IMG/VR virus record: IMGVR_UViG_3300045391_000819
Span: 32,001 to 96,000 of that record
DNA: 64,000 bases
DNA from: a virus
Strand: one strand, 5' to 3'
Shown: in pieces, positions 1-64,000 of the stretch
Position numbering within the stretch: the first letter of the stretch is position 1
How the letters are laid out: each line of letters begins with the position of its first letter
The notes under the pieces: model-generated
What the model saw: the letters and a program-made list of their open reading frames with translations, nothing else
What the model was told of the DNA's origin: nothing
Databases searched by the model: none
Made by a program: the position numbers and the translations under genes

Positions 1-45
1 AAAATCAGTAAATGTTAAAATTCCTAAAAGTACTGAGGATTATAT

Positions 46-255
46 ATGAGTAACTATCCAGAAGAAATAGTAAAGCAAGCTGAAGAGCTTATAGAGGAAC
101 ACAAAGAATTTGCTGACTGGGATGACCCATTTGCTAATGCTGTAAGAGCAGCAATAGTAAGCTGCAAGTTTGCCAATGACTATCATATAAAGCTTATAGG
201 GTTAACAAACAAGGATATAAATCAAATAAAAGCATATTTGGAGGGATTGTTATGA
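46..255 (+). CDS. hypothetical protein (69 aa)
   Basis: ORF in a tightly packed + strand run; stop overlaps the next ATG (ATGA). Confidence 0.6.
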   Translation: MSNYPEEIVKQAEELIEEHKEFADWDDPFANAVRAAIVSCKFANDYHIKLIGLTNKDINQIKAYLEGLL

Positions 256-389
256 ATAAGCGTGAAAAAATAGGCTATTTAATATATGCTATAGCCTTAG
301 CCTGCATTCCAATTGGATTCTTTTGGATACCTATTATATATATCCAAATATTTTTATTCATTATTGCAATTTATTTAATTACTGGTTAA
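252..389 (+). CDS. small two-TM membrane protein (45 aa, not in ORF track)
   Basis: Read manually: MNKREKIGYLIYAIALACIPIGFFWIPIIYIQIFLFIIAIYLITG*; ATGA overlap with the previous stop; fills the gap exactly. Confidence 0.65.
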   Translation: MNKREKIGYLIYAIALACIPIGFFWIPIIYIQIFLFIIAIYLITG

Positions 390-396
390 ACAATAT

Positions 397-657
397 ATGG
401 GAGGGAGTATGAGTAGAATCTTCAAAAAAGAAATAAAGGCTCTTCTACCTAAAGAGTGGTTTGATTGTACAAGAGCTAATGGTATTGGACTAGCTGAAAA
501 TTCCTATTCTTTATTCACTCTAACCAATGGAAAGTCGTTTACTCTACTTACTGCCTCTCCAGCAGTTATAAATAAACTATCTAAGAAGTTTAGTATTAAG
601 TATGAAAAGCATTTTTGGATGCATTATTCTCAATATATAATAACAAGAAAATCATGA
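397..657 (+). CDS. hypothetical protein (alternative start 409)
   Basis: ORF; stop overlaps the next ATG. Confidence 0.55.
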   Translation: MGGSMSRIFKKEIKALLPKEWFDCTRANGIGLAENSYSLFTLTNGKSFTLLTASPAVINKLSKKFSIKYEKHFWMHYSQYIITRKS

Positions 658-953
658 GTAAAGAAATAAAAATAGGAGACTTAGTAGAAACTTGCTCCCT
701 TATGCCCGGAGTAGTGATGAAAATTAATGGTAGAGATATAGAGGCTAGAATGCTTGATATAGATGAATACAAGACTAATGATTATGCTTGTTGTTCTCTT
801 GACCATTGTGGGATAATAAAACTTACTGCTGAACAAGCTAAACAAAGGCTCATTCTTGGTAAGGAAAAATTAACAGAAATCTGGAGAAGAGAAGGAGAGT
901 GGGAAACTTTTGAGGATTATCAAAAATTAATTGAGGAAGCTTTAAAATCATGA
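654..953 (+). CDS. hypothetical protein with SH3/KOW-like start (MSKEIKIGDLVET)
   Basis: Probable start is ATG 654 (ATGA overlap), not 615; the IKIGDLV motif is typical of small phage beta-barrel proteins. Confidence 0.6.
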   Translation: MSKEIKIGDLVETCSLMPGVVMKINGRDIEARMLDIDEYKTNDYACCSLDHCGIIKLTAEQAKQRLILGKEKLTEIWRREGEWETFEDYQKLIEEALKS

Positions 954-1249
954 GTAAAGATAAAATACCTACAGCAGAAGAATTTTTAAAAGAAAAAGAC
1001 TTTATAAACTTTACTATCGGTAAGGCTAAAGGAAATGAAAGATGCTCTGATATGATGATAGCATACGCTAAACTCTGTGTAGAAGCAGCTTTAAAGGCAG
1101 TGATAAAGAACACAGGCTTTATTCAAATGCAGGCTGAACATCTTAATTCTGAGGAGTATAGACCTTTCATTACTGCTGAAGATGGTACAATTTGGGTAAT
1201 TGATGAACAGGCTATCAGAAATGCTTATCCTCTTGATAATATAAAATAA
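950..1249 (+). CDS. hypothetical protein (MSKDKIPTAE...)
   Basis: ORF, ATGA overlap; start sequence shared with 1468..1734. Confidence 0.65.
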   Translation: MSKDKIPTAEEFLKEKDFINFTIGKAKGNERCSDMMIAYAKLCVEAALKAVIKNTGFIQMQAEHLNSEEYRPFITAEDGTIWVIDEQAIRNAYPLDNIK

Positions 1250-1255
1250 TTTAAT

Positions 1256-1471
1256 ATGAAAGAATTCACATTCAGAGTTACCCAGCCTCTATCTGGATAC
1301 TATGAGGGCGAAGTAACTGTAAAAGCGTCTTCAGAGAAAGCTGCAAGAAATAAGCTTAATAAAATGACTCAGGAAGAGCTTGAGGAGATATGCACTTCTT
1401 GGGAACAGGGAGATGAAATGAGCGCTGATGGAGATATTGAAATTGATGAACTTAAATCAGAAGAATCATGA
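1256..1471 (+). CDS. small acidic hypothetical protein
   Basis: 71-aa ORF with strongly acidic C-terminal half. Confidence 0.6.
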   Translation: MKEFTFRVTQPLSGYYEGEVTVKASSEKAARNKLNKMTQEELEEICTSWEQGDEMSADGDIEIDELKSEES

Positions 1472-1734
1472 GTAAAGATAAAATACCTGTAGCTGAGAAA
1501 AAGGCTAAAGGTATTGAAGAAGGCCCGCCTATATGGGTAGAAAGCGTATTGTCCAATGAAGACTGGAAGGATACCTACAAAAAGTATCCTAACACACACA
1601 ATCTCAAGGAGAAGCCCGCCTTCTTTAAAAGTGATTATGAATGGCGTTATCGAATGGGGGCTGGTATTCCTCAAGATCAGATAGACCTTATTACAAAAAG
1701 ATTTGATACGATGCTTAAAATGGTAAATATATGA
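1468..1734 (+). CDS. hypothetical protein (MSKDKIPVAE...)
   Basis: ORF, ATGA overlaps at both ends. Confidence 0.6.
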   Translation: MSKDKIPVAEKKAKGIEEGPPIWVESVLSNEDWKDTYKKYPNTHNLKEKPAFFKSDYEWRYRMGAGIPQDQIDLITKRFDTMLKMVNI

Positions 1735-2438
1735 ATGATTCAATTAATACGAAGAAACTGAATCCAGATTGGTTTCATAAAATCTTTGCTGAACGTAGAA
1801 GGGTTGATGGTAAACCTACTGAATATGAAACAGTTAAGGCTAAATCGAGAATGCGTGGAATTTTGGAATATAAGAATGCTATTCAGGACTATCTTTTGAG
1901 TAATGAGGATAAACTTAGTAATCATATCAATCCTACTGTATCTTTTGCCCGTAGAGAAATGATTAGTGAAATGATAGATATTCTGTATAACATTAGTCCT
2001 AATAAACCTGTAAAGATTGATAATCAATTTACACGTCTAACGGATGAATTTGCAGACGGTAATAGGGTAATTTTGATTTATCAAAGATGCGATTGGAATA
2101 ATACTCCAGAACCCGGATGGTATGACAATTATGGGGTTAAGAAATATACTTCTATTCATACCAGTGATTACCATAAGAATATGGATGCCTTAATGCCTGT
2201 GGTTAAATGTGTTAAAGCGGATATTATAATTGCTCAAAGGGAAGCTGAGTTTGATGATAACTATGTCATGCAAAGAAACTATCAGTTCCTTAATGTTTTG
2301 GATTTGTGGGCAGATACAGTATTGGCAATCAAAGGATTAAAGGGTGCGAAACTTGCGCCTGCTTTTGTAGAAAAACCTACATCAAAATTATATTTGTCTT
2401 ATGCAGAATTACAGGAAAGAGCAAAGGCAAATAGATAA
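1731..2438 (+). CDS. hypothetical protein (235 aa)
   Basis: Long ORF in operon-like run. Confidence 0.65.
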   Translation: MNDSINTKKLNPDWFHKIFAERRRVDGKPTEYETVKAKSRMRGILEYKNAIQDYLLSNEDKLSNHINPTVSFARREMISEMIDILYNISPNKPVKIDNQFTRLTDEFADGNRVILIYQRCDWNNTPEPGWYDNYGVKKYTSIHTSDYHKNMDALMPVVKCVKADIIIAQREAEFDDNYVMQRNYQFLNVLDLWADTVLAIKGLKGAKLAPAFVEKPTSKLYLSYAELQERAKANR

Positions 2439-2480
2439 TTTGGATGGCAGCGAAAATAAAAAATAAGTACATTCTATCAT

Positions 2481-2669
2481 ATGAGTATTCAAGAACAAGA
2501 GTTTGAACAATTAAAAACAGCTCTATTAGAAGAAGAAAGACTTGATGACTTCCATGTTGGGTGTCATCCATATCTGTTTAATGAACACGTTTCTTTGCAG
2601 TTTTGCGGATGGGAAATAGTCTTATTACCAGACGGTAAGTATTTTATAAATGATACGACAGGAGGTTAA
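2481..2669 (+). CDS. hypothetical protein (62 aa)
   Basis: ORF in run; acidic, phage-like composition. Confidence 0.55.
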   Translation: MSIQEQEFEQLKTALLEEERLDDFHVGCHPYLFNEHVSLQFCGWEIVLLPDGKYFINDTTGG

Positions 2670-2670
2670 A

Positions 2671-3057
2671 ATGAGAGTACGATTAAAAATTAAAGACGGT
2701 AAAATACTGGAAGGTAAAGACCAATTGGGTGCGCTCATCCATTCGCTTGATGGTGAGTATATATTTTCAGCTCTTGATCTTAGTTCACCTAATACGGTTG
2801 AGGAGTGGCGTAAACTCTATTTTGCATTGAGGGATGTGTTACATGAAGCTGTAGAGACTGGTTATACCAAAAAAGAGTTACACGATGTAATCAAAAAGAA
2901 ACTTATTTATGATATGATGATGCAAACTACTGTTCGTTTAACAGATTGGTTTACTGATGCTGAATACTCAACTAAGGCACTCACAGAAGCAGGATGGGTA
3001 GAATATATGAAACGATTCAGAGAATTTGCAATGGACACATTTGAAATCTATTTATAG
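2671..3057 (+). CDS. NinB/YbcN-like recombination accessory protein
   Basis: Pattern YFALRDVLHEAVETGYTKKELHDVIKK...STKALTEAGWVEYMKRFREFA resembles the NinB family; probable start 2671. Confidence 0.45.
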   Translation: MRVRLKIKDGKILEGKDQLGALIHSLDGEYIFSALDLSSPNTVEEWRKLYFALRDVLHEAVETGYTKKELHDVIKKKLIYDMMMQTTVRLTDWFTDAEYSTKALTEAGWVEYMKRFREFAMDTFEIYL

Positions 3058-3135
3058 GACTTACGCAGTCAGAGGTGCGGCTCTTATGTGAAAGCATAAG
3101 GTCAAGCGTCGGTTCGAACCCGACTAAGCCCACTA
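3057..3135 (+). ncRNA. tRNA-like RNA with non-canonical anticodon arm
   Basis: Acceptor GGACTTA/TAAGCCC (6/7 pairs); D-like stem CGCA/TGCG; perfect T-arm GTCGG-TTCGAAC-CCGAC; 3' ACTA; central hairpin CTTATGT-GAAA-GCATAAG; intergenic once the next ORF start is placed at 3147. Confidence 0.65.
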
Positions 3136-3146
3136 AAATTTATAAT

Positions 3147-3578
3147 ATGAGAGGTTATCATGTTCTAAATCTATTAAGAGACATATACTTATTGCCTCTT
3201 CTGTTTGTTCGCAGATTGCTGAACTTTCTGTTGAGTGATTTGGCTGATACATTCTATTACAGGAAATCTGATATTAAAAGGCAGCCGTTTGTATTTGCAT
3301 CTCTCGGTTGGCTATTCGTCTACATAGGGTTATGTATGCTAAGTCCCATCTCTTTGCTCTTTACAAGCATTGATTGGGACTTAAGTTTTTTTACATTGAG
3401 TCTTATGTATGGAATTATATTTTGGGTGTTTGTTTTGATGATTGGTATTGATGTTGGAATATGCTTTCTGAAAAGATTAACAAAAAGGATTTGGAAATAT
3501 GTAAAATCTGTCTTAGGTTTGCAGTCTGAACAAGAGACAGATGACTACAATAAATCAGCCAAAATATGTCGTTTATGA
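3147..3578 (+). CDS. membrane protein with two hydrophobic segments
   Basis: Hydrophobic runs FVFASLGWLFVYIGLCMLSPISLLF and FFTLSLMYGIIFWVFVLMIGI; ATG 3147 preferred over GTG 3075, which lies inside the tRNA-like element. Confidence 0.6.
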   Translation: MRGYHVLNLLRDIYLLPLLFVRRLLNFLLSDLADTFYYRKSDIKRQPFVFASLGWLFVYIGLCMLSPISLLFTSIDWDLSFFTLSLMYGIIFWVFVLMIGIDVGICFLKRLTKRIWKYVKSVLGLQSEQETDDYNKSAKICRL

Positions 3579-5535
3579 CCTCGAAACTTTAAAACACTTA
3601 TCGACTGGCTGCTTCTATGATCTCACAACTAAGAAGAAAAAAGAGTTCGTAATATACGATGACCCTGAACAGTTAAAAGCCTTTCTTCTATTTCTCAAAG
3701 CTCTTAATAAGAATGATTATATCCTTGTAGGATTTAATAATCTTGGATTCGATAGCCAGATTCTTGAATATATGATAGGGGAAAGTGAGAAGTGGTTAGT
3801 GTGTGGATTCGATGCACAAACCATTGTCTCTCTTATCCATGAGAAAGCACAGCATATAATTTCTCTACAGAATAGTACTGAAAAGTTTCTACATCTGGTT
3901 CCAGAGTGGAAAATGACTATCCCTCAGATAGACTTATTCAGACAAAAGCATTACGATGGTAAGGCAAAGCAAGGAACGTCTCTGAAATGGATTCAGTTCA
4001 CAATGCGTTATCCTACTGTTGAGGAAATGCCAATCCATCATGAGGATGATATATCTAAAGAGGACATTCCAAACATATTAAAGTATAACTGGAATGACGT
4101 AGATTCTACGGCAACATTCTTTGAAAAGAATAAATTTGAGACAGAGATACGTCACTACCTAAGTGAAAAGTATAATGTAAATCTCATAAATGCTTCAGAG
4201 CCAAGAATTGCCAAGCTATTGTTTGGTAAGTTCCTGAGTGATGAAATGGATATATCCTTCAACGATCTGAAGCAGATGCGTACCTTTAGAAAGACAGTAG
4301 CTCTAAAGGATATAGTATTACCTTACACTAAATTCCAAACTCCTGAATTAAATGCGGTACTTGATGCTGTTAATCAGGCAGTTGTAAATCCTAATTTAAA
4401 TGCGAAAGAGAATACCAAATTTGATATTAATTTTGATTTCGGTGGTATTGATACTTATGTTGGTTTGGGTGGCATTCATGGATGTTGTAGTTCGGGAGTC
4501 TATGAAAACACGAGCAATAATATTATTCATGATATTGATGTCGTATCTTATTATCCTAATTTGGCGATACAAAATGGACTCAGACCAAGACACTTAGGAG
4601 AAGCTTTCAATAGGGTCTATAAGATGATATTTGATGAACGTCAAAAAATTCCTAAATCTGATCCTGTTAACTATGTCTACAAAATTATTCTTAATTCCAC
4701 CTACGGATTATCCAAAGAAATCAACTCGTATCTATACGACCCTTTGTTTACTTATAGTATTACAATTAATGGCCAACTTAGTCTCCTCATGTTGATTGAG
4801 AAGTTGGTATTAGAAGTACCTGACATTAAAATATATCAGGAGAATACTGATGGTGTGACCCTAGGATATGACCCACAATATAAACCTCTTGTGAGTAAGA
4901 TATGTGACTGGTGGTGTCAGCTAACAAAGTTAGAGCTTGAACACGGCTTCTATAAGAAACTGATAATCAGAGATGTAAATAATTATATAGGTGTAAAGGA
5001 TGACTTTGATTGGGACGAATATCAAACATATGTTAAGAAAGGTGAAAGAAAGAAATATTCTAAAATTAAGCACAAAGGAGCATTCGAGTTGGAAATTGAT
5101 TTTCATAAGAATCCTTCTAACCTTATTGTTCCTCTAGCAGCAGAAGCCTACCTTGTAGGAGGTAAGGATTACAGAGAGTTTATTTTTGAGCATGACGATA
5201 TATATGATTTCTTGGCTGGTGTGAAAAAGAAATCAGATTTTAATCTTGTATTACATACATTAAACGATGGAAAATATTCTCAGGAAAATTTACCGAAGGT
5301 CACTCGCTATTATGTATCAAAAAACGGTGGACATTTGCGTAAAGAATTTCATTCAGGTAAAAAGGCTGGAGGTAATGTGGGTGTGAATGTTGAGTGGAAA
5401 ATAACGCCATTAAATGTTGTAAAAGAAACAAGAGCGAGTCGTTATCCACAATTAAATCACACATTCTATATAAAGGAAACCGAAAAATTAATATTTAGCA
5501 TTGAAAATGATGCTAATCAATTAAAATTGTTTTAA
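3541..5535 (+). CDS. family B DNA polymerase (crAss-like type) with 3'-5' exonuclease
   Basis: Exo motifs YDLET, GFNNLGFD, YNWND; polymerase motifs GGIHG, DIDVVSYYP, KIILNSTYG, NTDG, RDVNNY. Confidence 0.9.
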   Translation: MTTINQPKYVVYDLETLKHLSTGCFYDLTTKKKKEFVIYDDPEQLKAFLLFLKALNKNDYILVGFNNLGFDSQILEYMIGESEKWLVCGFDAQTIVSLIHEKAQHIISLQNSTEKFLHLVPEWKMTIPQIDLFRQKHYDGKAKQGTSLKWIQFTMRYPTVEEMPIHHEDDISKEDIPNILKYNWNDVDSTATFFEKNKFETEIRHYLSEKYNVNLINASEPRIAKLLFGKFLSDEMDISFNDLKQMRTFRKTVALKDIVLPYTKFQTPELNAVLDAVNQAVVNPNLNAKENTKFDINFDFGGIDTYVGLGGIHGCCSSGVYENTSNNIIHDIDVVSYYPNLAIQNGLRPRHLGEAFNRVYKMIFDERQKIPKSDPVNYVYKIILNSTYGLSKEINSYLYDPLFTYSITINGQLSLLMLIEKLVLEVPDIKIYQENTDGVTLGYDPQYKPLVSKICDWWCQLTKLELEHGFYKKLIIRDVNNYIGVKDDFDWDEYQTYVKKGERKKYSKIKHKGAFELEIDFHKNPSNLIVPLAAEAYLVGGKDYREFIFEHDDIYDFLAGVKKKSDFNLVLHTLNDGKYSQENLPKVTRYYVSKNGGHLRKEFHSGKKAGGNVGVNVEWKITPLNVVKETRASRYPQLNHTFYIKETEKLIFSIENDANQLKLF

Positions 5536-5537
5536 TT

Positions 5538-6092
5538 ATGATTATTGATGTTTATAACGAATTATTTGCAAATGTAAAACTTGCAATTCAAAACCTAGCA
5601 AAAAGTAATGGAGGAATTATAACTCTTTGGAACGAAGGAGATTTTTCACCTGAAAATGATCCTAATTGGCCTACTTTTATTTCTCATGGTATGTTACATC
5701 ATGTAGTAAATTTTGCATGGCAGAATGGAACTCAAACTGTTGCTATAGGAGGTATTCATTTTCAAAGTCTTCATACACAAACAATGTCTTTAAACGATTT
5801 TGCATTTAAAACTGTATGTAAAATAGCTGATCTTTCTGGTATATCCATTGAAGATGTTGTTAATGCTCCAGAAATTGCAGCAGAAGATGAGCTGGATGAA
5901 ATTGATTTTGGTCTTGGTATAGACCCTCCACAACCAGTAAATGTTACACCCCCTCCTATAGGGCATATAGCTCCTGATGGAACGATGTATGGTAACACGT
6001 ATACTACAGGCCAAATGGGAACTATTGGAACAGCTGGAGAGAAAGGATATTTTTATACAGTAGATAAACCATATACCCAGAACTGGAAATAA
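5538..6092 (+). CDS. hypothetical protein (184 aa)
   Basis: ORF between polB and helicase. Confidence 0.65.
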   Translation: MIIDVYNELFANVKLAIQNLAKSNGGIITLWNEGDFSPENDPNWPTFISHGMLHHVVNFAWQNGTQTVAIGGIHFQSLHTQTMSLNDFAFKTVCKIADLSGISIEDVVNAPEIAAEDELDEIDFGLGIDPPQPVNVTPPPIGHIAPDGTMYGNTYTTGQMGTIGTAGEKGYFYTVDKPYTQNWK

Positions 6093-7195
6093 TGAAGATA
6101 CATGAAGAGCGTAGAAAAACTCAAATTGAGGCTGTTGATGCCCTTGAAAACAATGGATTCAATGGTTTTGTTATTGCCCCTACAGGGATTGGAAAGGCTT
6201 GGATTTTGATTGAATCCTTGAAGAGAATAAAACCTAAAGGAAGGATTTGGTATCTCTGTGATTCTGAGGATAATAGAGATACAACATTCAGAAATGAATT
6301 AATCAAGTGGGGGGCTGAGAAGTGGGTTGATAAGATTGAGTTTATGTGCTATCAAACGGCATATAAATTATCTGATGAAAAGGTTGAGCTTGGCCTATTC
6401 GATGAAGCAGACATGGCCCTTACTCCTGAATATAGTAAGGGTATGACTCAAAATAAGTTCAAGTATAAGGTGGCTGTAAGTGCTACCCTTGAAGGAAGTA
6501 AACGTGGATTAGCTAAGTCTATAGTTCCGATAGTATATGAGAAGGAATTGAAAGAGGTTGAAGATGCAAAGCTGTTAAATCCTGCCAAACACTATCTTGT
6601 TAACTTTATGTTAAGCAAGAAGGAGAATGAGAAGTATTTGAATTATAACTATAGATTTGGCAAGCTATTAATGGGAAATGCTCATAGAAATCGTGAGGCT
6701 TTAGAATTCTTGCAGATTCAAAGAAAGCATTTTCTGTCGTCGCTCGACACTTCTAGGAATGTTTGTAGAAAACTGTTAAAACAACTTCATAAAGTTGAAG
6801 ATAATAAAATAATGGTTTTCTGTGGCCTGTCCGATCAGGCAGATAAAATATGTAAATATTCTTACCATGCTAAAAGCAAGGAGAACTATTTAGTTCCATT
6901 TCATGAAGGTAAGATTCGTGTGATTGCTGTGGTTGGCAAGGTTGATAGGGGACAGAATATAGATGGAATAAATAACATTGTATTTGAGTCTCCAACTAAA
7001 TCTCCTACCAAATTCACACAGAAGTCCGGTAGAGGTAGAAGGCTGGCTCAGCATGAAACGTTACATATTTACTATCTTATCCCTTATTATGTTGATAGAA
7101 AGGGAGAAGTATCACCTACGATTGTAAAAAAGTGGGTGTATCAAGCTACTAATAAAATTAATTTTAATCCTATAACATTTAAATTCCATGATTGA
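6092..7195 (+). CDS. superfamily 2 (DExD) helicase
   Basis: Walker A APTGIGK, FDEAD, motif III SAT, motif VI QKSGRGRR. Confidence 0.9.
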   Translation: MKIHEERRKTQIEAVDALENNGFNGFVIAPTGIGKAWILIESLKRIKPKGRIWYLCDSEDNRDTTFRNELIKWGAEKWVDKIEFMCYQTAYKLSDEKVELGLFDEADMALTPEYSKGMTQNKFKYKVAVSATLEGSKRGLAKSIVPIVYEKELKEVEDAKLLNPAKHYLVNFMLSKKENEKYLNYNYRFGKLLMGNAHRNREALEFLQIQRKHFLSSLDTSRNVCRKLLKQLHKVEDNKIMVFCGLSDQADKICKYSYHAKSKENYLVPFHEGKIRVIAVVGKVDRGQNIDGINNIVFESPTKSPTKFTQKSGRGRRLAQHETLHIYYLIPYYVDRKGEVSPTIVKKWVYQATNKINFNPITFKFHD

Positions 7196-7802
7196 TTTCA
7201 CTACAAAGCTAATAAAGAAGTTTAAAGATGCAGGATTTTTTCCTGACACAATGTTTACATGTCTCTTGGTTTTGGACTCACTTGAGAATGGAAACTTGGA
7301 CGTCTTGGATGCTTTGGATGATGCTTCCACATCTAAGAGAATGTTGTTGCTATACTTTGATTTGATTCGTAGAGGATTGATTGAGTCTGCTCCAGATAAT
7401 CTGCTTGCTCTTTACAAGATAACAGAGAAAGGAACTCAATTCTTAAACTCTCTAAATGAAGAAGATGTACCTGAGACTACTGAAGATTGGATAGAAGATT
7501 GGATAGAGCTTTGGCCTAAAGGAGTAACATCAGGAGGCAAACTTGTAAGAAGTGATGCGAAAGGATGTCTTAAAAAATTGAAAACATTTATTAAGGAATA
7601 TAAGTACGATAAAAGTCTTATTTTTGAAGCCACTAAAAAATATGTAGAATCCTTCGAGCCAACAGGTTATGCCTATATGAAGGCTGCTACAAACTTTATC
7701 CATAAACGTGGAGAGGGTTCAGAATTGGCTGCATGGTGCGAAAAAGTATTAAACACAGAAACAGAAGAGGTATACAGTTCTATAGATAATGGACTTATAT
7801 AA
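7188..7802 (+). CDS. putative replication initiator / helicase loader
   Basis: Directly upstream of the DnaB-like gene; N-terminal wHTH-like segment (YKITEKG) and C-terminal WIELWPKG...EATKKYV segment. Confidence 0.4.
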   Translation: MIDFTTKLIKKFKDAGFFPDTMFTCLLVLDSLENGNLDVLDALDDASTSKRMLLLYFDLIRRGLIESAPDNLLALYKITEKGTQFLNSLNEEDVPETTEDWIEDWIELWPKGVTSGGKLVRSDAKGCLKKLKTFIKEYKYDKSLIFEATKKYVESFEPTGYAYMKAATNFIHKRGEGSELAAWCEKVLNTETEEVYSSIDNGLI

Positions 7803-8970
7803 TAAAGCATTAGCAAAGATTGAGGACGATAAGCGTCGCAGAGCCACAGGCGAACACTTGTGCATACCATACCCATATCCAAGACTGAACGATATACTAG
7901 GCGGAATAGATAAAGGCCAAGCTATTGGGATTCTTGGGGCTACAGGTACAGGTAAATCCAAATGGGCACGCTATACCTTTTTATATTCAGTTTACAGATT
8001 CTATAAAGAAACAGGATATAAGGTAAGAATCTTATGGTTCTGCATGGAAGATCAGAAAGAACAAACCTTTGACTTTGTACTATGTAACTATTTGAAGGAG
8101 CAAAAGAACATTCTTGTAACACATAAGGACTTACATTCAAGGGATAAGGAATTACCACAATTTGTTCTGGATGAAATAAAGAAGGCGAAAGAGTACTTTA
8201 ATGAATTTGGAAAAGTAGTTACATTCATTGATGGTATAACTGAACCTACTGAACTCTATGGTATCTGTAGGCAGATAGCCCTCAATATGGGGACGGTGAA
8301 GAAATGGAACGAAGTAATTGATGGTAAGGAGATTACACAATATAGTTATGAATCTGATACTCATGTGATTGCAGTGTTTGATAACATGAGTAATATTGAT
8401 ACTGAGGATGGTACGTCAAATGAGCAATCGGCTATCTTGAAGTTTGTAAAGGAGTACATGAGGCTTAAGCTTTGTAACTTCTTTAGATGGACTTGTCTAA
8501 TGGTTATGCAGCTTGATTTTGAATCTGAGCGTCAAGCCTTTAATAGAGCTGGTGATACAGTACTGGCTAAGATTGAGCCGAGCCTAGCATCTATTGGTGA
8601 TAGTAAACGAAGTAGTAGAAGCTTTCACCTGATTCTGAGTATGTTCGAACCATCTCGTTATGAACTTATTCATTATCCGATACCATCTAAGAATGACCCT
8701 GAGAACTGCTATCGTATTGACGTTCTTGGAAATAGATTCAGAGCACTTAGGATATTAAAGACTAATGGAACAGAGACAGGAAAAAGAATTGGATTATTGT
8801 TTGATGCGATTGGTGAAACATTTCAGGAATTACCACAGCCTAAGAGTGAAGAACTTAAAAGTATTTATCAGGATTTAACAAAGAATTCATTAAATAAATT
8901 TGTTAATCAGAAACAAAGTAGTATCTTTGTACCGAAATCAAATGATGAGGTTACAGAAGACCCATTTTAA
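7789..8970 (+). CDS. DnaB-like replicative helicase
   Basis: Walker A GATGTGKS, FCMED, Walker B-like VFDN, Q motif MQLDFE; acidic DPF tail. Confidence 0.8.
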   Translation: MDLYNKALAKIEDDKRRRATGEHLCIPYPYPRLNDILGGIDKGQAIGILGATGTGKSKWARYTFLYSVYRFYKETGYKVRILWFCMEDQKEQTFDFVLCNYLKEQKNILVTHKDLHSRDKELPQFVLDEIKKAKEYFNEFGKVVTFIDGITEPTELYGICRQIALNMGTVKKWNEVIDGKEITQYSYESDTHVIAVFDNMSNIDTEDGTSNEQSAILKFVKEYMRLKLCNFFRWTCLMVMQLDFESERQAFNRAGDTVLAKIEPSLASIGDSKRSSRSFHLILSMFEPSRYELIHYPIPSKNDPENCYRIDVLGNRFRALRILKTNGTETGKRIGLLFDAIGETFQELPQPKSEELKSIYQDLTKNSLNKFVNQKQSSIFVPKSNDEVTEDPF

Positions 8971-8973
8971 ATT

Positions 8974-9216
8974 ATGGCAGCACCGATAACAACAACTCAA
9001 ACAACACAATCAATGTCGTGGACAGATGCAGAAGGGTCTGCTACGGCTACAATAAATGTTACTAATGAGGAAGCACCAGTACTTGTTGAGTATTTTATTT
9101 TGAATACAACAAGTCAAAACATGCTTGCTTTTAATCCATTAACCACAGCACAGCTAACCTTTGTGAATCAAGTATTCACTGATATTTTAGCTGCATTAAA
9201 TCCAAATGAGGAATAA
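8974..9216 (+). CDS. acidic Thr-rich small protein with no K/R/H
   Basis: 80-aa ORF filling the gap exactly; A-rich start context. Confidence 0.6.
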   Translation: MAAPITTTQTTQSMSWTDAEGSATATINVTNEEAPVLVEYFILNTTSQNMLAFNPLTTAQLTFVNQVFTDILAALNPNEE

Positions 9217-9221
9217 TCTTA

Positions 9222-9977
9222 ATGAGTATAGTAAAAAACCCGATATTTATAGACAAGGAAAAGAATACGATTGAGTTTGCTGATGTTAGATATTATCAAG
9301 CTGATAACGGAGAATACTATCCTTCCGCTACTACAATATTAGATGCTTATCCGAAATCATTTGCCTTTTATGAATGGCTTAAAAGAGAAGGCGATAATGC
9401 GGACGAGATAAGGGATGAGGCTGGTAAGACAGGTTCTATTGTCCACCAGTTGACAGAAGCCTATGATTTAGGGGCTGAGATTTCATTGCTTGACGAAGCT
9501 GATGGTAGAAAGTATAGGCAATCAGAGTGGAACATGTTTGAGAAGTATGTCGAGTTCTGCGAAAGGTTCAATCCAAAAATCATTGATACTGAAACCTCTA
9601 TGGTATCTCCAAAACTTGGATACGGTGGTACGAGAGACAGAATAATAGAATTAGATGGTAAGAGAATCCTCTTGGATATTAAGACTTCTAATTTGATGCA
9701 TAAGCATTTCTGGTTGCAGCTTGCCTCTTATGTTAAACTTAATGAAGAACTAGGTTCAGAGAAAGTTGATACTGTAGCCATCCTTTGGTTAAATGCTAAA
9801 ACTAGAACCGAAGGTAAGAAGGGGCAAATACAAGGGATAGGTTGGCAGCTTATATTTCCTGATAAAGAAATAGATTATTATTGGAGATTATTCCGTGCCA
9901 CACAAGCTTTATGGATGGAAGAAAATGCAGGGTATAAACCAAGAAACATTGTTTATCAACTAAAATATAAAAAATGA
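9222..9977 (+). CDS. PD-(D/E)XK exonuclease
   Basis: YYPSATTIL, GSIVH, GTRD...LLDIKTS, QLASY. Confidence 0.8.
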   Translation: MSIVKNPIFIDKEKNTIEFADVRYYQADNGEYYPSATTILDAYPKSFAFYEWLKREGDNADEIRDEAGKTGSIVHQLTEAYDLGAEISLLDEADGRKYRQSEWNMFEKYVEFCERFNPKIIDTETSMVSPKLGYGGTRDRIIELDGKRILLDIKTSNLMHKHFWLQLASYVKLNEELGSEKVDTVAILWLNAKTRTEGKKGQIQGIGWQLIFPDKEIDYYWRLFRATQALWMEENAGYKPRNIVYQLKYKK

Positions 9978-10231
9978 CAAAACAACCGAAAAAAGGATTT
10001 CTAAATGAAACAGGTCTTCAATTTGAAGATATTTCTGCCGAGACTACTCGTGAATATACATTCCCGACTGGTAGAAAATTGGTTATTGAAAAGCCAAAAA
10101 TGTTAAATGTATCTGCTTCTGGAGGTCATCGTGTTTATGCAGATGATGGATATTCGTACTATGTTCAACCTAGAGAAGGTTGGTCTATCAGATGGAAATC
10201 GAAGACAGGAAATCCAAATTTTGTAAAATAA
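9974..10231 (+). CDS. hypothetical protein (85 aa)
   Basis: ORF, ATGA overlap. Confidence 0.6.
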   Translation: MTKQPKKGFLNETGLQFEDISAETTREYTFPTGRKLVIEKPKMLNVSASGGHRVYADDGYSYYVQPREGWSIRWKSKTGNPNFVK

Positions 10232-10243
10232 ATTTAATAATAA

Positions 10244-10846
10244 ATGGGATTAGGAAAAGACACAAAACCAGTTTACGTGAATCTATCAGATGGTAGGTTC
10301 TACGAGTCCGAAGATAAGGAAAAGAATAATCCTTACGGTTCGCTTGAAGGATTGATTACAGGCTTATCTTTTAGAGACGACATGTTCGAAAATAATAAGA
10401 TTAGAAAGTGTGTCATTTCAATGACAGACGGTGCAAATAATTATGTTCTTAATGTGAGGGTTAATTCAAGCTATTTTGGTTCATTTGTTAGCTTCCTGAA
10501 AAATGCTGACTTATCTCAACCAATCAAATTGAAACCCGGAGTAAAGAAAGACCCCAAATCTGACAAGACAATTGGAACATTGTTTGTAGAACAGGGTGGT
10601 AGTTTCTTGAAACAGTTTTACACAAAGGACAAACCAAATGGTCTTCCGCCTTTTCAAAAGAAAAAGGTTAACGGAAATATTGTTTGGGATAAAACAGATT
10701 ATCTTGAGTTCCTTGAAAATGTGGTAGAGAAAGATTTTAAACCTCAATTAAGGAAAGAACTTCCTAAGACAGCAGGTTTGAAGTCAGAACCGACTGAAAC
10801 ATTTGTTAATGCAGATGAAGAACCAGCCGATGATCTACCGTTCTAA
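10244..10846 (+). CDS. single-stranded DNA-binding protein (putative)
   Basis: Beta-rich body and acidic C-terminal tail EEPADDLPF; lies between exonuclease and primase. Confidence 0.65.
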   Translation: MGLGKDTKPVYVNLSDGRFYESEDKEKNNPYGSLEGLITGLSFRDDMFENNKIRKCVISMTDGANNYVLNVRVNSSYFGSFVSFLKNADLSQPIKLKPGVKKDPKSDKTIGTLFVEQGGSFLKQFYTKDKPNGLPPFQKKKVNGNIVWDKTDYLEFLENVVEKDFKPQLRKELPKTAGLKSEPTETFVNADEEPADDLPF

Positions 10847-10875
10847 ACTTTTTTGTCCATAGCTTATAAGGTTAC

Positions 10876-10905
10876 GGCCCGATGTTTCTACGTTGGGCCT
10901 TTTTT
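10876..10905 (+). terminator. intrinsic terminator
   Basis: GGCCCGATGT-TTCT-ACGTTGGGCC hairpin followed by T6. Confidence 0.8.
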
Positions 10906-10919
10906 AAAATTGAAAATTA

Positions 10920-11921
10920 ATGGCTTTAATAAAAGACGAACCCAAAATAACATCTGATGTAGTGCTTGGTCAGCTCGAAGAAGCTGAAATTTGGTTTGCT
11001 TATTTCGGCCCTTTTGAGATTGGACAAATAACTCACTCAGTATTCAGAGAAGATAAACATCCATCAACTGGATTCTATATATCGAGAACAGGCCGTATTA
11101 TATATAACGACCTTTCTACAAGCGAAAAGCTTGATTGTTTCGCCTTTGTAGCAAAGAAAAATAATATAACGTATGGTCAGGCTGTTAAACAGGTAGCTTG
11201 TGACTTTGGATTACTGCCCTGTGGAACACCTAAGTTTAAAAAAGGAATGCTTGATAAGGCTCAGGTAGCTGCTAAGATGGTAAAAAAGCACACCGAGATT
11301 GAGATAGTTCCTGAACGTTGGAATGATACTAATCTGGAATACTGGAAAAGATATTTTATAGATGAAGATGAATTGAGGGATAATGATGTGTATGCTGTTA
11401 AGAAGGTGTTTGTGAACGGAAGACTCGCTCCCAATTATTCTAAACAGCAACGCTACGCTTACGTACTTAATGTCGCAGGTAGAAGTTATAAGAAGATATA
11501 TACACCACTTGCAAGTCAAAAAGATTTTAAATGGATAACGAATGTTCCATTAAAAATACCCTTTGGGATCAATACCTTGCCTTACAAATCTGAACGACTC
11601 TTTATTTGTAAGGCACAAAAGGATAGGATGATATTCAAGAAATTCTTTACGGATGTCATTGCTACTCAGAACGAAAGTCCAGCAGCCTTAAATGAAAGAA
11701 CCATAGATCATATACGTAAAAATTATAAATATGTTACTGTATGTCCAGACCCCGACGCGACCGGAAGTAATTTCGCTAATTATTGTAACGATTCCGGTTT
11801 TGATATTTGTTATATTGCTGATAAAGCACAAGCGAAGGGGCTAAAAGACTTTGCAGATTTTACTGAGGTATATGGTCTTACATGGCTTGAAAAATATTTT
11901 AAACTAAAAGGTTTTTTATGA
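10920..11921 (+). CDS. DNA primase (DnaG/TOPRIM, crAss-like)
   Basis: N-terminal HSVFREDKHPS (degenerate Zn-finger), TOPRIM-like ICKAQKD, DPDATG, KDFADF. Confidence 0.8.
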   Translation: MALIKDEPKITSDVVLGQLEEAEIWFAYFGPFEIGQITHSVFREDKHPSTGFYISRTGRIIYNDLSTSEKLDCFAFVAKKNNITYGQAVKQVACDFGLLPCGTPKFKKGMLDKAQVAAKMVKKHTEIEIVPERWNDTNLEYWKRYFIDEDELRDNDVYAVKKVFVNGRLAPNYSKQQRYAYVLNVAGRSYKKIYTPLASQKDFKWITNVPLKIPFGINTLPYKSERLFICKAQKDRMIFKKFFTDVIATQNESPAALNERTIDHIRKNYKYVTVCPDPDATGSNFANYCNDSGFDICYIADKAQAKGLKDFADFTEVYGLTWLEKYFKLKGFL

Positions 11922-12136
11922 AATATAGATTCTTCTTTCACTACAACAAACCACTTAGTAAGCAATTAGGAAAAACTATGTGGTCTGTTCATCACAGAGG
12001 TAAATGTCATATGGTAGAAAATATCATATGTGAAGTCCCTCTCGAAAGCAAAACAAACAAAAGGCAGCCTTATGCTGTAATGCAAGGCTTTACCAAAGGT
12101 TTGGTTGGTGATACAAAAACTTTAATCATAAAATAA
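11918..12136 (+). CDS. hypothetical protein (72 aa)
   Basis: FFFHYNKP...WSVH...C pattern; ATGA overlap. Confidence 0.6.
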   Translation: MKYRFFFHYNKPLSKQLGKTMWSVHHRGKCHMVENIICEVPLESKTNKRQPYAVMQGFTKGLVGDTKTLIIK

Positions 12137-13033
12137 ATGCAAAAAACTACTACAGGAAAAAGATACAATAAAGGAAAAGTTAGATATGAGTTAATACCAG
12201 ACTATCCTTTATATTGTTTAGCAATGGTATATACTCTTGGTGCTCACAAATACTCTGTGTATGAGGATGAAAATGGGAAGCAAATCCTTGGTAAGGATAT
12301 ACCATTTGAAGAAGCATCTAAATATAAATTGATTGAGGATGGCGCAGATAATTGGAGATTAGGATTAAGTTGGAAAAGCTCAATGGCTTCTGTTGAAAGA
12401 CATGAAAAATCATGGAACGCTGGTGAAGACTATGACCAAGAACTTGGAACACTCCATTTAGCCAATGCTGCATGGGGATTATTTACACTCATGAATCAGT
12501 ATAAGACTCACCCTCAATTAGATGATAGGCATGTGTCTTATCTTAAACCTAAAAAAATAGGTCTTGATATTGATGGTGTATTGGCTGATTTTACAGGCTA
12601 TCTGATGAAGGTAAGTGGTAATGAAGATCATAAGGCAGAACACTGGAATGACCCGATTGTAAGAAGGGAGTTTGAAAAAATTAAGAAAGACCCTGAATTT
12701 TGGGCTAATATTCCACCCCTTATGTCTGGTAAAGAAGTGCCTTTTGAAGTCCATTGCTATATCACAGCACGATCAATTGACCCTTCTGTAACGCAAGCGT
12801 GGCTCGATAAGAATCATTTTCCTAGTGCTACTCTATATTGTGTAGGTATAGGAGAATCTAAGATAGAGATTGCAAAGAAAGCAGGAATGGACATATTTGT
12901 AGACGACAGTTATACAAACTTTGTAGAATTAAATAATGCAGGTGTATTTACATATCTATACTCTGCACCTTATAATCTTAAATATGATGTAGGACATCGT
13001 AGAATCAATAGTTTAAAGGAGTTATTAAAATAA
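12137..13033 (+). CDS. dATP/dGTP diphosphohydrolase-N (DUF5664-like) fused to HAD 5'(3')-nucleotidase
   Basis: RYNKGKVRYELIP...GAHKY...DNWRLG...GEDYDQELGTLHLANAAW; then IGLDIDGVLADF, ITAR, FVDD. Confidence 0.75.
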   Translation: MQKTTTGKRYNKGKVRYELIPDYPLYCLAMVYTLGAHKYSVYEDENGKQILGKDIPFEEASKYKLIEDGADNWRLGLSWKSSMASVERHEKSWNAGEDYDQELGTLHLANAAWGLFTLMNQYKTHPQLDDRHVSYLKPKKIGLDIDGVLADFTGYLMKVSGNEDHKAEHWNDPIVRREFEKIKKDPEFWANIPPLMSGKEVPFEVHCYITARSIDPSVTQAWLDKNHFPSATLYCVGIGESKIEIAKKAGMDIFVDDSYTNFVELNNAGVFTYLYSAPYNLKYDVGHRRINSLKELLK

Positions 13034-13626
13034 TGAATATATACTTTGTAGGGGACACACATTACAATCATCAAAACATCGTAAAGGGATGTTCAGAATG
13101 GGAAGATAAGACAGGATGTAGAAACTTTCGTACCTTAAAAACTCACAATGACGCAGTTATAAAGAATATCAACAAGACCGTAAAGGCTGATGATATTTTG
13201 TACCATGTTGGAGACGTAGCTTTTGGTGGTAAAGAGAGTATTTGGGATTTTAGAAAGCAGATAGTCTGCAAAACAATCCACTTATGTCTTGGTAATCATG
13301 ACCATCACATAAAGAAAAATACAATCATTACTACCAGTAAAGGATTAATGAACGCCAAGAACATGTTTACAACTGTTCAGGATAGGATAGAGAAGGTCAT
13401 ACATGACAAATATGACTTTGTACTTGACCACTATCCTATTAAGAGTTGGCATAAAAAGGAGAAAGGGGCAATCCATCTGTACGGACACACTCACAAAGAA
13501 CTGTTTTACCATCCGCACGCAATCTGTGTATGTATGGAAGTTCATCCTGAGTTCAGACCATTCTCTCTTCAAGAAATTTTAAAAATCGTAAAAGAAAGGG
13601 AAAAACAATTTGAATACATTAACTAA
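13033..13626 (+). CDS. calcineurin-like metallophosphoesterase
   Basis: GDTHYNH, GDVAFG, GNHD, GHTH. Confidence 0.85.
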   Translation: MNIYFVGDTHYNHQNIVKGCSEWEDKTGCRNFRTLKTHNDAVIKNINKTVKADDILYHVGDVAFGGKESIWDFRKQIVCKTIHLCLGNHDHHIKKNTIITTSKGLMNAKNMFTTVQDRIEKVIHDKYDFVLDHYPIKSWHKKEKGAIHLYGHTHKELFYHPHAICVCMEVHPEFRPFSLQEILKIVKEREKQFEYIN

Positions 13627-13855
13627 GAATAATGAAAGTATATTAGTAATCCCAATCAGTAAAGTGGTTGGGATTAATGATTTATTGGATATAGTTGCCT
13701 CTGATGGGAACATGGGTAAGAAAACAGATAAGTATTACATAGTTTCAACTCAGGCACATTTCCAACCTAATGGAAACGTAAACGTTGAATTTTACAATCA
13801 GTTATTACATTACTCGCATGTGCGAGGACATTCTTACATACAAATAACATTTTAA
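13610..13855 (+). CDS. hypothetical protein (81 aa)
   Basis: ORF fills the gap; start (TTG) uncertain. Confidence 0.45.
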   Translation: MNTLTKNNESILVIPISKVVGINDLLDIVASDGNMGKKTDKYYIVSTQAHFQPNGNVNVEFYNQLLHYSHVRGHSYIQITF

Positions 13856-13857
13856 TT

Positions 13858-14481
13858 ATGGCAAAGGATAAAAAGATGTGGGGGCCAGCTAAACTAGCAG
13901 GTCAAAAAACAGAACATTTCGGAAGAGAACTGTCAGGCGCTGAAATCTCAGCCCTTTACAATGAAGGTAAGGGAATAGTAGATTATGAAGCAGAGATTAA
14001 AAAAGCAGAGATAAAGACAGGTAAAGGTTTATATGAGCAAATAAAAGGACACTGGGAAAAATCTTCAAAACAAGTTGTTGAACAAAAACTTGCAGAAGAA
14101 AAAAATGATATACCCTACGAAGAAGTAAAACCTCTGCAATCCTATAAAGTAGAAGTAATGGATATGAGTGCTTTTGATTCTCCTTATCCTTCTACTTCCG
14201 AGAATAAACCTAGTAGGAGAGGTTCATGGAGCGACTATACACAAATTCTAGTAAAAGAACTTGATGAGCTTAAAGCCAATCAGAAGCCAAAGGAATGGTC
14301 AGATGATATTGTGTTAATAGATATTAACAAATTGACAGCTTGGATGCTAAGTAAGGAGACAGGAAAAAGAGAATTAGAATGGTACACAAAGCATAAAGAA
14401 AACCTTCTATCAGATGATGAGTTTGACGCTTGGGATCAAACATATGAATCAATTTTAAAATTTAGACGTAATGAACAATAA
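13858..14481 (+). CDS. hypothetical protein (207 aa)
   Basis: Long ORF in run. Confidence 0.65.
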   Translation: MAKDKKMWGPAKLAGQKTEHFGRELSGAEISALYNEGKGIVDYEAEIKKAEIKTGKGLYEQIKGHWEKSSKQVVEQKLAEEKNDIPYEEVKPLQSYKVEVMDMSAFDSPYPSTSENKPSRRGSWSDYTQILVKELDELKANQKPKEWSDDIVLIDINKLTAWMLSKETGKRELEWYTKHKENLLSDDEFDAWDQTYESILKFRRNEQ

Positions 14482-14746
14482 TACATTTAAAGCAGAAGTC
14501 TTTGATAATCAGGAAGCTCTGAATGAATTCATTTTGAAAGATGAAGATATTATCATCATTAAGGTCATACCTAATGGTGAAAAAAGAGCACTATTCTATG
14601 AAAAGAAGCAAAAGATTTATGTACCAAATAATTATGATGACGATTATGATTATAGTGGATACGGAATTATGGCTGATGAGTATGGAGAGTGGAATAGGGC
14701 AATGTGGAAGAAAGGATTTCCATATCAGGGGGGTATACCATATTAA
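14471..14746 (+). CDS. hypothetical protein (91 aa)
   Basis: ORF ending at the convergent terminator. Confidence 0.6.
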   Translation: MNNNTFKAEVFDNQEALNEFILKDEDIIIIKVIPNGEKRALFYEKKQKIYVPNNYDDDYDYSGYGIMADEYGEWNRAMWKKGFPYQGGIPY

Positions 14747-14769
14747 AAAAGCCCCCCAAAAGGAGGGCC
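14745..14769 (-). terminator. intrinsic terminator for the minus-strand gene
   Basis: Minus strand GGCCCTCC-TTTT-GGGGGGCT then a T run. Confidence 0.7.
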
Positions 14770-14797
14770 GCACACCACAAAGCTAAACCGGAAATAT

Positions 14798-15358
14798 TTA
14801 TTCTAATGTTATTATTTTTGCTTGTTCAGGTTCCACAATTTCAGTGGAAGCTTCTTTACCAGTTGGGTCTACAATAGCATCAATTCTTGGAAGACCTTCC
14901 TGTTCCTTAGCTAAGTACTTCTCTTCCAGTTCTCTAGCTATTCTTGCTTTGGTTTCCTCTGCTATTTTTTTAGTCTCAGCAATTACGTTTTTAACCTGTT
15001 CTCTAAGTGGAGCTGCTTCTTCATCTGTCATCAGTTCATAACCATTCTTTGCAGCATTTAACTTCTCATGCTGGATTTGAACTGTACCATTCAATAATCC
15101 CCTATTTATAATGTTTGTATAGGCAGCGTAAGCACGAGCCGACACATCCATAAGTTCAGAGAAAACTTCAAGTTCATTACCTGATACTTCAAATATATCA
15201 GTGGATTCCCATGTTGGAGTTTGTCTTGTTGGAGGCATTTGGAATTGGTTTGCATTGTTGTCTGACATAATACTCTTTTTGTGTTTTTGTTTAAATTTTA
15301 ATAAATTCTTATTCCTGTCTTTATTCTTTCTTGTTTTAGGCATTGATTTTAGTTTCAA
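14798..15358 (-). CDS. hypothetical protein, counter-oriented, with coiled-coil-like segment
   Basis: Long ORF flanked by its own promoter and terminator; true start may be at MPKTR or MSDNN. Confidence 0.7.
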   Translation of the reverse strand: MKLKSMPKTRKNKDRNKNLLKFKQKHKKSIMSDNNANQFQMPPTRQTPTWESTDIFEVSGNELEVFSELMDVSARAYAAYTNIINRGLLNGTVQIQHEKLNAAKNGYELMTDEEAAPLREQVKNVIAETKKIAEETKARIARELEEKYLAKEQEGLPRIDAIVDPTGKEASTEIVEPEQAKIITLE

Positions 15359-15366
15359 ATAAAGAA

Positions 15367-15398
15367 CAAAGGTAAGTTAAAAAAGTGAAATAACCAAA
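15367..15398 (-). promoter_or_regulatory. Bacteroidetes primary-sigma promoter
   Basis: Minus strand TTTG (15398-15395), N20, TACCTTTG (15374-15367). Confidence 0.75.
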
Positions 15399-15432
15399 TT
15401 TAAATATTAACAGAAATGTTAAAGATTTTTAT

Positions 15433-15463
15433 TTTGTAATTTGATACAAATACCATACATTTG
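15433..15463 (+). promoter_or_regulatory. Bacteroidetes primary-sigma promoter upstream of the RNR gene
   Basis: TTTG (15433-15436), N19, TACATTTG (15456-15463). Confidence 0.75.
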
Positions 15464-15492
15464 CATCCCTTCCAAAATAGGCTATTTAATAG

Positions 15493-17151
15493 ATGCACAA
15501 TGTATTCAGAACTCAATTCTCAGAGTCAATTTTCAATCACAAATATAAACATGAAGGATGCGAAACGTGGGAATTACTCGCAGACACATTAGTAGAAGAC
15601 GTTTGTAATGAACATCTTAGATCATCAGAAAAGCAGCAATTAAAAAAGATTATTGCTGAAATGAAATTTATTCCGGGAGGTAGATATTTATACTACGCCG
15701 GACGTCCATTTAAAGCATTTAATAATTGTTATCTATTAAAAGCTATCGAAGATACAAGAGAAGATTGGGCTAATTTATCTTGGAAATCAGAGAGTTGTCT
15801 CACTACTGGTGGCGGGATAGGGAGCAATTACGATGTATATAGGGCTGAGGGTGAAAGCCTTTCTCGCACTGGTGGATTCGCAAGTGGCCCTATATCCAAG
15901 ATGCGTATAATCAATGAGATAGGCAGAGAGGTAATGCAGGGTGGTTCGAGACGATCTGCTATATATGCAAGCCTTAATCATAAGCATAAAGACATTTTTA
16001 AATTCATTCATGCTAAAGACTGGAAGCATATGCCAGTCATAGGAACTGATTATTCCTATTGGGATTTAAAACAAAAAGATTTTAATTTTCCATGTCCTCT
16101 GGATATGACAAACATATCGGTAAACTATGATACCGAATGGCTAAAGAGATTTAATGAAACAGGAGAGGTTGGAGACGTATTCATAGAAAATGTTAAACAA
16201 GCGTTAAGTACGGCTGAGCCGGGATTCTCCTTTAACTTCTACGATAAAGAGAATGAGATTTTAAGAAACGCTTGTACAGAGGTTTCGAGTGAAGACGATT
16301 CTGACGTCTGCAATCTAGGTTCAATCAACATGTCCAGAATTGAATCTATAAGCGAATTTAAGGAGATTGTGGAGCTTGCTACCAAATTCCTAGTCTGTGG
16401 TACGCTTGTGGCACATCTCCCCTATGAGAAGGTATACGAGATTAGAGAAAAGAATAGACGACTGGGGCTTGGCCTTATGGGGATTCATGAGTGGCTCTTG
16501 AAGCGTAACAGTAGATATGAAGTCACTCCTGAACTCCATAAATGGCTTGATGTTTATGAAAGATACTCAGATTATACCGCTGATTTCTTTTGTGATGAAT
16601 TGGGTATTTCTCGCCCTAAAGCCAAGCGAGCCATTGCTCCTACTGGTACAATCGGAATCCTAGCTGGAACCTCACAAGGGATTGAACCATTATTTGCTGT
16701 GGCATATAAGAGACGTTATCTGAAAGGCAAGCAATCGTGGGTATATCAATATGTTATCGACGGTGTGACCAAAATCATGGTAGATCACTTCGGTATCAAT
16801 CCAGACAATATTGAATCTGCTGTTGATCTTGCTGCTGACTATGAAAGGAGAATTAAGTTCCAAGCGGACATACAGGACTACGTGGATATGTCTATATCCT
16901 CAACTATTAACCTGCCGTCTTGGGGGAGTGATTTAAACAATGAAGGGCTGGTACAACCATTCGCACAAACTTTAGCGAAATATGCTCACAGGCTAAGAGG
17001 ATTCACCTGTTACCCTGATGGGGCAAGAGGAGGCCAGCCAATCACTCCAGTTCCTTATAATGAAGCAATTCTTTATGAAGGACTTGAATTTGAAGAAGAA
17101 TATCACGATATTTGTAGTATAACGAACCGAGGAGGTTCGTGTGGAATTTAA
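15493..17151 (+). CDS. nrdJ: ribonucleotide reductase catalytic subunit, compact, probably class II
   Basis: FIPGGRY, FNNCY, GGGIG, NACTE, CNLGSIN, RRLGLG, IAPTGT, C-terminal GGSCGI; no ATP cone; no beta subunit in the window. Confidence 0.8.
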   Translation: MHNVFRTQFSESIFNHKYKHEGCETWELLADTLVEDVCNEHLRSSEKQQLKKIIAEMKFIPGGRYLYYAGRPFKAFNNCYLLKAIEDTREDWANLSWKSESCLTTGGGIGSNYDVYRAEGESLSRTGGFASGPISKMRIINEIGREVMQGGSRRSAIYASLNHKHKDIFKFIHAKDWKHMPVIGTDYSYWDLKQKDFNFPCPLDMTNISVNYDTEWLKRFNETGEVGDVFIENVKQALSTAEPGFSFNFYDKENEILRNACTEVSSEDDSDVCNLGSINMSRIESISEFKEIVELATKFLVCGTLVAHLPYEKVYEIREKNRRLGLGLMGIHEWLLKRNSRYEVTPELHKWLDVYERYSDYTADFFCDELGISRPKAKRAIAPTGTIGILAGTSQGIEPLFAVAYKRRYLKGKQSWVYQYVIDGVTKIMVDHFGINPDNIESAVDLAADYERRIKFQADIQDYVDMSISSTINLPSWGSDLNNEGLVQPFAQTLAKYAHRLRGFTCYPDGARGGQPITPVPYNEAILYEGLEFEEEYHDICSITNRGGSCGI

Positions 17152-17183
17152 TCGTTTGCACGGCGTGTTTTTAACACACCTTT

Positions 17184-17214
17184 AACCCGAATCATTTGTT
17201 GGTTCGGGTTTTTT
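17184..17214 (+). terminator. intrinsic terminator after the RNR gene
   Basis: AACCCGAATCA-TTTGT-TGGTTCGGGTT then a T run. Confidence 0.75.
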
Positions 17215-17226
17215 ATTTTAGTTTTG
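17195..17226 (+). promoter_or_regulatory. Bacteroidetes-type promoter overlapping the terminator, upstream of recA
   Basis: TTTG (17195-17198), N20, TAGTTTTG (17219-17226); ATG at 17231. Confidence 0.6.
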
Positions 17227-17230
17227 TCGT

Positions 17231-18214
17231 ATGGATAATGACAAGCTAAAAAAGTTAGATGCTGCCATTAATGATATAAATAAAGAATTTGGCGCAAACT
17301 CTATAGTATCTCTCTCGGACAATCCCCCACCTGTTGAAAGTATAAGTACTGGTTCTTTCGGATTAGACGTAGCTCTAGGAATTGGAGGTTTACCATGTGG
17401 AAGAATCGTAGAAATATATGGGCCACAATCTTCTGGTAAAACAACTCTTGCATTGCATGTAATTGCAGAAGCTCAAAAGAAGGGCGGAATCTGTGCATAT
17501 ATTGATGCAGAACATGCTTTTGATCCATCTTATGCAGAGGCTATTGGTGTAGATATTGTAAAATTAAAATTCGCACAACCAGATTATGGAGAACAGGCTT
17601 TGGAGATTGCTGACCGACTTGTTGAGAGCGGGGCTTTATCTGTCGTTGTTATTGATTCTGTTGCTGCTCTTATCCCAAAGGCGGAGTTAGAAGGGGCAAT
17701 GGGAGAGAGTAAAATGGGTAAGCAAGCTGCTCTTATGAGTCAGGCTCTTAGAAAGATGGTAGCTTCTATTTCAAGAACAGGAGCTATAGTTATATTTATC
17801 AATCAATTACGTGAAAAATTCGTAATGTTTGGTAATCCTGAAACAACAACAGGAGGTAATGCACTTAAGTTCTATTCATCAATAAGACTTGATATTAGGA
17901 CAGCATCATATAACAAAGTAGATGAAGAAGTAGTTTCTAATCATACGAAGGTAAAGGTTGTAAAAAATAAAGTAGCACCACCATTTAGAATAGCTGAATT
18001 TGATATTGTTTACGGTGTTGGAATAGACAAGCTTGAAGAACTTGTAAAGGTCGGTGTTGACCTTGAAATTATTAAAAAAGGCGGAGCGTGGCTAACGTAT
18101 AAAGATACTAAGGTTCAGGGAAAGGACGCATTAAAGCAATTACTTTCTGATAATCAGGAATTTGCAACTGAACTTGAAAACATTATTAAACAAGCTATAA
18201 ATGGAAAAAATTGA
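17231..18214 (+). CDS. recA: RecA recombinase
   Basis: [72 protein letters not shown]. Confidence 0.97.
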
Positions 18215-18578
18215 AAAATCAGAATGGTGGGAAGCAGCTAAAGAAATAGGTAAAGAAAACTGGCCTAAACGTTTTATTACCTTTGGGTTATGTAATTGTA
18301 TTATATCTAAAGATAAACAATTTCTTCTTATAGAAAATGTAGAGACTGCTCCTCGTTGTATGTATTACAAAGTGCATATGGATATTATGAGAGAGATTTA
18401 TAAGAGCATACGCTACCTTTATGCGCATGATGTTATGGTAAGAGCTGGCTTTTATGATAAGTCTATGAATACTGAAATCTATGAAAGTCTAGCCAAGAAG
18501 AGTTTTGATTATAATGGTATGCAATTTTATTTTGATGAACTACGTAATTTAATGCAGAAGCTTGAAAATAAAATATAA
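18201..18578 (+). CDS. hypothetical protein (125 aa)
   Basis: ORF in run. Confidence 0.6.
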
Positions 18579-19035
18579 AGAAGGAATTTGTAATGAGTGT
18601 GGAGAGACAAAGTTAATAGTTCAGAAGTCTTTAGGACTCTGTACTAGATGCAACCAAAGAAGGCTAACAAAACGTTATAATGAGAATAGAAAGAAAAAAC
18701 AAGAACCGGAGTATGAAGCAAAGCTCAATAAGTTCTACAGAGACGTTTGGGATAATAATACTCCTGTATGTTATGAATCTGGTTCTCCATTATTCCGCTA
18801 TCATAAATGGCACGTACACCATATTCTTGATAAACAGCATTATCCGAATCATATTTTTAATCATGATGTCTGTGTACTGCTTTCGCTTGAAAAACATAGT
18901 TTGTGGCACACCTTAGCTCCTTCTGATAGAAAAACACAGATGCCTAAGACTTATCAACGTTATTTAGAATTATTAAAAAAATATGACAGAAACAAATACA
19001 ACGCAGAAATCAACTCAGGAATCGACTCCTACTGA
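18562..19035 (+). CDS. zinc-finger/HNH-type nuclease (NinG-like)
   Basis: CNEC...CTRC, then CYESG...HVHHIL...HSLWH. Confidence 0.55.
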   Translation: MKIKYKEGICNECGETKLIVQKSLGLCTRCNQRRLTKRYNENRKKKQEPEYEAKLNKFYRDVWDNNTPVCYESGSPLFRYHKWHVHHILDKQHYPNHIFNHDVCVLLSLEKHSLWHTLAPSDRKTQMPKTYQRYLELLKKYDRNKYNAEINSGIDSY

Positions 19036-19348
19036 TCTTATAAACATGTATGAGCAGTTTGTAAAGGATATGAAGGTGTTTCCAGAGAAACATGCTATCG
19101 TTTATCCTGCTCTTGGCCTTACTGGAGAAGCTGGAGAAGTTGCTGAAAAAGTTAAAAAATGGTTAAGAGGAGATAAAAAATTAGATAGAGAAGCGGTTCT
19201 TAAAGAACTAGGTGATGTTCAATGGTATAATGTAGCACTTGCACTTGATTTAGGTTATACCTTTGAAGATATATTAGTTTATAATATGGCGAAACTTCGT
19301 TCACGTCAAGAACGTGGAGTGCAAAAAGGAGATGGTGATGAAAGATAA
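18983..19348 (+). CDS. MazG-like NTP pyrophosphohydrolase
   Basis: YPALGLTGEAGEVAEKVKK...KELGDVQWY...NMAKLRSRQERG. Confidence 0.85.
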   Translation: MTETNTTQKSTQESTPTDLINMYEQFVKDMKVFPEKHAIVYPALGLTGEAGEVAEKVKKWLRGDKKLDREAVLKELGDVQWYNVALALDLGYTFEDILVYNMAKLRSRQERGVQKGDGDER

Positions 19349-19781
19349 TCCAAGAATGCCAAAGAAAATAGCTGATCTTCTTAAAGAAGAAAAGACATCT
19401 AAATCATTAGAACCAATTAAAATCAATTCACTCCATGCTGCAATAGGAAATTTCTTCTCTAAAAAGTTAGAAGAGAGTGAAGAAGATAAAGAGGAATATA
19501 TAGAAAGATTTACCAGCGATCCTAGAAGTGATGAAGAAGTTGAAGAACTTACTACTAATCCAAATAGTCCTTATCATAAACTGATTAAGGGTTATATATA
19601 TCATATTGATGTAGCTATGTGGATAACAACAGGGTGTGGAGGAGCACAGTTTATGTATAAGTCTATGCTTAGAGAAGGAATGGATGAATCTATGATTGAA
19701 CAAGTTATATACGTAACCCTTAACGAAGAGGATAAAGAAAGTTATCCTTTAGCAGCTTTAAAATTAAAGAATGAAGAATAA
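19338..19781 (+). CDS. hypothetical acidic protein
   Basis: ORF; probable start MKDNPR at 19338. Confidence 0.55.
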   Translation: MKDNPRMPKKIADLLKEEKTSKSLEPIKINSLHAAIGNFFSKKLEESEEDKEEYIERFTSDPRSDEEVEELTTNPNSPYHKLIKGYIYHIDVAMWITTGCGGAQFMYKSMLREGMDESMIEQVIYVTLNEEDKESYPLAALKLKNEE

Positions 19782-20469
19782 GGTAGAACTTATAGGATGG
19801 TACGGTGGAGATGTAGCTATAGCTTGCTCCGCTTGGTCTTCCACTTCACGAGAATTGACAGATGAGAAAAGAGGTAGAATAGGGAAAATGCTTAACGATC
19901 TTTGGAAAGCTGAGCCTGTTCCTCATGGTTCTCCCTTTGAGAAAGGCATAGTTCATTTTCTTGTAGATACTGATATAGCTTCTCATATTCATTTGTTAAA
20001 GCATCGTATAAGCTCTTTAAATGCAGAATCAGCTAGGTATAAAGAACTTAAAGAAGATAAGTATTACTTGCCTGAAGATTGGAAAAACATTCCTAATTCA
20101 GAAACAGTTTCGGCCTTTTGTGGATATGATTATGAATGGATAAAACCAAAAGAATCAAATTGGGCATCCATACTAGAAAAATATGTTGAAATAGGTAATG
20201 AGTTATATCATCAATCTCTTAGAGAATTAACTCCTATTCTTGGACGTAAAAGAGCTAAAGAGTCTGCCCGTTTTTTTAAAACCTATAACAGTCAGATTCA
20301 AGCAGATGTAATGTTTAATATGAGAAGTTTTAATAATTTCTTAACTCAAAGATTAGATAGCCATGCTCAAGTTGAAATTAGAGAGATTGCTCAAAACATG
20401 CTTATCGAAGTTGCGAATATTGATGGACATCCTTTTCAACATACGTTAAAAGCTTGGGGATATGGCTAA
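19771..20469 (+). CDS. thyX: flavin-dependent thymidylate synthase
   Basis: HGSPFE, ThyX signature variant KHRISSLNAESARY, NMRSF..F...R...HAQVEIR. Confidence 0.9.
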   Translation: MKNKVELIGWYGGDVAIACSAWSSTSRELTDEKRGRIGKMLNDLWKAEPVPHGSPFEKGIVHFLVDTDIASHIHLLKHRISSLNAESARYKELKEDKYYLPEDWKNIPNSETVSAFCGYDYEWIKPKESNWASILEKYVEIGNELYHQSLRELTPILGRKRAKESARFFKTYNSQIQADVMFNMRSFNNFLTQRLDSHAQVEIREIAQNMLIEVANIDGHPFQHTLKAWGYG

Positions 20470-21007
20470 AACAATTAAATCCGAATATGATCTTTTTGAG
20501 CATCAGCCCACTTCCTGCCGACAACCATTACCCTATAAGGAAATCGAGGCTGATGCTTACATTAAACGTTTAGTAGGATTTGACCCTAATGAAGTTTATG
20601 AAAAGGTGAGATATGCAGTTAATCCGTATAACCGTTATAATTGGCAGAATATAACATTCGCTACTCTGTTCCCTAAACGTACAGATGGTCTATGTCCTTG
20701 TGGATGCGGACAACCTGTAAAAGTAGGACAGCTTTGGGCATCTAAAGATTGTCAGATGTTTGTTATAGCTGTCTGGAATATAATAGGTTATAGAGAACAA
20801 TTTATAAGCTTTGTGTACGAGAAGTATTTTGGCAACGACAAGTGTATGATCTGCCACGAACACAAATGGAAGGATTGTGACCATATAGTGCCTATAGATA
20901 AAGGTGGTGGTGGAGCATGGTTATCAAACTATCAGATGTTATGTGAAGAATGCCACAAGGAAAAGACAAGACAAGATTTTAACTGGACTAAACTTAAATC
21001 AAAATAA
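20462..21007 (+). CDS. HNH endonuclease
   Basis: CPCGC, CMIC...DHIVPIDKGG...NYQMLCEECH. Confidence 0.85.
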   Translation: MAKTIKSEYDLFEHQPTSCRQPLPYKEIEADAYIKRLVGFDPNEVYEKVRYAVNPYNRYNWQNITFATLFPKRTDGLCPCGCGQPVKVGQLWASKDCQMFVIAVWNIIGYREQFISFVYEKYFGNDKCMICHEHKWKDCDHIVPIDKGGGGAWLSNYQMLCEECHKEKTRQDFNWTKLKSK

Positions 21008-21008
21008 T

Positions 21009-21389
21009 ATGAATTTTACACCTTTAGGAAATAGATTGCTGACAGAACGTGTTGACCTTGAACAGATTTCAGCAGGAGGACTTATATTAGGAACTCTTGA
21101 TGAAGATATGCAGAATGATACTTGCTTTGCCAAAGTTATCGAAGTTGGTAATGGAAAATACTATCCTGACACAGGATGGATTGCTCCTACCTCAAAACCC
21201 GGCGATATAGTCGTTTACAAGGTCAACGCTGGCCTCAAATTTAAACATGGTCAATATCTGTATGAATTAATTGACGAGTCTAATGTGCTTATGATTGTGT
21301 CTGGTAGCGATGTAATTCCAGTAGCCGTAGGTACGTATGAGAAGTCCAAATCTGATATTTTGGGTAAAGGAGTCCAATTTTTAGGATAA
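21009..21389 (+). CDS. groES: GroES-like co-chaperonin (126 aa)
   Basis: MNFTPLGNRLL...SAGGLIL...KVIEVGNG...GDIVVY...G; true start 21009, not 20904. Confidence 0.85.
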   Translation: MNFTPLGNRLLTERVDLEQISAGGLILGTLDEDMQNDTCFAKVIEVGNGKYYPDTGWIAPTSKPGDIVVYKVNAGLKFKHGQYLYELIDESNVLMIVSGSDVIPVAVGTYEKSKSDILGKGVQFLG

Positions 21390-21487
21390 TGAAAATAAGT
21401 AAGAGTTTTAAAGAAGATTTGATTATTGTTCTAATAATGATAGGATGTTTTGTAGGAGGAGCATTTCTTGCATCCTTATTTTATAAG
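21389..21487 (+). CDS. 32-aa single-TM peptide (not in ORF track)
   Basis: MKISKSFKEDLIIVLIMIGCFVGGAFLASLFL*; TAATG overlap with the groES stop. Confidence 0.55.
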
Positions 21488-21498
21488 TGGTTTTTCTC

Positions 21499-21636
21499 AT
21501 GAAAAAGTTCTTTTTAGACAGATGGATTGAAGAAGGCCAATACTGGAAATTCGCCATCGCAATATTTATAATGTTGATACTCATTGAAGTAGGAGGCTCT
21601 ATATTACAAAAATTATGGATATTATTCCATTTATAA
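21499..21636 (+). CDS. 45-aa membrane peptide (not in ORF track)
   Basis: MKKFFLDRWIEEGQYWKFAIAIFIMLILIEVGGSILQKLWILFHL*. Confidence 0.5.
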   Translation: MKKFFLDRWIEEGQYWKFAIAIFIMLILIEVGGSILQKLWILFHL

Positions 21637-22619
21637 GAAGTAAGAATGCTTGTGATTATCACAGACTTATTCTTCCGCTAGAGAACTTAGGTATACCAAC
21701 AAGATTGAAACCGGGAACTCTACCAGACGGATTTAAGGATTGTAAAGTGTTGATATTTAATAGATATTGTCCTTTTGACATAGGGCAAATTCTTAAGTTT
21801 AAATTCAAACACGGCTTTACAATCATCTGTGATCTTGATGACTATTGGAAACTATATCCCGGTCATGTGGCGGAGAAAGTGTGGGATAAGTATAACACTA
21901 CCCAAAAGATGATGGAGGGCATATTAAATTCTGATATGGTCTGGACTACGACCAAGCGACTGGCAGACCAAGTCCTACCATATAACAAGAATGTAGAAGT
22001 TATTCCTAACGCACTGCCCTTTGATGAAGGGCAATTTAATTCGTATAAAGAGGAGTCTGATGTGGTTAGAGTTCTGTATGCTGGTGGTACGTCCCACATG
22101 AGGGATTTATTGAGTATCAAGTATTTATTTGAAAAAATATCTCATCTTGATTTTCAAATGGTTTTATGTGGGTACGATGAGAATCGCCCTGAATTTTGGG
22201 ATAAAATGGTGAGGATAATAACAGGCAATGGAAAGATTAAGAATCTTGTTAAGAAAGGATTTCTGCCACTAGAGAGTTACATAGATCATTATAATCATTG
22301 TGATATAGGGATTGCTCCTCTTGAATTTAACTTCTTTAATGGTCATAAGAGTAATCTTAAACTACTTGAAGTAGGCTGTAAGTATTCTCCAATTGTAACA
22401 TCCGATGTTCCGCCATATAGTGATGAGAAAGAGCCAATGTTGATGGCAAAGTCGGTCGCAGAGTGGTACATACTTTTATACAGGCTTATAACTGATAAAG
22501 TATACAGACAGGAGCAAGGTCAGCGATTAGGAGAATATGTCAGGGAAAATTATAATTTGAATAAAGTAAATAATATTAGGAAACAAATATTTAATCATTT
22601 AGGATGCGCAGATTTGTAA
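21615..22619 (+). CDS. GT-B fold glycosyltransferase (GT4-like)
   Basis: DLDDY, WTTTKRLA, VIPNALP, DIGIAPL...KSNLKLLE, SDVPPY. Confidence 0.8.
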   Translation: MDIIPFIRSKNACDYHRLILPLENLGIPTRLKPGTLPDGFKDCKVLIFNRYCPFDIGQILKFKFKHGFTIICDLDDYWKLYPGHVAEKVWDKYNTTQKMMEGILNSDMVWTTTKRLADQVLPYNKNVEVIPNALPFDEGQFNSYKEESDVVRVLYAGGTSHMRDLLSIKYLFEKISHLDFQMVLCGYDENRPEFWDKMVRIITGNGKIKNLVKKGFLPLESYIDHYNHCDIGIAPLEFNFFNGHKSNLKLLEVGCKYSPIVTSDVPPYSDEKEPMLMAKSVAEWYILLYRLITDKVYRQEQGQRLGEYVRENYNLNKVNNIRKQIFNHLGCADL

Positions 22620-23374
22620 TTGGAGATATACACGGAAATTATAAGGCACTTAAACAGGTACTAGAGAAGTGTGGAATTGATAAGGAGAATGATCTACTTA
22701 TTACTCTTGGTGATATTACAGATGGATTTTATCAGGTATATGAATGTGTCGAAGAATTGCTCACGTTTAAAAATAGAATTGACATACGTGGAAATCACGA
22801 TGATTGGTTTATAACATGGTTAAATACAGGAGTACATCCTGATGGGTGGCAACAAGGTGGATATGCTACAGCTATAAGCTATGCAGGTCATGTTGATTAC
22901 AGAAAAGTTGAAGCTGGAAGAGACGGATTAGGCTTTAAAACAAATCTAACCTATCTGGATATTCCAGAAACTCATAGAGATTTCTTTCATGGACAACACC
23001 TATTCTATAAAGATGATGACAATAATGTGTTTGTTCATGGTGGATTCTATAGATTTAAACCATTAAAAGGTCAAGGAAAAAGTGTATATCTTTGGGATAG
23101 AGATTTAACTGAAGATGCTCTTCATTGTCGTAAAGGAGAAGAGTTTAAGTATGTAGAAGAGGTTAATGAAGTATTTATAGGGCATACTCCTTGTCCTTAT
23201 TTTAAAAAGGAATGGGATACTGATCCTATACATGCACAAAATGTTTGGAACCTAGATACAGGTGGGGGAGGACGTCGTGGAAGGCTGACAATCATGCAGC
23301 TAGATAATCATGAATTCTGGCAGAGTGACGTTGGAGGAGAGTTATATCCTGACGGAGGTGGTAGGAATTTCTAA
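22604..23374 (+). CDS. PPP-type metallophosphoesterase (lambda phosphatase-like)
   Basis: GDIHG, GDITDG, RGNHD, FVHGG, GHT, LDTG. Confidence 0.85.
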   Translation: MRRFVIGDIHGNYKALKQVLEKCGIDKENDLLITLGDITDGFYQVYECVEELLTFKNRIDIRGNHDDWFITWLNTGVHPDGWQQGGYATAISYAGHVDYRKVEAGRDGLGFKTNLTYLDIPETHRDFFHGQHLFYKDDDNNVFVHGGFYRFKPLKGQGKSVYLWDRDLTEDALHCRKGEEFKYVEEVNEVFIGHTPCPYFKKEWDTDPIHAQNVWNLDTGGGGRRGRLTIMQLDNHEFWQSDVGGELYPDGGGRNF

Positions 23375-23424
23375 ATGGTACGGTATTTGACCTACAATAG
23401 GAAACCATACTAAATCAACATAAT

Positions 23425-23457
23425 AAAAGGGCTAAGATTTATTTCTTGCCCTTTTTT
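23425..23457. terminator. probable bidirectional terminator at the strand switch
   Basis: AAAAGGGC...GCCCTTTT(TT) inverted repeat with A and T tails between convergent gene blocks. Confidence 0.6.
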
Positions 23458-23663
23458 ATTTCTACTACTTTAGCCGCAGGTTCTTCTGAAGATTCCGTTA
23501 TAGAAGCTGCTTGTTTTGCAGCAGATTCCTGCTTCAATCTTAAACTGATCTCTTGATTTACAGCGTCTAGCATATTTGAATACTGCTGTATAATAGTCTG
23601 TAAATCCCAAGCAAATGCTTTACAGGCTTCAAGAGTCATTGTCTTTAAATTAACTTGATTCAT
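23439..23663 (-). CDS. small coiled-coil protein (74 aa)
   Basis: ORF; heptad-like; last gene of the minus block. Confidence 0.65.
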   Translation of the reverse strand: MNQVNLKTMTLEACKAFAWDLQTIIQQYSNMLDAVNQEISLRLKQESAAKQAASITESSEEPAAKVVEIKKGKK

Positions 23664-24109
23664 ATGTTATCTATTATTTGTTGAGGTAATACAAAAGCAT
23701 CTTGTTCATAATTGCATGAGTCCCAAAGACCAAACTGATCCGGCCTCAAGTACTTAACATCCTTCAATAAGTTCTTATTCTGTTTATATCCAAATATTTT
23801 AGGGTCTGATTTGGAGAATATAACTATTCCGCTTTTCAGATTATAATGATTGCAGAAATGAGGAAAGAAATTATCTACAGATATAAAGGTATCCATATCA
23901 CTAGCAAAGTCTTTAAGCTTTGAAAGCGGCATATCAAACGACGTCTTTTCAGCGAGCTTCTCCTCACCACTCCTACCTATCTGCCAAACCTCATGACCTT
24001 TATTAGCTAATAAGCTTATAACCTCCTGCCAGTACTGGACTGGATAGTTCTTTGGGTTTGGTTTCCCCGACATGGTTTTGTTGCTGAAAGGTGAAATTAT
24101 AATTTTCAT
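23660..24109 (-). CDS. GT9 (heptosyltransferase-like) C-terminal half
   Basis: IIISPFS...KNYPVQYWQEVI...ISVDNFFPH. Confidence 0.7.
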   Translation of the reverse strand: MKIIISPFSNKTMSGKPNPKNYPVQYWQEVISLLANKGHEVWQIGRSGEEKLAEKTSFDMPLSKLKDFASDMDTFISVDNFFPHFCNHYNLKSGIVIFSKSDPKIFGYKQNKNLLKDVKYLRPDQFGLWDSCNYEQDAFVLPQQIIDNI

Positions 24110-25136
24110 TATCTGTTATATAAAAAGCTCTAAAAGCTTCGGTTAACGATTTATCCCAGTTTCTATCTCCCATAAATTTATAGATATTGTAATTCTCTAT
24201 ATTTCCATAGATCATTTTAGCCTCTGCAATAGAGATCAATTTAAGACCTTTTTCGTCCCAAAAGACTTCTGGAAAGCAGGCAGCTATTAACATATCCTTA
24301 TACTTTTTCCTTAACTCAGGAAGTATATTCTTAAAAGCATAGTGATCTCCAATACCGTTATCAAGGATGAACATCTTTGTGGTATTGACTATATCCCATT
24401 GATTTAAAAGGTTTTGGAAGTGTTTCTCATCCCATTCCCAAAACGAAGGATTAGGATTAGCCCTAATTCCGCCTTTCTCTTCCCTGAAATGCCAGACCTT
24501 AGCATCCATATTGACCATCAGATTATATCCAGCCCTCTTAATTGAGTGCGTAAAGATACTTTCCTCCCTGTGGGCTGCTGGTGATAAGGATAGGTCGTAA
24601 GACATAATCCCTCGCTTGTATAGAAAGCAAGAGTACAGATGGTCAGCATCATAAGTCCCTGTCCCTTTAAACCATTGCATGTTAGGGGCAGACATAATAC
24701 TGGTCATTCTGTTCCTTAAACCTAGAGGAAGTTCAGCAGGATTGGACATTGTCACGGCAGGAGCCACAGCACCTATCTTAGAATCCTTTTTAAAGGTCTC
24801 TACGAGCAATCTAAGACAGTTTGGAGCTGCAACCTCGTCATCATCTATCCTAAAAATAAGGTCTGTATTAGCGTTCTCTTGCACGTACTGATGAGAAAAA
24901 TGCTGACCCTTTTTAAGACCGAATCTATAGTCCCAATCTATACCCTTCTCCAGAAGGAGGTCAAGGATATACCTATAATGAGATATACCCCTGACGTCTA
25001 CTGGATTATCTGAATCATCTACTATTATTACTTTCTTAGGTTTATACGTTTGTAAAGCAATGGATAGCAGAGTTTTATCTAAACACTCGTACCTATTCTT
25101 GGTGGGAATCCCCACCGTTATATCATATTGACTCAT
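24003..25136 (-). CDS. GT2 glycosyltransferase fused to a GT9-like N-terminal domain
   Basis: VGIPTKNR, IIVDDS, RIDDDE (DxD); C-terminal ILDNGIGDH...LRKKY. Confidence 0.8.
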   Translation of the reverse strand: MSQYDITVGIPTKNRYECLDKTLLSIALQTYKPKKVIIVDDSDNPVDVRGISHYRYILDLLLEKGIDWDYRFGLKKGQHFSHQYVQENANTDLIFRIDDDEVAAPNCLRLLVETFKKDSKIGAVAPAVTMSNPAELPLGLRNRMTSIMSAPNMQWFKGTGTYDADHLYSCFLYKRGIMSYDLSLSPAAHREESIFTHSIKRAGYNLMVNMDAKVWHFREEKGGIRANPNPSFWEWDEKHFQNLLNQWDIVNTTKMFILDNGIGDHYAFKNILPELRKKYKDMLIAACFPEVFWDEKGLKLISIAEAKMIYGNIENYNIYKFMGDRNWDKSLTEAFRAFYITDNENYNFTFQQQNHVGETKPKELSSPVLAGGYKLIS

Positions 25137-25827
25137 TCGGGTCTATTACGTTGTTATTGCCACTAGCATCAGCTATATTCTGTTGTTTTTCAGCTTCTTC
25201 AAACAAAGTATCAACAACACCTGATGATAAAGGTATTGTGGTAGAAGCATATGCTGTCATGAGGAAGTTAGCAAATCCAGAATATCCAGAATATCCACTT
25301 GCTCCACTATAACCTGAGTAACCACTTTTACCCATCATTTTAGCATAACTTGTCTTGTCTCCAGCACTAAATCCTCTATATTGGTCTTTCAACCCTACAG
25401 ATGTGGCATCTTTTTCAGTTGTTCCTGTAAATAAAATTGCCCATCCTGCTTTCTTTTTCTTAGCAATTAATTTCTTAATATCATTGTTATCATACACCTT
25501 GCTATCATTTTCTTCACCGTCTGTTATAATAGTAACAAAAACTTTCTTTTCCTTTTTAGGAACTAAATCAAAAGCATAACCGATAGCATCATATAAGGCT
25601 GTGGCTGCTCTAGGTTTATACGCTCCTGCTAATTCTTCTTTAAGTTCAGATACGTCATTTGTATTGACAAGTGTTCTAATGTCATTACTGCCTGAAAAAT
25701 CTACAACAATATTATGTTGTGCTTTTGTTTCACGCATTGTTATAAACAGCTGGACAAGCGAGCCTATAACTTCATCTTTCATGGAGTTCATACTCCCTGA
25801 AGCATCTAAAATAACTAAATTTGTCAT
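25123..25827 (-). CDS. von Willebrand factor A domain protein with an SGY repeat insert
   Basis: MIDAS DASGS, TALYDA, ITDGEEN; insert SGYSGYSGASGYSGYSGF. Confidence 0.85.
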   Translation of the reverse strand: MTNLVILDASGSMNSMKDEVIGSLVQLFITMRETKAQHNIVVDFSGSNDIRTLVNTNDVSELKEELAGAYKPRAATALYDAIGYAFDLVPKKEKKVFVTIITDGEENDSKVYDNNDIKKLIAKKKKAGWAILFTGTTEKDATSVGLKDQYRGFSAGDKTSYAKMMGKSGYSGYSGASGYSGYSGFANFLMTAYASTTIPLSSGVVDTLFEEAEKQQNIADASGNNNVIDPNESI

Positions 25828-25839
25828 TATTGTTTGGTT

Positions 25840-28017
25840 TTAATTTGATACTACTTCCATTGGCTGTACTAAGCCATTTAATACATATTTGTTTAAGTTT
25901 GCTAATACATACTGAGGATAGGTTTCATCTACTTCTACAAAATGATATTGTAAAGGACGACCATATAAATCCTTTCCTTCATTCACAACCTTCTCAATCC
26001 TACTTAAATCTTTCATTTCTTCTGTATTGTATTCCTGATGGGCTGTGGCTTCAATCTTATTTTTGATACCATTAATATCAGCAAGATAACTAAAATGCCA
26101 TCCACCATTCTTAAGTAGGGAATCTCCTGTTGTAGGCCAGTATCTAATTCCACATGGAGTTTTCTCCTTTACATTCTTGTATGTGGCAATTTTAGCCTCA
26201 TTCCATTTATCAGCAGCCTCACAATTCAACTTGTAATAATAAAGAGTTTGTTGAAACCCCATTATACCTTTTGAATAGTCAAATTCATAAACCTTTGAGG
26301 CTCTTGGGATTTCATCAGCATCGCTGATAATAATCATATCATTATCCTTGCAATCTGTAAGACCTCTCATAATCTGATCTCTCTGGTGACGTTCTATACT
26401 CCAACTATCCCTTGCAGGGAATTCATCTTCACTAACTACTATATGAGTTACCTTGTTTAAATACTTTTCATATCTAGCAAGGTTTTCCTGAAAGTAAAGA
26501 GGTTTAGGTTTGTTGCCATGAGTTATAGCAGCTTCAACAATAACGAATCTGTCAACAACATCATACATTTCAGCAAATCTTATGTCAAGGACATCCAGTT
26601 CATTAAAGAACGGGAAACAATCGTATATATTAAGTTTATTCATAACATTTGGTATTCCGCCTGAATTAACTAAAGGTATTGCCTCGTTAGGTTTGATAGC
26701 CCAAATATTTGTATCTTCCTGTTGTATTGTAGGAAGATTAAAGGCTTCATCTACAGCTTGGGTAACTCCTGCCCACATTCCGTCTGTGTAGTTATAGTCA
26801 TGTCCAGAAAGAATTCCGTTTTCAAAAACTACATCCTTCCATAAACCTATATCTTCCTTTACTTCTTCGTAGGTATGTCCAGCATCAATGAAGATTAAAT
26901 CCGCTTTAATACCTTGCTTTTTAAACCAAGCAGAAGCGTTTTTAGAACTCATCCTAACAGGAATTACTTTACCTGATTGAATATGATCTGAAAGATTATC
27001 AGAGAACTCTAGGAAGGCATGATCTCCATCATTCCAAGCTGCTGATTGGTGATTAGTATTACGTTCTACAGCAGAACCAGCCCAATGATCTACACAAAAA
27101 AGTCTTCCGTTATCTGGAAGATTATCTGCTAAAGCTCTTGAGCTTCTACCATGCCAGCTACCTATTTCTATAACAGTTTTAGCTTTAGCTGCTTGTTCAG
27201 CTAACCAAAGCAGTTCAGCCTCACTCATAAAACCGTCACAAGCTCTAGCCTTTGCTATTTTTGGATTATTAATTATTTCATCCCTAGTAAGCTCACCTAA
27301 TTTTGGCTCTCCTCTATATCTCTCTTCTAATATCTTATTATTCTTGGCAAGAAGTGCTTCACCGCCGGGCCAATTCGCAAATGTCTTATTACCAGCATGA
27401 TATATAGGAAATACACCAGTCCTACGATTAGTATCATAGAACATACGTGATTCATCTGGTACTTGAACTAATTCAAAACCAGCATCTGCCACACGAGCAC
27501 AGAAATCTGTATCTTCTCCATATCCCGGAGAGAATATTTCATCAAGAAGTCCTACCTTTTCAAGTGCTTCCCTAGAAATCATAGATAAAAAGAATAAAAG
27601 AAAATCCCTATCAGCGTGAGGACAATGCTCCTTCATTGGGCCAGTCATACCGACTTTACGGTCTTTCTGTTCAAAAGGAGCTACAAGGATATTAAGCCAG
27701 TCATTGTATTGCTGGTCAAGGAGAATGTTATCGTTATTAAAGGTAATAATATAATCTCCTCTTGAGATTTTAATACCTTCATTAGTGGCTCTGGTGAAGC
27801 CTATAGCTTCATCAAACCACAATAAAACGATACCATGAAACTTAGATTGTAAGTCTTTAATGTAATCTTTAGTACCATCTGTGCAGCCGTTTGCAACAAT
27901 TATTAACTCAGTACTAAAATCATTGAGCGTAGTGTATTTAAGAATAGAATCTACGGCAGGACGTAAACAATCTTCAAAGTGATTGTACGTAGGAATGACA
28001 ATCGAATATTTAGGCAT
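25840..28017 (-). CDS. three-domain protein: GT2 + SAM methyltransferase + GT17 (GnT-III-like)
   Basis: SIVIPTYN, FNNDN, GYGEDTDF; EIGSWHGRS, FIDAGH, GHDY; IYDCFPFFNELD, SDADEIP, GGWHFSY. Confidence 0.85.
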   Translation of the reverse strand: MPKYSIVIPTYNHFEDCLRPAVDSILKYTTLNDFSTELIIVANGCTDGTKDYIKDLQSKFHGIVLLWFDEAIGFTRATNEGIKISRGDYIITFNNDNILLDQQYNDWLNILVAPFEQKDRKVGMTGPMKEHCPHADRDFLLFFLSMISREALEKVGLLDEIFSPGYGEDTDFCARVADAGFELVQVPDESRMFYDTNRRTGVFPIYHAGNKTFANWPGGEALLAKNNKILEERYRGEPKLGELTRDEIINNPKIAKARACDGFMSEAELLWLAEQAAKAKTVIEIGSWHGRSSRALADNLPDNGRLFCVDHWAGSAVERNTNHQSAAWNDGDHAFLEFSDNLSDHIQSGKVIPVRMSSKNASAWFKKQGIKADLIFIDAGHTYEEVKEDIGLWKDVVFENGILSGHDYNYTDGMWAGVTQAVDEAFNLPTIQQEDTNIWAIKPNEAIPLVNSGGIPNVMNKLNIYDCFPFFNELDVLDIRFAEMYDVVDRFVIVEAAITHGNKPKPLYFQENLARYEKYLNKVTHIVVSEDEFPARDSWSIERHQRDQIMRGLTDCKDNDMIIISDADEIPRASKVYEFDYSKGIMGFQQTLYYYKLNCEAADKWNEAKIATYKNVKEKTPCGIRYWPTTGDSLLKNGGWHFSYLADINGIKNKIEATAHQEYNTEEMKDLSRIEKVVNEGKDLYGRPLQYHFVEVDETYPQYVLANLNKYVLNGLVQPMEVVSN

Positions 28018-28031
28018 CTGTTGGTTTTTGA

Positions 28032-28063
28032 CAAATGTACGAAATAACTATTTAATTTCCAAA
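28032..28063 (-). promoter_or_regulatory. Bacteroidetes-type promoter for the GT cluster
   Basis: Minus strand TTTG (28063-28060), N20, TACATTTG (28039-28032). Confidence 0.75.
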
Positions 28064-28087
28064 TTCTTATATTAATATTTTGTTAAA

Positions 28088-30634
28088 TTATGATACTGTT
28101 ATTGTCTTGGTTACACCATTAATTCTCACCTTTAAACCTGTGTTAGTGTTGTCAGCTCTCCAGATGTCACCATCAACAGGTGATGAGTTTGTAAATACAG
28201 CAAGATTGATAAGAGTGTTAAAATTGGTCTTACCACCAAGGAAGTTTACTTCTGTAGCACCAGCCTGATATATACCCCATCTATTAGTTACAGTATATCC
28301 ACCAGCAAGACCTACTGCAATATCATCTATATATAAACCATAGTGATTAGTAATAGTTTGTGTAGTAGTTGCACCAGCAGTTGTAATAGGATATAAGGCT
28401 CTTAAACATGCAAATTTGTCCATAGTTCCTGAACCTGCTGTATTCAACCAGTACTGACCTCCTGCAAAGAAACTATTACCTGATGTATAGTTGAAAGCAG
28501 CATCATCATAAACAGTCACAACACCACTAAGACCAGCAAGTTGCACATATGAAGCTGTACCATCATAAGCCCAAGTTCCACTACCAAGGAATCCAAATTC
28601 ACCATACATACCACCTAAAGGTTGAGTACCACTATAAGTTGTACCACTTGTTACAAGCATTTGACCTTCAGCACCTATATAACCAACTGATGGAGAACCA
28701 GATACAGCATGTCTCTTAGTTGATAAAGTACCAAAGAAATTAGCCGTTCTATCATCGAATACTGTAAGAGTAGATACAATAGGAGTATCTGTACCTATTG
28801 TCATTATACCGTCGCTCAAAGATAATAAGAAATCACCAGAAATATATCTATTATTTAGTAATGGCGCAGGAGTACCTGAAGGCCCACCAAGTTCTACAAT
28901 TGTAGCATCACCACTATTTAAGGAAAGCCCGTTTTGTGCTGTAACTACAGAATCTGGAACCCATGTCTCTATAACATTTCCACTACCATCTACACCAAGA
29001 AAATAGTTAGGACTACCTGAAAATGTTCCTACTCCATAGTTTCCAAAAACAATACCATTATTTGCACTAAGATTTAATGTACCTGTTATCGAATCTCCTA
29101 TTAAATTAGCAAAACCACTTGTATTATTATCAAATGTTGAAAGTCCAAATTGAGTAGTTACACCTAAATTAGCAATAAGATTTAATTGTGCGTTGGCATC
29201 ACTTCCAGTATGAGTAGCTGTTAAAGTAGCATTAAATGAAGATGGTAAAATAGCAAGACCATTGTTTGCACCATCTATAATAATATTATGACCATTTAGG
29301 TCAAAATTTCTAGTTTGAGTTGCTTGGTCATCTTCTCCAGATACACCAAATCTTGTAGGATCAGGTGTAATGGAAGATGTAGTTACTTCTATAACGTTAC
29401 CGTTAGTATCAAAGGCTGCTAAGAATGTAGGTGTACCAGTAAAAATACCATCACCATAATGAGGTAATCTTGCTGCACCTCCACCATCCAAACCAAATAT
29501 TTCTGATATAACTGTATTGCTAACTCCTTGTATTGCATAATCAGAGGTTCTTGAACCATGAACAGGATTTACCCAACTAGAAATAATTTTATTAGATAAA
29601 GTGGTAAAATTTCCAGCATCTTTTAAATCAAATTCAATATATGAACCAAATCCAGCCGTAGGTGTTCCACCAGTACTTCTAGTCATTAATAATCCAAACT
29701 CAGCAGTAGAAACAGAAGGATTAAAATTTATAGACCACACTGGTATACCAGATACAGCCGTAAAAGCTCCAGCAGTTCCAAATCCTGTAGCATCTCCTTT
29801 AACTCCTTGTCCACCATCTGTAGTTCCTACTACTCCATATCCTGTAGTTAAAGCATCACCTCTAATAGCTACCCCTGTACGCACTGTACTTTCTATACCA
29901 TTACTATTTAAAAAACCAGCAGTTGAAAAGTTTTGAACCTTTAAAATTGGTTTAAAATTATTTGTTCCTTGTGTATAAAGTGTAAAAGTATTACTATCTA
30001 TATACCTATCATCTAAAAGTTCTGAAGGATCACCAATAGGCCCGCCTAATTGAACGTTCGATGGAGCATTCTTAGAAAGACCATTATCTGCTGTTATAAC
30101 AAAATCATCTATTGGTAGTGGTTGCCATGCTCCTTCTCCTGAACCATTATCTATAAGTGTCCATACATATCCATTTTCAGCACCAGATAATGTAGAATTT
30201 ATAAATAACTGATTAGTATCAATTTTTATTTGATCGTTAGCCCCATCTATCTTAAGGAAATCCCTAGTACCATTACCAAAAGCAATATAATTGCTAGGCA
30301 TATTGTAATACCTATTTTGAGCAGCAGTATCATCTTCTCCGCTAACAGCGAATCTTTGAGTCAGTTCATCTATCTCAAACGATCTTGTAAATGTGGTTCC
30401 ATTTTCATCGGTGTACTGGATAGACACAACATTCCCATCTATTGTAAAATCACTTAACACAGTAAGTGTCTCACAGTTATGAACCTGCTCACATGTAAGG
30501 TCTGTTGGAATACTATAAGCCGTGCATAAAGCATCAATCAACTGCTGTTTCCATGAACAGTTGATCCCTGTAAGAATATTAGAAAAATATTGCTTACATG
30601 TTAAGCTGGTTAATTCTACGTTGTCTTGTGCCAT
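28088..30634 (-). CDS. tail fibre-like protein (848 aa)
   Basis: G/T/N/S-rich beta composition; internal duplicated modules; Cys-containing N-terminus. Confidence 0.65.
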   Translation of the reverse strand: MAQDNVELTSLTCKQYFSNILTGINCSWKQQLIDALCTAYSIPTDLTCEQVHNCETLTVLSDFTIDGNVVSIQYTDENGTTFTRSFEIDELTQRFAVSGEDDTAAQNRYYNMPSNYIAFGNGTRDFLKIDGANDQIKIDTNQLFINSTLSGAENGYVWTLIDNGSGEGAWQPLPIDDFVITADNGLSKNAPSNVQLGGPIGDPSELLDDRYIDSNTFTLYTQGTNNFKPILKVQNFSTAGFLNSNGIESTVRTGVAIRGDALTTGYGVVGTTDGGQGVKGDATGFGTAGAFTAVSGIPVWSINFNPSVSTAEFGLLMTRSTGGTPTAGFGSYIEFDLKDAGNFTTLSNKIISSWVNPVHGSRTSDYAIQGVSNTVISEIFGLDGGGAARLPHYGDGIFTGTPTFLAAFDTNGNVIEVTTSSITPDPTRFGVSGEDDQATQTRNFDLNGHNIIIDGANNGLAILPSSFNATLTATHTGSDANAQLNLIANLGVTTQFGLSTFDNNTSGFANLIGDSITGTLNLSANNGIVFGNYGVGTFSGSPNYFLGVDGSGNVIETWVPDSVVTAQNGLSLNSGDATIVELGGPSGTPAPLLNNRYISGDFLLSLSDGIMTIGTDTPIVSTLTVFDDRTANFFGTLSTKRHAVSGSPSVGYIGAEGQMLVTSGTTYSGTQPLGGMYGEFGFLGSGTWAYDGTASYVQLAGLSGVVTVYDDAAFNYTSGNSFFAGGQYWLNTAGSGTMDKFACLRALYPITTAGATTTQTITNHYGLYIDDIAVGLAGGYTVTNRWGIYQAGATEVNFLGGKTNFNTLINLAVFTNSSPVDGDIWRADNTNTGLKVRINGVTKTITVS

Positions 30635-30644
30635 TTTTTATTTT

Positions 30645-32303
30645 TTATAAAGCGTGCCATGCCCCGTTATAGTAACACCAAGGGCCAATAGAAGTAAATG
30701 TTCCATCAGTATTTGATACAAATACAATATCTCCTTCTAATGGTGTTATTGCACTTGCAGATGTTGCTGTTCTTGGGATAAGTCTAAAGATTCCAGCAAT
30801 ATTTACAAGGTCTGAAGTTCCTTGTTGGTCAATTGCGTATGCATTAGTTGTGAATGCATTTTTTAAAGCATTAATCTGAATACCTGTATGTGTACCAAGT
30901 GTTGAACTAGCTCCAAATGAAACGTCATCATTAACCATTATATGTGTGAAACTGTCCATTGCAACCGTAACACTTCCACTTAATTTAAGTCTTGAGCTTA
31001 TATTTCTCATTGATCCGGTAGTAGAACCATTGAAGTTAGCTTCAAAGTCTGTTTCAAACCTACCAACACTATGTCCCCTAGCACCCACAGCTATAAGTCC
31101 ACCCGGATAACCAGTTGTAGCTTCAAATCCTGCTCTCCACATATGCATAGCTGTGCTATTTTCATTACCGTCTGTAGTAACGTTTCCGTTTAGATAACTT
31201 CTTGATACATGCAGAGCTTGGAATGGTCTTAATACAAATCCAGATTGCATTTTATACTCTTCATAATCACCTATAGCCCACTGAACAGTTTTTTGTATAT
31301 CAACAAATTTAATTTCAGACCAGTTAAGAACATTACTGGTGTTAAAAGCACCAGTCATATTCTGTGTGTTCTGTCTGGTTATACCTGAAGTTGAAGTATC
31401 TATAAAACGTAATTGTCTTCCATCTAATAGAACTTCAGAATCTCCAACAAGAGTTGCCTGAGTATTTCCTGTATCAGTTTGAAGTCTTCCAAGTCCTAAA
31501 CGTCCTGTAGTATCATCAAATCTTACCCCGCTAAATCCTTCAATATTAGGAACCTCAATAACATTACCACCCGCATCAACATTCAAGGCGTAAGTAGGAG
31601 TTCCTGTAATTGCTCCAGTGCCGTAATCTGAGGCGATTAGAGGGCCATCTAAAGTAATACCGTTAGCAGCTGCTAGTTTAAGTGTTTCAGTTTCACCAAA
31701 ACCAGAAACTTCTACAAGACCACCACCCGGAACTTGAGAGAATAAAGTGAAGCGTGCATTTGATCCTATAGTATTAAAATCCAACTCTGCAAAAGCAAGG
31801 TTTGGCCCACTTATAACACGAGTAGCACCAATGGCTGCCTGAGCTAGTGAAAATCCAAGCCTAAACTCTAAAGGATCACCAAGATCAAATATATTAAAAT
31901 TATGATTATTTAAATCAAATGTTCTATCTTCAAGAGCTTGAACATCTTCTGCTGGAAAACCAAATCTTTCCTGAGTAACAGGTGCGCTTGCAGCAGAATC
32001 CATAAGTTGGAAATTACCACCATCATAGATAACTGATACTATTTTACCAACAGGTAAATCTCCAGCTACAAGAGGAGTACTTACATTTTTCATTATAGGT
32101 CTTGGCCCATATCCATCTACTTCTAAAGTACAAGGGCCGGTATTAGTAGTTCCTGCTTGGAATACTACTTGTAAACCGTTTGTATAGCCCGGAGATATTG
32201 GATATGTGAATCTCACAGAATAAGCGTCTACTACTCCTATATCCGTAAGGTAAGTAGCTCTTTGTTGTAAATTGTCAATTGTTAAATTACCTGATAATTT
32301 CAT
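30645..32303 (-). CDS. tail fibre-like protein (552 aa)
   Basis: N-terminal YTNGL...TNTGP...VYDGxxFQL fibre domain shared with 36858..39845; modules shared with 28088..30634. Confidence 0.65.
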   Translation of the reverse strand: MKLSGNLTIDNLQQRATYLTDIGVVDAYSVRFTYPISPGYTNGLQVVFQAGTTNTGPCTLEVDGYGPRPIMKNVSTPLVAGDLPVGKIVSVIYDGGNFQLMDSAASAPVTQERFGFPAEDVQALEDRTFDLNNHNFNIFDLGDPLEFRLGFSLAQAAIGATRVISGPNLAFAELDFNTIGSNARFTLFSQVPGGGLVEVSGFGETETLKLAAANGITLDGPLIASDYGTGAITGTPTYALNVDAGGNVIEVPNIEGFSGVRFDDTTGRLGLGRLQTDTGNTQATLVGDSEVLLDGRQLRFIDTSTSGITRQNTQNMTGAFNTSNVLNWSEIKFVDIQKTVQWAIGDYEEYKMQSGFVLRPFQALHVSRSYLNGNVTTDGNENSTAMHMWRAGFEATTGYPGGLIAVGARGHSVGRFETDFEANFNGSTTGSMRNISSRLKLSGSVTVAMDSFTHIMVNDDVSFGASSTLGTHTGIQINALKNAFTTNAYAIDQQGTSDLVNIAGIFRLIPRTATSASAITPLEGDIVFVSNTDGTFTSIGPWCYYNGAWHAL

Positions 32304-32312
32304 ATTATATTT

Positions 32313-35300
32313 TTATACGATTATTAATCCGAATGAATACGGTTTTAAAAGTGAAGGGGTTACTTCAAATGCTCCTATTTCTGGAGCAAGACCCTGAAAA
32401 GGAAATCCTACATTTCGCCCTGCATCAATTAATTCACTTCCATTGGCAGGATGTGCGTAGGTTATTGTGTCAAAAGGAAGTTCTGTATTACATAGTCTAG
32501 CACTCAATAATTGAGTATCATCCAGCGATTTAAAGTCTGAAGCATCTATTGTTCCAGCAACCATCCAAGAGTTGTTACTTTGGTTCCAGCTTCCAGAATC
32601 ACCTGAACTAGGAGAACCATCAATAGGAACACAACCAGAACCACTAGGACAGTTACCAAAACTTAAATCATTCCAGAATACGTGAGCTATTCCTAGATTA
32701 TAACCATACTTCCAGTCATTTCCTCCATTGTTTATAGCATCACAATTATAGAATTGAGATGTAGCTGTTCCTGTATTTTGGTCATATCCATGAAAACGAT
32801 TGTTTGCAGCTACACAGAATCTAAAGTTTCTTCTTATTCCTGTAGTACCATTATCCGGCCCTGCTCTAAATCCAATTCCTACTCCAAGTAGAGTACCAAC
32901 AGAATTCTGTCCATTTTTATAAGCCCAACAGTGGTCATAATCTACAACACCACCACTAGAAGCAACATCAAATCCAGTATTGGAATTATACCATGCTCTA
33001 CATCCATAGTAAACAGTTCCTGTTGCTGTATTAGTACCAAGTCTTCTCCAAAAACCACTGCCTTGATTATTAGGAGACGATGTAGTTAAAGGATCAGCGT
33101 TATCATGAGAATCACAGTTATTATAGCTAGTATTTGTTCCATTATCTAATCTGAATCCAAACATTGTATTGGAAGCTTCACAATTAATAAAAATATTATT
33201 GCTAGTTCCATCTGACCAAATACCACTATTAGTTGTTCCTGTTCCTCCACTACCCGGTCTTTGACCCGGCCCTTTTACATAGATACCACTTACATCTATC
33301 CAACTACAGTTTCTAAGCACTATTCCTGCACAATCTTGATCGTGTACTACATTAGTACAATCAAAGATAACTCTAGCACCACAGGCAAAATCTGGAGGAT
33401 ATGCTGTTATTAATATATGGGCAGCAGAAGAACCATTCTGTCCGTTAATTAATAGACATTCTGATATTAAATTAGTTGTAGGCCCAACATATGTTCCTGC
33501 TCTTATATTAATAACATCTCCGGGAACAAAGTTTGCAACTGTATTTATATGATTAGGAATACCTTGAAAATCCTTCCAAGGAGTTGAAAGAGATGTTCCG
33601 TTATTTGAATTACTTGCCGAAGGATGATTAGTATCAATATAATATATGGCAGCTCCTCCTGCTACTTGAAATTCCCAAGCTCCTATATCAGGATTACCAA
33701 TTATATTCTGTCCACCAGCATCAGTAGTTCTTGACGCAATTGCAACCCCTGCATTAATAACTGGAGAACCAGCAGTTGGTTTATAATCAGCACTTGTAGT
33801 TCCTCCATTATTAACAAACGTTGGAGTAGCTGCTATTGAAGAACTGTCTTTACCTGTTGCTGACTGCCATTGTGCAAGGGTTTGATAGTCTGCTACTGGA
33901 GAATTTACATGGAATACTGAACCTGTAGTATACTGGTAACAGTTATTGGTCATTGTAGCTATAGAAGCAGGAGTTTGACCATTTCCAACACCGATTATAG
34001 GATCAGCAGAGCCTCTTACAAATATGTTATTTCTAACAATAGCACCTGAAGAAAGTTGTAATGTTATATCATCTTGCTGTATTAAGAATCCATAACCGCT
34101 TCCAAACATTCTACAAGTATTATTAAAATACTGACTATTTGAAGAAGCTTTATCATACATAGCACTGTTTGAGACAGTGTTTGTAAAATTGAATACATTA
34201 TTAAAACAAAGAGTAGCTATTTCTCCCTTATTAACAAGACCATAAGATGTATTAGAAATATAACTATTCTTTAAAACATTTCCTGTTCCACCTCCTCCAA
34301 ATAATACACCGTGTACCGTTTGATTTGTAGCCAATCCAACTGAAGAAACAACTCTTACATTATCTAATACATTATTACTAGCAGCTGTTCCACCTGTTAC
34401 ACTATCTTGACCTACTCTAATACCATAATCAGAAGTATAGTTTATATTAACAGTAATATTTTGAAGAAGGTTATTTGCTCCCTGAACATCCATTGCTCTA
34501 CTAGCAAGTCCTGTAAATACCATTCCTTTAAATGTCCTAAAGTTATTCGGAATAGTAATTACACTTGAAATATTAACACCACCACTATTTACTGCCTGAA
34601 ATACAATGTTATTACCAGATGTACCATTATGACTGGTTGTAATACCAGCATAAGTACCGTTCTGAATATTTACAACATGTCCAGCAGCAACTACAGATTC
34701 AGCCTTTGCTAAAGTAAGGAAAGGAGAACTAGAACTCATTCCAGTATTAGTGCTATCATTACCTGTTGTTGCAACCCACCAAACAGTATTGGGTGGAGCT
34801 ACTGAACCAGTTTCAAAAGCTCCTAAATCTGGAAATGACCCATTAAATGGAAGTCCTACATTTGTACCCTTATCAATTAAATCTGAACCTGCTACTAAAT
34901 GAGCACAACCAATAACTGGTAAACTTCCATCTGGTTGTCTAGCACTAGAAAGCTCTGCTATATTTAAATTAGTGAAATCAGAACTATTAACTGTTACAGC
35001 AAGCTGCCATGAATTGAAACTCGCATCCCAAGCATCATCATCTGTTGAACTGCTTGAGCTAGTATCATGTCCTGCAAGACCACCCGGAGGAACAAGACTT
35101 AAATTGTTTCTGAATATATGAGCAATTGGAGTATGAAAGCCAAACTTCCAATCGTTTACTACATTATTTATTGATGAGCAATTATAGAAGCGAGCAGTAC
35201 AAGTTCCATCATTTTGGTCGAAACCATGATTCTTATTAGCAAAAGCCAAACAATTATTTGCTAATCTTAATAATCCTGTAGTTCCTCCATTTGGCCCCAT

Positions 35301-36095
35301 TTTAAAACCGTTGCCATCTCCTCTAGGAACATCATTTTCATCATATCCATTCTTAAAAGACCAACATCCGTCATATGTAATAAGTCCTGCTGTATTAAAA
35401 CAATCCCATCCATCATCAGTATTATTCCAAGAACGACAATTTTTATATATTGTATTTTGTGAAAGGTTTCCTGTACCTGTTCTACTAAATCCGTCAGCAC
35501 CACTATATGGCCCTGTTGTACCACCAGTGAATGGGTCTTTCATGTGATGCACATCACAATTAAGATAGGTAATGTTGTCTCCACCCGGACATACAAATCC
35601 ATTCATGGAATTTCTAGCCTCACAATTCTCAAAAGTGATGTCGTGGCATTTTGTTCCAGTAAATAAACCATTATTAGTGGCTACTACCCAACATGCTGGT
35701 AAGTTACCTGTTGTAGCTTGAAGTGGCCCATCAATTGCTATACCATATATCTTAATCCAAGAGCAAGCTGCAAGAGTAAACACATCTAATCCTGCACCAG
35801 TATTCGGTGGTACAGGACTATTTAGATTAAGAACCACTCTACCGCCACTTGAAAAATCTGGTGGATAAGATGAAATGAGAATAGGGTTTGCAGATGTACC
35901 ATTTTTACCACTAATAACAACATATTGACCAGCAGTTGGTGTAGAATTTGTTGCATTATAAGTACCAGCACGGAAATACACAATATCTCCAGCAACTAAA
36001 GCTATTGAATTTAGTTTGAGAAAAGTTCCCCAAGGATTAGCTAATGTTCCAGTACCTGATGAATCACTTCCAGATGTTGATATAAAATATGTCAT
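32313..36095 (-). CDS. triple right-handed beta-helix tail spike; module 1 PL9-like polysaccharide lyase
   Basis: Three modules, each starting with a YFISTSGSD-like motif and ending P(D/E)(L/I)GA(F/W)E; module 1 has GADGF, TDDGWD, NGFKMG. Confidence 0.75.
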   Translation of the reverse strand: MTYFISTSGSDSSGTGTLANPWGTFLKLNSIALVAGDIVYFRAGTYNATNSTPTAGQYVVISGKNGTSANPILISSYPPDFSSGGRVVLNLNSPVPPNTGAGLDVFTLAACSWIKIYGIAIDGPLQATTGNLPACWVVATNNGLFTGTKCHDITFENCEARNSMNGFVCPGGDNITYLNCDVHHMKDPFTGGTTGPYSGADGFSRTGTGNLSQNTIYKNCRSWNNTDDGWDCFNTAGLITYDGCWSFKNGYDENDVPRGDGNGFKMGPNGGTTGLLRLANNCLAFANKNHGFDQNDGTCTARFYNCSSINNVVNDWKFGFHTPIAHIFRNNLSLVPPGGLAGHDTSSSSSTDDDAWDASFNSWQLAVTVNSSDFTNLNIAELSSARQPDGSLPVIGCAHLVAGSDLIDKGTNVGLPFNGSFPDLGAFETGSVAPPNTVWWVATTGNDSTNTGMSSSSPFLTLAKAESVVAAGHVVNIQNGTYAGITTSHNGTSGNNIVFQAVNSGGVNISSVITIPNNFRTFKGMVFTGLASRAMDVQGANNLLQNITVNINYTSDYGIRVGQDSVTGGTAASNNVLDNVRVVSSVGLATNQTVHGVLFGGGGTGNVLKNSYISNTSYGLVNKGEIATLCFNNVFNFTNTVSNSAMYDKASSNSQYFNNTCRMFGSGYGFLIQQDDITLQLSSGAIVRNNIFVRGSADPIIGVGNGQTPASIATMTNNCYQYTTGSVFHVNSPVADYQTLAQWQSATGKDSSSIAATPTFVNNGGTTSADYKPTAGSPVINAGVAIASRTTDAGGQNIIGNPDIGAWEFQVAGGAAIYYIDTNHPSASNSNNGTSLSTPWKDFQGIPNHINTVANFVPGDVINIRAGTYVGPTTNLISECLLINGQNGSSAAHILITAYPPDFACGARVIFDCTNVVHDQDCAGIVLRNCSWIDVSGIYVKGPGQRPGSGGTGTTNSGIWSDGTSNNIFINCEASNTMFGFRLDNGTNTSYNNCDSHDNADPLTTSSPNNQGSGFWRRLGTNTATGTVYYGCRAWYNSNTGFDVASSGGVVDYDHCWAYKNGQNSVGTLLGVGIGFRAGPDNGTTGIRRNFRFCVAANNRFHGYDQNTGTATSQFYNCDAINNGGNDWKYGYNLGIAHVFWNDLSFGNCPSGSGCVPIDGSPSSGDSGSWNQSNNSWMVAGTIDASDFKSLDDTQLLSARLCNTELPFDTITYAHPANGSELIDAGRNVGFPFQGLAPEIGAFEVTPSLLKPYSFGLIIV

Positions 36096-36856
36096 TAGAA
36101 CGGATATTGTTTTCCTGCTCCTGAATTATATAATGTTGTTACTTCTGCTGCTGTTAATGCTCTATTCCATACTCCTACTGCATCCATCCAACCTTCATAA
36201 CCGAAGTTTGTGTAGTCTACACCATTAAACCCTCTACCTAAAATAAAATTAAATCCTGTAGAAGTAGCATTATGAGTTTGTGAGACTACTGCTGCTGCAT
36301 CAGCAGTTCCATTGACATAACCTCTTATTGTACTTCCGTCCCAAGTAAATACTATATGATAGACATTTCCATCAACCATTGTTGTACCAGTACAAGTGCT
36401 ACTATTAAAACCTGAAGCATCACATATTTCAAAAGATGGATGGGCACTTGCTTCAAAAACTCCATAACCATTCCTATCAGAACCAAAATTCATCTTAACA
36501 ACAAAACCCGGAATAGAAGATGAAGGTGCTTCCTCTTTTACCCAAACAGAAACTGAGCCTTGTGATGTTAAACGTAAAGCAACAGGATCACCCATATCTA
36601 TTCTACCTTCAGTAGCAGAAGTAGCTCCGGCTAAATGCACTGATGTACCTGTGCTTGCACCTAAACCCGGTTCTGAATAAGCTGATACTTCTGTACCAGA
36701 TGTTTGTGTGGGTACACCAGTATTTCCATTACCTGATGAATCTGTAAAGTTTCCAGAAGCTTCATCTAAGCTCCACCATCCTACAAGTCCAGTTAATAAA
36801 GAAGAACCACCTAATCTTATACTACTTGTCATTATCGTCGGAATCGTCCAAAGCAT
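36095..36856 (-). CDS. LamG/concanavalin A-like lectin domain protein
   Basis: LVGWWSLDE, SVWVK, YHIVFTWDG...YVNG, VWNRALTAAEV..LYN. Confidence 0.85.
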   Translation of the reverse strand: MLWTIPTIMTSSIRLGGSSLLTGLVGWWSLDEASGNFTDSSGNGNTGVPTQTSGTEVSAYSEPGLGASTGTSVHLAGATSATEGRIDMGDPVALRLTSQGSVSVWVKEEAPSSSIPGFVVKMNFGSDRNGYGVFEASAHPSFEICDASGFNSSTCTGTTMVDGNVYHIVFTWDGSTIRGYVNGTADAAAVVSQTHNATSTGFNFILGRGFNGVDYTNFGYEGWMDAVGVWNRALTAAEVTTLYNSGAGKQYPF

Positions 36857-36857
36857 A

Positions 36858-39845
36858 TTATGATGTCTTAGTTACAGTCAAAGAAATTGTTAATCTTGTT
36901 ATTGTTACTGGTGCAGGAGAACTCCTAATTTGGAATCTTAATGTATCACCAGCAGCTATTATTTTATTCCATCCTGAAAGCACAAGGTCTTGATATTTCG
37001 TAGTTGCTGAGATTGTAGGAATAGTACCAGCACCAATTATACTATTGGCTACTGTTGATGGATAAGAAGCATAAGCAATCTTCCATATATCTACAGACAC
37101 AGTACCATTTACATCTCCTAATAACGTAATACCTGTTATGTTAGCAGAGAATGGAATATGTAAATCTCCTTTCACTCCAGATGTAAGTACAGTACCAGCA
37201 CCATCTACTACATAGATAATAGCTGCTGTAGATGAACCTGAATAACCAGATACACCGGATAGTCCGCTAAATCCTGAGAAACCTGATAGACCAGCTCCTG
37301 AGAATCCGCTATAACCAGAACGCCCACTGAATCCTGAGAAACCACTCAATCCTGAGAAACCACTAAGTCCTGAGAATCCACTAAATCCTGATGAAGCAGA
37401 AGCACCATTCAAACCGGAGAATCCAGAAAATCCTGAAGTTGAATTTCCACTAAATCCAGAAAATCCTGAACGTCCAGAAAATCCAGAGTAGCCACTCACG
37501 CCTGAGAAACCACTAAATCCAGACGAACCACCTCCTGAGAATCCACTAAATCCAGATAAACCGTTTGTTCCATTGGTTCCATTTAATCCTGAGAATCCAC
37601 TAAAACCAGAACGGCCACTAAATCCTGAGAACCCTGAAGATGCAGATGCACCATTCAAACCAGAGAAACCACTAAATCCAGATAAACCTGTATTACCAGC
37701 ACTACCACTAAATCCAGATGTTCCGCTAAATCCTGAGTAACCAGAACGTCCGCTAAATCCTGAGTAACCAGAAACACCAGAAAGACCTGAGAATCCACTG
37801 AATCCTGAAGATGCAGCCGATCCATTTAATCCACTGAATCCAGAGAATCCTGAACTTCCATTTGTTCCGTTCGTACCATTAGCTCCACTGAAACCACTGA
37901 AGCCTGACAAACCATTTGTACCGTTCGTTCCATTGGCTCCGCTAAATCCTGAGTAACCTGAACGACCTGAGAATCCACTGAAACCAGAAGATGCTGCACC
38001 ACCGTTAAGACCTGAGAATCCTGAGAACCCTGAGAAGCCAAATCCACTAAATCCAGAGAATCCAGATTTTCCATCAATACCATTTACACCGTTAAGTCCT
38101 GAGAAACCAGAATAACCAGAGCGTCCAGAAAATCCTGATTGACCATTAACTCCTGAGAAACCTGAATAACCAGAAGCAGAAGCTAATCCATCTTGTCCTG
38201 AGAATCCAGAGAAACCTGAGAACCCTGTACCACTAAATCCTGAGAATCCTGAACGACCAGAATATCCTGAAATTCCACTGTAACCTGAATAACCAGAACG
38301 ACCAGAATCACCAGATAGACCTGATGCACCAGATAGTCCACTGAATCCTGAGAAACCTGAGAACCCAGAAGTAGAATCTCCTGAGAAACCTGAGTAACCA
38401 GAGAAGCCTGAACGTCCTGAGAATCCGCTAAATCCTGATGTACCAAATCCACTAAATCCTGAGAATCCAGAACCACCAGCATCACCGCTAAATCCTGAAC
38501 GACCAGAGAAACCTGAATTACCTGAGAATCCAGAGAAACCTGATGAGGCTGAAGCTCCGTTAAGTCCACTGAATCCAGAGAAACCTGAGAATCCAGCGCC
38601 GCTAAAACCAGAGAATCCAGAGTAACCAGAACGTCCGCTAAAACCAGAGAATCCAGATTGACCTGAATAACCACTGAATCCTGAATCTCCTTTGCTACCT
38701 GTTGTAAGTAACCAAGTATCTGTTGCATATTTAACCAATGCTACAACAGAATATTGTCCGTTCATAACAAAGCTAGGAGCATCTATTGTAACACCAACTG
38801 AACCATTTATAGTTACTGCACCTATTCCACCTTGTTCAATAACAAATTGACTACCAACAGGAATTGGAACAGCTGCATTAGAAGGTACAACTAAAGTATG
38901 AGGTGAAGCAGAAACCATTTTAACACCTCTACCTATATCACTAAGAGCAAGTGTATAGTTAGTATCTGTTTGAGTGGTAAAGAATAAAGTACTCTGTCCA
39001 CTAAATCCAGAGTAACCAGACCAACCTGAGAAACCAGATGAAGCAGAACCACCATTAAGTCCACTGAATCCTGAGAATCCTGAAAATCCAGCTCCTGAGA
39101 ATCCGCTATATCCTGATACACCAGAACCAGAATATCCGGAGAAACCAGATGTTCCAATACCACTAAATCCACTATAACCTGAACGACCTGAGAAACCTGA
39201 GAATCCACTATAACCTGATTGTCCTGAGAACCCACTGAATCCTGAAGTACTATCTCCAGAGAATCCACTTCTTCCTGAATAACCTGAGAAACCAGAACCA
39301 CCAGAGCCACCACTGAATCCAGAACGTCCACTAAAACCAGAATCTCCTGAAAATCCAGAATAACCAGAACGACCTGAGAAACCAGAGAATCCAGATACAC
39401 CAGCACCACTAAATCCAGAATAACCAGACAAACCACTACCAGAGTAACCAGAATAACCAGAACCACCAACTCCGCTATATCCAGAATAACCTGAAGTTCC
39501 TATACCTGAGAAACCAGAATATCCTGAGAATCCTCTACCAGCAAATATCAATTGAAACTCAGAACCATCATAAACCATTTCAATAATCTGACCTGCAAGA
39601 ATATCCCCTGCATCCAGTTCTTGATTAATGTCTTTCCTTATGGCTCTTGTACCCAATCCATTTACGTTTATAATAGAAGGGCCACTATTTGTATTAGAAG
39701 CCATCCACATAAACTTCAAACCAGTAGTATATGCCTGAATAGGTGGTCTAAAATCTACGACATAGTTATTCCCTGTCCCTGTGTCAACGACATAAGAACC
39801 AGTTTCAACTACTTGATTAAATTGGGTATTTGCTTTCCCGATCAT
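36858..39845 (-). CDS. virion fibre with SG(F/Y) tripeptide tracts (995 aa)
   Basis: Fibre N-domain, two long SGF-dominated tracts, a spacer domain and a C-terminal beta domain. Confidence 0.8.
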   Translation of the reverse strand: MIGKANTQFNQVVETGSYVVDTGTGNNYVVDFRPPIQAYTTGLKFMWMASNTNSGPSIINVNGLGTRAIRKDINQELDAGDILAGQIIEMVYDGSEFQLIFAGRGFSGYSGFSGIGTSGYSGYSGVGGSGYSGYSGSGLSGYSGFSGAGVSGFSGFSGRSGYSGFSGDSGFSGRSGFSGGSGGSGFSGYSGRSGFSGDSTSGFSGFSGQSGYSGFSGFSGRSGYSGFSGIGTSGFSGYSGSGVSGYSGFSGAGFSGFSGFSGLNGGSASSGFSGWSGYSGFSGQSTLFFTTQTDTNYTLALSDIGRGVKMVSASPHTLVVPSNAAVPIPVGSQFVIEQGGIGAVTINGSVGVTIDAPSFVMNGQYSVVALVKYATDTWLLTTGSKGDSGFSGYSGQSGFSGFSGRSGYSGFSGFSGAGFSGFSGFSGLNGASASSGFSGFSGNSGFSGRSGFSGDAGGSGFSGFSGFGTSGFSGFSGRSGFSGYSGFSGDSTSGFSGFSGFSGLSGASGLSGDSGRSGYSGYSGISGYSGRSGFSGFSGTGFSGFSGFSGQDGLASASGYSGFSGVNGQSGFSGRSGYSGFSGLNGVNGIDGKSGFSGFSGFGFSGFSGFSGLNGGAASSGFSGFSGRSGYSGFSGANGTNGTNGLSGFSGFSGANGTNGTNGSSGFSGFSGLNGSAASSGFSGFSGLSGVSGYSGFSGRSGYSGFSGTSGFSGSAGNTGLSGFSGFSGLNGASASSGFSGFSGRSGFSGFSGLNGTNGTNGLSGFSGFSGGGSSGFSGFSGVSGYSGFSGRSGFSGFSGNSTSGFSGFSGLNGASASSGFSGFSGLSGFSGLSGFSGFSGRSGYSGFSGAGLSGFSGFSGLSGVSGYSGSSTAAIIYVVDGAGTVLTSGVKGDLHIPFSANITGITLLGDVNGTVSVDIWKIAYASYPSTVANSIIGAGTIPTISATTKYQDLVLSGWNKIIAAGDTLRFQIRSSPAPVTITRLTISLTVTKTS
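37235..39535 (-). repeat. SG(F/Y) tripeptide coding repeats (two tracts, about 39535-38995 and 38685-37235)
   Basis: 9-nt periodic imperfect repeats such as TCTGGTTTC, AGTGGATTC and TCAGGATTT on the minus strand. Confidence 0.95.
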
Positions 39846-39854
39846 GTTTTAATA

Positions 39855-41426
39855 TTAAGCGTGTTCATAGCATCCCATATCTGGATTACCAACTATTGGA
39901 TTACCTAAAATATCTCTTGTTAAACCTACATTTGTACCTGCATTTATACATGGAGAACCTGCTTGTAAACTCCAATCACTTGCCTGATTTACAAACAATG
40001 GATCACCTGTTGCTGAATGAGCTTCCTGTCCAGTTGATGTTCTCCAGTTTGCTAATGTAGTTGAGTTAGTTGCATTAAAAAACCATCTATAACCAGAAAG
40101 TGGCCCTTGGAAATATTGATTATAATCCATTGTTGGTGCAACGGAATTTCCAATTGTAATAAGTGTTTTACCATCACTACCCATTCTGCAAATAATATTA
40201 TTCTTTAATGTGAAGCCATCTCCAGCAGAGGTATACCAAGTTCCCTGATCTACACCATAACCATCTGCTAGGAATATGGTATTATTATAAAAATGTATTT
40301 GCCCTGTATTAGTACTAAAACATTCAAAGGCAGCAGATGCACAATTAACAAATAGATTATAATAAAATTCTACAAGACCTCCTGTTGTTACACTTCCTAC
40401 TCCTCCACCCGGAGTATTTGGACTTCCTGTTTTTGAATTAAATACTTGATTGTATCTTATGATTGCATTAGCAGCAGTACCACCAGCATCCAAATGTATA
40501 GAATCATTATCTCTATTAGAAGTACAACTTTCTACAAGCCAATTACTTGCCTGATAACCACCAAAAGCATGACCGTCAGTTGTTAAAGGCACAGTATATG
40601 CAATGTTATCTGAAGATGTACATCTAAGGAATGTTCCATCGTTTGCAACCCAAGAATAAAATCCATTACCGTTAAAGGTAGAGGTACAATCTGTTACTGT
40701 GAAACCATCAAATCTATCAATATGACATATTCCAAATGCCATGTTTCCATATGCAGTACAGTTTCTAACTGCTGATGCGCCTGTATAAGCACTACCAGTA
40801 GCTTCAAAATATATTCCAGACCTTCCTGCAAGTCTAACTTCAATATCATGTATCTCAATATAATTCCTAAGAGCAGAACTTTGAGAACCTATAATACAAT
40901 AATCCCTATTAGAAACTTCAGGGTTTAGAGTTCCGGGATCAACTGTTGAATAAACATATAGTCTATCAGGATTTGGAGTTGTATCAATGAAATATTTGTT
41001 TGCAGAAGTAAGAGCTGCAAGAGAAGCTACTGGAGTATATAGAGTACCACTAATATATACAGCTGCTCTAGTAGTAGTAACATTAGGACATACAATCCAC
41101 CACTGATTTGAACCTGCGTTTGTCCATCCACCCATTACATTAGCAGCATTAATAATAGGCTGTGCTCCTGCCCCATATGCACCAAATGTAATTGGTCTTC
41201 CTGCTTGTCCTGAAGATGGAACAGTTAATTGTTCCCTCCATGTATCTCCTCGCTTAAAGAGAATAGTATCTCCGGGCTTAAACGTAGAGGAATTGACCTT
41301 AGATATTGTCTGCCAAGAAGTTCCTGTACTTAGACCATTTGCTGCATCACTTCCAGCATTACTTACGAAATAAGTTTTACCACCAGCAAAGCCAGCAGTC
41401 ATCATCATTGTAAAAGCGAATTTCAT
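39855..41426 (-). CDS. right-handed beta-helix protein (pectate-lyase-like fold)
   Basis: TYFVSNAGSD...PGDTILFKRGD...PITFGAYG; Asn ladders; ends PDMGCYE. Confidence 0.8.
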   Translation of the reverse strand: MKFAFTMMMTAGFAGGKTYFVSNAGSDAANGLSTGTSWQTISKVNSSTFKPGDTILFKRGDTWREQLTVPSSGQAGRPITFGAYGAGAQPIINAANVMGGWTNAGSNQWWIVCPNVTTTRAAVYISGTLYTPVASLAALTSANKYFIDTTPNPDRLYVYSTVDPGTLNPEVSNRDYCIIGSQSSALRNYIEIHDIEVRLAGRSGIYFEATGSAYTGASAVRNCTAYGNMAFGICHIDRFDGFTVTDCTSTFNGNGFYSWVANDGTFLRCTSSDNIAYTVPLTTDGHAFGGYQASNWLVESCTSNRDNDSIHLDAGGTAANAIIRYNQVFNSKTGSPNTPGGGVGSVTTGGLVEFYYNLFVNCASAAFECFSTNTGQIHFYNNTIFLADGYGVDQGTWYTSAGDGFTLKNNIICRMGSDGKTLITIGNSVAPTMDYNQYFQGPLSGYRWFFNATNSTTLANWRTSTGQEAHSATGDPLFVNQASDWSLQAGSPCINAGTNVGLTRDILGNPIVGNPDMGCYEHA

Positions 41427-41512
41427 TGTTTAGTAAGTGTTATATGTAGAGCCTGTAAGACATTAGAATAATGTCTAATAATAAAACTCCTAGTATTTGC
41501 TTTACCGATCAT
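41423..41512 (-). CDS. 29-aa mini-ORF beginning MIGKANT (possible gene relic)
   Basis: MIGKANTRSFIIRHYSNVLQALHITLTKQ*; first 20 nt are 19/20 identical to the start of 36858..39845; ATGA overlap with the next gene. Confidence 0.4.
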   Translation of the reverse strand: MIGKANTRSFIIRHYSNVLQALHITLTKQ

Positions 41513-41522
41513 TTATAATAAT

Positions 41523-41969
41523 TTATGTACCTTTAAGATGATGAACCTCACCATGATAACAAAATTTAAAATCTGTTAATGCCCCAATTCTACCCTCACA
41601 TTCAATCCATTCACAAGGAGTATCAAACAAGTCAAGAGATTTTAATATTAGAGATGCTGAAATTTTAGCACATCCTATATGAGAAGTTCCGCTAGCTCCC
41701 TCTACAGAAGAACAATACCCTGCTACACAAAGAGGCTCTGAACAATTCCACATCTCTTTTAACAATTCAATTCTTGGAACTACATCATGTTCAATATTAA
41801 TAAAGGTTTGTTTTTCATTCCACCTTTCTTTAAAATATTGACCATATCCATAAAACTTATCTACTATAGGACAGAAGGTTGCATCAGGAACAGCCAGCAT
41901 TACTGGTGCTCTTAAATTAGTAAAAGGTACAAATATTCTTATGCTACTTTGATTGCTTTTAACCAACAT
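41523..41969 (-). CDS. minimal GT-A-fold glycosyltransferase-like protein
   Basis: Y..Y...W...TFINIEHDVVP...C...C...IGCAKIS; EHD sits in the DxD-equivalent position. Confidence 0.45.
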   Translation of the reverse strand: MLVKSNQSSIRIFVPFTNLRAPVMLAVPDATFCPIVDKFYGYGQYFKERWNEKQTFINIEHDVVPRIELLKEMWNCSEPLCVAGYCSSVEGASGTSHIGCAKISASLILKSLDLFDTPCEWIECEGRIGALTDFKFCYHGEVHHLKGT

Positions 41970-44900
41970 GCTGCTCTATATGTTAAAGTTCCACTTGTTA
42001 CTTTATTTCCTCTGACTACTAAGTTTCCTGAATCAGATACTACTATTTGTCCAGTTAAATAAGCATAGGATTCTGTATTAGCTGTAGTCCAACAAGTTGT
42101 GCTACCTGTATTTACTGCTGTTATTCTCACAGTTGCTATAAGCCCTGTTCCGCTTGATTGGGCTGACTGGAAAGCATCAATTGATGTTGTAGTTCCAGTA
42201 TAGTTAATTGCAAATTTTACACCAGCTGTACTACTAGATTGACCCAACAGCATAGCTTCAAATTGCCATGTTCCAGCAGTTAAAGCAATAGATAAACCAC
42301 TTAAATCTGTTAAACTGGTTGATGTTGTTGTGTTAGCAGTTGCCAATGCAACAAATGGTGAAATTCCACTATAACCCGAATAACCACTAATTCCAGAATA
42401 ACCAGAATAACCAGACCATCCAGAAGAACCTGTTGTTAATAACCATGTATCGGTTGCTGTTTTAACTAAAGCTACAACAGAATACTGACCATTCATTACT
42501 AAACTAGGAGCTTCAATAGTTACACCACCAGCAGCTACAATTGTAACAGTACCTGCACCAGCTTGTTCTACAACTATCTGTGAACCAACAGGAAATGCTA
42601 CTGAAGCATTTGTAGGAACTGTCAAGTTGTGAGCAGAGGCACTACTCATCTTTATTCCAGTTCCAGCATCACCAAGTACTAAAGTATAGTCCGTATCGGT
42701 TTGAGTAGTAAACGTAAGAGTATTTTGTCCACTAAAACCTGAGTATCCAGATTTACCGCTAAATCCTGAATAACCAGAAATACCGCTAAATCCTGAATAA
42801 CCTGAGATTCCACTATATCCTGAATAACCACTAATTCCTGAATATCCACTATACCCACTTCTTCCACTAAATCCTGAGTATCCTGAAATACCTGAAAAAC
42901 CTGAGAAACCTGAAGCTCCGGGATTAGCCCCCGAAAATCCAGAATAACCTGAAAGGCCACTGAATCCTGAATAACCTGATTTACCTGAGAACCCAGAATA
43001 ACCTGAAATTCCAGAATATCCACTATAACCACTATAACCCGAATACCCACTATAACCTGAAATTCCACTACTTAGGAGCCAAGTATCTGTAGCTTGCTTG
43101 ACCAAACATACAGTAGAATACTGAGCACCCATTGTTAGCCCTTGGGCATTAATAGTAACTCCTACACCTGCTGCAATTGTAACACCGCCTGTTCCTGCTT
43201 GCTCTATTACTATTTCTGTACCTACGATAAATGCTACAGAAGAATTAGGAGGAACAGTTAATGTATGCGCAGATGCAGAATCCATCTTGATTCCTGTAAA
43301 TGCATCTCCTAGAACTAAAGTATAATCTGTGTCAGTTTGAGTAGTAAATGTTAAAGTACTAAGTCCACTAAATCCTGAATATCCTGATTTACCTGAGAAA
43401 CCAGAGTAACCTGAAATACCTGAGAAACCAGAGTAACCAGAAATACCACTAAAACCAGAGTAACCAGAAATACCAGAACCTGAGTATCCAGAATAACCAG
43501 ATAATCCTGAGAAACCTGAGTAACCTGAAAGACCACTATAACCTGAATATCCACTTAACCCACTATAACCTGAGTATCCAGAATAACCAGAATAACCTGT
43601 ATGAGTAAATGTAATAACTATAGGAGTGTTATTAGCAAATACGCCATTATTATTAACTATAGGTGTAACTGATAACTTTCTATATCCTGTACCATCTACA
43701 ACCGATCCTGTTAATGTGAATGATGCAAAGTTCGAAGAATTACTTTGTTGATATACTTTAAGATAACCTCTATTTGAACTAAAAGATGTATCATCAAAAG
43801 TATCAAGCCAAGTAGAAACATCAGTTCCTGCTACGTTATTGTTATCTACATATATCGTAGTGATAGAAGCAAATGTAGCGTTATTGTATCTCAACAATCC
43901 ACTTCCCGGATCAGCATCAGCAGTTGTAGTGCTGAATGTATACGCCTGAGAATCACCACCAAAGCCTCCTGAGAATCCGCTAAATCCAGAGTACCCAGAT
44001 ATACCAGAGTATCCCGAATATCCACTAATTCCAGAATAACCAGAATAACCAGATATACCGCTATAACCACTATAACCAGAAAGTCCTGAGAATCCAGAAT
44101 AACCAGATATACCAGAATAACCACTGTAACCTGACCCACCACTAAAACCAGAGTAACCGCTAATTCCAGAGTATCCACTATAACCTGAAAGTCCACTATA
44201 TCCTGAGTATCCTGACTTACCTGAGAATCCAGAAAATCCAGAAGCACCATCGCTTCCAATTACACCATCTTGTCCACTATAACCAGAATACCCACTTTTA
44301 CCAGAGAAACCACTATATCCTGAAAGACCACTGTAACCAGAGTATCCAGATAAACCTGAGTAACCACTATAACCTGAAATACCACTACTCAATAACCAAC
44401 TGTCGGTTGCTTGTTTTACCAAACAAACTACAGAATATTGAGCGCCCATTGTATAACCTTGAGCATCAATTGTTACTCCTAAACCGGGAGTTATTGTAAC
44501 TGCTCCAGTACCTCCCTGCTCTATAACTATTTCTGTACCTACAACAAAAGGTACTGATGAATTTGGTGGAACAGTTAAGGTATGTGGAGAAGATGAGGAC
44601 ATCTTAACACCTGTAAAGGCATCTCCTAAAACTAAGGTGTAGTCTGTATCAGTTTGAGTATTGAAGAGAAGAGTACTTAATCCACTAAATCCAGAATATC
44701 CTGAATAACCTGACTTTCCACTAAAACCAGAATAACCAGATATTCCTGAATATCCTGAGTAACCTGAAAGACCACTGAATCCAGAGTAACCAGAGATTCC
44801 TGAATAACCAGAGTATCCACTCAATCCACTGAATCCAGAATATCCAGATATACCAGAATAACCAGATATACCAGAGTAACCTGAATATCCTGAATGACCT

Positions 44901-46618
44901 GAAGTTCCTGAGAACCCACTATATCCACTTATTCCACTAAAACCTGAATATCCACTAACTCCTGAGTAACCACTATATCCACTTAATCCTGAATAACCAC
45001 TATAACCACTTCGTCCTGAATAACCACTATATCCAGATTCACCTGAATATCCTGAATATCCTGAATAACCACTAATTCCAGAATAACCGCTGTATCCTGA
45101 TGCTCCCGGATTTGCACCAGAATAACCAGAATAACCAGAAGCACCATCGCTTCCAATTACACCATTTGTTCCACTAAATCCTGAATAACCACTAAGACCT
45201 GAGAAACCTGACGCTCCCGGATTTGCACCAGAGTAACCTGAGTAACCAGAGAAACCTGAATAACCAGAAGCAGCAGAACCGTTAATAACTACGAACCCAT
45301 CAAATCTTTCATCTTCATCATCATCCTGTGGGATTTTGATAGTAAGAATATTGGATGTGGTTTGTTCTATTTCTTCTACCCAAACCTGCGTAGGAAGAAT
45401 AGGATTAGTTGCATCCCAAACTTCTACAACAAGAGCATCAGAACCTAAATTATGTGGGAAAGAAATTTCATATTGTCCAAGACCATTATCAATCCAGTCA
45501 GCAATTATAAATGAATCAACAAAAGCAATGGCAGCATGTCCTGAGAATCCTGAATAACCTGAGAAACCAGACACACCGGGGTTTGTACCAGAGTATCCAC
45601 TGTAACCTGAATAACCAGAAGCACCACTTGCACCAGAGCCATTAATAACTATACGACCAGCGAACCTTCCATCAGGTATTTCTGTTGCATATATCTTAAC
45701 ATCGTTGATTGATATTTCTTCAATGCTGTGTACGAATCTTTGGAAAGGTGTACCAGTCAAATCCCATAATTCTACAATAAGATTGAAACTACTTAAGTTA
45801 TGGTTGAATGTTATAGAGTATAATCCATCAACAGCTGTACCCCAGTCAGTATTGTTATTAAAGATTGCGAAGTATGCAGGAGTTGCAAATCCTGAATATC
45901 CAGAGATACCAGAACCACTGAATCCTGAATATCCAGAATATCCAGAGTGACCTGAGAAACCACTATAACCTGATGTAGCAGTTCCACTGAATCCTGAATA
46001 ACCTGATTCACCAGCTCCTGAATAACCAGAGAATCCACTATCACCAGAACCTGAATAACCTGAGAAACCACTAAGTCCTGAGAATCCTGAGAGTCCTGAG
46101 AATCCTGAATAACCTGAAGTTGAGTCTCCGCTAAATCCACTGTAACCAGAACGACCAGAGAAACCAGAACGACCAGCTCCACTATATCCTGAGAATCCAG
46201 AAACACCTGATCCTGAATAACCAGAGAAACCAGATTGTCCAGAGAAACCAGATGTTGAATTACCTGAGAAACCTGAATAACCAGAAATTCCACTGAAACC
46301 AGAACGACCTGACCATCCAGAAAATCCACTTAACCCTAATCCACTAAAACCAGAATAACCTGAGCGTCCAGAGAAACCTGACATTCCTCCATCAGCTACA
46401 GAGATTGTATAAACAGGATTAGACCCAATTGTTTGGGTTGCGGCTTCTCCAATTATAATACCAGCACCAGCATTAATAGTGATGGTCTTGTTTAAAGCAA
46501 TAGGGTCATTTTCAACAAAACAGCCTGAGCGAATTTTATTCAATTCAACCCAAAGCTTTTTTATTTCATTTTCACAACCTTTAAAGCTGTAACGTATATT
46601 TAAATCACCAGAACCCAT
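41939..46618 (-). CDS. virion fibre with SG(Y/F) tracts and interspersed globular domains (1559 aa)
   Basis: About seven SGY-dominated tracts; two HNL-type domains; three TQTDTDYTLVLGD domains; one GDSQAY domain. Confidence 0.8.
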   Translation of the reverse strand: MGSGDLNIRYSFKGCENEIKKLWVELNKIRSGCFVENDPIALNKTITINAGAGIIIGEAATQTIGSNPVYTISVADGGMSGFSGRSGYSGFSGLGLSGFSGWSGRSGFSGISGYSGFSGNSTSGFSGQSGFSGYSGSGVSGFSGYSGAGRSGFSGRSGYSGFSGDSTSGYSGFSGLSGFSGLSGFSGYSGSGDSGFSGYSGAGESGYSGFSGTATSGYSGFSGHSGYSGYSGFSGSGISGYSGFATPAYFAIFNNNTDWGTAVDGLYSITFNHNLSSFNLIVELWDLTGTPFQRFVHSIEEISINDVKIYATEIPDGRFAGRIVINGSGASGASGYSGYSGYSGTNPGVSGFSGYSGFSGHAAIAFVDSFIIADWIDNGLGQYEISFPHNLGSDALVVEVWDATNPILPTQVWVEEIEQTTSNILTIKIPQDDDEDERFDGFVVINGSAASGYSGFSGYSGYSGANPGASGFSGLSGYSGFSGTNGVIGSDGASGYSGYSGANPGASGYSGYSGISGYSGYSGYSGESGYSGYSGRSGYSGYSGLSGYSGYSGVSGYSGFSGISGYSGFSGTSGHSGYSGYSGISGYSGISGYSGFSGLSGYSGYSGISGYSGFSGLSGYSGYSGISGYSGFSGKSGYSGYSGFSGLSTLLFNTQTDTDYTLVLGDAFTGVKMSSSSPHTLTVPPNSSVPFVVGTEIVIEQGGTGAVTITPGLGVTIDAQGYTMGAQYSVVCLVKQATDSWLLSSGISGYSGYSGLSGYSGYSGLSGYSGFSGKSGYSGYSGQDGVIGSDGASGFSGFSGKSGYSGYSGLSGYSGYSGISGYSGFSGGSGYSGYSGISGYSGFSGLSGYSGYSGISGYSGYSGISGYSGYSGISGYSGFSGFSGGFGGDSQAYTFSTTTADADPGSGLLRYNNATFASITTIYVDNNNVAGTDVSTWLDTFDDTSFSSNRGYLKVYQQSNSSNFASFTLTGSVVDGTGYRKLSVTPIVNNNGVFANNTPIVITFTHTGYSGYSGYSGYSGLSGYSGYSGLSGYSGFSGLSGYSGYSGSGISGYSGFSGISGYSGFSGISGYSGFSGKSGYSGFSGLSTLTFTTQTDTDYTLVLGDAFTGIKMDSASAHTLTVPPNSSVAFIVGTEIVIEQAGTGGVTIAAGVGVTINAQGLTMGAQYSTVCLVKQATDTWLLSSGISGYSGYSGYSGYSGYSGISGYSGFSGKSGYSGFSGLSGYSGFSGANPGASGFSGFSGISGYSGFSGRSGYSGYSGISGYSGYSGISGYSGFSGISGYSGFSGKSGYSGFSGQNTLTFTTQTDTDYTLVLGDAGTGIKMSSASAHNLTVPTNASVAFPVGSQIVVEQAGAGTVTIVAAGGVTIEAPSLVMNGQYSVVALVKTATDTWLLTTGSSGWSGYSGYSGISGYSGYSGISPFVALATANTTTSTSLTDLSGLSIALTAGTWQFEAMLLGQSSSTAGVKFAINYTGTTTSIDAFQSAQSSGTGLIATVRITAVNTGSTTCWTTANTESYAYLTGQIVVSDSGNLVVRGNKVTSGTLTYRAACWLKAIKVA
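42360..46383 (-). repeat. SG(Y/F) tripeptide coding repeats, interrupted by globular domains
   Basis: 9-nt periodic imperfect repeats such as TCTGGTTAT, AGTGGATAT and TCAGGTTAC on the minus strand. Confidence 0.95.
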
Positions 46619-46621
46619 TTA

Positions 46622-49600
46622 TTAGAAATTCTTGTTTATAAGGGTATAAAATTTCTTCTGTTCAGCAGGCGACATCAAATTAACTACCTGACGTAGAATA
46701 GGAATAGCCTTTAGCATCTTTGCCTGCAATATAGAAGTACCTGATGCAAATGGCCCAGTCTTACGATTATAAGTCGCAAATGGTTGAGTAGTAAGTTGTA
46801 AAAAGAAATCACTATATCTACTCAGCGCCTGAATCACAGCCGAAGGATTCTTCATTATTCTAAGCATATCAGTTGCTCCAAACAAAGTGTATTGTCCAAC
46901 ATCACCTCTTGCACGAAGCATAAGAAGTGTTAAATAATCTCTTCCCCAAGACTTATCATCTTCATTAGATTGATTTGCACCTATAGCTATTCCAAGCATT
47001 GTGATACCTGTGAATAAACCTAATTCGTACATTGTCTTGTTGTAAGCATATTTTTCATCAGCAGTCCAACCGTCACGAGTCAACATTCTCTTAGCTGCTT
47101 CAAATTTATACGCTTTAATATCTTTACCCAGTTTGTTAAAGAAGGTTCTATAATATCCTTCATAAACATCCTGAAGTTCATAATCAACTCTCTTCTTACC
47201 GTAACGAGCACGGAAAGCATTGTATAAGTATTTACGATATACTAAGGCAAGTTTACCATACCATTTACGTTGTAAGTAAGCCTTATCAAACTTTGAATAG
47301 TTACCGTTAAGTATCTTATTCAAACTATGTAAACGCTTTGTGAAATCATTATTCTGAGCATCTGTCCATTGTGCTCCATCTTTCAATTTCAAATAACCAT
47401 TTGGAGTTATTTCGTGTGCATCATATAATGAAACCTCTGTACCATCAGCCATCTTTACTTTAGTAGAATCCATCAATGCAAGCATACCAGTAAGCTGAAT
47501 ATGATGTTCACCAGCATGATTGAATATAAATAAAGTGTCAGCACTTGCATACTTCTGCATTACATTACCTACGAAACGTTTACCATACTTATCACGGAAT
47601 TCACCCTGAATAGCATCGTACTTAACCCCAAGTTGGGTAATTTTAGACTTCTTTAGAGAGCTTACATCGTTTGCAAAGTCTGGTACAGCAGACCAATATT
47701 GTCCCTGAGCTTTTCTATAATTCTCTGGTTTGTAATACTTTCCACCAAGAGCTTCACCAAAAGCCTGAATATCACCAATAATTACGTTTGATACACCAGC
47801 AGTAATATTGAATGCCATATTATTCAAAGCAGTAAGGAAAGCCATATTGTTTCCCCACTTATTCAAATCAAGTTGACGACCAAGTACTTTAACTGTATCA
47901 GTAACCTCAGTATCACCATAAACTACATCATCAATGAAAGCTGAGAGCTGTTTGTTAACCAAACTAAGCCTTGCTGCTTTCTTAGAAGACAATACGTTAT
48001 TTGTAATGGTTTCTGCTTTATTACCTTTTGATTTCTTTATTACATCTACAACACCACGAGCCTTCTTAATAAATTGAGAATCACCATCTAACAACGATTT
48101 TAAAGTACGTATGTTAGGTTCGAGTTCACGCATCTTGTTTGAAAGATTAGTCACACCAGCAAACTTAAATACTGTTTCTGGTAATGCTAGGTCGAGATCA
48201 GCTTCATCCAATGGACGAATATAAGCAGTACGAATCTTCTTATATACAGAACCGTCCATGTTTGTCAAATTCACATCAAACTCATTACCTTCTTCTGCTT
48301 TTGGAGCAAAGAAATTTCCTAATTGCTTTGCTGCATTGACAGCTCCCATCTTAGACCAGCTAAGATCAGAGAACATATTCTTACCTTTAGATACTTGAGG
48401 TACTATTCCGAACTGTAATTGTTCTTCAGCCTGCAAGTTTTCATTTCCTTCCTTATAAGCATCGTAAAGGATAGTAAACATCTTGTCCTTTTCGTATAAA
48501 TCAAGGAACTTAGGGTTCAAGAAACGTTTAGCAGGCTTGTTTATAGTACCATTTTCAGTCTGCCAATCATTAAGCTTAGCAATCCAAGCCTGTTTAGCTA
48601 TTTTATCTTCAGGTTCAGCACCCAAAGACTTAACATATGCCTCATATTCCTCTACCCATTTGTCGTAAAGGTAATCTTGATGGAAAGCCCAACGCTCAAC
48701 GTACTCATACTTTGGTTCACCCGCTTCATTTTCGCCAGTCTTTTCTAAAATTCTAGCTTTTCTTAAATAATTATCCTTATAATGTTGAGAAGTTTTGTTC
48801 CTGTCATTAGGTAATCCTTTTTCTTTCAAGAAAGTATCATACCCAGTCTTAATAATGTGAGATAATACAGCATCATATCTGTGTGCATCTTCAACTACAT
48901 CTTTAATGACGTTACTTACTATAGCTGAGACAGGGTCTTTAGAGCTACCAACAGAACCAAGAGCAAAGAATAGTCTATCTACATCACCAGTAGCGTTGTA
49001 AAGTTCTTTTCTGAAAGCATCCTTAGTTAAAACGAAGTCTGGATACTTCTCTCTGATTAATTCATTAGTATGTTCAATAGCAGGATACAACCATTCAACC
49101 ATTAAATCGACTGAACGAGTTTGAATCTTGTCTGCCACTACGTTTGCTTCACGAAGAGTCTCTGCATATGTACGATATGTTTCATCGTCCATTTCTTTTC
49201 TGTTACCAATTCTCTTAAACAAATCATTAACATCTTCTCTATAGAAGGCAATCATCTGTTTTACTACATCAAGACTCTTATTAAGTTCCTGAATATCTTT
49301 TGCATCAAGTTTGTTTTCAGGATTCTTAATCTTACCTGTAATACGGCTGAACTCATCAGTTGCCCAACTAAGTCCTTTGATTCCCTGATATACAAAACTA
49401 TTTAAACTTTCAGCTTCAGTCTTTTCTTTAAAGAACTTACGAATAGTTGCTGCTTCTGAACCAAGTTCTTCTGAGTTTAAACGCTTTGCAGTTGTAGAGA
49501 ACTTATCAAGATTTCTTTTAAGACGTTCAATTATTTCAGTATTAAATTGGTCAGCATTCTTTTGAAATACATCCATATTATCAACCACATCCATTCTCGA

Positions 49601-52600
49601 ACGTAAATCAAATGCGTAGTCAGTTAGAGATATAACGTCAGCCATATCCTGAAGTGTAGCTTCAGTAGGAATGTTCTTTAACTTGCTACCAAATACTTTA
49701 TCCCACATCTTACCAAGCCAGTCTGTGAACTTCTTAATAAGGGTGAGCATAGCTCTATTATATTGACTACCAACTTTCTGTCCTTCTGGATTTACATTCT
49801 GAGCTGCTATCTTAGATATATATCTAACTAAAGCTTCCTGCTGTTGTTCGGCAGGAGTTGAATCTTTATATAATCTTCTTGTTTCTGATATAGCTTCTGT
49901 AGCTGAATCGTCCAATGATTCTTCAACTAATTTATCAAACTCATCAGACAAATTCTTATAGAGTTCTGGATTATCAACTTCCAATACTTTTAAGAATGGG
50001 TGAAGATATTCATGGAAAGGAGTTGTTCTATCAACATTTGATTTATTGATATAAACAATACCATCCTTGAAACGTCCCTGCCATTTACCACCAGCATCAT
50101 CTACAACCTGATATTTAATACCAAATCTCTTTTGTAGAGTATCAAGTATACCTTTGAGACCTGTATATTCTATAGCGTATGTATGATCTACTTCTTCATC
50201 GTGAGGAATAATAGCTTCTTTAAGAACAGTCTTGGAACTACCTTCATTATCCTGAATAGTCGCCTTTTCCCTGTCAACAGCTAGTACTCTGTACTGTTTA
50301 TTATTATACCATACTCTGTCGTTAATTTCTAAGTCTCTTGTTACAGCAGGAGGTAAATCTACAGGATCACCAATAGTTTCATCTATCTTATAAATCTTAT
50401 CTCCATAAACAGTAGATTCTCCTTTACCACCATCACTTACAGTAAAGACAGGTTCACCATTTCCAGATTCAGATTTGTCAGTTACAACAACTTCTTTACC
50501 ATCATAAGATACCTTATCACCTACTTCTACTTCTTTAGATTTAGCAAGGGCAAGTTCTTTATCCCATTCCTTTTTATAATCAGCAATATCTTCTCTTAAA
50601 TGTCTAGCTTCGATTTCAGCATCTGTATCACCTTCTCTTTCAAGCAGTTGTTCCAGACGAGAGTTCATCTTTCTATACTGTTCACTATACTTAGCATTTA
50701 CTTCTTCTACAGTTTCAGGTGCTTTATGAAGACTAGGAACTTCAACTTTAGGAAGAGATGTAACTTGTTGCTGTACAGCTTCTTGCAAAGAAGCCTGTAA
50801 TCTTTCACGATGTCCTTCTGTATCAGCAGCAGATACTTCAGCTTCTTCATTGGCTTGTGTCAACAAATCATGTTCAGGAGCTTTTATTTCAGGAAACATT
50901 TCCAAAGCAATATTTGAAAGTCTTTCTTTGAAAGTACTTCTAGCTACTTTTTCACTACTTGGGTCTTTAAGTTGTTCAGCAAGACTTCTAAGATTACCTT
51001 CAACATCTTCTAAGAACGCATCACGATACATTAAAGGAAGATCGGTAACAGCAGCCTTAGCTTGTTTAACTAACGATTCTTTGGATTGTACCTCTGGTGC
51101 TTGCTTCCCTTCGACTTGTACTTGGGGTGTGCTAGGTTCTTCTTTGGCAACTTCCGTAGCCACTTCTTGAGTTTGCTCAATATTTACTTTTTTAGCTTTA
51201 ACTGGTTTTCTAGCTCTCTTAGGTTTAACTTCACCAGCTTTAATTTCTATTACAGGGGCAGAACGTTCTAATGTTTTTCCTGTACTATCTTTTAAAGTAT
51301 CTTCTGCATGATACCCATCAATCTTACCGTCAAGTGTTTCTATTTGCAAATTCCACTGACCACCTCTCCAAATTGCTTTACCTGTAAATTTAAATTGATT
51401 CTTCCCAACTTCTCTTGGTAATAAAAGAATATCTCCTTTCTTAACTTTTCCGGGATATTCATATTGAGAAGCTTTTCTCATGTCTTCAGCGTGTCCTGCT
51501 GCAAATGCTTCTACGTCAGACATTGCATTATTAAATGCTTCAGCCTTTTCTATAACAGGGGCAGGTAGAATTTCTTTAGCTCCTTCAGGATCATTTGCTA
51601 CTACATCAGCGATTGTTTCAGCAAGTTCCTTTTGGCTATCTACACCAGCATTTAAAACAGTTTCTACATTATCCTTTAGTTCAGGAGTAAGCTGATCTAT
51701 ACTTGCTTGTAAAGTTTCTACAAGGCTAGCTTCTTCTGGTTCTAATGTCTTTTCTACATGTGGTACAAACTCACCAGCAGGTTTTGATTTTAAAGGCAGT
51801 ACATGAAGACTGTAACTATCAAATATGTCTGGTGGCGCAGCTATAGTTAATTGATTTCTAAGTTCTTTTAAAGGAACTCTTTCGTCATTAGGAATAGAAG
51901 TTTTGAAATCTTTTACATCAAGTTTAAGATTTAGTCCAGCTAATTCTCTATCTTCTACAGACTTACGTTGAATAACTTTATTTATCTGACCAACCAATTC
52001 ATCTAGGTTCTTTGCAGATTTTGCATCAGGTAAAAACAATCCTCTCTTATAATCACCATTGACTATATTAAAGTAAACCTTACCGTCCTCATTTACAAAC
52101 AAGTGCATTCTTGAACCTGCACCCTTTCTAGCATTATTATCAGAAATGAATATATTATTTCTTAAATCTTTGTTAATACTAGAGATGTCTTTCTTTTCAG
52201 TTGTGCCTGTTACTTGTGCAATTCTACTAAGAAGTCCATTAACAGTATCAGCATTTGTTTCAGAAGGACGAGCTGCAATTGCAGAAATCTTCTGATAGCT
52301 TTTATCAGGCATCTGAGTCACATATATATAGCGACTATTTATCTTCTGAAGCTGTTCATTATTATCAGCTATAAATTGCCAAGCCTTTTCTGCATCACGA
52401 GCTTCAAGTTCGTTCTCATTAAGAATAGTTGGCTCACCTCTCTTACCTTCATTTAAAGGCATAGAGATTACAAAATCACCATTAGTCTTATGAGTTACAT
52501 CAGAAAGCTTTGTAGCTGTAGCTGAACCTTTAGCATATTCTACTCTACCATATTTTACATGGATATTAAACAATTGCTGTACTTCAGCATTGTTGAAAGT

Positions 52601-55600
52601 CTTCTTACCTGTTTCTTGATAATGCTTAAGTATTGTATCAGTAATTTGCTGATATGCTTTTAAATCATTAATGAATTCATTGTATGTAGCTGGATCATTG
52701 CCAGTTACTTTTTGATATTCATCTTTACTTACTTCTGTAAGAGGAACATATTCTTCACCTCTCTTAAAGAACAAACTATCTCCGGGTTGCATCTTACCTA
52801 GAACATCTCCATCAGATACAAGATCAATATCATATCCATAACCACTACGATAAATACCAGTCTTAGGAATATGAGAGTATTCACCCTTCTGCTTACCTTT
52901 GGTACTCTTAGATACATTTACCTGAAGTTTACCGTATAGCTTTTGTGGTGTGTTTGTAAATACAGCCTTGCGAAGGTTGGTATTTTCCTTTGAATCTTCA
53001 AAGTCTCTACTATAAACTCTATTTACTAATACAAAAGGATCAGAGTTTTTGTAGATAGAATTCTTTACAGTTCCTTGTGCAGGAGCTTTGCTATCTTCGG
53101 CAATCTTTTTAACTTCCTGATTTTCAGGATTCTCTATTTCAGATATATCAACTTCTTCTTCAGCCTTTGTTGTGCTTAATATAACAGGTACAGTTTTTTC
53201 AAGTTCTGATTGCTGAGTATCATAGTTCTGATTTATTTCGTTCTTAACTTCTTCAGTTAAAGGTTTACCTGTAGTTTCTTCTGTCTGCTTTAATTCAGCA
53301 GTTCTAGCCTTTTCTATTTCAGCTTTCTTAGCTTCGTAATCTTTTCTTGCAGAGTCTGCCTGTTTCTTTTCTTCGGGAGTTTCCTGAATCTTTTTAACAG
53401 TTACTTTAGTTTCAGTCTTAGGAGCTGCTTTCTTAGTTTCAGTCTTAGGAACTTCCTTTACAGGATTACCGTTATCATCAATAGTTATAGTATCTCCAGC
53501 AGCAACAGTTCCTTCTTCCTTTTGAGGATTTGTTAAAGTATTCACAAGATTATCCATGAACCTTGCATAGTTAGCATTGTTTGATGCTAGTACATCTTGG
53601 ATGTAATTATCAAATCCCTTCTTGCCTGTTAATTGCTGATAATGATATAATGCTCTATTGTTTGCATTTTCAAGTTTGAAAGCATCCTGAGCATTTGTTA
53701 ACATAGGGAGAAGGTCTATAGGGTGTACATTATTATCAGCTTTTAAACTATCCCCGTTAGAGTAGTAGTTCACTATTTCACCTACAGTATTGTACAAGTC
53801 AGGGTGATAATCTGTTGTATTACCAGTCTTTAATTCCTGTACCTTTTCCTGTAGGAATGCTTTTTCCTTTTGATCTTCTTTATAAAATTCTGAAGACTTT
53901 TCACTAAGCTTGTTTGATTCATCAATCTGCTTGATCCTGTCTTCAAATCTCTTGACTGTCTGATCTATACCTATTTCGTGAGTAAGATCAATAAGTTTAT
54001 TCTTATCAAGAAGTGGAGCTACCTTTGATATTTCACCAGTAATAGAACGAATCCTTTCTCTGTTATTATTCATTTCAGAAAGGTCAAGAGCAAGCTGGTT
54101 CTTGTATTCTTCAAAAGCTACACGATTCTTTCTGTCAGTTTCTGGGAATGGATTCTTAAATACAGTATCTACTTTATCAATATTTTCCTTAATGTCTTTA
54201 GACTTCTTAATTACAGCATCTACATAATCAGATACAGTTCTTCTATTAGCATCGCTGTAGTCAAGACCAAACATCTTTTGGAATTCAGGCCCGCTAAGGT
54301 CTTTAAGTGTTTCAAGTTGTGAAAGTCTTAATTCATACTTTCCAGCTTTTGTACCACTACTTATAAAATTGAATAGTTGTTGAAACTTAAGATTCTGATA
54401 TTCAAATATGTCTCCTGATTCAGCAGCCTTCTTCATTGACTTAGCAAGGCTATCGGCTGTAACTGCTTCGTTATAAGTGTTTTTAAATACATCACTTACC
54501 TTTGCACTATTAAGAAGAGCAAGCACATTCTTACTAATAACATCACTGTTATTTTCAACACCTCTCTTAGATTCGATTAAGCTCTTTCCACCATGAATCA
54601 ATGCACCACCAAGAACACCAATAAGGATATTTTCTATACCCTGTTCAGTAGTGAATGTATCATAAAGTCCAGTAGCAAGCGATCTGGTAAAGTTATCTGT
54701 ATCAGATACACTTTCATCATCAAACTTTCTTCTAGCATAATCTTCAGCCGATCTTCCAACACCATATATACCAGCCATTTCAGCACCAGTAGTTGCAGTT
54801 GTTTTAAGTGGGCCACCTATCTTTCTGAGAATACCAAACTTAGTCTGTGGATTAACTGCTTCAAATACATCTACACTTCCTTTCTGTAGAGCAACTGGAA
54901 CTTTACTTTCAGCTTCTCTCAGTACGGCAGAAGTAGGTTTGAATATAGTTCCAAACACACTATCAAATACTTTCATCTGCAAAGCTGTGTTTGCAAACAA
55001 ATCTACATTACCAGCAGTTCTAGCGTATTCCTGTATCTTAGCTGCATCTGCTTCTTGAGGATCACGACCATACTTACCGTAATACTCGTCTGTTAAATTT
55101 TTCTTAACATCGTTGTATACACCATTTGCAAATATAATTGAACCACCTGTAGCTGTAGTGAATAAAGAAAGACCATAACGGAATCTATCTGTGTTTTTAA
55201 CAGTATTGTATATTCCATTGACTGCATCTTCTACAGCCATACCATTCTTCACAGATTCAGCAAGCTTTACAGCTCCACCCGGAGAAGCAAATATCTTACC
55301 TATCTTTCCTGTAAAAGCCATTAACTGAGGCTCGATCAAAGGAAGTTCACCAACTCCTCCAGTAGCAGCTCCTACTAAAGCGTCCTGTACTACAGCTCCA
55401 CCTACAGAACCTACTACGAATCCTAAAGTCTTTAATACTCCACCCCACTTATCTCCAAGTGTTTTCAAAGATGAGAATCCGGGAATATAAGAAAGGACTG
55501 GATGCTGTTCTTCAAAAGCTGATTGGTAATTAGGGAGAGTTTGTTCTAATCCTTCAGTCCATTGACTAATAGAATTAGAAAGAGGATTATTGTAAATCTT

Positions 55601-56053
55601 ACTAATATCACCACTACCTAAACCGTTTAATACCTGTGGTATAGCTGTAACGGTTTCAAGAAATGTTCCTCCAGCTTGTGCTCCAAACTTTAATATGTTA
55701 TTCTTCCAAGCATCAAACCAACCCTGACGAGCAGCGTATTGATGTTCAAGTTCAGGATTAAATGGATTGTAACCATATCTTGAACTGTCATATCTTATTG
55801 TTTGTTCAAGTGGAGTTTTAACAGGAGTGTTAAACTTTGTAGAAGAAATGAAAGGATTTTGCTGAACAGCTGTTTGTCTAAGATTCTGACCGATACTATC
55901 AAAAATATCCTTCGCACTAGGCGTAGGATTCTCACCACCTTCTGCGGGTGTCTGAGGGAATTGTGTCGGTGCTTGACTTGGATTTAGGTTTGCAAACCCT
56001 TTATCCAAAAAGTCATTAGCCCGATTGTAACCGTTATTTATTGTATCTGGCAT
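46622..56053 (-). CDS. giant virion cargo / polyvalent-type protein (3143 aa) with zincin-like motif
   Basis: Single ORF; TTPFHEYLH at 50014-50000; SH3-like repeats (VGDKVSYDG, INDRVWYNN); helical C-terminus. Confidence 0.7.
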   Translation of the reverse strand: MPDTINNGYNRANDFLDKGFANLNPSQAPTQFPQTPAEGGENPTPSAKDIFDSIGQNLRQTAVQQNPFISSTKFNTPVKTPLEQTIRYDSSRYGYNPFNPELEHQYAARQGWFDAWKNNILKFGAQAGGTFLETVTAIPQVLNGLGSGDISKIYNNPLSNSISQWTEGLEQTLPNYQSAFEEQHPVLSYIPGFSSLKTLGDKWGGVLKTLGFVVGSVGGAVVQDALVGAATGGVGELPLIEPQLMAFTGKIGKIFASPGGAVKLAESVKNGMAVEDAVNGIYNTVKNTDRFRYGLSLFTTATGGSIIFANGVYNDVKKNLTDEYYGKYGRDPQEADAAKIQEYARTAGNVDLFANTALQMKVFDSVFGTIFKPTSAVLREAESKVPVALQKGSVDVFEAVNPQTKFGILRKIGGPLKTTATTGAEMAGIYGVGRSAEDYARRKFDDESVSDTDNFTRSLATGLYDTFTTEQGIENILIGVLGGALIHGGKSLIESKRGVENNSDVISKNVLALLNSAKVSDVFKNTYNEAVTADSLAKSMKKAAESGDIFEYQNLKFQQLFNFISSGTKAGKYELRLSQLETLKDLSGPEFQKMFGLDYSDANRRTVSDYVDAVIKKSKDIKENIDKVDTVFKNPFPETDRKNRVAFEEYKNQLALDLSEMNNNRERIRSITGEISKVAPLLDKNKLIDLTHEIGIDQTVKRFEDRIKQIDESNKLSEKSSEFYKEDQKEKAFLQEKVQELKTGNTTDYHPDLYNTVGEIVNYYSNGDSLKADNNVHPIDLLPMLTNAQDAFKLENANNRALYHYQQLTGKKGFDNYIQDVLASNNANYARFMDNLVNTLTNPQKEEGTVAAGDTITIDDNGNPVKEVPKTETKKAAPKTETKVTVKKIQETPEEKKQADSARKDYEAKKAEIEKARTAELKQTEETTGKPLTEEVKNEINQNYDTQQSELEKTVPVILSTTKAEEEVDISEIENPENQEVKKIAEDSKAPAQGTVKNSIYKNSDPFVLVNRVYSRDFEDSKENTNLRKAVFTNTPQKLYGKLQVNVSKSTKGKQKGEYSHIPKTGIYRSGYGYDIDLVSDGDVLGKMQPGDSLFFKRGEEYVPLTEVSKDEYQKVTGNDPATYNEFINDLKAYQQITDTILKHYQETGKKTFNNAEVQQLFNIHVKYGRVEYAKGSATATKLSDVTHKTNGDFVISMPLNEGKRGEPTILNENELEARDAEKAWQFIADNNEQLQKINSRYIYVTQMPDKSYQKISAIAARPSETNADTVNGLLSRIAQVTGTTEKKDISSINKDLRNNIFISDNNARKGAGSRMHLFVNEDGKVYFNIVNGDYKRGLFLPDAKSAKNLDELVGQINKVIQRKSVEDRELAGLNLKLDVKDFKTSIPNDERVPLKELRNQLTIAAPPDIFDSYSLHVLPLKSKPAGEFVPHVEKTLEPEEASLVETLQASIDQLTPELKDNVETVLNAGVDSQKELAETIADVVANDPEGAKEILPAPVIEKAEAFNNAMSDVEAFAAGHAEDMRKASQYEYPGKVKKGDILLLPREVGKNQFKFTGKAIWRGGQWNLQIETLDGKIDGYHAEDTLKDSTGKTLERSAPVIEIKAGEVKPKRARKPVKAKKVNIEQTQEVATEVAKEEPSTPQVQVEGKQAPEVQSKESLVKQAKAAVTDLPLMYRDAFLEDVEGNLRSLAEQLKDPSSEKVARSTFKERLSNIALEMFPEIKAPEHDLLTQANEEAEVSAADTEGHRERLQASLQEAVQQQVTSLPKVEVPSLHKAPETVEEVNAKYSEQYRKMNSRLEQLLEREGDTDAEIEARHLREDIADYKKEWDKELALAKSKEVEVGDKVSYDGKEVVVTDKSESGNGEPVFTVSDGGKGESTVYGDKIYKIDETIGDPVDLPPAVTRDLEINDRVWYNNKQYRVLAVDREKATIQDNEGSSKTVLKEAIIPHDEEVDHTYAIEYTGLKGILDTLQKRFGIKYQVVDDAGGKWQGRFKDGIVYINKSNVDRTTPFHEYLHPFLKVLEVDNPELYKNLSDEFDKLVEESLDDSATEAISETRRLYKDSTPAEQQQEALVRYISKIAAQNVNPEGQKVGSQYNRAMLTLIKKFTDWLGKMWDKVFGSKLKNIPTEATLQDMADVISLTDYAFDLRSRMDVVDNMDVFQKNADQFNTEIIERLKRNLDKFSTTAKRLNSEELGSEAATIRKFFKEKTEAESLNSFVYQGIKGLSWATDEFSRITGKIKNPENKLDAKDIQELNKSLDVVKQMIAFYREDVNDLFKRIGNRKEMDDETYRTYAETLREANVVADKIQTRSVDLMVEWLYPAIEHTNELIREKYPDFVLTKDAFRKELYNATGDVDRLFFALGSVGSSKDPVSAIVSNVIKDVVEDAHRYDAVLSHIIKTGYDTFLKEKGLPNDRNKTSQHYKDNYLRKARILEKTGENEAGEPKYEYVERWAFHQDYLYDKWVEEYEAYVKSLGAEPEDKIAKQAWIAKLNDWQTENGTINKPAKRFLNPKFLDLYEKDKMFTILYDAYKEGNENLQAEEQLQFGIVPQVSKGKNMFSDLSWSKMGAVNAAKQLGNFFAPKAEEGNEFDVNLTNMDGSVYKKIRTAYIRPLDEADLDLALPETVFKFAGVTNLSNKMRELEPNIRTLKSLLDGDSQFIKKARGVVDVIKKSKGNKAETITNNVLSSKKAARLSLVNKQLSAFIDDVVYGDTEVTDTVKVLGRQLDLNKWGNNMAFLTALNNMAFNITAGVSNVIIGDIQAFGEALGGKYYKPENYRKAQGQYWSAVPDFANDVSSLKKSKITQLGVKYDAIQGEFRDKYGKRFVGNVMQKYASADTLFIFNHAGEHHIQLTGMLALMDSTKVKMADGTEVSLYDAHEITPNGYLKLKDGAQWTDAQNNDFTKRLHSLNKILNGNYSKFDKAYLQRKWYGKLALVYRKYLYNAFRARYGKKRVDYELQDVYEGYYRTFFNKLGKDIKAYKFEAAKRMLTRDGWTADEKYAYNKTMYELGLFTGITMLGIAIGANQSNEDDKSWGRDYLTLLMLRARGDVGQYTLFGATDMLRIMKNPSAVIQALSRYSDFFLQLTTQPFATYNRKTGPFASGTSILQAKMLKAIPILRQVVNLMSPAEQKKFYTLINKNF

Positions 56054-56056
56054 TCT

Positions 56057-58690
56057 TTATTTTCTTGTTCCGTACAACAGTTCCTGAAATTCCTTGTAAG
56101 TTAATTTTCTCAAAGGATTTGTTGCAGCTTGTTGTATGTAGGTTTTAGCGAGAGTATAAGCTTCTGAAGCACTCATACCTTCTGTATTTGGTATATCTAA
56201 TAAATCATATTGTCCTGTCTTCTGACCATTTTTATCAAAGTAATAATATTTAGCTTGTGCTTTATAAGTAGCTCCGTTTAAGGCTTTAGAATTACTCTTG
56301 TATATACGTATAGGTAAAGATAAATCCTTACTTCCATATACAGGTAAATCATCTGCTTCACCTTTAAGATTTACAGCGTAATTCAAATTTTCATATGGAT
56401 CACGATTAAGTCCTAATAGCTTAGCATTTTCATCGCTTACAGGAATTTTGTAGTAAGCTATATCTTCTTTATTTCCACTTCCTGTAACTACTTGGGCACT
56501 AATATAATATGGGTTGCCCGGCTCAGCACTTACTCCAGCAGTTATAGGTTTTATATTTTCAACCTTTACTTCTCCTTTACCAACTTTACTCGAACCTTCA
56601 ATAGGAGTTCCTACCCCATTCTGAATCTGATCGAATATGTATTTCTTCATTCCTACATCTTCAGAATCTTTGTCTGTAAAGACATGTGTTTGGAATACAT
56701 CTCTGGTTGATAATTGATTTAGATATTTATTGTACTCATCCTTGAAATCAAAACCAGCAGCTTTTATTTTATCCAAAGCACTTCTAATTGCAGGATTATT
56801 TACACGATCTCTTTGACCAGTGAACTTATTTATTTGATAAGAAATAAGATCAAAAGGATCACCCGCCTTTGCGGATTTGTAAGTTTCATCATACTTCTCT
56901 GGATGATCTAAATAATCACTATAGATACGTTTTTCTGTATCAGTAAGTCCAGCTCTATTAAATAAAGCATTCTTACTTTCTGCAAGCTTATCGTTATTAG
57001 CATCAATCCTAAGATCAATCATCTTCTTCTTTTCTACCAAATCAGCAAAACCATCTGGTATATCATAGCTGGCTCCAGTTGGGCCTTTCTCTAATATAGT
57101 CTGATAGTTCTTATAAACATTAGCCATGAAAGCTATCTGTTCAGGAGTCATTACATCTCTAACCTTATCAACATAATCTGCTCTACTAAATGCTCCTAAG
57201 TCTTCCATCTGAAATCCGGGTATGCCGTTGAAATCTTCAATTTGAGCTTGACCTACAAAACCTCTGGTTATTCCAGTAGGACTTGTTTGAGACTGGCTAG
57301 TTAATCCTAAATCTTTTCTTTTGCCTGCAAGTTCATCTATAAATTGCTGATCGAGGTCTGCCTTCTGAGATGTTAACTGAGTGTTAATATCTTGTATAGA
57401 TTTTTCAGTTACCTTTAAATCTTTAGGATTTGCATTTACATTTGTATTGTTACTTGTAAATGTTTGATCTAAAGGAAGATATGTAGTCTTGCCTGTACGT
57501 GGGTCTGTATATTTTCTAGCAGCTCCAAAAGCTTTGATTGCATTTGCTTCTTCTTGTATATCTAATTCTCTTTGTTTTAATCTTGTATTTACATCAAACT
57601 GATAGTTCTGCTGGTCATAACGACGCTGGAACATTTCAGCTTGATTAGGTTGTATAGACCTGTCAGTTCTATTAACTGAGAATCTATTACCTAATCCTCT
57701 AAAGTAATCCTGAGAATATACTTGATACATAAATTCTTCAGGGTCAGCCGCATATGATTTAGCAGCATTTGCTGTAGCCGTAGGTTGTGCGCTTTTAAGC
57801 TGGTCAACGTATTCCTTTTGTTTCTGAGCAAGTATATTATAATTCAAACGAGCTTTCGGATCGCCTACAGCAGCCTTAGCTTGTTGTTCATACTGAGCCT
57901 GCAAAGATTGAGCATCTGCTAAATTTGAGTTAAATTGATTTACTGCTCTTCCTACCATTTGTTCAGGAGTCTGTGGTGACTGTACATTATACAAATACCA
58001 CGAGTCACGTTTCATTTGAGAACGTTCCTCTGGTGTAAGTAAATCAGCAGCCATTGACATGATTCTCTCTGGACGGATAAATTCATTAGTTGTCTTAGAA
58101 TAATAGAGTCCATTGTCTTGTAATTCTACGTTTAAATCGGCCTTGATCTTTTCAAAATTCTTTATATGATTGTCTCTATATGGAACATAAGGAGTGGCTG
58201 TGCTTGGGCCATGATAGGTAGAACCTGTCTGTCCATCATTCAACCAGTCTCCAACTTTTCTCATATCGTATGCTTCGTTGACTTCACTATATTGCTTTGT
58301 TAGCTTAGGATTAGTCTTAAATGCTTGATATGAGGACATTAGATTTCTAACTCCTTTAGTGGAAGAGACAGCATTCATTATATTATTGTCAGAATAGATA
58401 TTGCTACCTAATCCTTGGATTTGTTTAACAACACCTATATCTGACAAATCGACCCCTCCGAGATTATTTATATTGTCTACAATGTTTCCAATTTTAGTGT
58501 TCAAATATTCCTTATCCTGATCCTTCATCACATCCAGAAGTCCAAACTGGTCAATCTCGTTCTGAATCCTTTCAGCTCCGGCTTCAAACTGTTTTTGTTT
58601 AATAGTTCCTACCTTCTCCAGTAGATTCAAATCTACAGGAAGAACGTAAGGACTATTCCTAAAAACCTGACTTTTATATGAGACTGCCAT
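56057..58690 (-). CDS. putative virion cargo/ejection protein (877 aa)
   Basis: Long Q/N/A-rich helical ORF between cargo-type genes. Confidence 0.55.
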   Translation of the reverse strand: MAVSYKSQVFRNSPYVLPVDLNLLEKVGTIKQKQFEAGAERIQNEIDQFGLLDVMKDQDKEYLNTKIGNIVDNINNLGGVDLSDIGVVKQIQGLGSNIYSDNNIMNAVSSTKGVRNLMSSYQAFKTNPKLTKQYSEVNEAYDMRKVGDWLNDGQTGSTYHGPSTATPYVPYRDNHIKNFEKIKADLNVELQDNGLYYSKTTNEFIRPERIMSMAADLLTPEERSQMKRDSWYLYNVQSPQTPEQMVGRAVNQFNSNLADAQSLQAQYEQQAKAAVGDPKARLNYNILAQKQKEYVDQLKSAQPTATANAAKSYAADPEEFMYQVYSQDYFRGLGNRFSVNRTDRSIQPNQAEMFQRRYDQQNYQFDVNTRLKQRELDIQEEANAIKAFGAARKYTDPRTGKTTYLPLDQTFTSNNTNVNANPKDLKVTEKSIQDINTQLTSQKADLDQQFIDELAGKRKDLGLTSQSQTSPTGITRGFVGQAQIEDFNGIPGFQMEDLGAFSRADYVDKVRDVMTPEQIAFMANVYKNYQTILEKGPTGASYDIPDGFADLVEKKKMIDLRIDANNDKLAESKNALFNRAGLTDTEKRIYSDYLDHPEKYDETYKSAKAGDPFDLISYQINKFTGQRDRVNNPAIRSALDKIKAAGFDFKDEYNKYLNQLSTRDVFQTHVFTDKDSEDVGMKKYIFDQIQNGVGTPIEGSSKVGKGEVKVENIKPITAGVSAEPGNPYYISAQVVTGSGNKEDIAYYKIPVSDENAKLLGLNRDPYENLNYAVNLKGEADDLPVYGSKDLSLPIRIYKSNSKALNGATYKAQAKYYYFDKNGQKTGQYDLLDIPNTEGMSASEAYTLAKTYIQQAATNPLRKLTYKEFQELLYGTRK

Positions 58691-58697
58691 TGAATAA

Positions 58698-58705
58698 CAA
58701 ATTTA
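58698..58705 (-). promoter_or_regulatory. possible -7 element TAAATTTG
   Basis: In a 61-bp intergenic gap 8 nt before the ATG; the -33 box is imperfect (TTTA/TTTT). Confidence 0.35.
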
Positions 58706-58751
58706 GATTAAAACCATGAAATAATAAAATTACTCATTGGTTATGATGATT

Positions 58752-61535
58752 TTATTTGAACTTTATTTCCTTTAAACTTCCATCAGCATTTTTTATAAAG
58801 TACTGAGGTTTACCACTTTGACTTGTGTTAGTTACGATGCTTGTGTTTGCAGGCAGTCCTTCATCTCCTATTTGATTAGCGAAATTCAAAGGACGACGGA
58901 ATGGTACTTGATAGCCGTTATATTGAGCGTTCTGATCGAATGCAGGGAACAACTGCATAACAAGATTACCGTTACGATTAAGTGCTCTATTCTGAGCAAG
59001 TGTCTGCATTAAACTATCCCAATCAGTACGACGCTGTAAACGCTGAGCTTCAAGAGAACCTAATCTCTGATCTTCAAATACGGCTCTAGCTTGCTGGTCA
59101 GATTGAGCTTGTCTATCCTTAATACCAGCATTATACATTGTTTCCTGATTCTTTATATTAGCATTTATATTCTCGTATTGTCCAAGTACTTGATTATCAA
59201 TATTATATTTTCTTGAGAACAAATCAGAAGCGTTTGTATAACCCTGACTGTTCTGAGGAAGTTGTCCTAACACATCATTAAAATCTCTCTGCCCTTGCTG
59301 TAAGCTAGGAAGAGGATTCTGAAGTTTAAGTCTTATCTGATTGAAGTCAGCATTGTTATATCTAACAGGAATTCTACCTTCAGTAAGTCCTGAAAGCGGG
59401 CCTGCCACATCATACCAATGCAAAGGTTCATTGAATTGACTCTTTGGATTATTAGCTATTTTCAACCTATTAGCTTCATTAGTAGTAGTGATTGTAGTAT
59501 TCTCTGGTATATCAAAACGAGGAGGAGCGAAATTAGGAGATAGGTCAGCAGGGTTAAGCGTAGGATGATTTACAAATCCTTCTACTGGAGCATCTGTATA
59601 TCCATAATGAGTAGCTCCTTGTTGTCTTGCCAACCTTTCGGCTTTATGAGCTGGACTTTCTGATTGTAAAAATCTTGTCCAGTCTGCATTTGACATCTTT
59701 GGGCCAGCTACAGAAGTTACAGTTCCATCCTGTTTTTGGAAATAGTTCTTACCATTTCTACTATAAAGGAATGACCAGCCTTCTGAGCTTGGTTGTCCCG
59801 GATGAAGTCTGGAAGCATTATCTACACCGTACTGAGCTTTAGGATTTTGAATACCATGAGCAGCCTTAACCATCTCCTGATGCTGGAATAGAGTATCGAA
59901 AATCTGACCAGAATCTGGAACGTTTCTCATATTCATTAGATTGAAATCCAATGAGTTATTAGCATAAAAATCTTTTGGATTAGATTCCAATGCTTTTACA
60001 TTCTTATCTATTTTATTATTCAAAGACTTTTGTTTATTGTGTATTCCTTCCTGAGCCTTATCCATTGCTCCTGAATGACTTACAGAAGATTTAATTTCTG
60101 TTCCAGTCAATAAGGAAGCGAGTTGAGGACTAAGAAGTAATTTTTTAGATTTCTTATCCTTACGAAGGTCTGAAGTATTTTCAAGAACACGTTCAGCATT
60201 ATTAAGAACCACTCCACCTTGTTCGTGTGTAGGAGCTGAATCTGGAACTTTGTTAATCTGACCTTGAGGGGTTTGATATACTTCGCCTTCTTCCGCTTCT
60301 ATTTGCGGTGTATCATTTACATCATTTTCATCCATACCATATTGTGATTTAGGCTTACCACCACCTGCTATATAACCGAAATAGCGACGCTGTGCTGGCG
60401 TTAATTTTTTACCATGTACTGTGCCATCCCTAAGTATTTCCTTCGCTCCTTCGGCAGTTAATGGCCCTCCACCGTAAGGATATTTGGCTATCATATCTAT
60501 TGGGTTAGCAATATTTTTACCACTCACAGAATTAAGTATATCAGGATCAACATCAACTGTATCGCCTGTAGTAGGGTCTATATACCAAGCTTTGTTTCCA
60601 TAACGTTGAATATCAGACTTCTGTACACCTCTGGGAAGAGTAAGAGGTAAAGCTTTTGTAGGAGGAGCAGTATAAGGATTACCTTGTGGATCAACAAACT
60701 TTGGTTTTCCTAAACTGTATGCACTTCCAGTAATTCCTGTTAGATTATGTCTTTGTGCAAAATCTTGAGCAAAGTAGGGAGAATCAGAACCATATTGAGA
60801 TTTATGCAAATCACCATGTTTAAATCTCATGGCTAGATTATACTGAGGAGAACCTTTTGGACATCTTGAATCTCCGGGATGTGAACATCTGCCCGGATGT
60901 TTAATAGCTCCTTTAATCCAACCACCAGCTTTCATCATTTCATGAATCATATCATGATCTACTTCTCCACAACCATCTTTACATTCTCCACCATATTTAG
61001 ATTCATGGAAGCCATGATGCTTTTTAAATGTTTGAGCAAGTCTCCATTGAGGTGAACCTTTAGGACAATCATAGTTTGGAGAACCCGGAGTGCATCTACC
61101 TTTCTCAAGGTGTGCTCCCTGAATCCATTTACTTCCTCCGAATTTCGTATATACAGGAAGATTGTTTAATCCTTGTTCGTTATAATTTTCATAACCAACT
61201 GGTTGCAAAGCTTCTAAATACTGTTTGTATTCGTTCTGCCCTGATTTAATATCATTCACTCGATTAGCAATTCCTGTAGTCAAATAGGCTGCTGCGTTGA
61301 ACGCCTGCACAGGCGCAGGTATCTTATAATCCCCTGTAGGTCTTGAAGCTGTAACATCATTGTCATTTGCTTTGATGCTATATCCAGCCTTCTCGTATTT
61401 ATTTACGAGGTCTTGTCCTTGCTTAGATAGCAAGAATTTTAATATATCCTTATTAGGGACATCACCACTAAAGTCAGCCATCTTAGCTTGTGGATAATTC
61501 GGATCACCGAACTGATACTTTTTACGCTTTGCCAT
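58752..61535 (-). CDS. putative virion cargo protein (927 aa) with repeated (K/Q)(Y/F)G(G) motifs and duplicated Cys module
   Basis: Motifs read directly; EAEEGE...PTHEQGGV motif typical of crAss-like structural proteins. Confidence 0.6.
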   Translation of the reverse strand: MAKRKKYQFGDPNYPQAKMADFSGDVPNKDILKFLLSKQGQDLVNKYEKAGYSIKANDNDVTASRPTGDYKIPAPVQAFNAAAYLTTGIANRVNDIKSGQNEYKQYLEALQPVGYENYNEQGLNNLPVYTKFGGSKWIQGAHLEKGRCTPGSPNYDCPKGSPQWRLAQTFKKHHGFHESKYGGECKDGCGEVDHDMIHEMMKAGGWIKGAIKHPGRCSHPGDSRCPKGSPQYNLAMRFKHGDLHKSQYGSDSPYFAQDFAQRHNLTGITGSAYSLGKPKFVDPQGNPYTAPPTKALPLTLPRGVQKSDIQRYGNKAWYIDPTTGDTVDVDPDILNSVSGKNIANPIDMIAKYPYGGGPLTAEGAKEILRDGTVHGKKLTPAQRRYFGYIAGGGKPKSQYGMDENDVNDTPQIEAEEGEVYQTPQGQINKVPDSAPTHEQGGVVLNNAERVLENTSDLRKDKKSKKLLLSPQLASLLTGTEIKSSVSHSGAMDKAQEGIHNKQKSLNNKIDKNVKALESNPKDFYANNSLDFNLMNMRNVPDSGQIFDTLFQHQEMVKAAHGIQNPKAQYGVDNASRLHPGQPSSEGWSFLYSRNGKNYFQKQDGTVTSVAGPKMSNADWTRFLQSESPAHKAERLARQQGATHYGYTDAPVEGFVNHPTLNPADLSPNFAPPRFDIPENTTITTTNEANRLKIANNPKSQFNEPLHWYDVAGPLSGLTEGRIPVRYNNADFNQIRLKLQNPLPSLQQGQRDFNDVLGQLPQNSQGYTNASDLFSRKYNIDNQVLGQYENINANIKNQETMYNAGIKDRQAQSDQQARAVFEDQRLGSLEAQRLQRRTDWDSLMQTLAQNRALNRNGNLVMQLFPAFDQNAQYNGYQVPFRRPLNFANQIGDEGLPANTSIVTNTSQSGKPQYFIKNADGSLKEIKFK

Positions 61536-61536
61536 A

Positions 61537-62436
61537 TTAAAGCATTGTTTCTTTTACTTTACCAAAAAAATATTTTTTGTGGTTTTTGCCGTGTAGTACG
61601 GCTGATTGTCCTAACTCATCTTCTACCCTTACTGGAGTTCCATTATCTAGTCCTCTGATTACGTTGTACTGTTGGGGAAGGTTCATTTGTAATTGTCCAA
61701 ACTGTGCATAGCACGGATCATTTAAACCTTCATGTGTAGCTTCTCCACTTATTGTTGGCCCACCATACTGTCTATTAAAGGAAGCATGAACATGATCGGT
61801 GTGCGGGTTACTACCTGTATATGGTCTCCATTCATCTGATATTGAAGGATTCCATATCTTCTTATTATATATTATATATTTAGTCTTTGGATTCCTCTGT
61901 AATTCAGCAACAACATTCTGAGCTGTCTCTGGATCATTAACACCATAGTCCTGAGCGTCTCCTGTATTATGATCTGAAACTCTAGCCTGATGAGCTTTGT
62001 CTCCCCACGCTCCAAGATTAGTCACATTATACTTTCCAAATATATCCGTGTTTGTATGGAGAAGATTTGGATTTAAACCAGAAGTCTTAGAAGCAGAATA
62101 TCCTTCAGGAACATCATTTGACTCATGTGAGAAATCAAGTGGTCTCTTGTCGTCTGACTCTGAGAACAGGAAATTCAAGAATGAATCATCTTGAAAAGTC
62201 TGATTAGTGAAACCATTTATCTTGCTTGACAGTTCTTCGAACTGATTTTGCAGATTATCGTATCTCTCCTGTAAGTCTTGATAATCGGTATTATCCTCGT
62301 CGGTCTGGGGAACGTCCTCGTATTGAGGCGTTTGAGGATCAGACTCTTGAGATTGATATTGTTGGGCATATTGATCCACTAATTGATTAAAGAAATCTGT
62401 ATCTCCACCTACCTGATATTTCTTACTTCTCTTCAT
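61537..62436 (-). CDS. virion protein with M15/Hedgehog-fold Zn peptidase domain
   Basis: H-x6-D (HNTGDAQD) and HxH (HTDHVH) motifs. Confidence 0.6.
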   Translation of the reverse strand: MKRSKKYQVGGDTDFFNQLVDQYAQQYQSQESDPQTPQYEDVPQTDEDNTDYQDLQERYDNLQNQFEELSSKINGFTNQTFQDDSFLNFLFSESDDKRPLDFSHESNDVPEGYSASKTSGLNPNLLHTNTDIFGKYNVTNLGAWGDKAHQARVSDHNTGDAQDYGVNDPETAQNVVAELQRNPKTKYIIYNKKIWNPSISDEWRPYTGSNPHTDHVHASFNRQYGGPTISGEATHEGLNDPCYAQFGQLQMNLPQQYNVIRGLDNGTPVRVEDELGQSAVLHGKNHKKYFFGKVKETML

Positions 62437-64000
62437 TTAAAAAGTTCCTTTCTCTTGATTAGACAAATAATAAACAAATTTAAAATTAGAATACTTATCA
62501 TTTGTTAATTGTAACTTAGTTTGTCTTCCTCTTATCTTCTGCTTTTGGACATCTGGCTTGAAATAATTGAAGGCATCTGTGTTTAGTACTTTCTCACAGT
62601 TATTACAATTATTTAATATGAATGGTATATTTCCTGTTTGTAAATTAACTACATCATGAAATTGATTGAAATTCCATATGTTATCCCTATTTGTTACAAG
62701 AATATTAATCTTGTTATTTTCTACTTTAGGATATTGAATAGAACCAGCAAAATCATTTTCATTCTTCACATGCAATTCAAGTGGGCCTGAAGATTGCAAT
62801 TCATTAAATATCAAAGCTTTATTAAACGTTATCTTACGATTATAAGCTGTGTCGTAATTGTTATGATAACGAATCGCATCCTGCATATAGCTTACAGAGT
62901 TCAATACACCATTTAACATCATAGGAACACTTGTAGTTTCTACTGTAAATGGAGATAGAGTTCCGTAATAAACCTGATATGATTTGTTAGTTACATTGTG
63001 TGACCACAAGGTAGATAAATCATCATTCAATCCACTTTGAATATAATCCACATTATCAATGTAGAAGTTAGGCTTAAACGAATGATATGATACCCACGTC
63101 TTAGTGTTGAAATTGTAAGAAATAGTCCAAGACTTATTACAGAAGTAATCTGTATTTGTCAAAAGTATTTCATCAGTTCCATCAAAGAATTTCTTTGATT
63201 CGGCATTATAAGTCACCGCTTTTATCTTTCTATAATCAAGTTTTGTTATGAAAAACCTATTGAAACGTTTATCGAAAGACAAGTGTAAACCTATTCCTTT
63301 GAAATTATTGTCTATATCTTCTAGGGCAAAATTGTTAAAGTCTTTAAGAATCTGGAAAGGTAAGTTTTCCTTAAACCAGTTTCTCATTCCTTCTTTAGCT
63401 AGCTCATCTAATCCAGCACCACCCGGTTGCAGATTGAATACCTGACCTCTTTTAGCATCTACCCAAATGTGACCGAACTCTGTTTGAAGAATATCAGTAT
63501 GTTGAGTACCAGCAAATCCAAGCTTAGCAGTAGAGAACTCTCTTGGTCTTGAACCAAATATAGTTCCTTTACCTATCTGGATATTGCCAGCATCACTCTT
63601 TAAAGTATCATATGCAGCAAGAATCTGAGAACCATTCTCAAATCTCACAAGTATTTTATCGTTCTCAATTCCATCAATACCTATGATTCTACCATTAGAA
63701 GCAGGGAAATCAATAATATCATTGCCCGGAAATATCAACCAGTTATCAGAAGAACTGCTATTATTTGTAACCTGTTCAATAGAAGCTATTAATAATGAAG
63801 GATGATTAACCTTACAATCTTCTATAACCTGCTTTACCTGTGGTAAAATGAAGGCTTCCTTATTCTGCTTAGAGTATGTCTTATTGTAGAAATAGAAGTT
63901 ATCTTCGGTAATAGGAACATTCTTTTCCTGAAGCCAGAAGTCTAAGTCTTGTTGGTGAGGATAAAAATCCTTTTCAAGATTGTTTTCCCCATGTCTATAA
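62437..64000 (-). CDS. tail stabilisation protein, C-terminal part (ORF runs off the window end)
   Basis: Frame open from the window edge (YRHGENNLEKDF...YFYNKTYS...SDNWLIFPGND); GTQH...WVDAKRG, FDKRFNR, SWTISY motifs. Confidence 0.7.
   Translation of the reverse strand, partial: YRHGENNLEKDFYPHQQDLDFWLQEKNVPITEDNFYFYNKTYSKQNKEAFILPQVKQVIEDCKVNHPSLLIASIEQVTNNSSSSDNWLIFPGNDIIDFPASNGRIIGIDGIENDKILVRFENGSQILAAYDTLKSDAGNIQIGKGTIFGSRPREFSTAKLGFAGTQHTDILQTEFGHIWVDAKRGQVFNLQPGGAGLDELAKEGMRNWFKENLPFQILKDFNNFALEDIDNNFKGIGLHLSFDKRFNRFFITKLDYRKIKAVTYNAESKKFFDGTDEILLTNTDYFCNKSWTISYNFNTKTWVSYHSFKPNFYIDNVDYIQSGLNDDLSTLWSHNVTNKSYQVYYGTLSPFTVETTSVPMMLNGVLNSVSYMQDAIRYHNNYDTAYNRKITFNKALIFNELQSSGPLELHVKNENDFAGSIQYPKVENNKINILVTNRDNIWNFNQFHDVVNLQTGNIPFILNNCNNCEKVLNTDAFNYFKPDVQKQKIRGRQTKLQLTNDKYSNFKFVYYLSNQEKGTF

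Follow-up and report, generated by a model that had tools for sequence, protein, structure and literature searches.

Dedicated glycosylation of surface proteins is known from viruses and bacteria. Collagen is glycosylated via hydroxylysine by Mimivirus L230 and by animal LH3 and COLGALT1, and the autotransporter heptosyltransferases TibC and Aah, which are related to family GT9, O-glycosylate serines of a repetitive adhesin. In Chlorovirus PBCV-1, a single polypeptide of two glycosyltransferase (GT) domains and a methyltransferase, A064R, reportedly builds and methyl-caps a virion-protein glycan without host GTs. The collagen-like protein BclA3 is encoded beside SgtA, a GT-A enzyme extended by a further domain at its C-terminus; SgtA places beta-O-GlcNAc on threonine at the Y position of the collagen triplet and also accepts serine (PMC7157674). 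According to Freeman 2023, as cited in PMC12619734, mycobacteriophage GTs glycosylate the phage's own virion proteins.

The window analysed here, a stretch of 64,000 nucleotides, comes from the complete 131.7-kb genome of a crAss-like soil phage. It contains six to seven GT domains, one methyltransferase, a vWA protein and two fibre genes, all of which an earlier note on this DNA had located correctly. The two fibre proteins are the proposed glycan acceptors. The larger (1559 aa, 41939..46618, minus strand) contains 240 collagen-like G-[Y/F/I/L]-S triplets, counted as Gly-X-Y triplets in runs of at least 4, with Tyr (100) or Phe (47) prevalent at X and Ser (220) at Y. The triplets are arranged in 18 runs, two of them of 48 triplets each, broken up by three copies of a globular domain of ~95 aa and other non-repeat domains. 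The smaller (995 aa, 36858..39845, minus strand) has 203 G-[F/Y/L/R]-S triplets (X is Phe in 88 and Tyr in 24, Y is Ser in 164), one copy of the ~95-aa domain and a domain of ~125 aa at its C-terminus. Both match Pfam Collagen (1.2e-78 and 3e-64, respectively) and PHROG tail-fibre families; the non-collagen domains of the 1559-aa protein match phrog_8780 (minor tail protein) and the C-terminal domain of the 995-aa protein matches phrog_35197 and phrog_10330 (virion structural protein). There is no Pro in the triplet runs of either fibre, and Lys and Pro are almost absent from both proteins. The regular serine repeats that had been described as SG[Y/F] are thus present in both fibres, but their register is that of collagen, G-[YF]-S, with Phe/Tyr at X and Ser at Y, which had gone unrecognised. 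On account of this Gly-X-Y structure, the nearest characterised precedent is found not in the serine-rich-repeat adhesins invoked previously but in the glycosylated collagen-like spore proteins BclA and BclA3, the latter with SgtA (PMC7157674).

In the present phage the GT block is separated from the fibres by 8.8 kb of other tail genes. These four genes (28088..36856, minus strand) encode a LamG-like protein of 253 aa (Pfam Laminin_G_3, 8e-19), a Pel9A-like beta-helix protein of 1260 aa (Pfam Pel9A-like_beta_helix, 4.5e-36), and proteins of 552 aa, matching the tail protein phrog_4900, and 848 aa. A fifth additional tail-module gene, for a beta-helix protein of 523 aa (39855-41426), sits between both fibre genes; Pfam Beta_helix was matched at 2.4e-9 among the tail-module beta-helix proteins. 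The motif TTTG-N20-TAcaTTTG, read from the sequence immediately upstream of the 725-aa gene of the GT block (28032..28063, minus strand), resembles a promoter of the Bacteroidota -33/-7 type, and with this putative promoter the GT block may be transcribed independently.

The 377-aa protein (24003..25136, minus strand) consists of a GT-A domain of family GT2 (Pfam, 2.4e-13) and a C-terminal domain of ~95 aa with the motif GxGDH, which behaves as the N-lobe of a GT9-like GT-B enzyme. The motifs DDD and GxGDH do not vary among 22 homologues of a family of 507 clusters. By structure, the solved enzymes nearest to the GT-A domain act on wall teichoic acid (RmlT, TarP and TarS). The adjacent 149-aa protein (23660..24109, minus strand) resembles a GT9 C-lobe, the nucleotide-sugar-binding Rossmann half. 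Its assignment to GT9 is weak, with a Pfam GT9 match of 20.5 bits (E 3e-4) that lies below the 22-bit gathering score, a match to TIGR02193 heptosyltransferase I at E 1.7e-3, and, for the modelled C-terminal half, top 7 Foldseek matches to WaaC, WaaF and a GT9 protein at probability 0.91-0.99 and E 4e-3 to 2e-2. Orthologues of the 377-aa protein are 321-345 aa long and typically overlap the next gene by 4 nt; the present ORF extends 37 aa beyond the usual end, giving an overlap of 107 nt. In ~50 loci the 149-type gene always lies directly 3′ of the 377-type gene and in another frame, and in one locus the two are naturally fused into a protein of 470 aa (L007:3125-4537). The 'split GT9' of the earlier note is therefore GT9-like over two genes as proposed, but by this adjacency, frame usage and fusion it is a conserved two-gene design and no broken gene. 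Proteins as long as 2846 aa also carry the 377-type unit, fused behind other GT or methyltransferase domains.

The third enzyme is a 725-aa protein (25840..28017, minus strand) with the Pfam architecture GT2 (~1-240, 6e-19), Methyltransf_24 (~265-430, 5e-19) and GT17 (~460-700, 3e-32). The majority of its 599 homologues share this architecture, at 45-72% identity, and the catalytic-type motifs N94/D96, E168-D169, G286/W288/G290 and D566/D568/E569 are invariant in 24 of them. By hydropathy it has no membrane segment (maximum KD19 1.23), and the same is true of the enzymes as a whole.

Co-occurrence of fibres and GTs was examined in both directions. For the fibre-first sample, 120 IMG/VR loci were picked solely by a degenerate (G[YF]S)2-GxS-(G[YF]S)2 DNA pattern, and short flanks were searched for three units, namely the GT2 N-domain of the 725-aa enzyme, the 377-aa GT2 and the 149-aa GT9-like protein. 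At least one unit was found in 42/120 loci and in 0/112 control loci with other collagen-like repeats (P-Q, P-T, A-T, S/T-S and others; Fisher p = 1.4e-14). The 377-type has the tightest fibre linkage (38/120), followed by the 149-type (34/120) and the GT2 N-domain (22/120); the methyltransferase and GT17 domains are frequent yet optional across fibre-linked loci. Where fibre and GT are both held (41 loci), the median gap is 26 bp, 26/41 are at most 100 bp apart, all 41/41 are on the same strand, and the fibre is upstream in 31/41 and downstream in the remainder. A module GT occurs in 7/9 near-complete genomes, the other two having one a G-Y-T fibre and one an aromatic-poor G-x-S fibre. In the GT-first direction, a fibre was found in all informative IMG/VR and genome loci (L002, L003, L005, L007, L008, L288, L289), and an aromatic-Ser collagen ORF in 16/20 loci on metagenome contigs with 10 kb of upstream flank, as against 0/36 unrelated loci; in the other 4/20 no fibre was seen within 10 kb. 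On a 4.5-Mb chromosome, G-[YF]-S ORFs occur nowhere but at 10-16 kb from the GT pair, and a distance of 9-16 kb is seen in the present phage and in the genome G045.

Carriers of the module are phages of 38-149 kb with hosts ranging from Bacteroidota-type to a betaproteobacterium. The 52 unique 377-type sequences fall into 24 clusters when grouped at 70% identity and into 10 at 50%. In five carriers, three of them with a completeness of 97% or more, no homologue of the TerL or MCP of the present phage could be detected, with a positive control run. In the cultured betaproteobacterial (Methylophilaceae) siphovirus P19250A (38.7 kb), fibre, methyltransferase, 377-type and 149-type genes stand in a row. 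The sampled contigs may be related to one another, and the number of loci does not equal a number of independent events. Taken together, the genomic linkage of GT units and G-[YF]-S fibres is strong, specific, two-way and spread over diverse phages, bearing out the co-occurrence for which the earlier note had proposed a search. This linkage is evidence of a shared function and says nothing on chemistry.

Not all of the GT set named in that note shares in the linkage, which holds for the GT2 N-domain, the 377-aa GT2 and its 149-aa partner but not for the 334-aa GT, the 148-aa mini GT-A or the vWA protein; these three are lineage-specific. The 334-aa GT-B (GT4-type) enzyme (21615..22619, plus strand) matches phrog_7162 'glycosyltransferase' (2e-66) and nothing in Pfam, and its Atlas neighbours are viral GT group-1 (GT4-type) clusters (scores 0.98-0.99). 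Its gene adjoins that of a NinI-like phosphoesterase at the end of the replication arm, homologues at 35% identity occur in Phapecoctavirus 4-GT clusters and Campylobacter phages, and a single weak match was found among G-[YF]-S fibre loci; it stands outside the conserved fibre-linked module. The 148-aa protein (41523..41969, minus strand) is encoded between both fibre genes, with its first 31 nt overlapping the end of the 1559-aa gene. It has no match in Pfam, PHROG or NCBIfam. Modelled in the Atlas with a pTM of 0.84, it aligns in structure (TM 0.73-0.82) with N-terminal portions of viral GT-A proteins of the types GT2, GT8 and Anp1; homologues are absent from G-[YF]-S loci. Homologues of the 234-aa vWA-domain protein (25123..25827, minus strand; Pfam VWA_2 at 2e-5, below gathering; phrog_7371 at 1.8e-28) are likewise absent from those loci. 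It carries the MIDAS motif DxSxS (DASGS) and then, at residues 166-186, 7 G-[YF/x]-S triplets, so that it does share the repeat motif as had been noticed; an adaptor, a co-substrate or a fibre-associated chain are its candidate roles.

As positive co-occurrence in both search directions argues for treating GTs and fibres as one system, we consider dedicated O-glycosylation of fibre serines by the phage GT module, in the manner of SgtA/BclA3, to be probable. The two fibres would form proline-free, collagen-like trimeric stalks of Gly-aromatic-Ser triplets and be substrates of a cytoplasmic glycosylation module. Its core would be the soluble 377-aa GT-A enzyme and its obligatory 149-aa partner, the latter combining with the C-terminal domain of the former into a two-chain GT9-like GT-B enzyme, and its usual third unit would be the second GT2, at the N-terminus of the 725-aa protein. 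One core enzyme would begin an O-linked glycan on Y-position serines and others would extend it, whilst elaboration and methyl-capping would fall, in the present phage, to the two further domains of the 725-aa protein (methyltransferase and GT17) and perhaps to the mini GT-A of 148 aa. Sugar donors would be host nucleotide sugars; neither PF01370 (NAD-epimerase/dehydratase) nor PF00483 (sugar nucleotidyltransferase) was found in the whole 131.7-kb genome, in line with the earlier remark that no nucleotide-sugar synthases are visible. The glycan might stabilise or hydrate the proline-free triple helix, protect against proteases or tune adhesion. We infer glycosylation itself, the fibre as acceptor, serine as site, the order of the enzymes and the benefit, and likewise the sugars and a role of the glycan as shield, adhesin or mimic. 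What speaks against this reading is the 8.8 kb of tail genes between fibres and GT block in the present phage together with the possible separate promoter of that block, the 4/20 GT-first loci without a fibre within 10 kb, and the weak assignment to GT9. The interpretation in the earlier note is partly supported. If true, this phage sugar-coats its own collagen-like fibres.

GT genes in phage tail-fibre regions are usually read in the literature as modifying the host surface, and GT2, GT17 and GT9 enzymes usually have glycans or lipids as acceptors, which on sequence alone would allow a non-protein acceptor here. The GTs might alter LPS, capsule or a cell-wall glycan during infection, blocking superinfection or keeping progeny from sticking to debris, with fibre and GT genes travelling together through co-evolution of the receptor-binding apparatus and receptor-modifying enzymes. 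The wall-teichoic-acid enzymes nearest in structure to the GT-A domain, of which TarP is prophage-encoded, and weak GtrB-like PHROG matches of the GT2 domain are consistent with such a role, as is a pelagimyophage study in which GTs of the tail-fibre hypervariable region were read as O-chain modifiers (PMC7029224). We nevertheless regard it as unlikely. The linkage follows the composition of the stalk (aromatic-Ser triplets, 0/112 other collagen-like loci) and not the receptor-binding tip, the enzymes are without membrane segments, no flippase, polymerase or Und-P-type partner adjoins the GTs in the inspected loci, and the module is found in phages of a Bacteroidota-type host and of a betaproteobacterium, whose surface glycans differ.

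Were capsid, tail tube or some other virion protein the acceptor, or a free or virion-bound polysaccharide the product, with the fibre as neighbour or scaffold, there would be no explanation of why these GT families occur only beside collagen-like genes of the aromatic-Ser type (median gap 26 bp), and why minimal modules, as in P19250A, are fibre, methyltransferase and GT pair alone. We hold this to be very unlikely, even though the mycobacteriophage glycans described by Freeman 2023 (cited in PMC12619734) are on the C-termini of capsid and tail-tube subunits, and a second glycan cluster with a polysaccharide pyruvyl transferase suggests polysaccharide-like chemistry. This cluster lies outside the window, where the earlier note, accurate for the GTs it listed, could not have seen it; it also comprises two GT2 genes and a PLOD-type GT (PF25342, 5e-47) fused to a methyltransferase, and the PLOD-type domain is without linkage to G-[YF]-S loci. 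It is more doubtful still that fibre and GT genes are enzymatically unrelated and merely inherited or transferred as one mobile cassette. Relatedness among the sampled contigs, whose loci need not be independent events, would favour this, but the linkage holds over 10 GT clusters at 50% identity and in genomes without shared TerL or MCP, and the association is kept despite variable gene order (fibre upstream in 31/41) and gaps of 9-16 kb, which points to selection for co-presence and not mere synteny. Glycosylation of phage DNA against restriction, chiefly by the 334-aa GT on the replication arm, seems to us the least likely reading. DNA hypermodification by virus GTs has precedent (Pyle 2024, as cited in PMC12619734), and this enzyme is encoded at the end of the nucleotide-metabolism arm and has homologues in Phapecoctavirus GT clusters beside primase/helicase. 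However, no dCMP or dUMP hydroxymethylase is present in the phage, its thymidylate synthase is an ordinary ThyX, and the fibre-linked GT units are encoded on the arm of late structural genes, away from those for replication.

Returning to dedicated fibre glycosylation, the proposed system resembles several others in part. Like TibC it includes a GT9-like GT-B fold, and TibC is itself a weak structural match to the C-terminal half (rank 18, probability 0.93), but here two chains make up the enzyme, and the LPS heptosyltransferases WaaC and WaaF match that half best. As with Mimivirus L230, a virus would add sugar to its own collagen-like proteins, but through chemistry other than that of hydroxylysine, the fibres having almost no Lys or Pro. 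Two GT domains and a putative sugar methyltransferase are fused in one viral polypeptide, as is said of PBCV-1 A064R; domain families and their order are not the same, the order here being GT2-Methyltransf_24-GT17, and the acceptor of A064R is reportedly a capsid protein and its host eukaryotic. By description (Freeman et al. 2023, Cell Host Microbe, as cited in PMC12619734), mycobacteriophages would share with the present phage the location of GT genes among those for structural proteins, the targeting of the phage's own virion and the use of host sugar donors, but their glycans are carried by C-terminal extensions of capsid and tail-tube subunits instead of by collagen-like fibres, and the GT families and host phylum are other ones. 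The nearest likeness, again by description (PMC7157674), is to SgtA/BclA3 of C. difficile, and also to BclA glycosylation on Bacillus spores: a collagen-like Gly-X-Y surface fibre with a hydroxy amino acid at Y, and an adjoining soluble GT-A enzyme with an extra C-terminal domain that starts, or here would start, an O-glycan. The present system differs in being phage-encoded, in its G-aromatic-Ser rather than G-Pro-Thr triplet, and in bringing together two or more GT folds and a GT9-like unit in two parts, to which methyltransferase and GT17 domains are often added.

Both of the repeat proteins that the earlier note described as SG[YF]-rich fibres are present in the window, as are the other elements it listed, but they belong to the collagen-like Gly-X-Y class and not to the serine-rich repeats. 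The first (995 aa, 36858..39845) and the second (1559 aa, 41939..46618), both on the minus strand, carry glycine at every third residue over 203 and 240 triplets, respectively, in runs of up to 48, and match Pfam Collagen (PF01391) with E values of 3e-64 and 1e-78. They also match PHROG tail-fibre families, and their non-repeat domains fall into minor-tail and virion-structural PHROGs. The X position is 55-61% Phe or Tyr, followed by Ile, Leu and Arg, and the Y position is 81-92% Ser; a count of triplet composition found no proline in the repeats. Bacterial collagens carry ~19-31% Pro at X and ~32-48% Thr at Y (PMC8968730), norms far outside of which both fibres fall, and neither has the stabilising residues typical of collagen (Pro/Hyp, charged or polar X-Y pairs). 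The vWA protein (234 aa, 25123..25827, minus strand) does carry the same triplet motif, as had been proposed, with seven triplets of the G-[YF]-S type alongside a MIDAS motif. Elsewhere in IMG/VR, a collagen-like ORF of 168 triplets with X mostly Trp, Ile or Phe and Y occupied by Ser (L179, 3300037502_004154) is an extreme aromatic variant of this fibre class; none of the module GTs described below was found on its 12-kb piece.

The window covers bases 32001-96000 of a complete viral genome of 131,721 bp that has direct terminal repeats; the GC content is ~36%. Replication and nucleotide genes (DNA polymerase, helicases, RNR, UvsX, ThyX) occupy the plus strand up to ~23.4 kb of the window, virion and tail genes occupy the minus strand from 64000 down to ~23.4 kb, and a hairpin followed by a T-run near 23.43-23.46 kb marks the point where the two arms meet. 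The genes for the major capsid protein, portal and TerL lie on the same minus-strand arm beyond the window. Interleaved with the fibres are two right-handed beta-helix proteins (32313-36095 and 39855-41426; Pel9A-like pectate-lyase fold, 4.5e-36, and Beta_helix, 2.4e-9) and a LamG/ConA-like protein (36095-36856), which are probably tail spikes that degrade or bind polysaccharide. Directly upstream of the fibre genes is a 3143-aa ORF (46622-56053) without a single Pfam or PHROG match, adjoined by ORFs of 877 and 927 aa without a PHROG match; possibly, these three are giant crAss-like virion proteins. A Cpn10 (GroES-like) co-chaperonin (20904-21389; PF00166, 2e-11) is encoded just upstream of GT334, a 334-aa GT4-type enzyme (21615..22619, plus strand). 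A 298-aa protein (12137-13033) has a MazZ-like dATP/dGTP diphosphohydrolase N-terminal domain (PF18909, 7.5e-22) fused to an NT5C-type nucleotidase (weak match). The hint of a Z-genome (2-aminoadenine) given by this gene was dropped, as the genome has no PurZ-type adenylosuccinate synthetase (PF00709).

The largest of the enzymes (725 aa, 25840..28017, minus strand) combines an N-terminal GT2 domain (PF00535, 69 bits against a gathering cutoff of 23.3), a Methyltransf_24 domain (PF13578, a class I SAM methyltransferase family; 69.6 bits, cutoff 26.3) and a GT17 domain (PF04724, 112.4 bits, cutoff 26). In its GT2 domain, N94/D96 and E168-D169 are invariant across 24 homologues, as are G286, W288, G290 and D378 of the SAM-type motif in the methyltransferase and D566, D568 and E569 in the GT17 domain. 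The 377-aa GT2 protein (377-type; 24003..25136, minus strand) scores 50.8 bits against PF00535 and its D98-D99-D100 is invariant across 22 homologues. Its 149-aa partner (149-type; 23660..24109, minus strand) scores 20.5 bits against GT9 (PF01075), under the gathering cutoff of 22, and 17.6 bits against TIGR02193, whose cutoff is 185. GT334 falls into a PHROG glycosyltransferase family with GT4-type neighbours. The 148-aa ORF (41523..41969, minus strand) has no sequence-family match; its Atlas model, which is of good confidence, aligns structurally with the N-terminal portion of GT-A enzymes from viruses. PDB sequence searches returned only generic GT2 matches for the 725-aa enzyme and no informative match for the 334-, 377- and 148-aa proteins. 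No membrane segment was found in any of the enzymes.

The 377-type and 149-type genes had been read as a split GT9. They are indeed adjacent ORFs with a marginal GT9 match, and in ~50 loci they lie in different frames, usually with a 4-nt overlap. Because of this identical two-ORF arrangement, the reading as a broken or frameshifted GT9 was rejected, and the split is therefore a conserved design. In the window the 377-aa ORF runs ~37 aa past the point where ~40 orthologues (321-345 aa) end, giving an overlap of 107 nt (24003-24109) with the 149-aa gene instead of the usual 4 nt; the extra tail is without conservation and looks like the product of a lost or shifted stop codon. At another locus, L007, the two units are naturally fused into one protein of 470 aa, and several representatives of ~500-520 aa may be further fusions. 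Moreover, the 377-type unit very often forms the C-terminal end of long proteins with several GT or methyltransferase domains.

An AlphaFold model of the L007 fusion (mean pLDDT 88) matches GT-A enzymes over its N-terminal half (E 5e-10; RmlT, TarP, TarS, GalT1/CgT and GalNAc-Ts). For the C-terminal half, modelled separately, the seven top Foldseek matches are WaaC, WaaF and a Veillonella GT9 (probability 0.91-0.99, TM 0.42-0.47), with weak E values of 4e-3 to 2e-2, and TibC ranks 18th. The C-lobe of this half is modelled at a pLDDT of ~90, its first 41 residues are disordered and its N-lobe is poorly modelled. Given the weak E values and the poor N-lobe, we label this unit GT9-like and not GT9.

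The earlier note had asked whether SG[YF] fibres and this GT set occur together across phage genomes, and the association held when searched from either side. From the fibre side, IMG/VR was scanned with a degenerate DNA pattern for (G[YF]S)2-GxS-(G[YF]S)2, which gave at least 120 loci. The 120 listed came from many samples, were short pieces for the most part and together amount to 929 kb. In tblastn searches with the window proteins, 38 of these 120 carried the 377-type unit, 34 the 149-type unit and 22 the GT2 domain from the N-terminus of the 725-aa enzyme; in all, 42 contained at least one of these three module GTs. As a control, a second scan collected any (Gly-X-Y)14 and the loci were sorted by composition. 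None of the 112 loci with other collagens (P-Q, P-T, A-T, N-T, S/T-S or charged) contained any of the three units, whereas two of the four [YF]-S loci in the same control sample did. The contrast between the fibre-first and control sets is strong (Fisher p = 1.4e-14), with the caveat that it counts loci and not independent evolutionary events.

The two kinds of gene are also close neighbours. Fibre and GT share a strand in all 41 loci holding both, at a median distance of 26 bp and within 100 bp in 26 of them; in this window they are 8.8-11.7 kb apart. Searches of whole records matched the 725-aa family in 16 of 39 mostly fragmentary records, and a GT lay 0-6 kb from a fibre in 12/12 records with a GT2-domain match. 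Where records were at least 90% complete, a module GT was present in 7/9; one of the two exceptions carries a G-Y-T fibre, let in by the degenerate Ser codon, and the other an aromatic-poor G-x-S fibre.

From the GT side, a query of IMG/VR with the single 725-aa sequence returned no related loci and an alignment query was needed. A G-[YF]-S ORF adjoins the GT in 5/5 loci of the 725-aa family with upstream flank, and none was found at the 12 loci matching the GT17 domain only. In a collection of species genomes the full-length 377-type GT is rare and, for the most part, found on short MAG contigs; both of the loci with adequate flank show the order fibre, GT2, 377-type, 149-type. The one large chromosome (4.5 Mb) has its sole G-[YF]-S ORFs at a distance of 10-16 kb from the GT pair. 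Among metagenome contigs with a full 10-kb upstream flank, 16 of 20 loci contained an aromatic-Ser collagen ORF, against a base rate of 0/36 at unrelated loci (again counts of loci). L292, a locus that at first resembled a counter-example, is none, its fibres lying just beyond the retrieved flank.

The 377-type sequences collected form 24 clusters at 70% identity and 10 at 50%, and the family as a whole comprises 507 clusters at 50% identity (E <=1e-30, library of 1.84 billion representatives). Carriers span 38 to 149 kb. In five of them, three of which are at least 97% complete, no homologue of the TerL or major capsid protein of this phage was detected with a query that recovers itself. The only deposited phage with a 377-type GT is the cultured Methylophilaceae phage P19250A (KX815270.1). 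Its gene product P19250A_0023 (1201 aa) contains 281 Gly-X-Y triplets, with Tyr, Ile or Phe at X and Ser at Y, and matches Pfam Collagen at 5.6e-124; judged by this sequence, its deposited name, 'tail length tape-measure protein', is very probably wrong. Directly after gene 0023 come, one after another, the gene for a SAM methyltransferase from a different family, the 377-type gene and the 149-type gene. A methyltransferase has joined the module at least twice. Taken together, the 10 clusters at 50% identity, the carriers without a shared TerL or capsid protein and P19250A point to a module common to different phage lineages and host phyla.

Other glycan genes of this phage lie outside the conserved module. 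No homologues of GT334, the phosphoesterase, the 148-aa ORF, the vWA protein or any other tail protein of the window were found in the linked loci, and GT334, the 148-aa ORF and the vWA protein were therefore dropped as core parts. Members of the GT334 family occur in Campylobacter phages and, in Phapecoctavirus, within clusters of four GTs, and there was no hint of hydroxymethyl-pyrimidine DNA among the GT334 neighbour genes. A second glycan cluster lies ~28.5-34 kb past the window end (genome positions 124558-129931, minus strand). It encodes a GT2/GT7C protein (283 aa), a polysaccharide pyruvyl transferase (242 aa), an ORF of unknown function (204 aa), a GT2 (254 aa) and a 455-aa protein in which a PLOD-type collagen GT domain (PF25342, E 5e-47) is fused to Methyltransf_24. 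These genes showed no linkage to G-[YF]-S loci, and neither the fusion nor the cluster was retained as part of the same module. The absence of nucleotide-sugar synthases was borne out genome-wide for the two commonest families. At two further IMG/VR loci (L164 and L167, on records G033 and G016), proteins that match the 725-aa enzyme through Methyltransf_24 only are encoded 2-3 kb away from collagen-like ORFs with G-Pro-Thr and G-Tyr-Thr repeats; linked modifying enzymes may therefore exist for other fibre chemistries too.

These data, which comprise genomic context together with fold and family assignments, suggest a scheme in which the fibres would be made late in infection and soluble GT units in the cytoplasm would use host nucleotide sugars to build O-glycans on the Y-position serines. 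Of the two hydroxyl residues, Ser is the likelier acceptor, since it hardly varies, whereas Tyr is freely exchanged for Phe. The initiating unit could be of either fold, with SgtA as the precedent for a GT-A enzyme and TibC for a GT9-like one. The minimal module of P19250A, with two GT folds and a methyltransferase, would be sufficient for a short methylated glycan. This phage has an additional GT2 and GT17, and perhaps the mini GT-A encoded by the 148-aa ORF, and its glycan is therefore possibly longer. Dense glycosylation could provide the hydration and stability that Pro or Thr give elsewhere. In its full form, the proposal is that G-aromatic-Ser fibres are a widespread, obligately glycosylated phage 'glyco-collagen', with a glycan on nearly every Y-position Ser that stands in for hydroxyproline and is required for the folding or stability of a proline-free, aromatic-rich triple helix, and with Gly-Ar-Ser as a sequon read by a two-chain GT9-like enzyme and a GT-A partner; we consider this possible but rather unlikely. 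With P19250A, a cultured carrier of the minimal version (fibre, methyltransferase and GT pair) exists, and whether the fibres are glycosylated is therefore directly testable.

If they are, this would be a second case of phage self-glycosylation besides that of the mycobacteriophages, and a mechanistically different one. Its distribution would be much wider as well, with 507 clusters from soil, freshwater and sediment viromes for the 377-type GT by itself. The annotation of GT genes in phage tail regions, now usually taken as modifiers of host O-antigen, would change. Moreover, a proline-free, aromatic-rich collagen would be a new class of substrate, with a bearing on the ways in which triple helices can be stabilised, and the compact pair of enzyme and sequon could serve the glyco-engineering of collagen-like biomaterials.

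Lastly, we compared the proposed system with known ones. A 2022 review treats the collagens of phages as short segments and those of prokaryotes as unglycosylated for the most part, and among the papers open to our search none was found on a phage collagen-like fibre with dedicated GTs. The analogy with serine-rich-repeat adhesins of the Fap1 type, drawn in the earlier note, did not stand. Those systems combine a serine-rich-repeat substrate, SecA2/Y2 export and an initiating GtfA/GtfB (GT4) pair, whereas here the substrate is Gly-X-Y collagen-like and no pair of the GtfA/B type is present; the sole resemblance is a generic GT-A structural likeness to GalT1/CgT (5hea). Collagen-like spore fibres, in contrast, are O-glycosylated by an adjacent GT in both the SgtA/BclA3 system of C. 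difficile and BclA (PMC7157674). The present loci, in their gene arrangement, resemble SgtA/BclA3 in having a GT-A gene that lies beside a collagen-like gene with Ser at Y and points in the same direction. Virion glycosylation encoded by the virus itself, as in mycobacteriophages, chloroviruses and mimivirus, is the same general idea as that proposed here.
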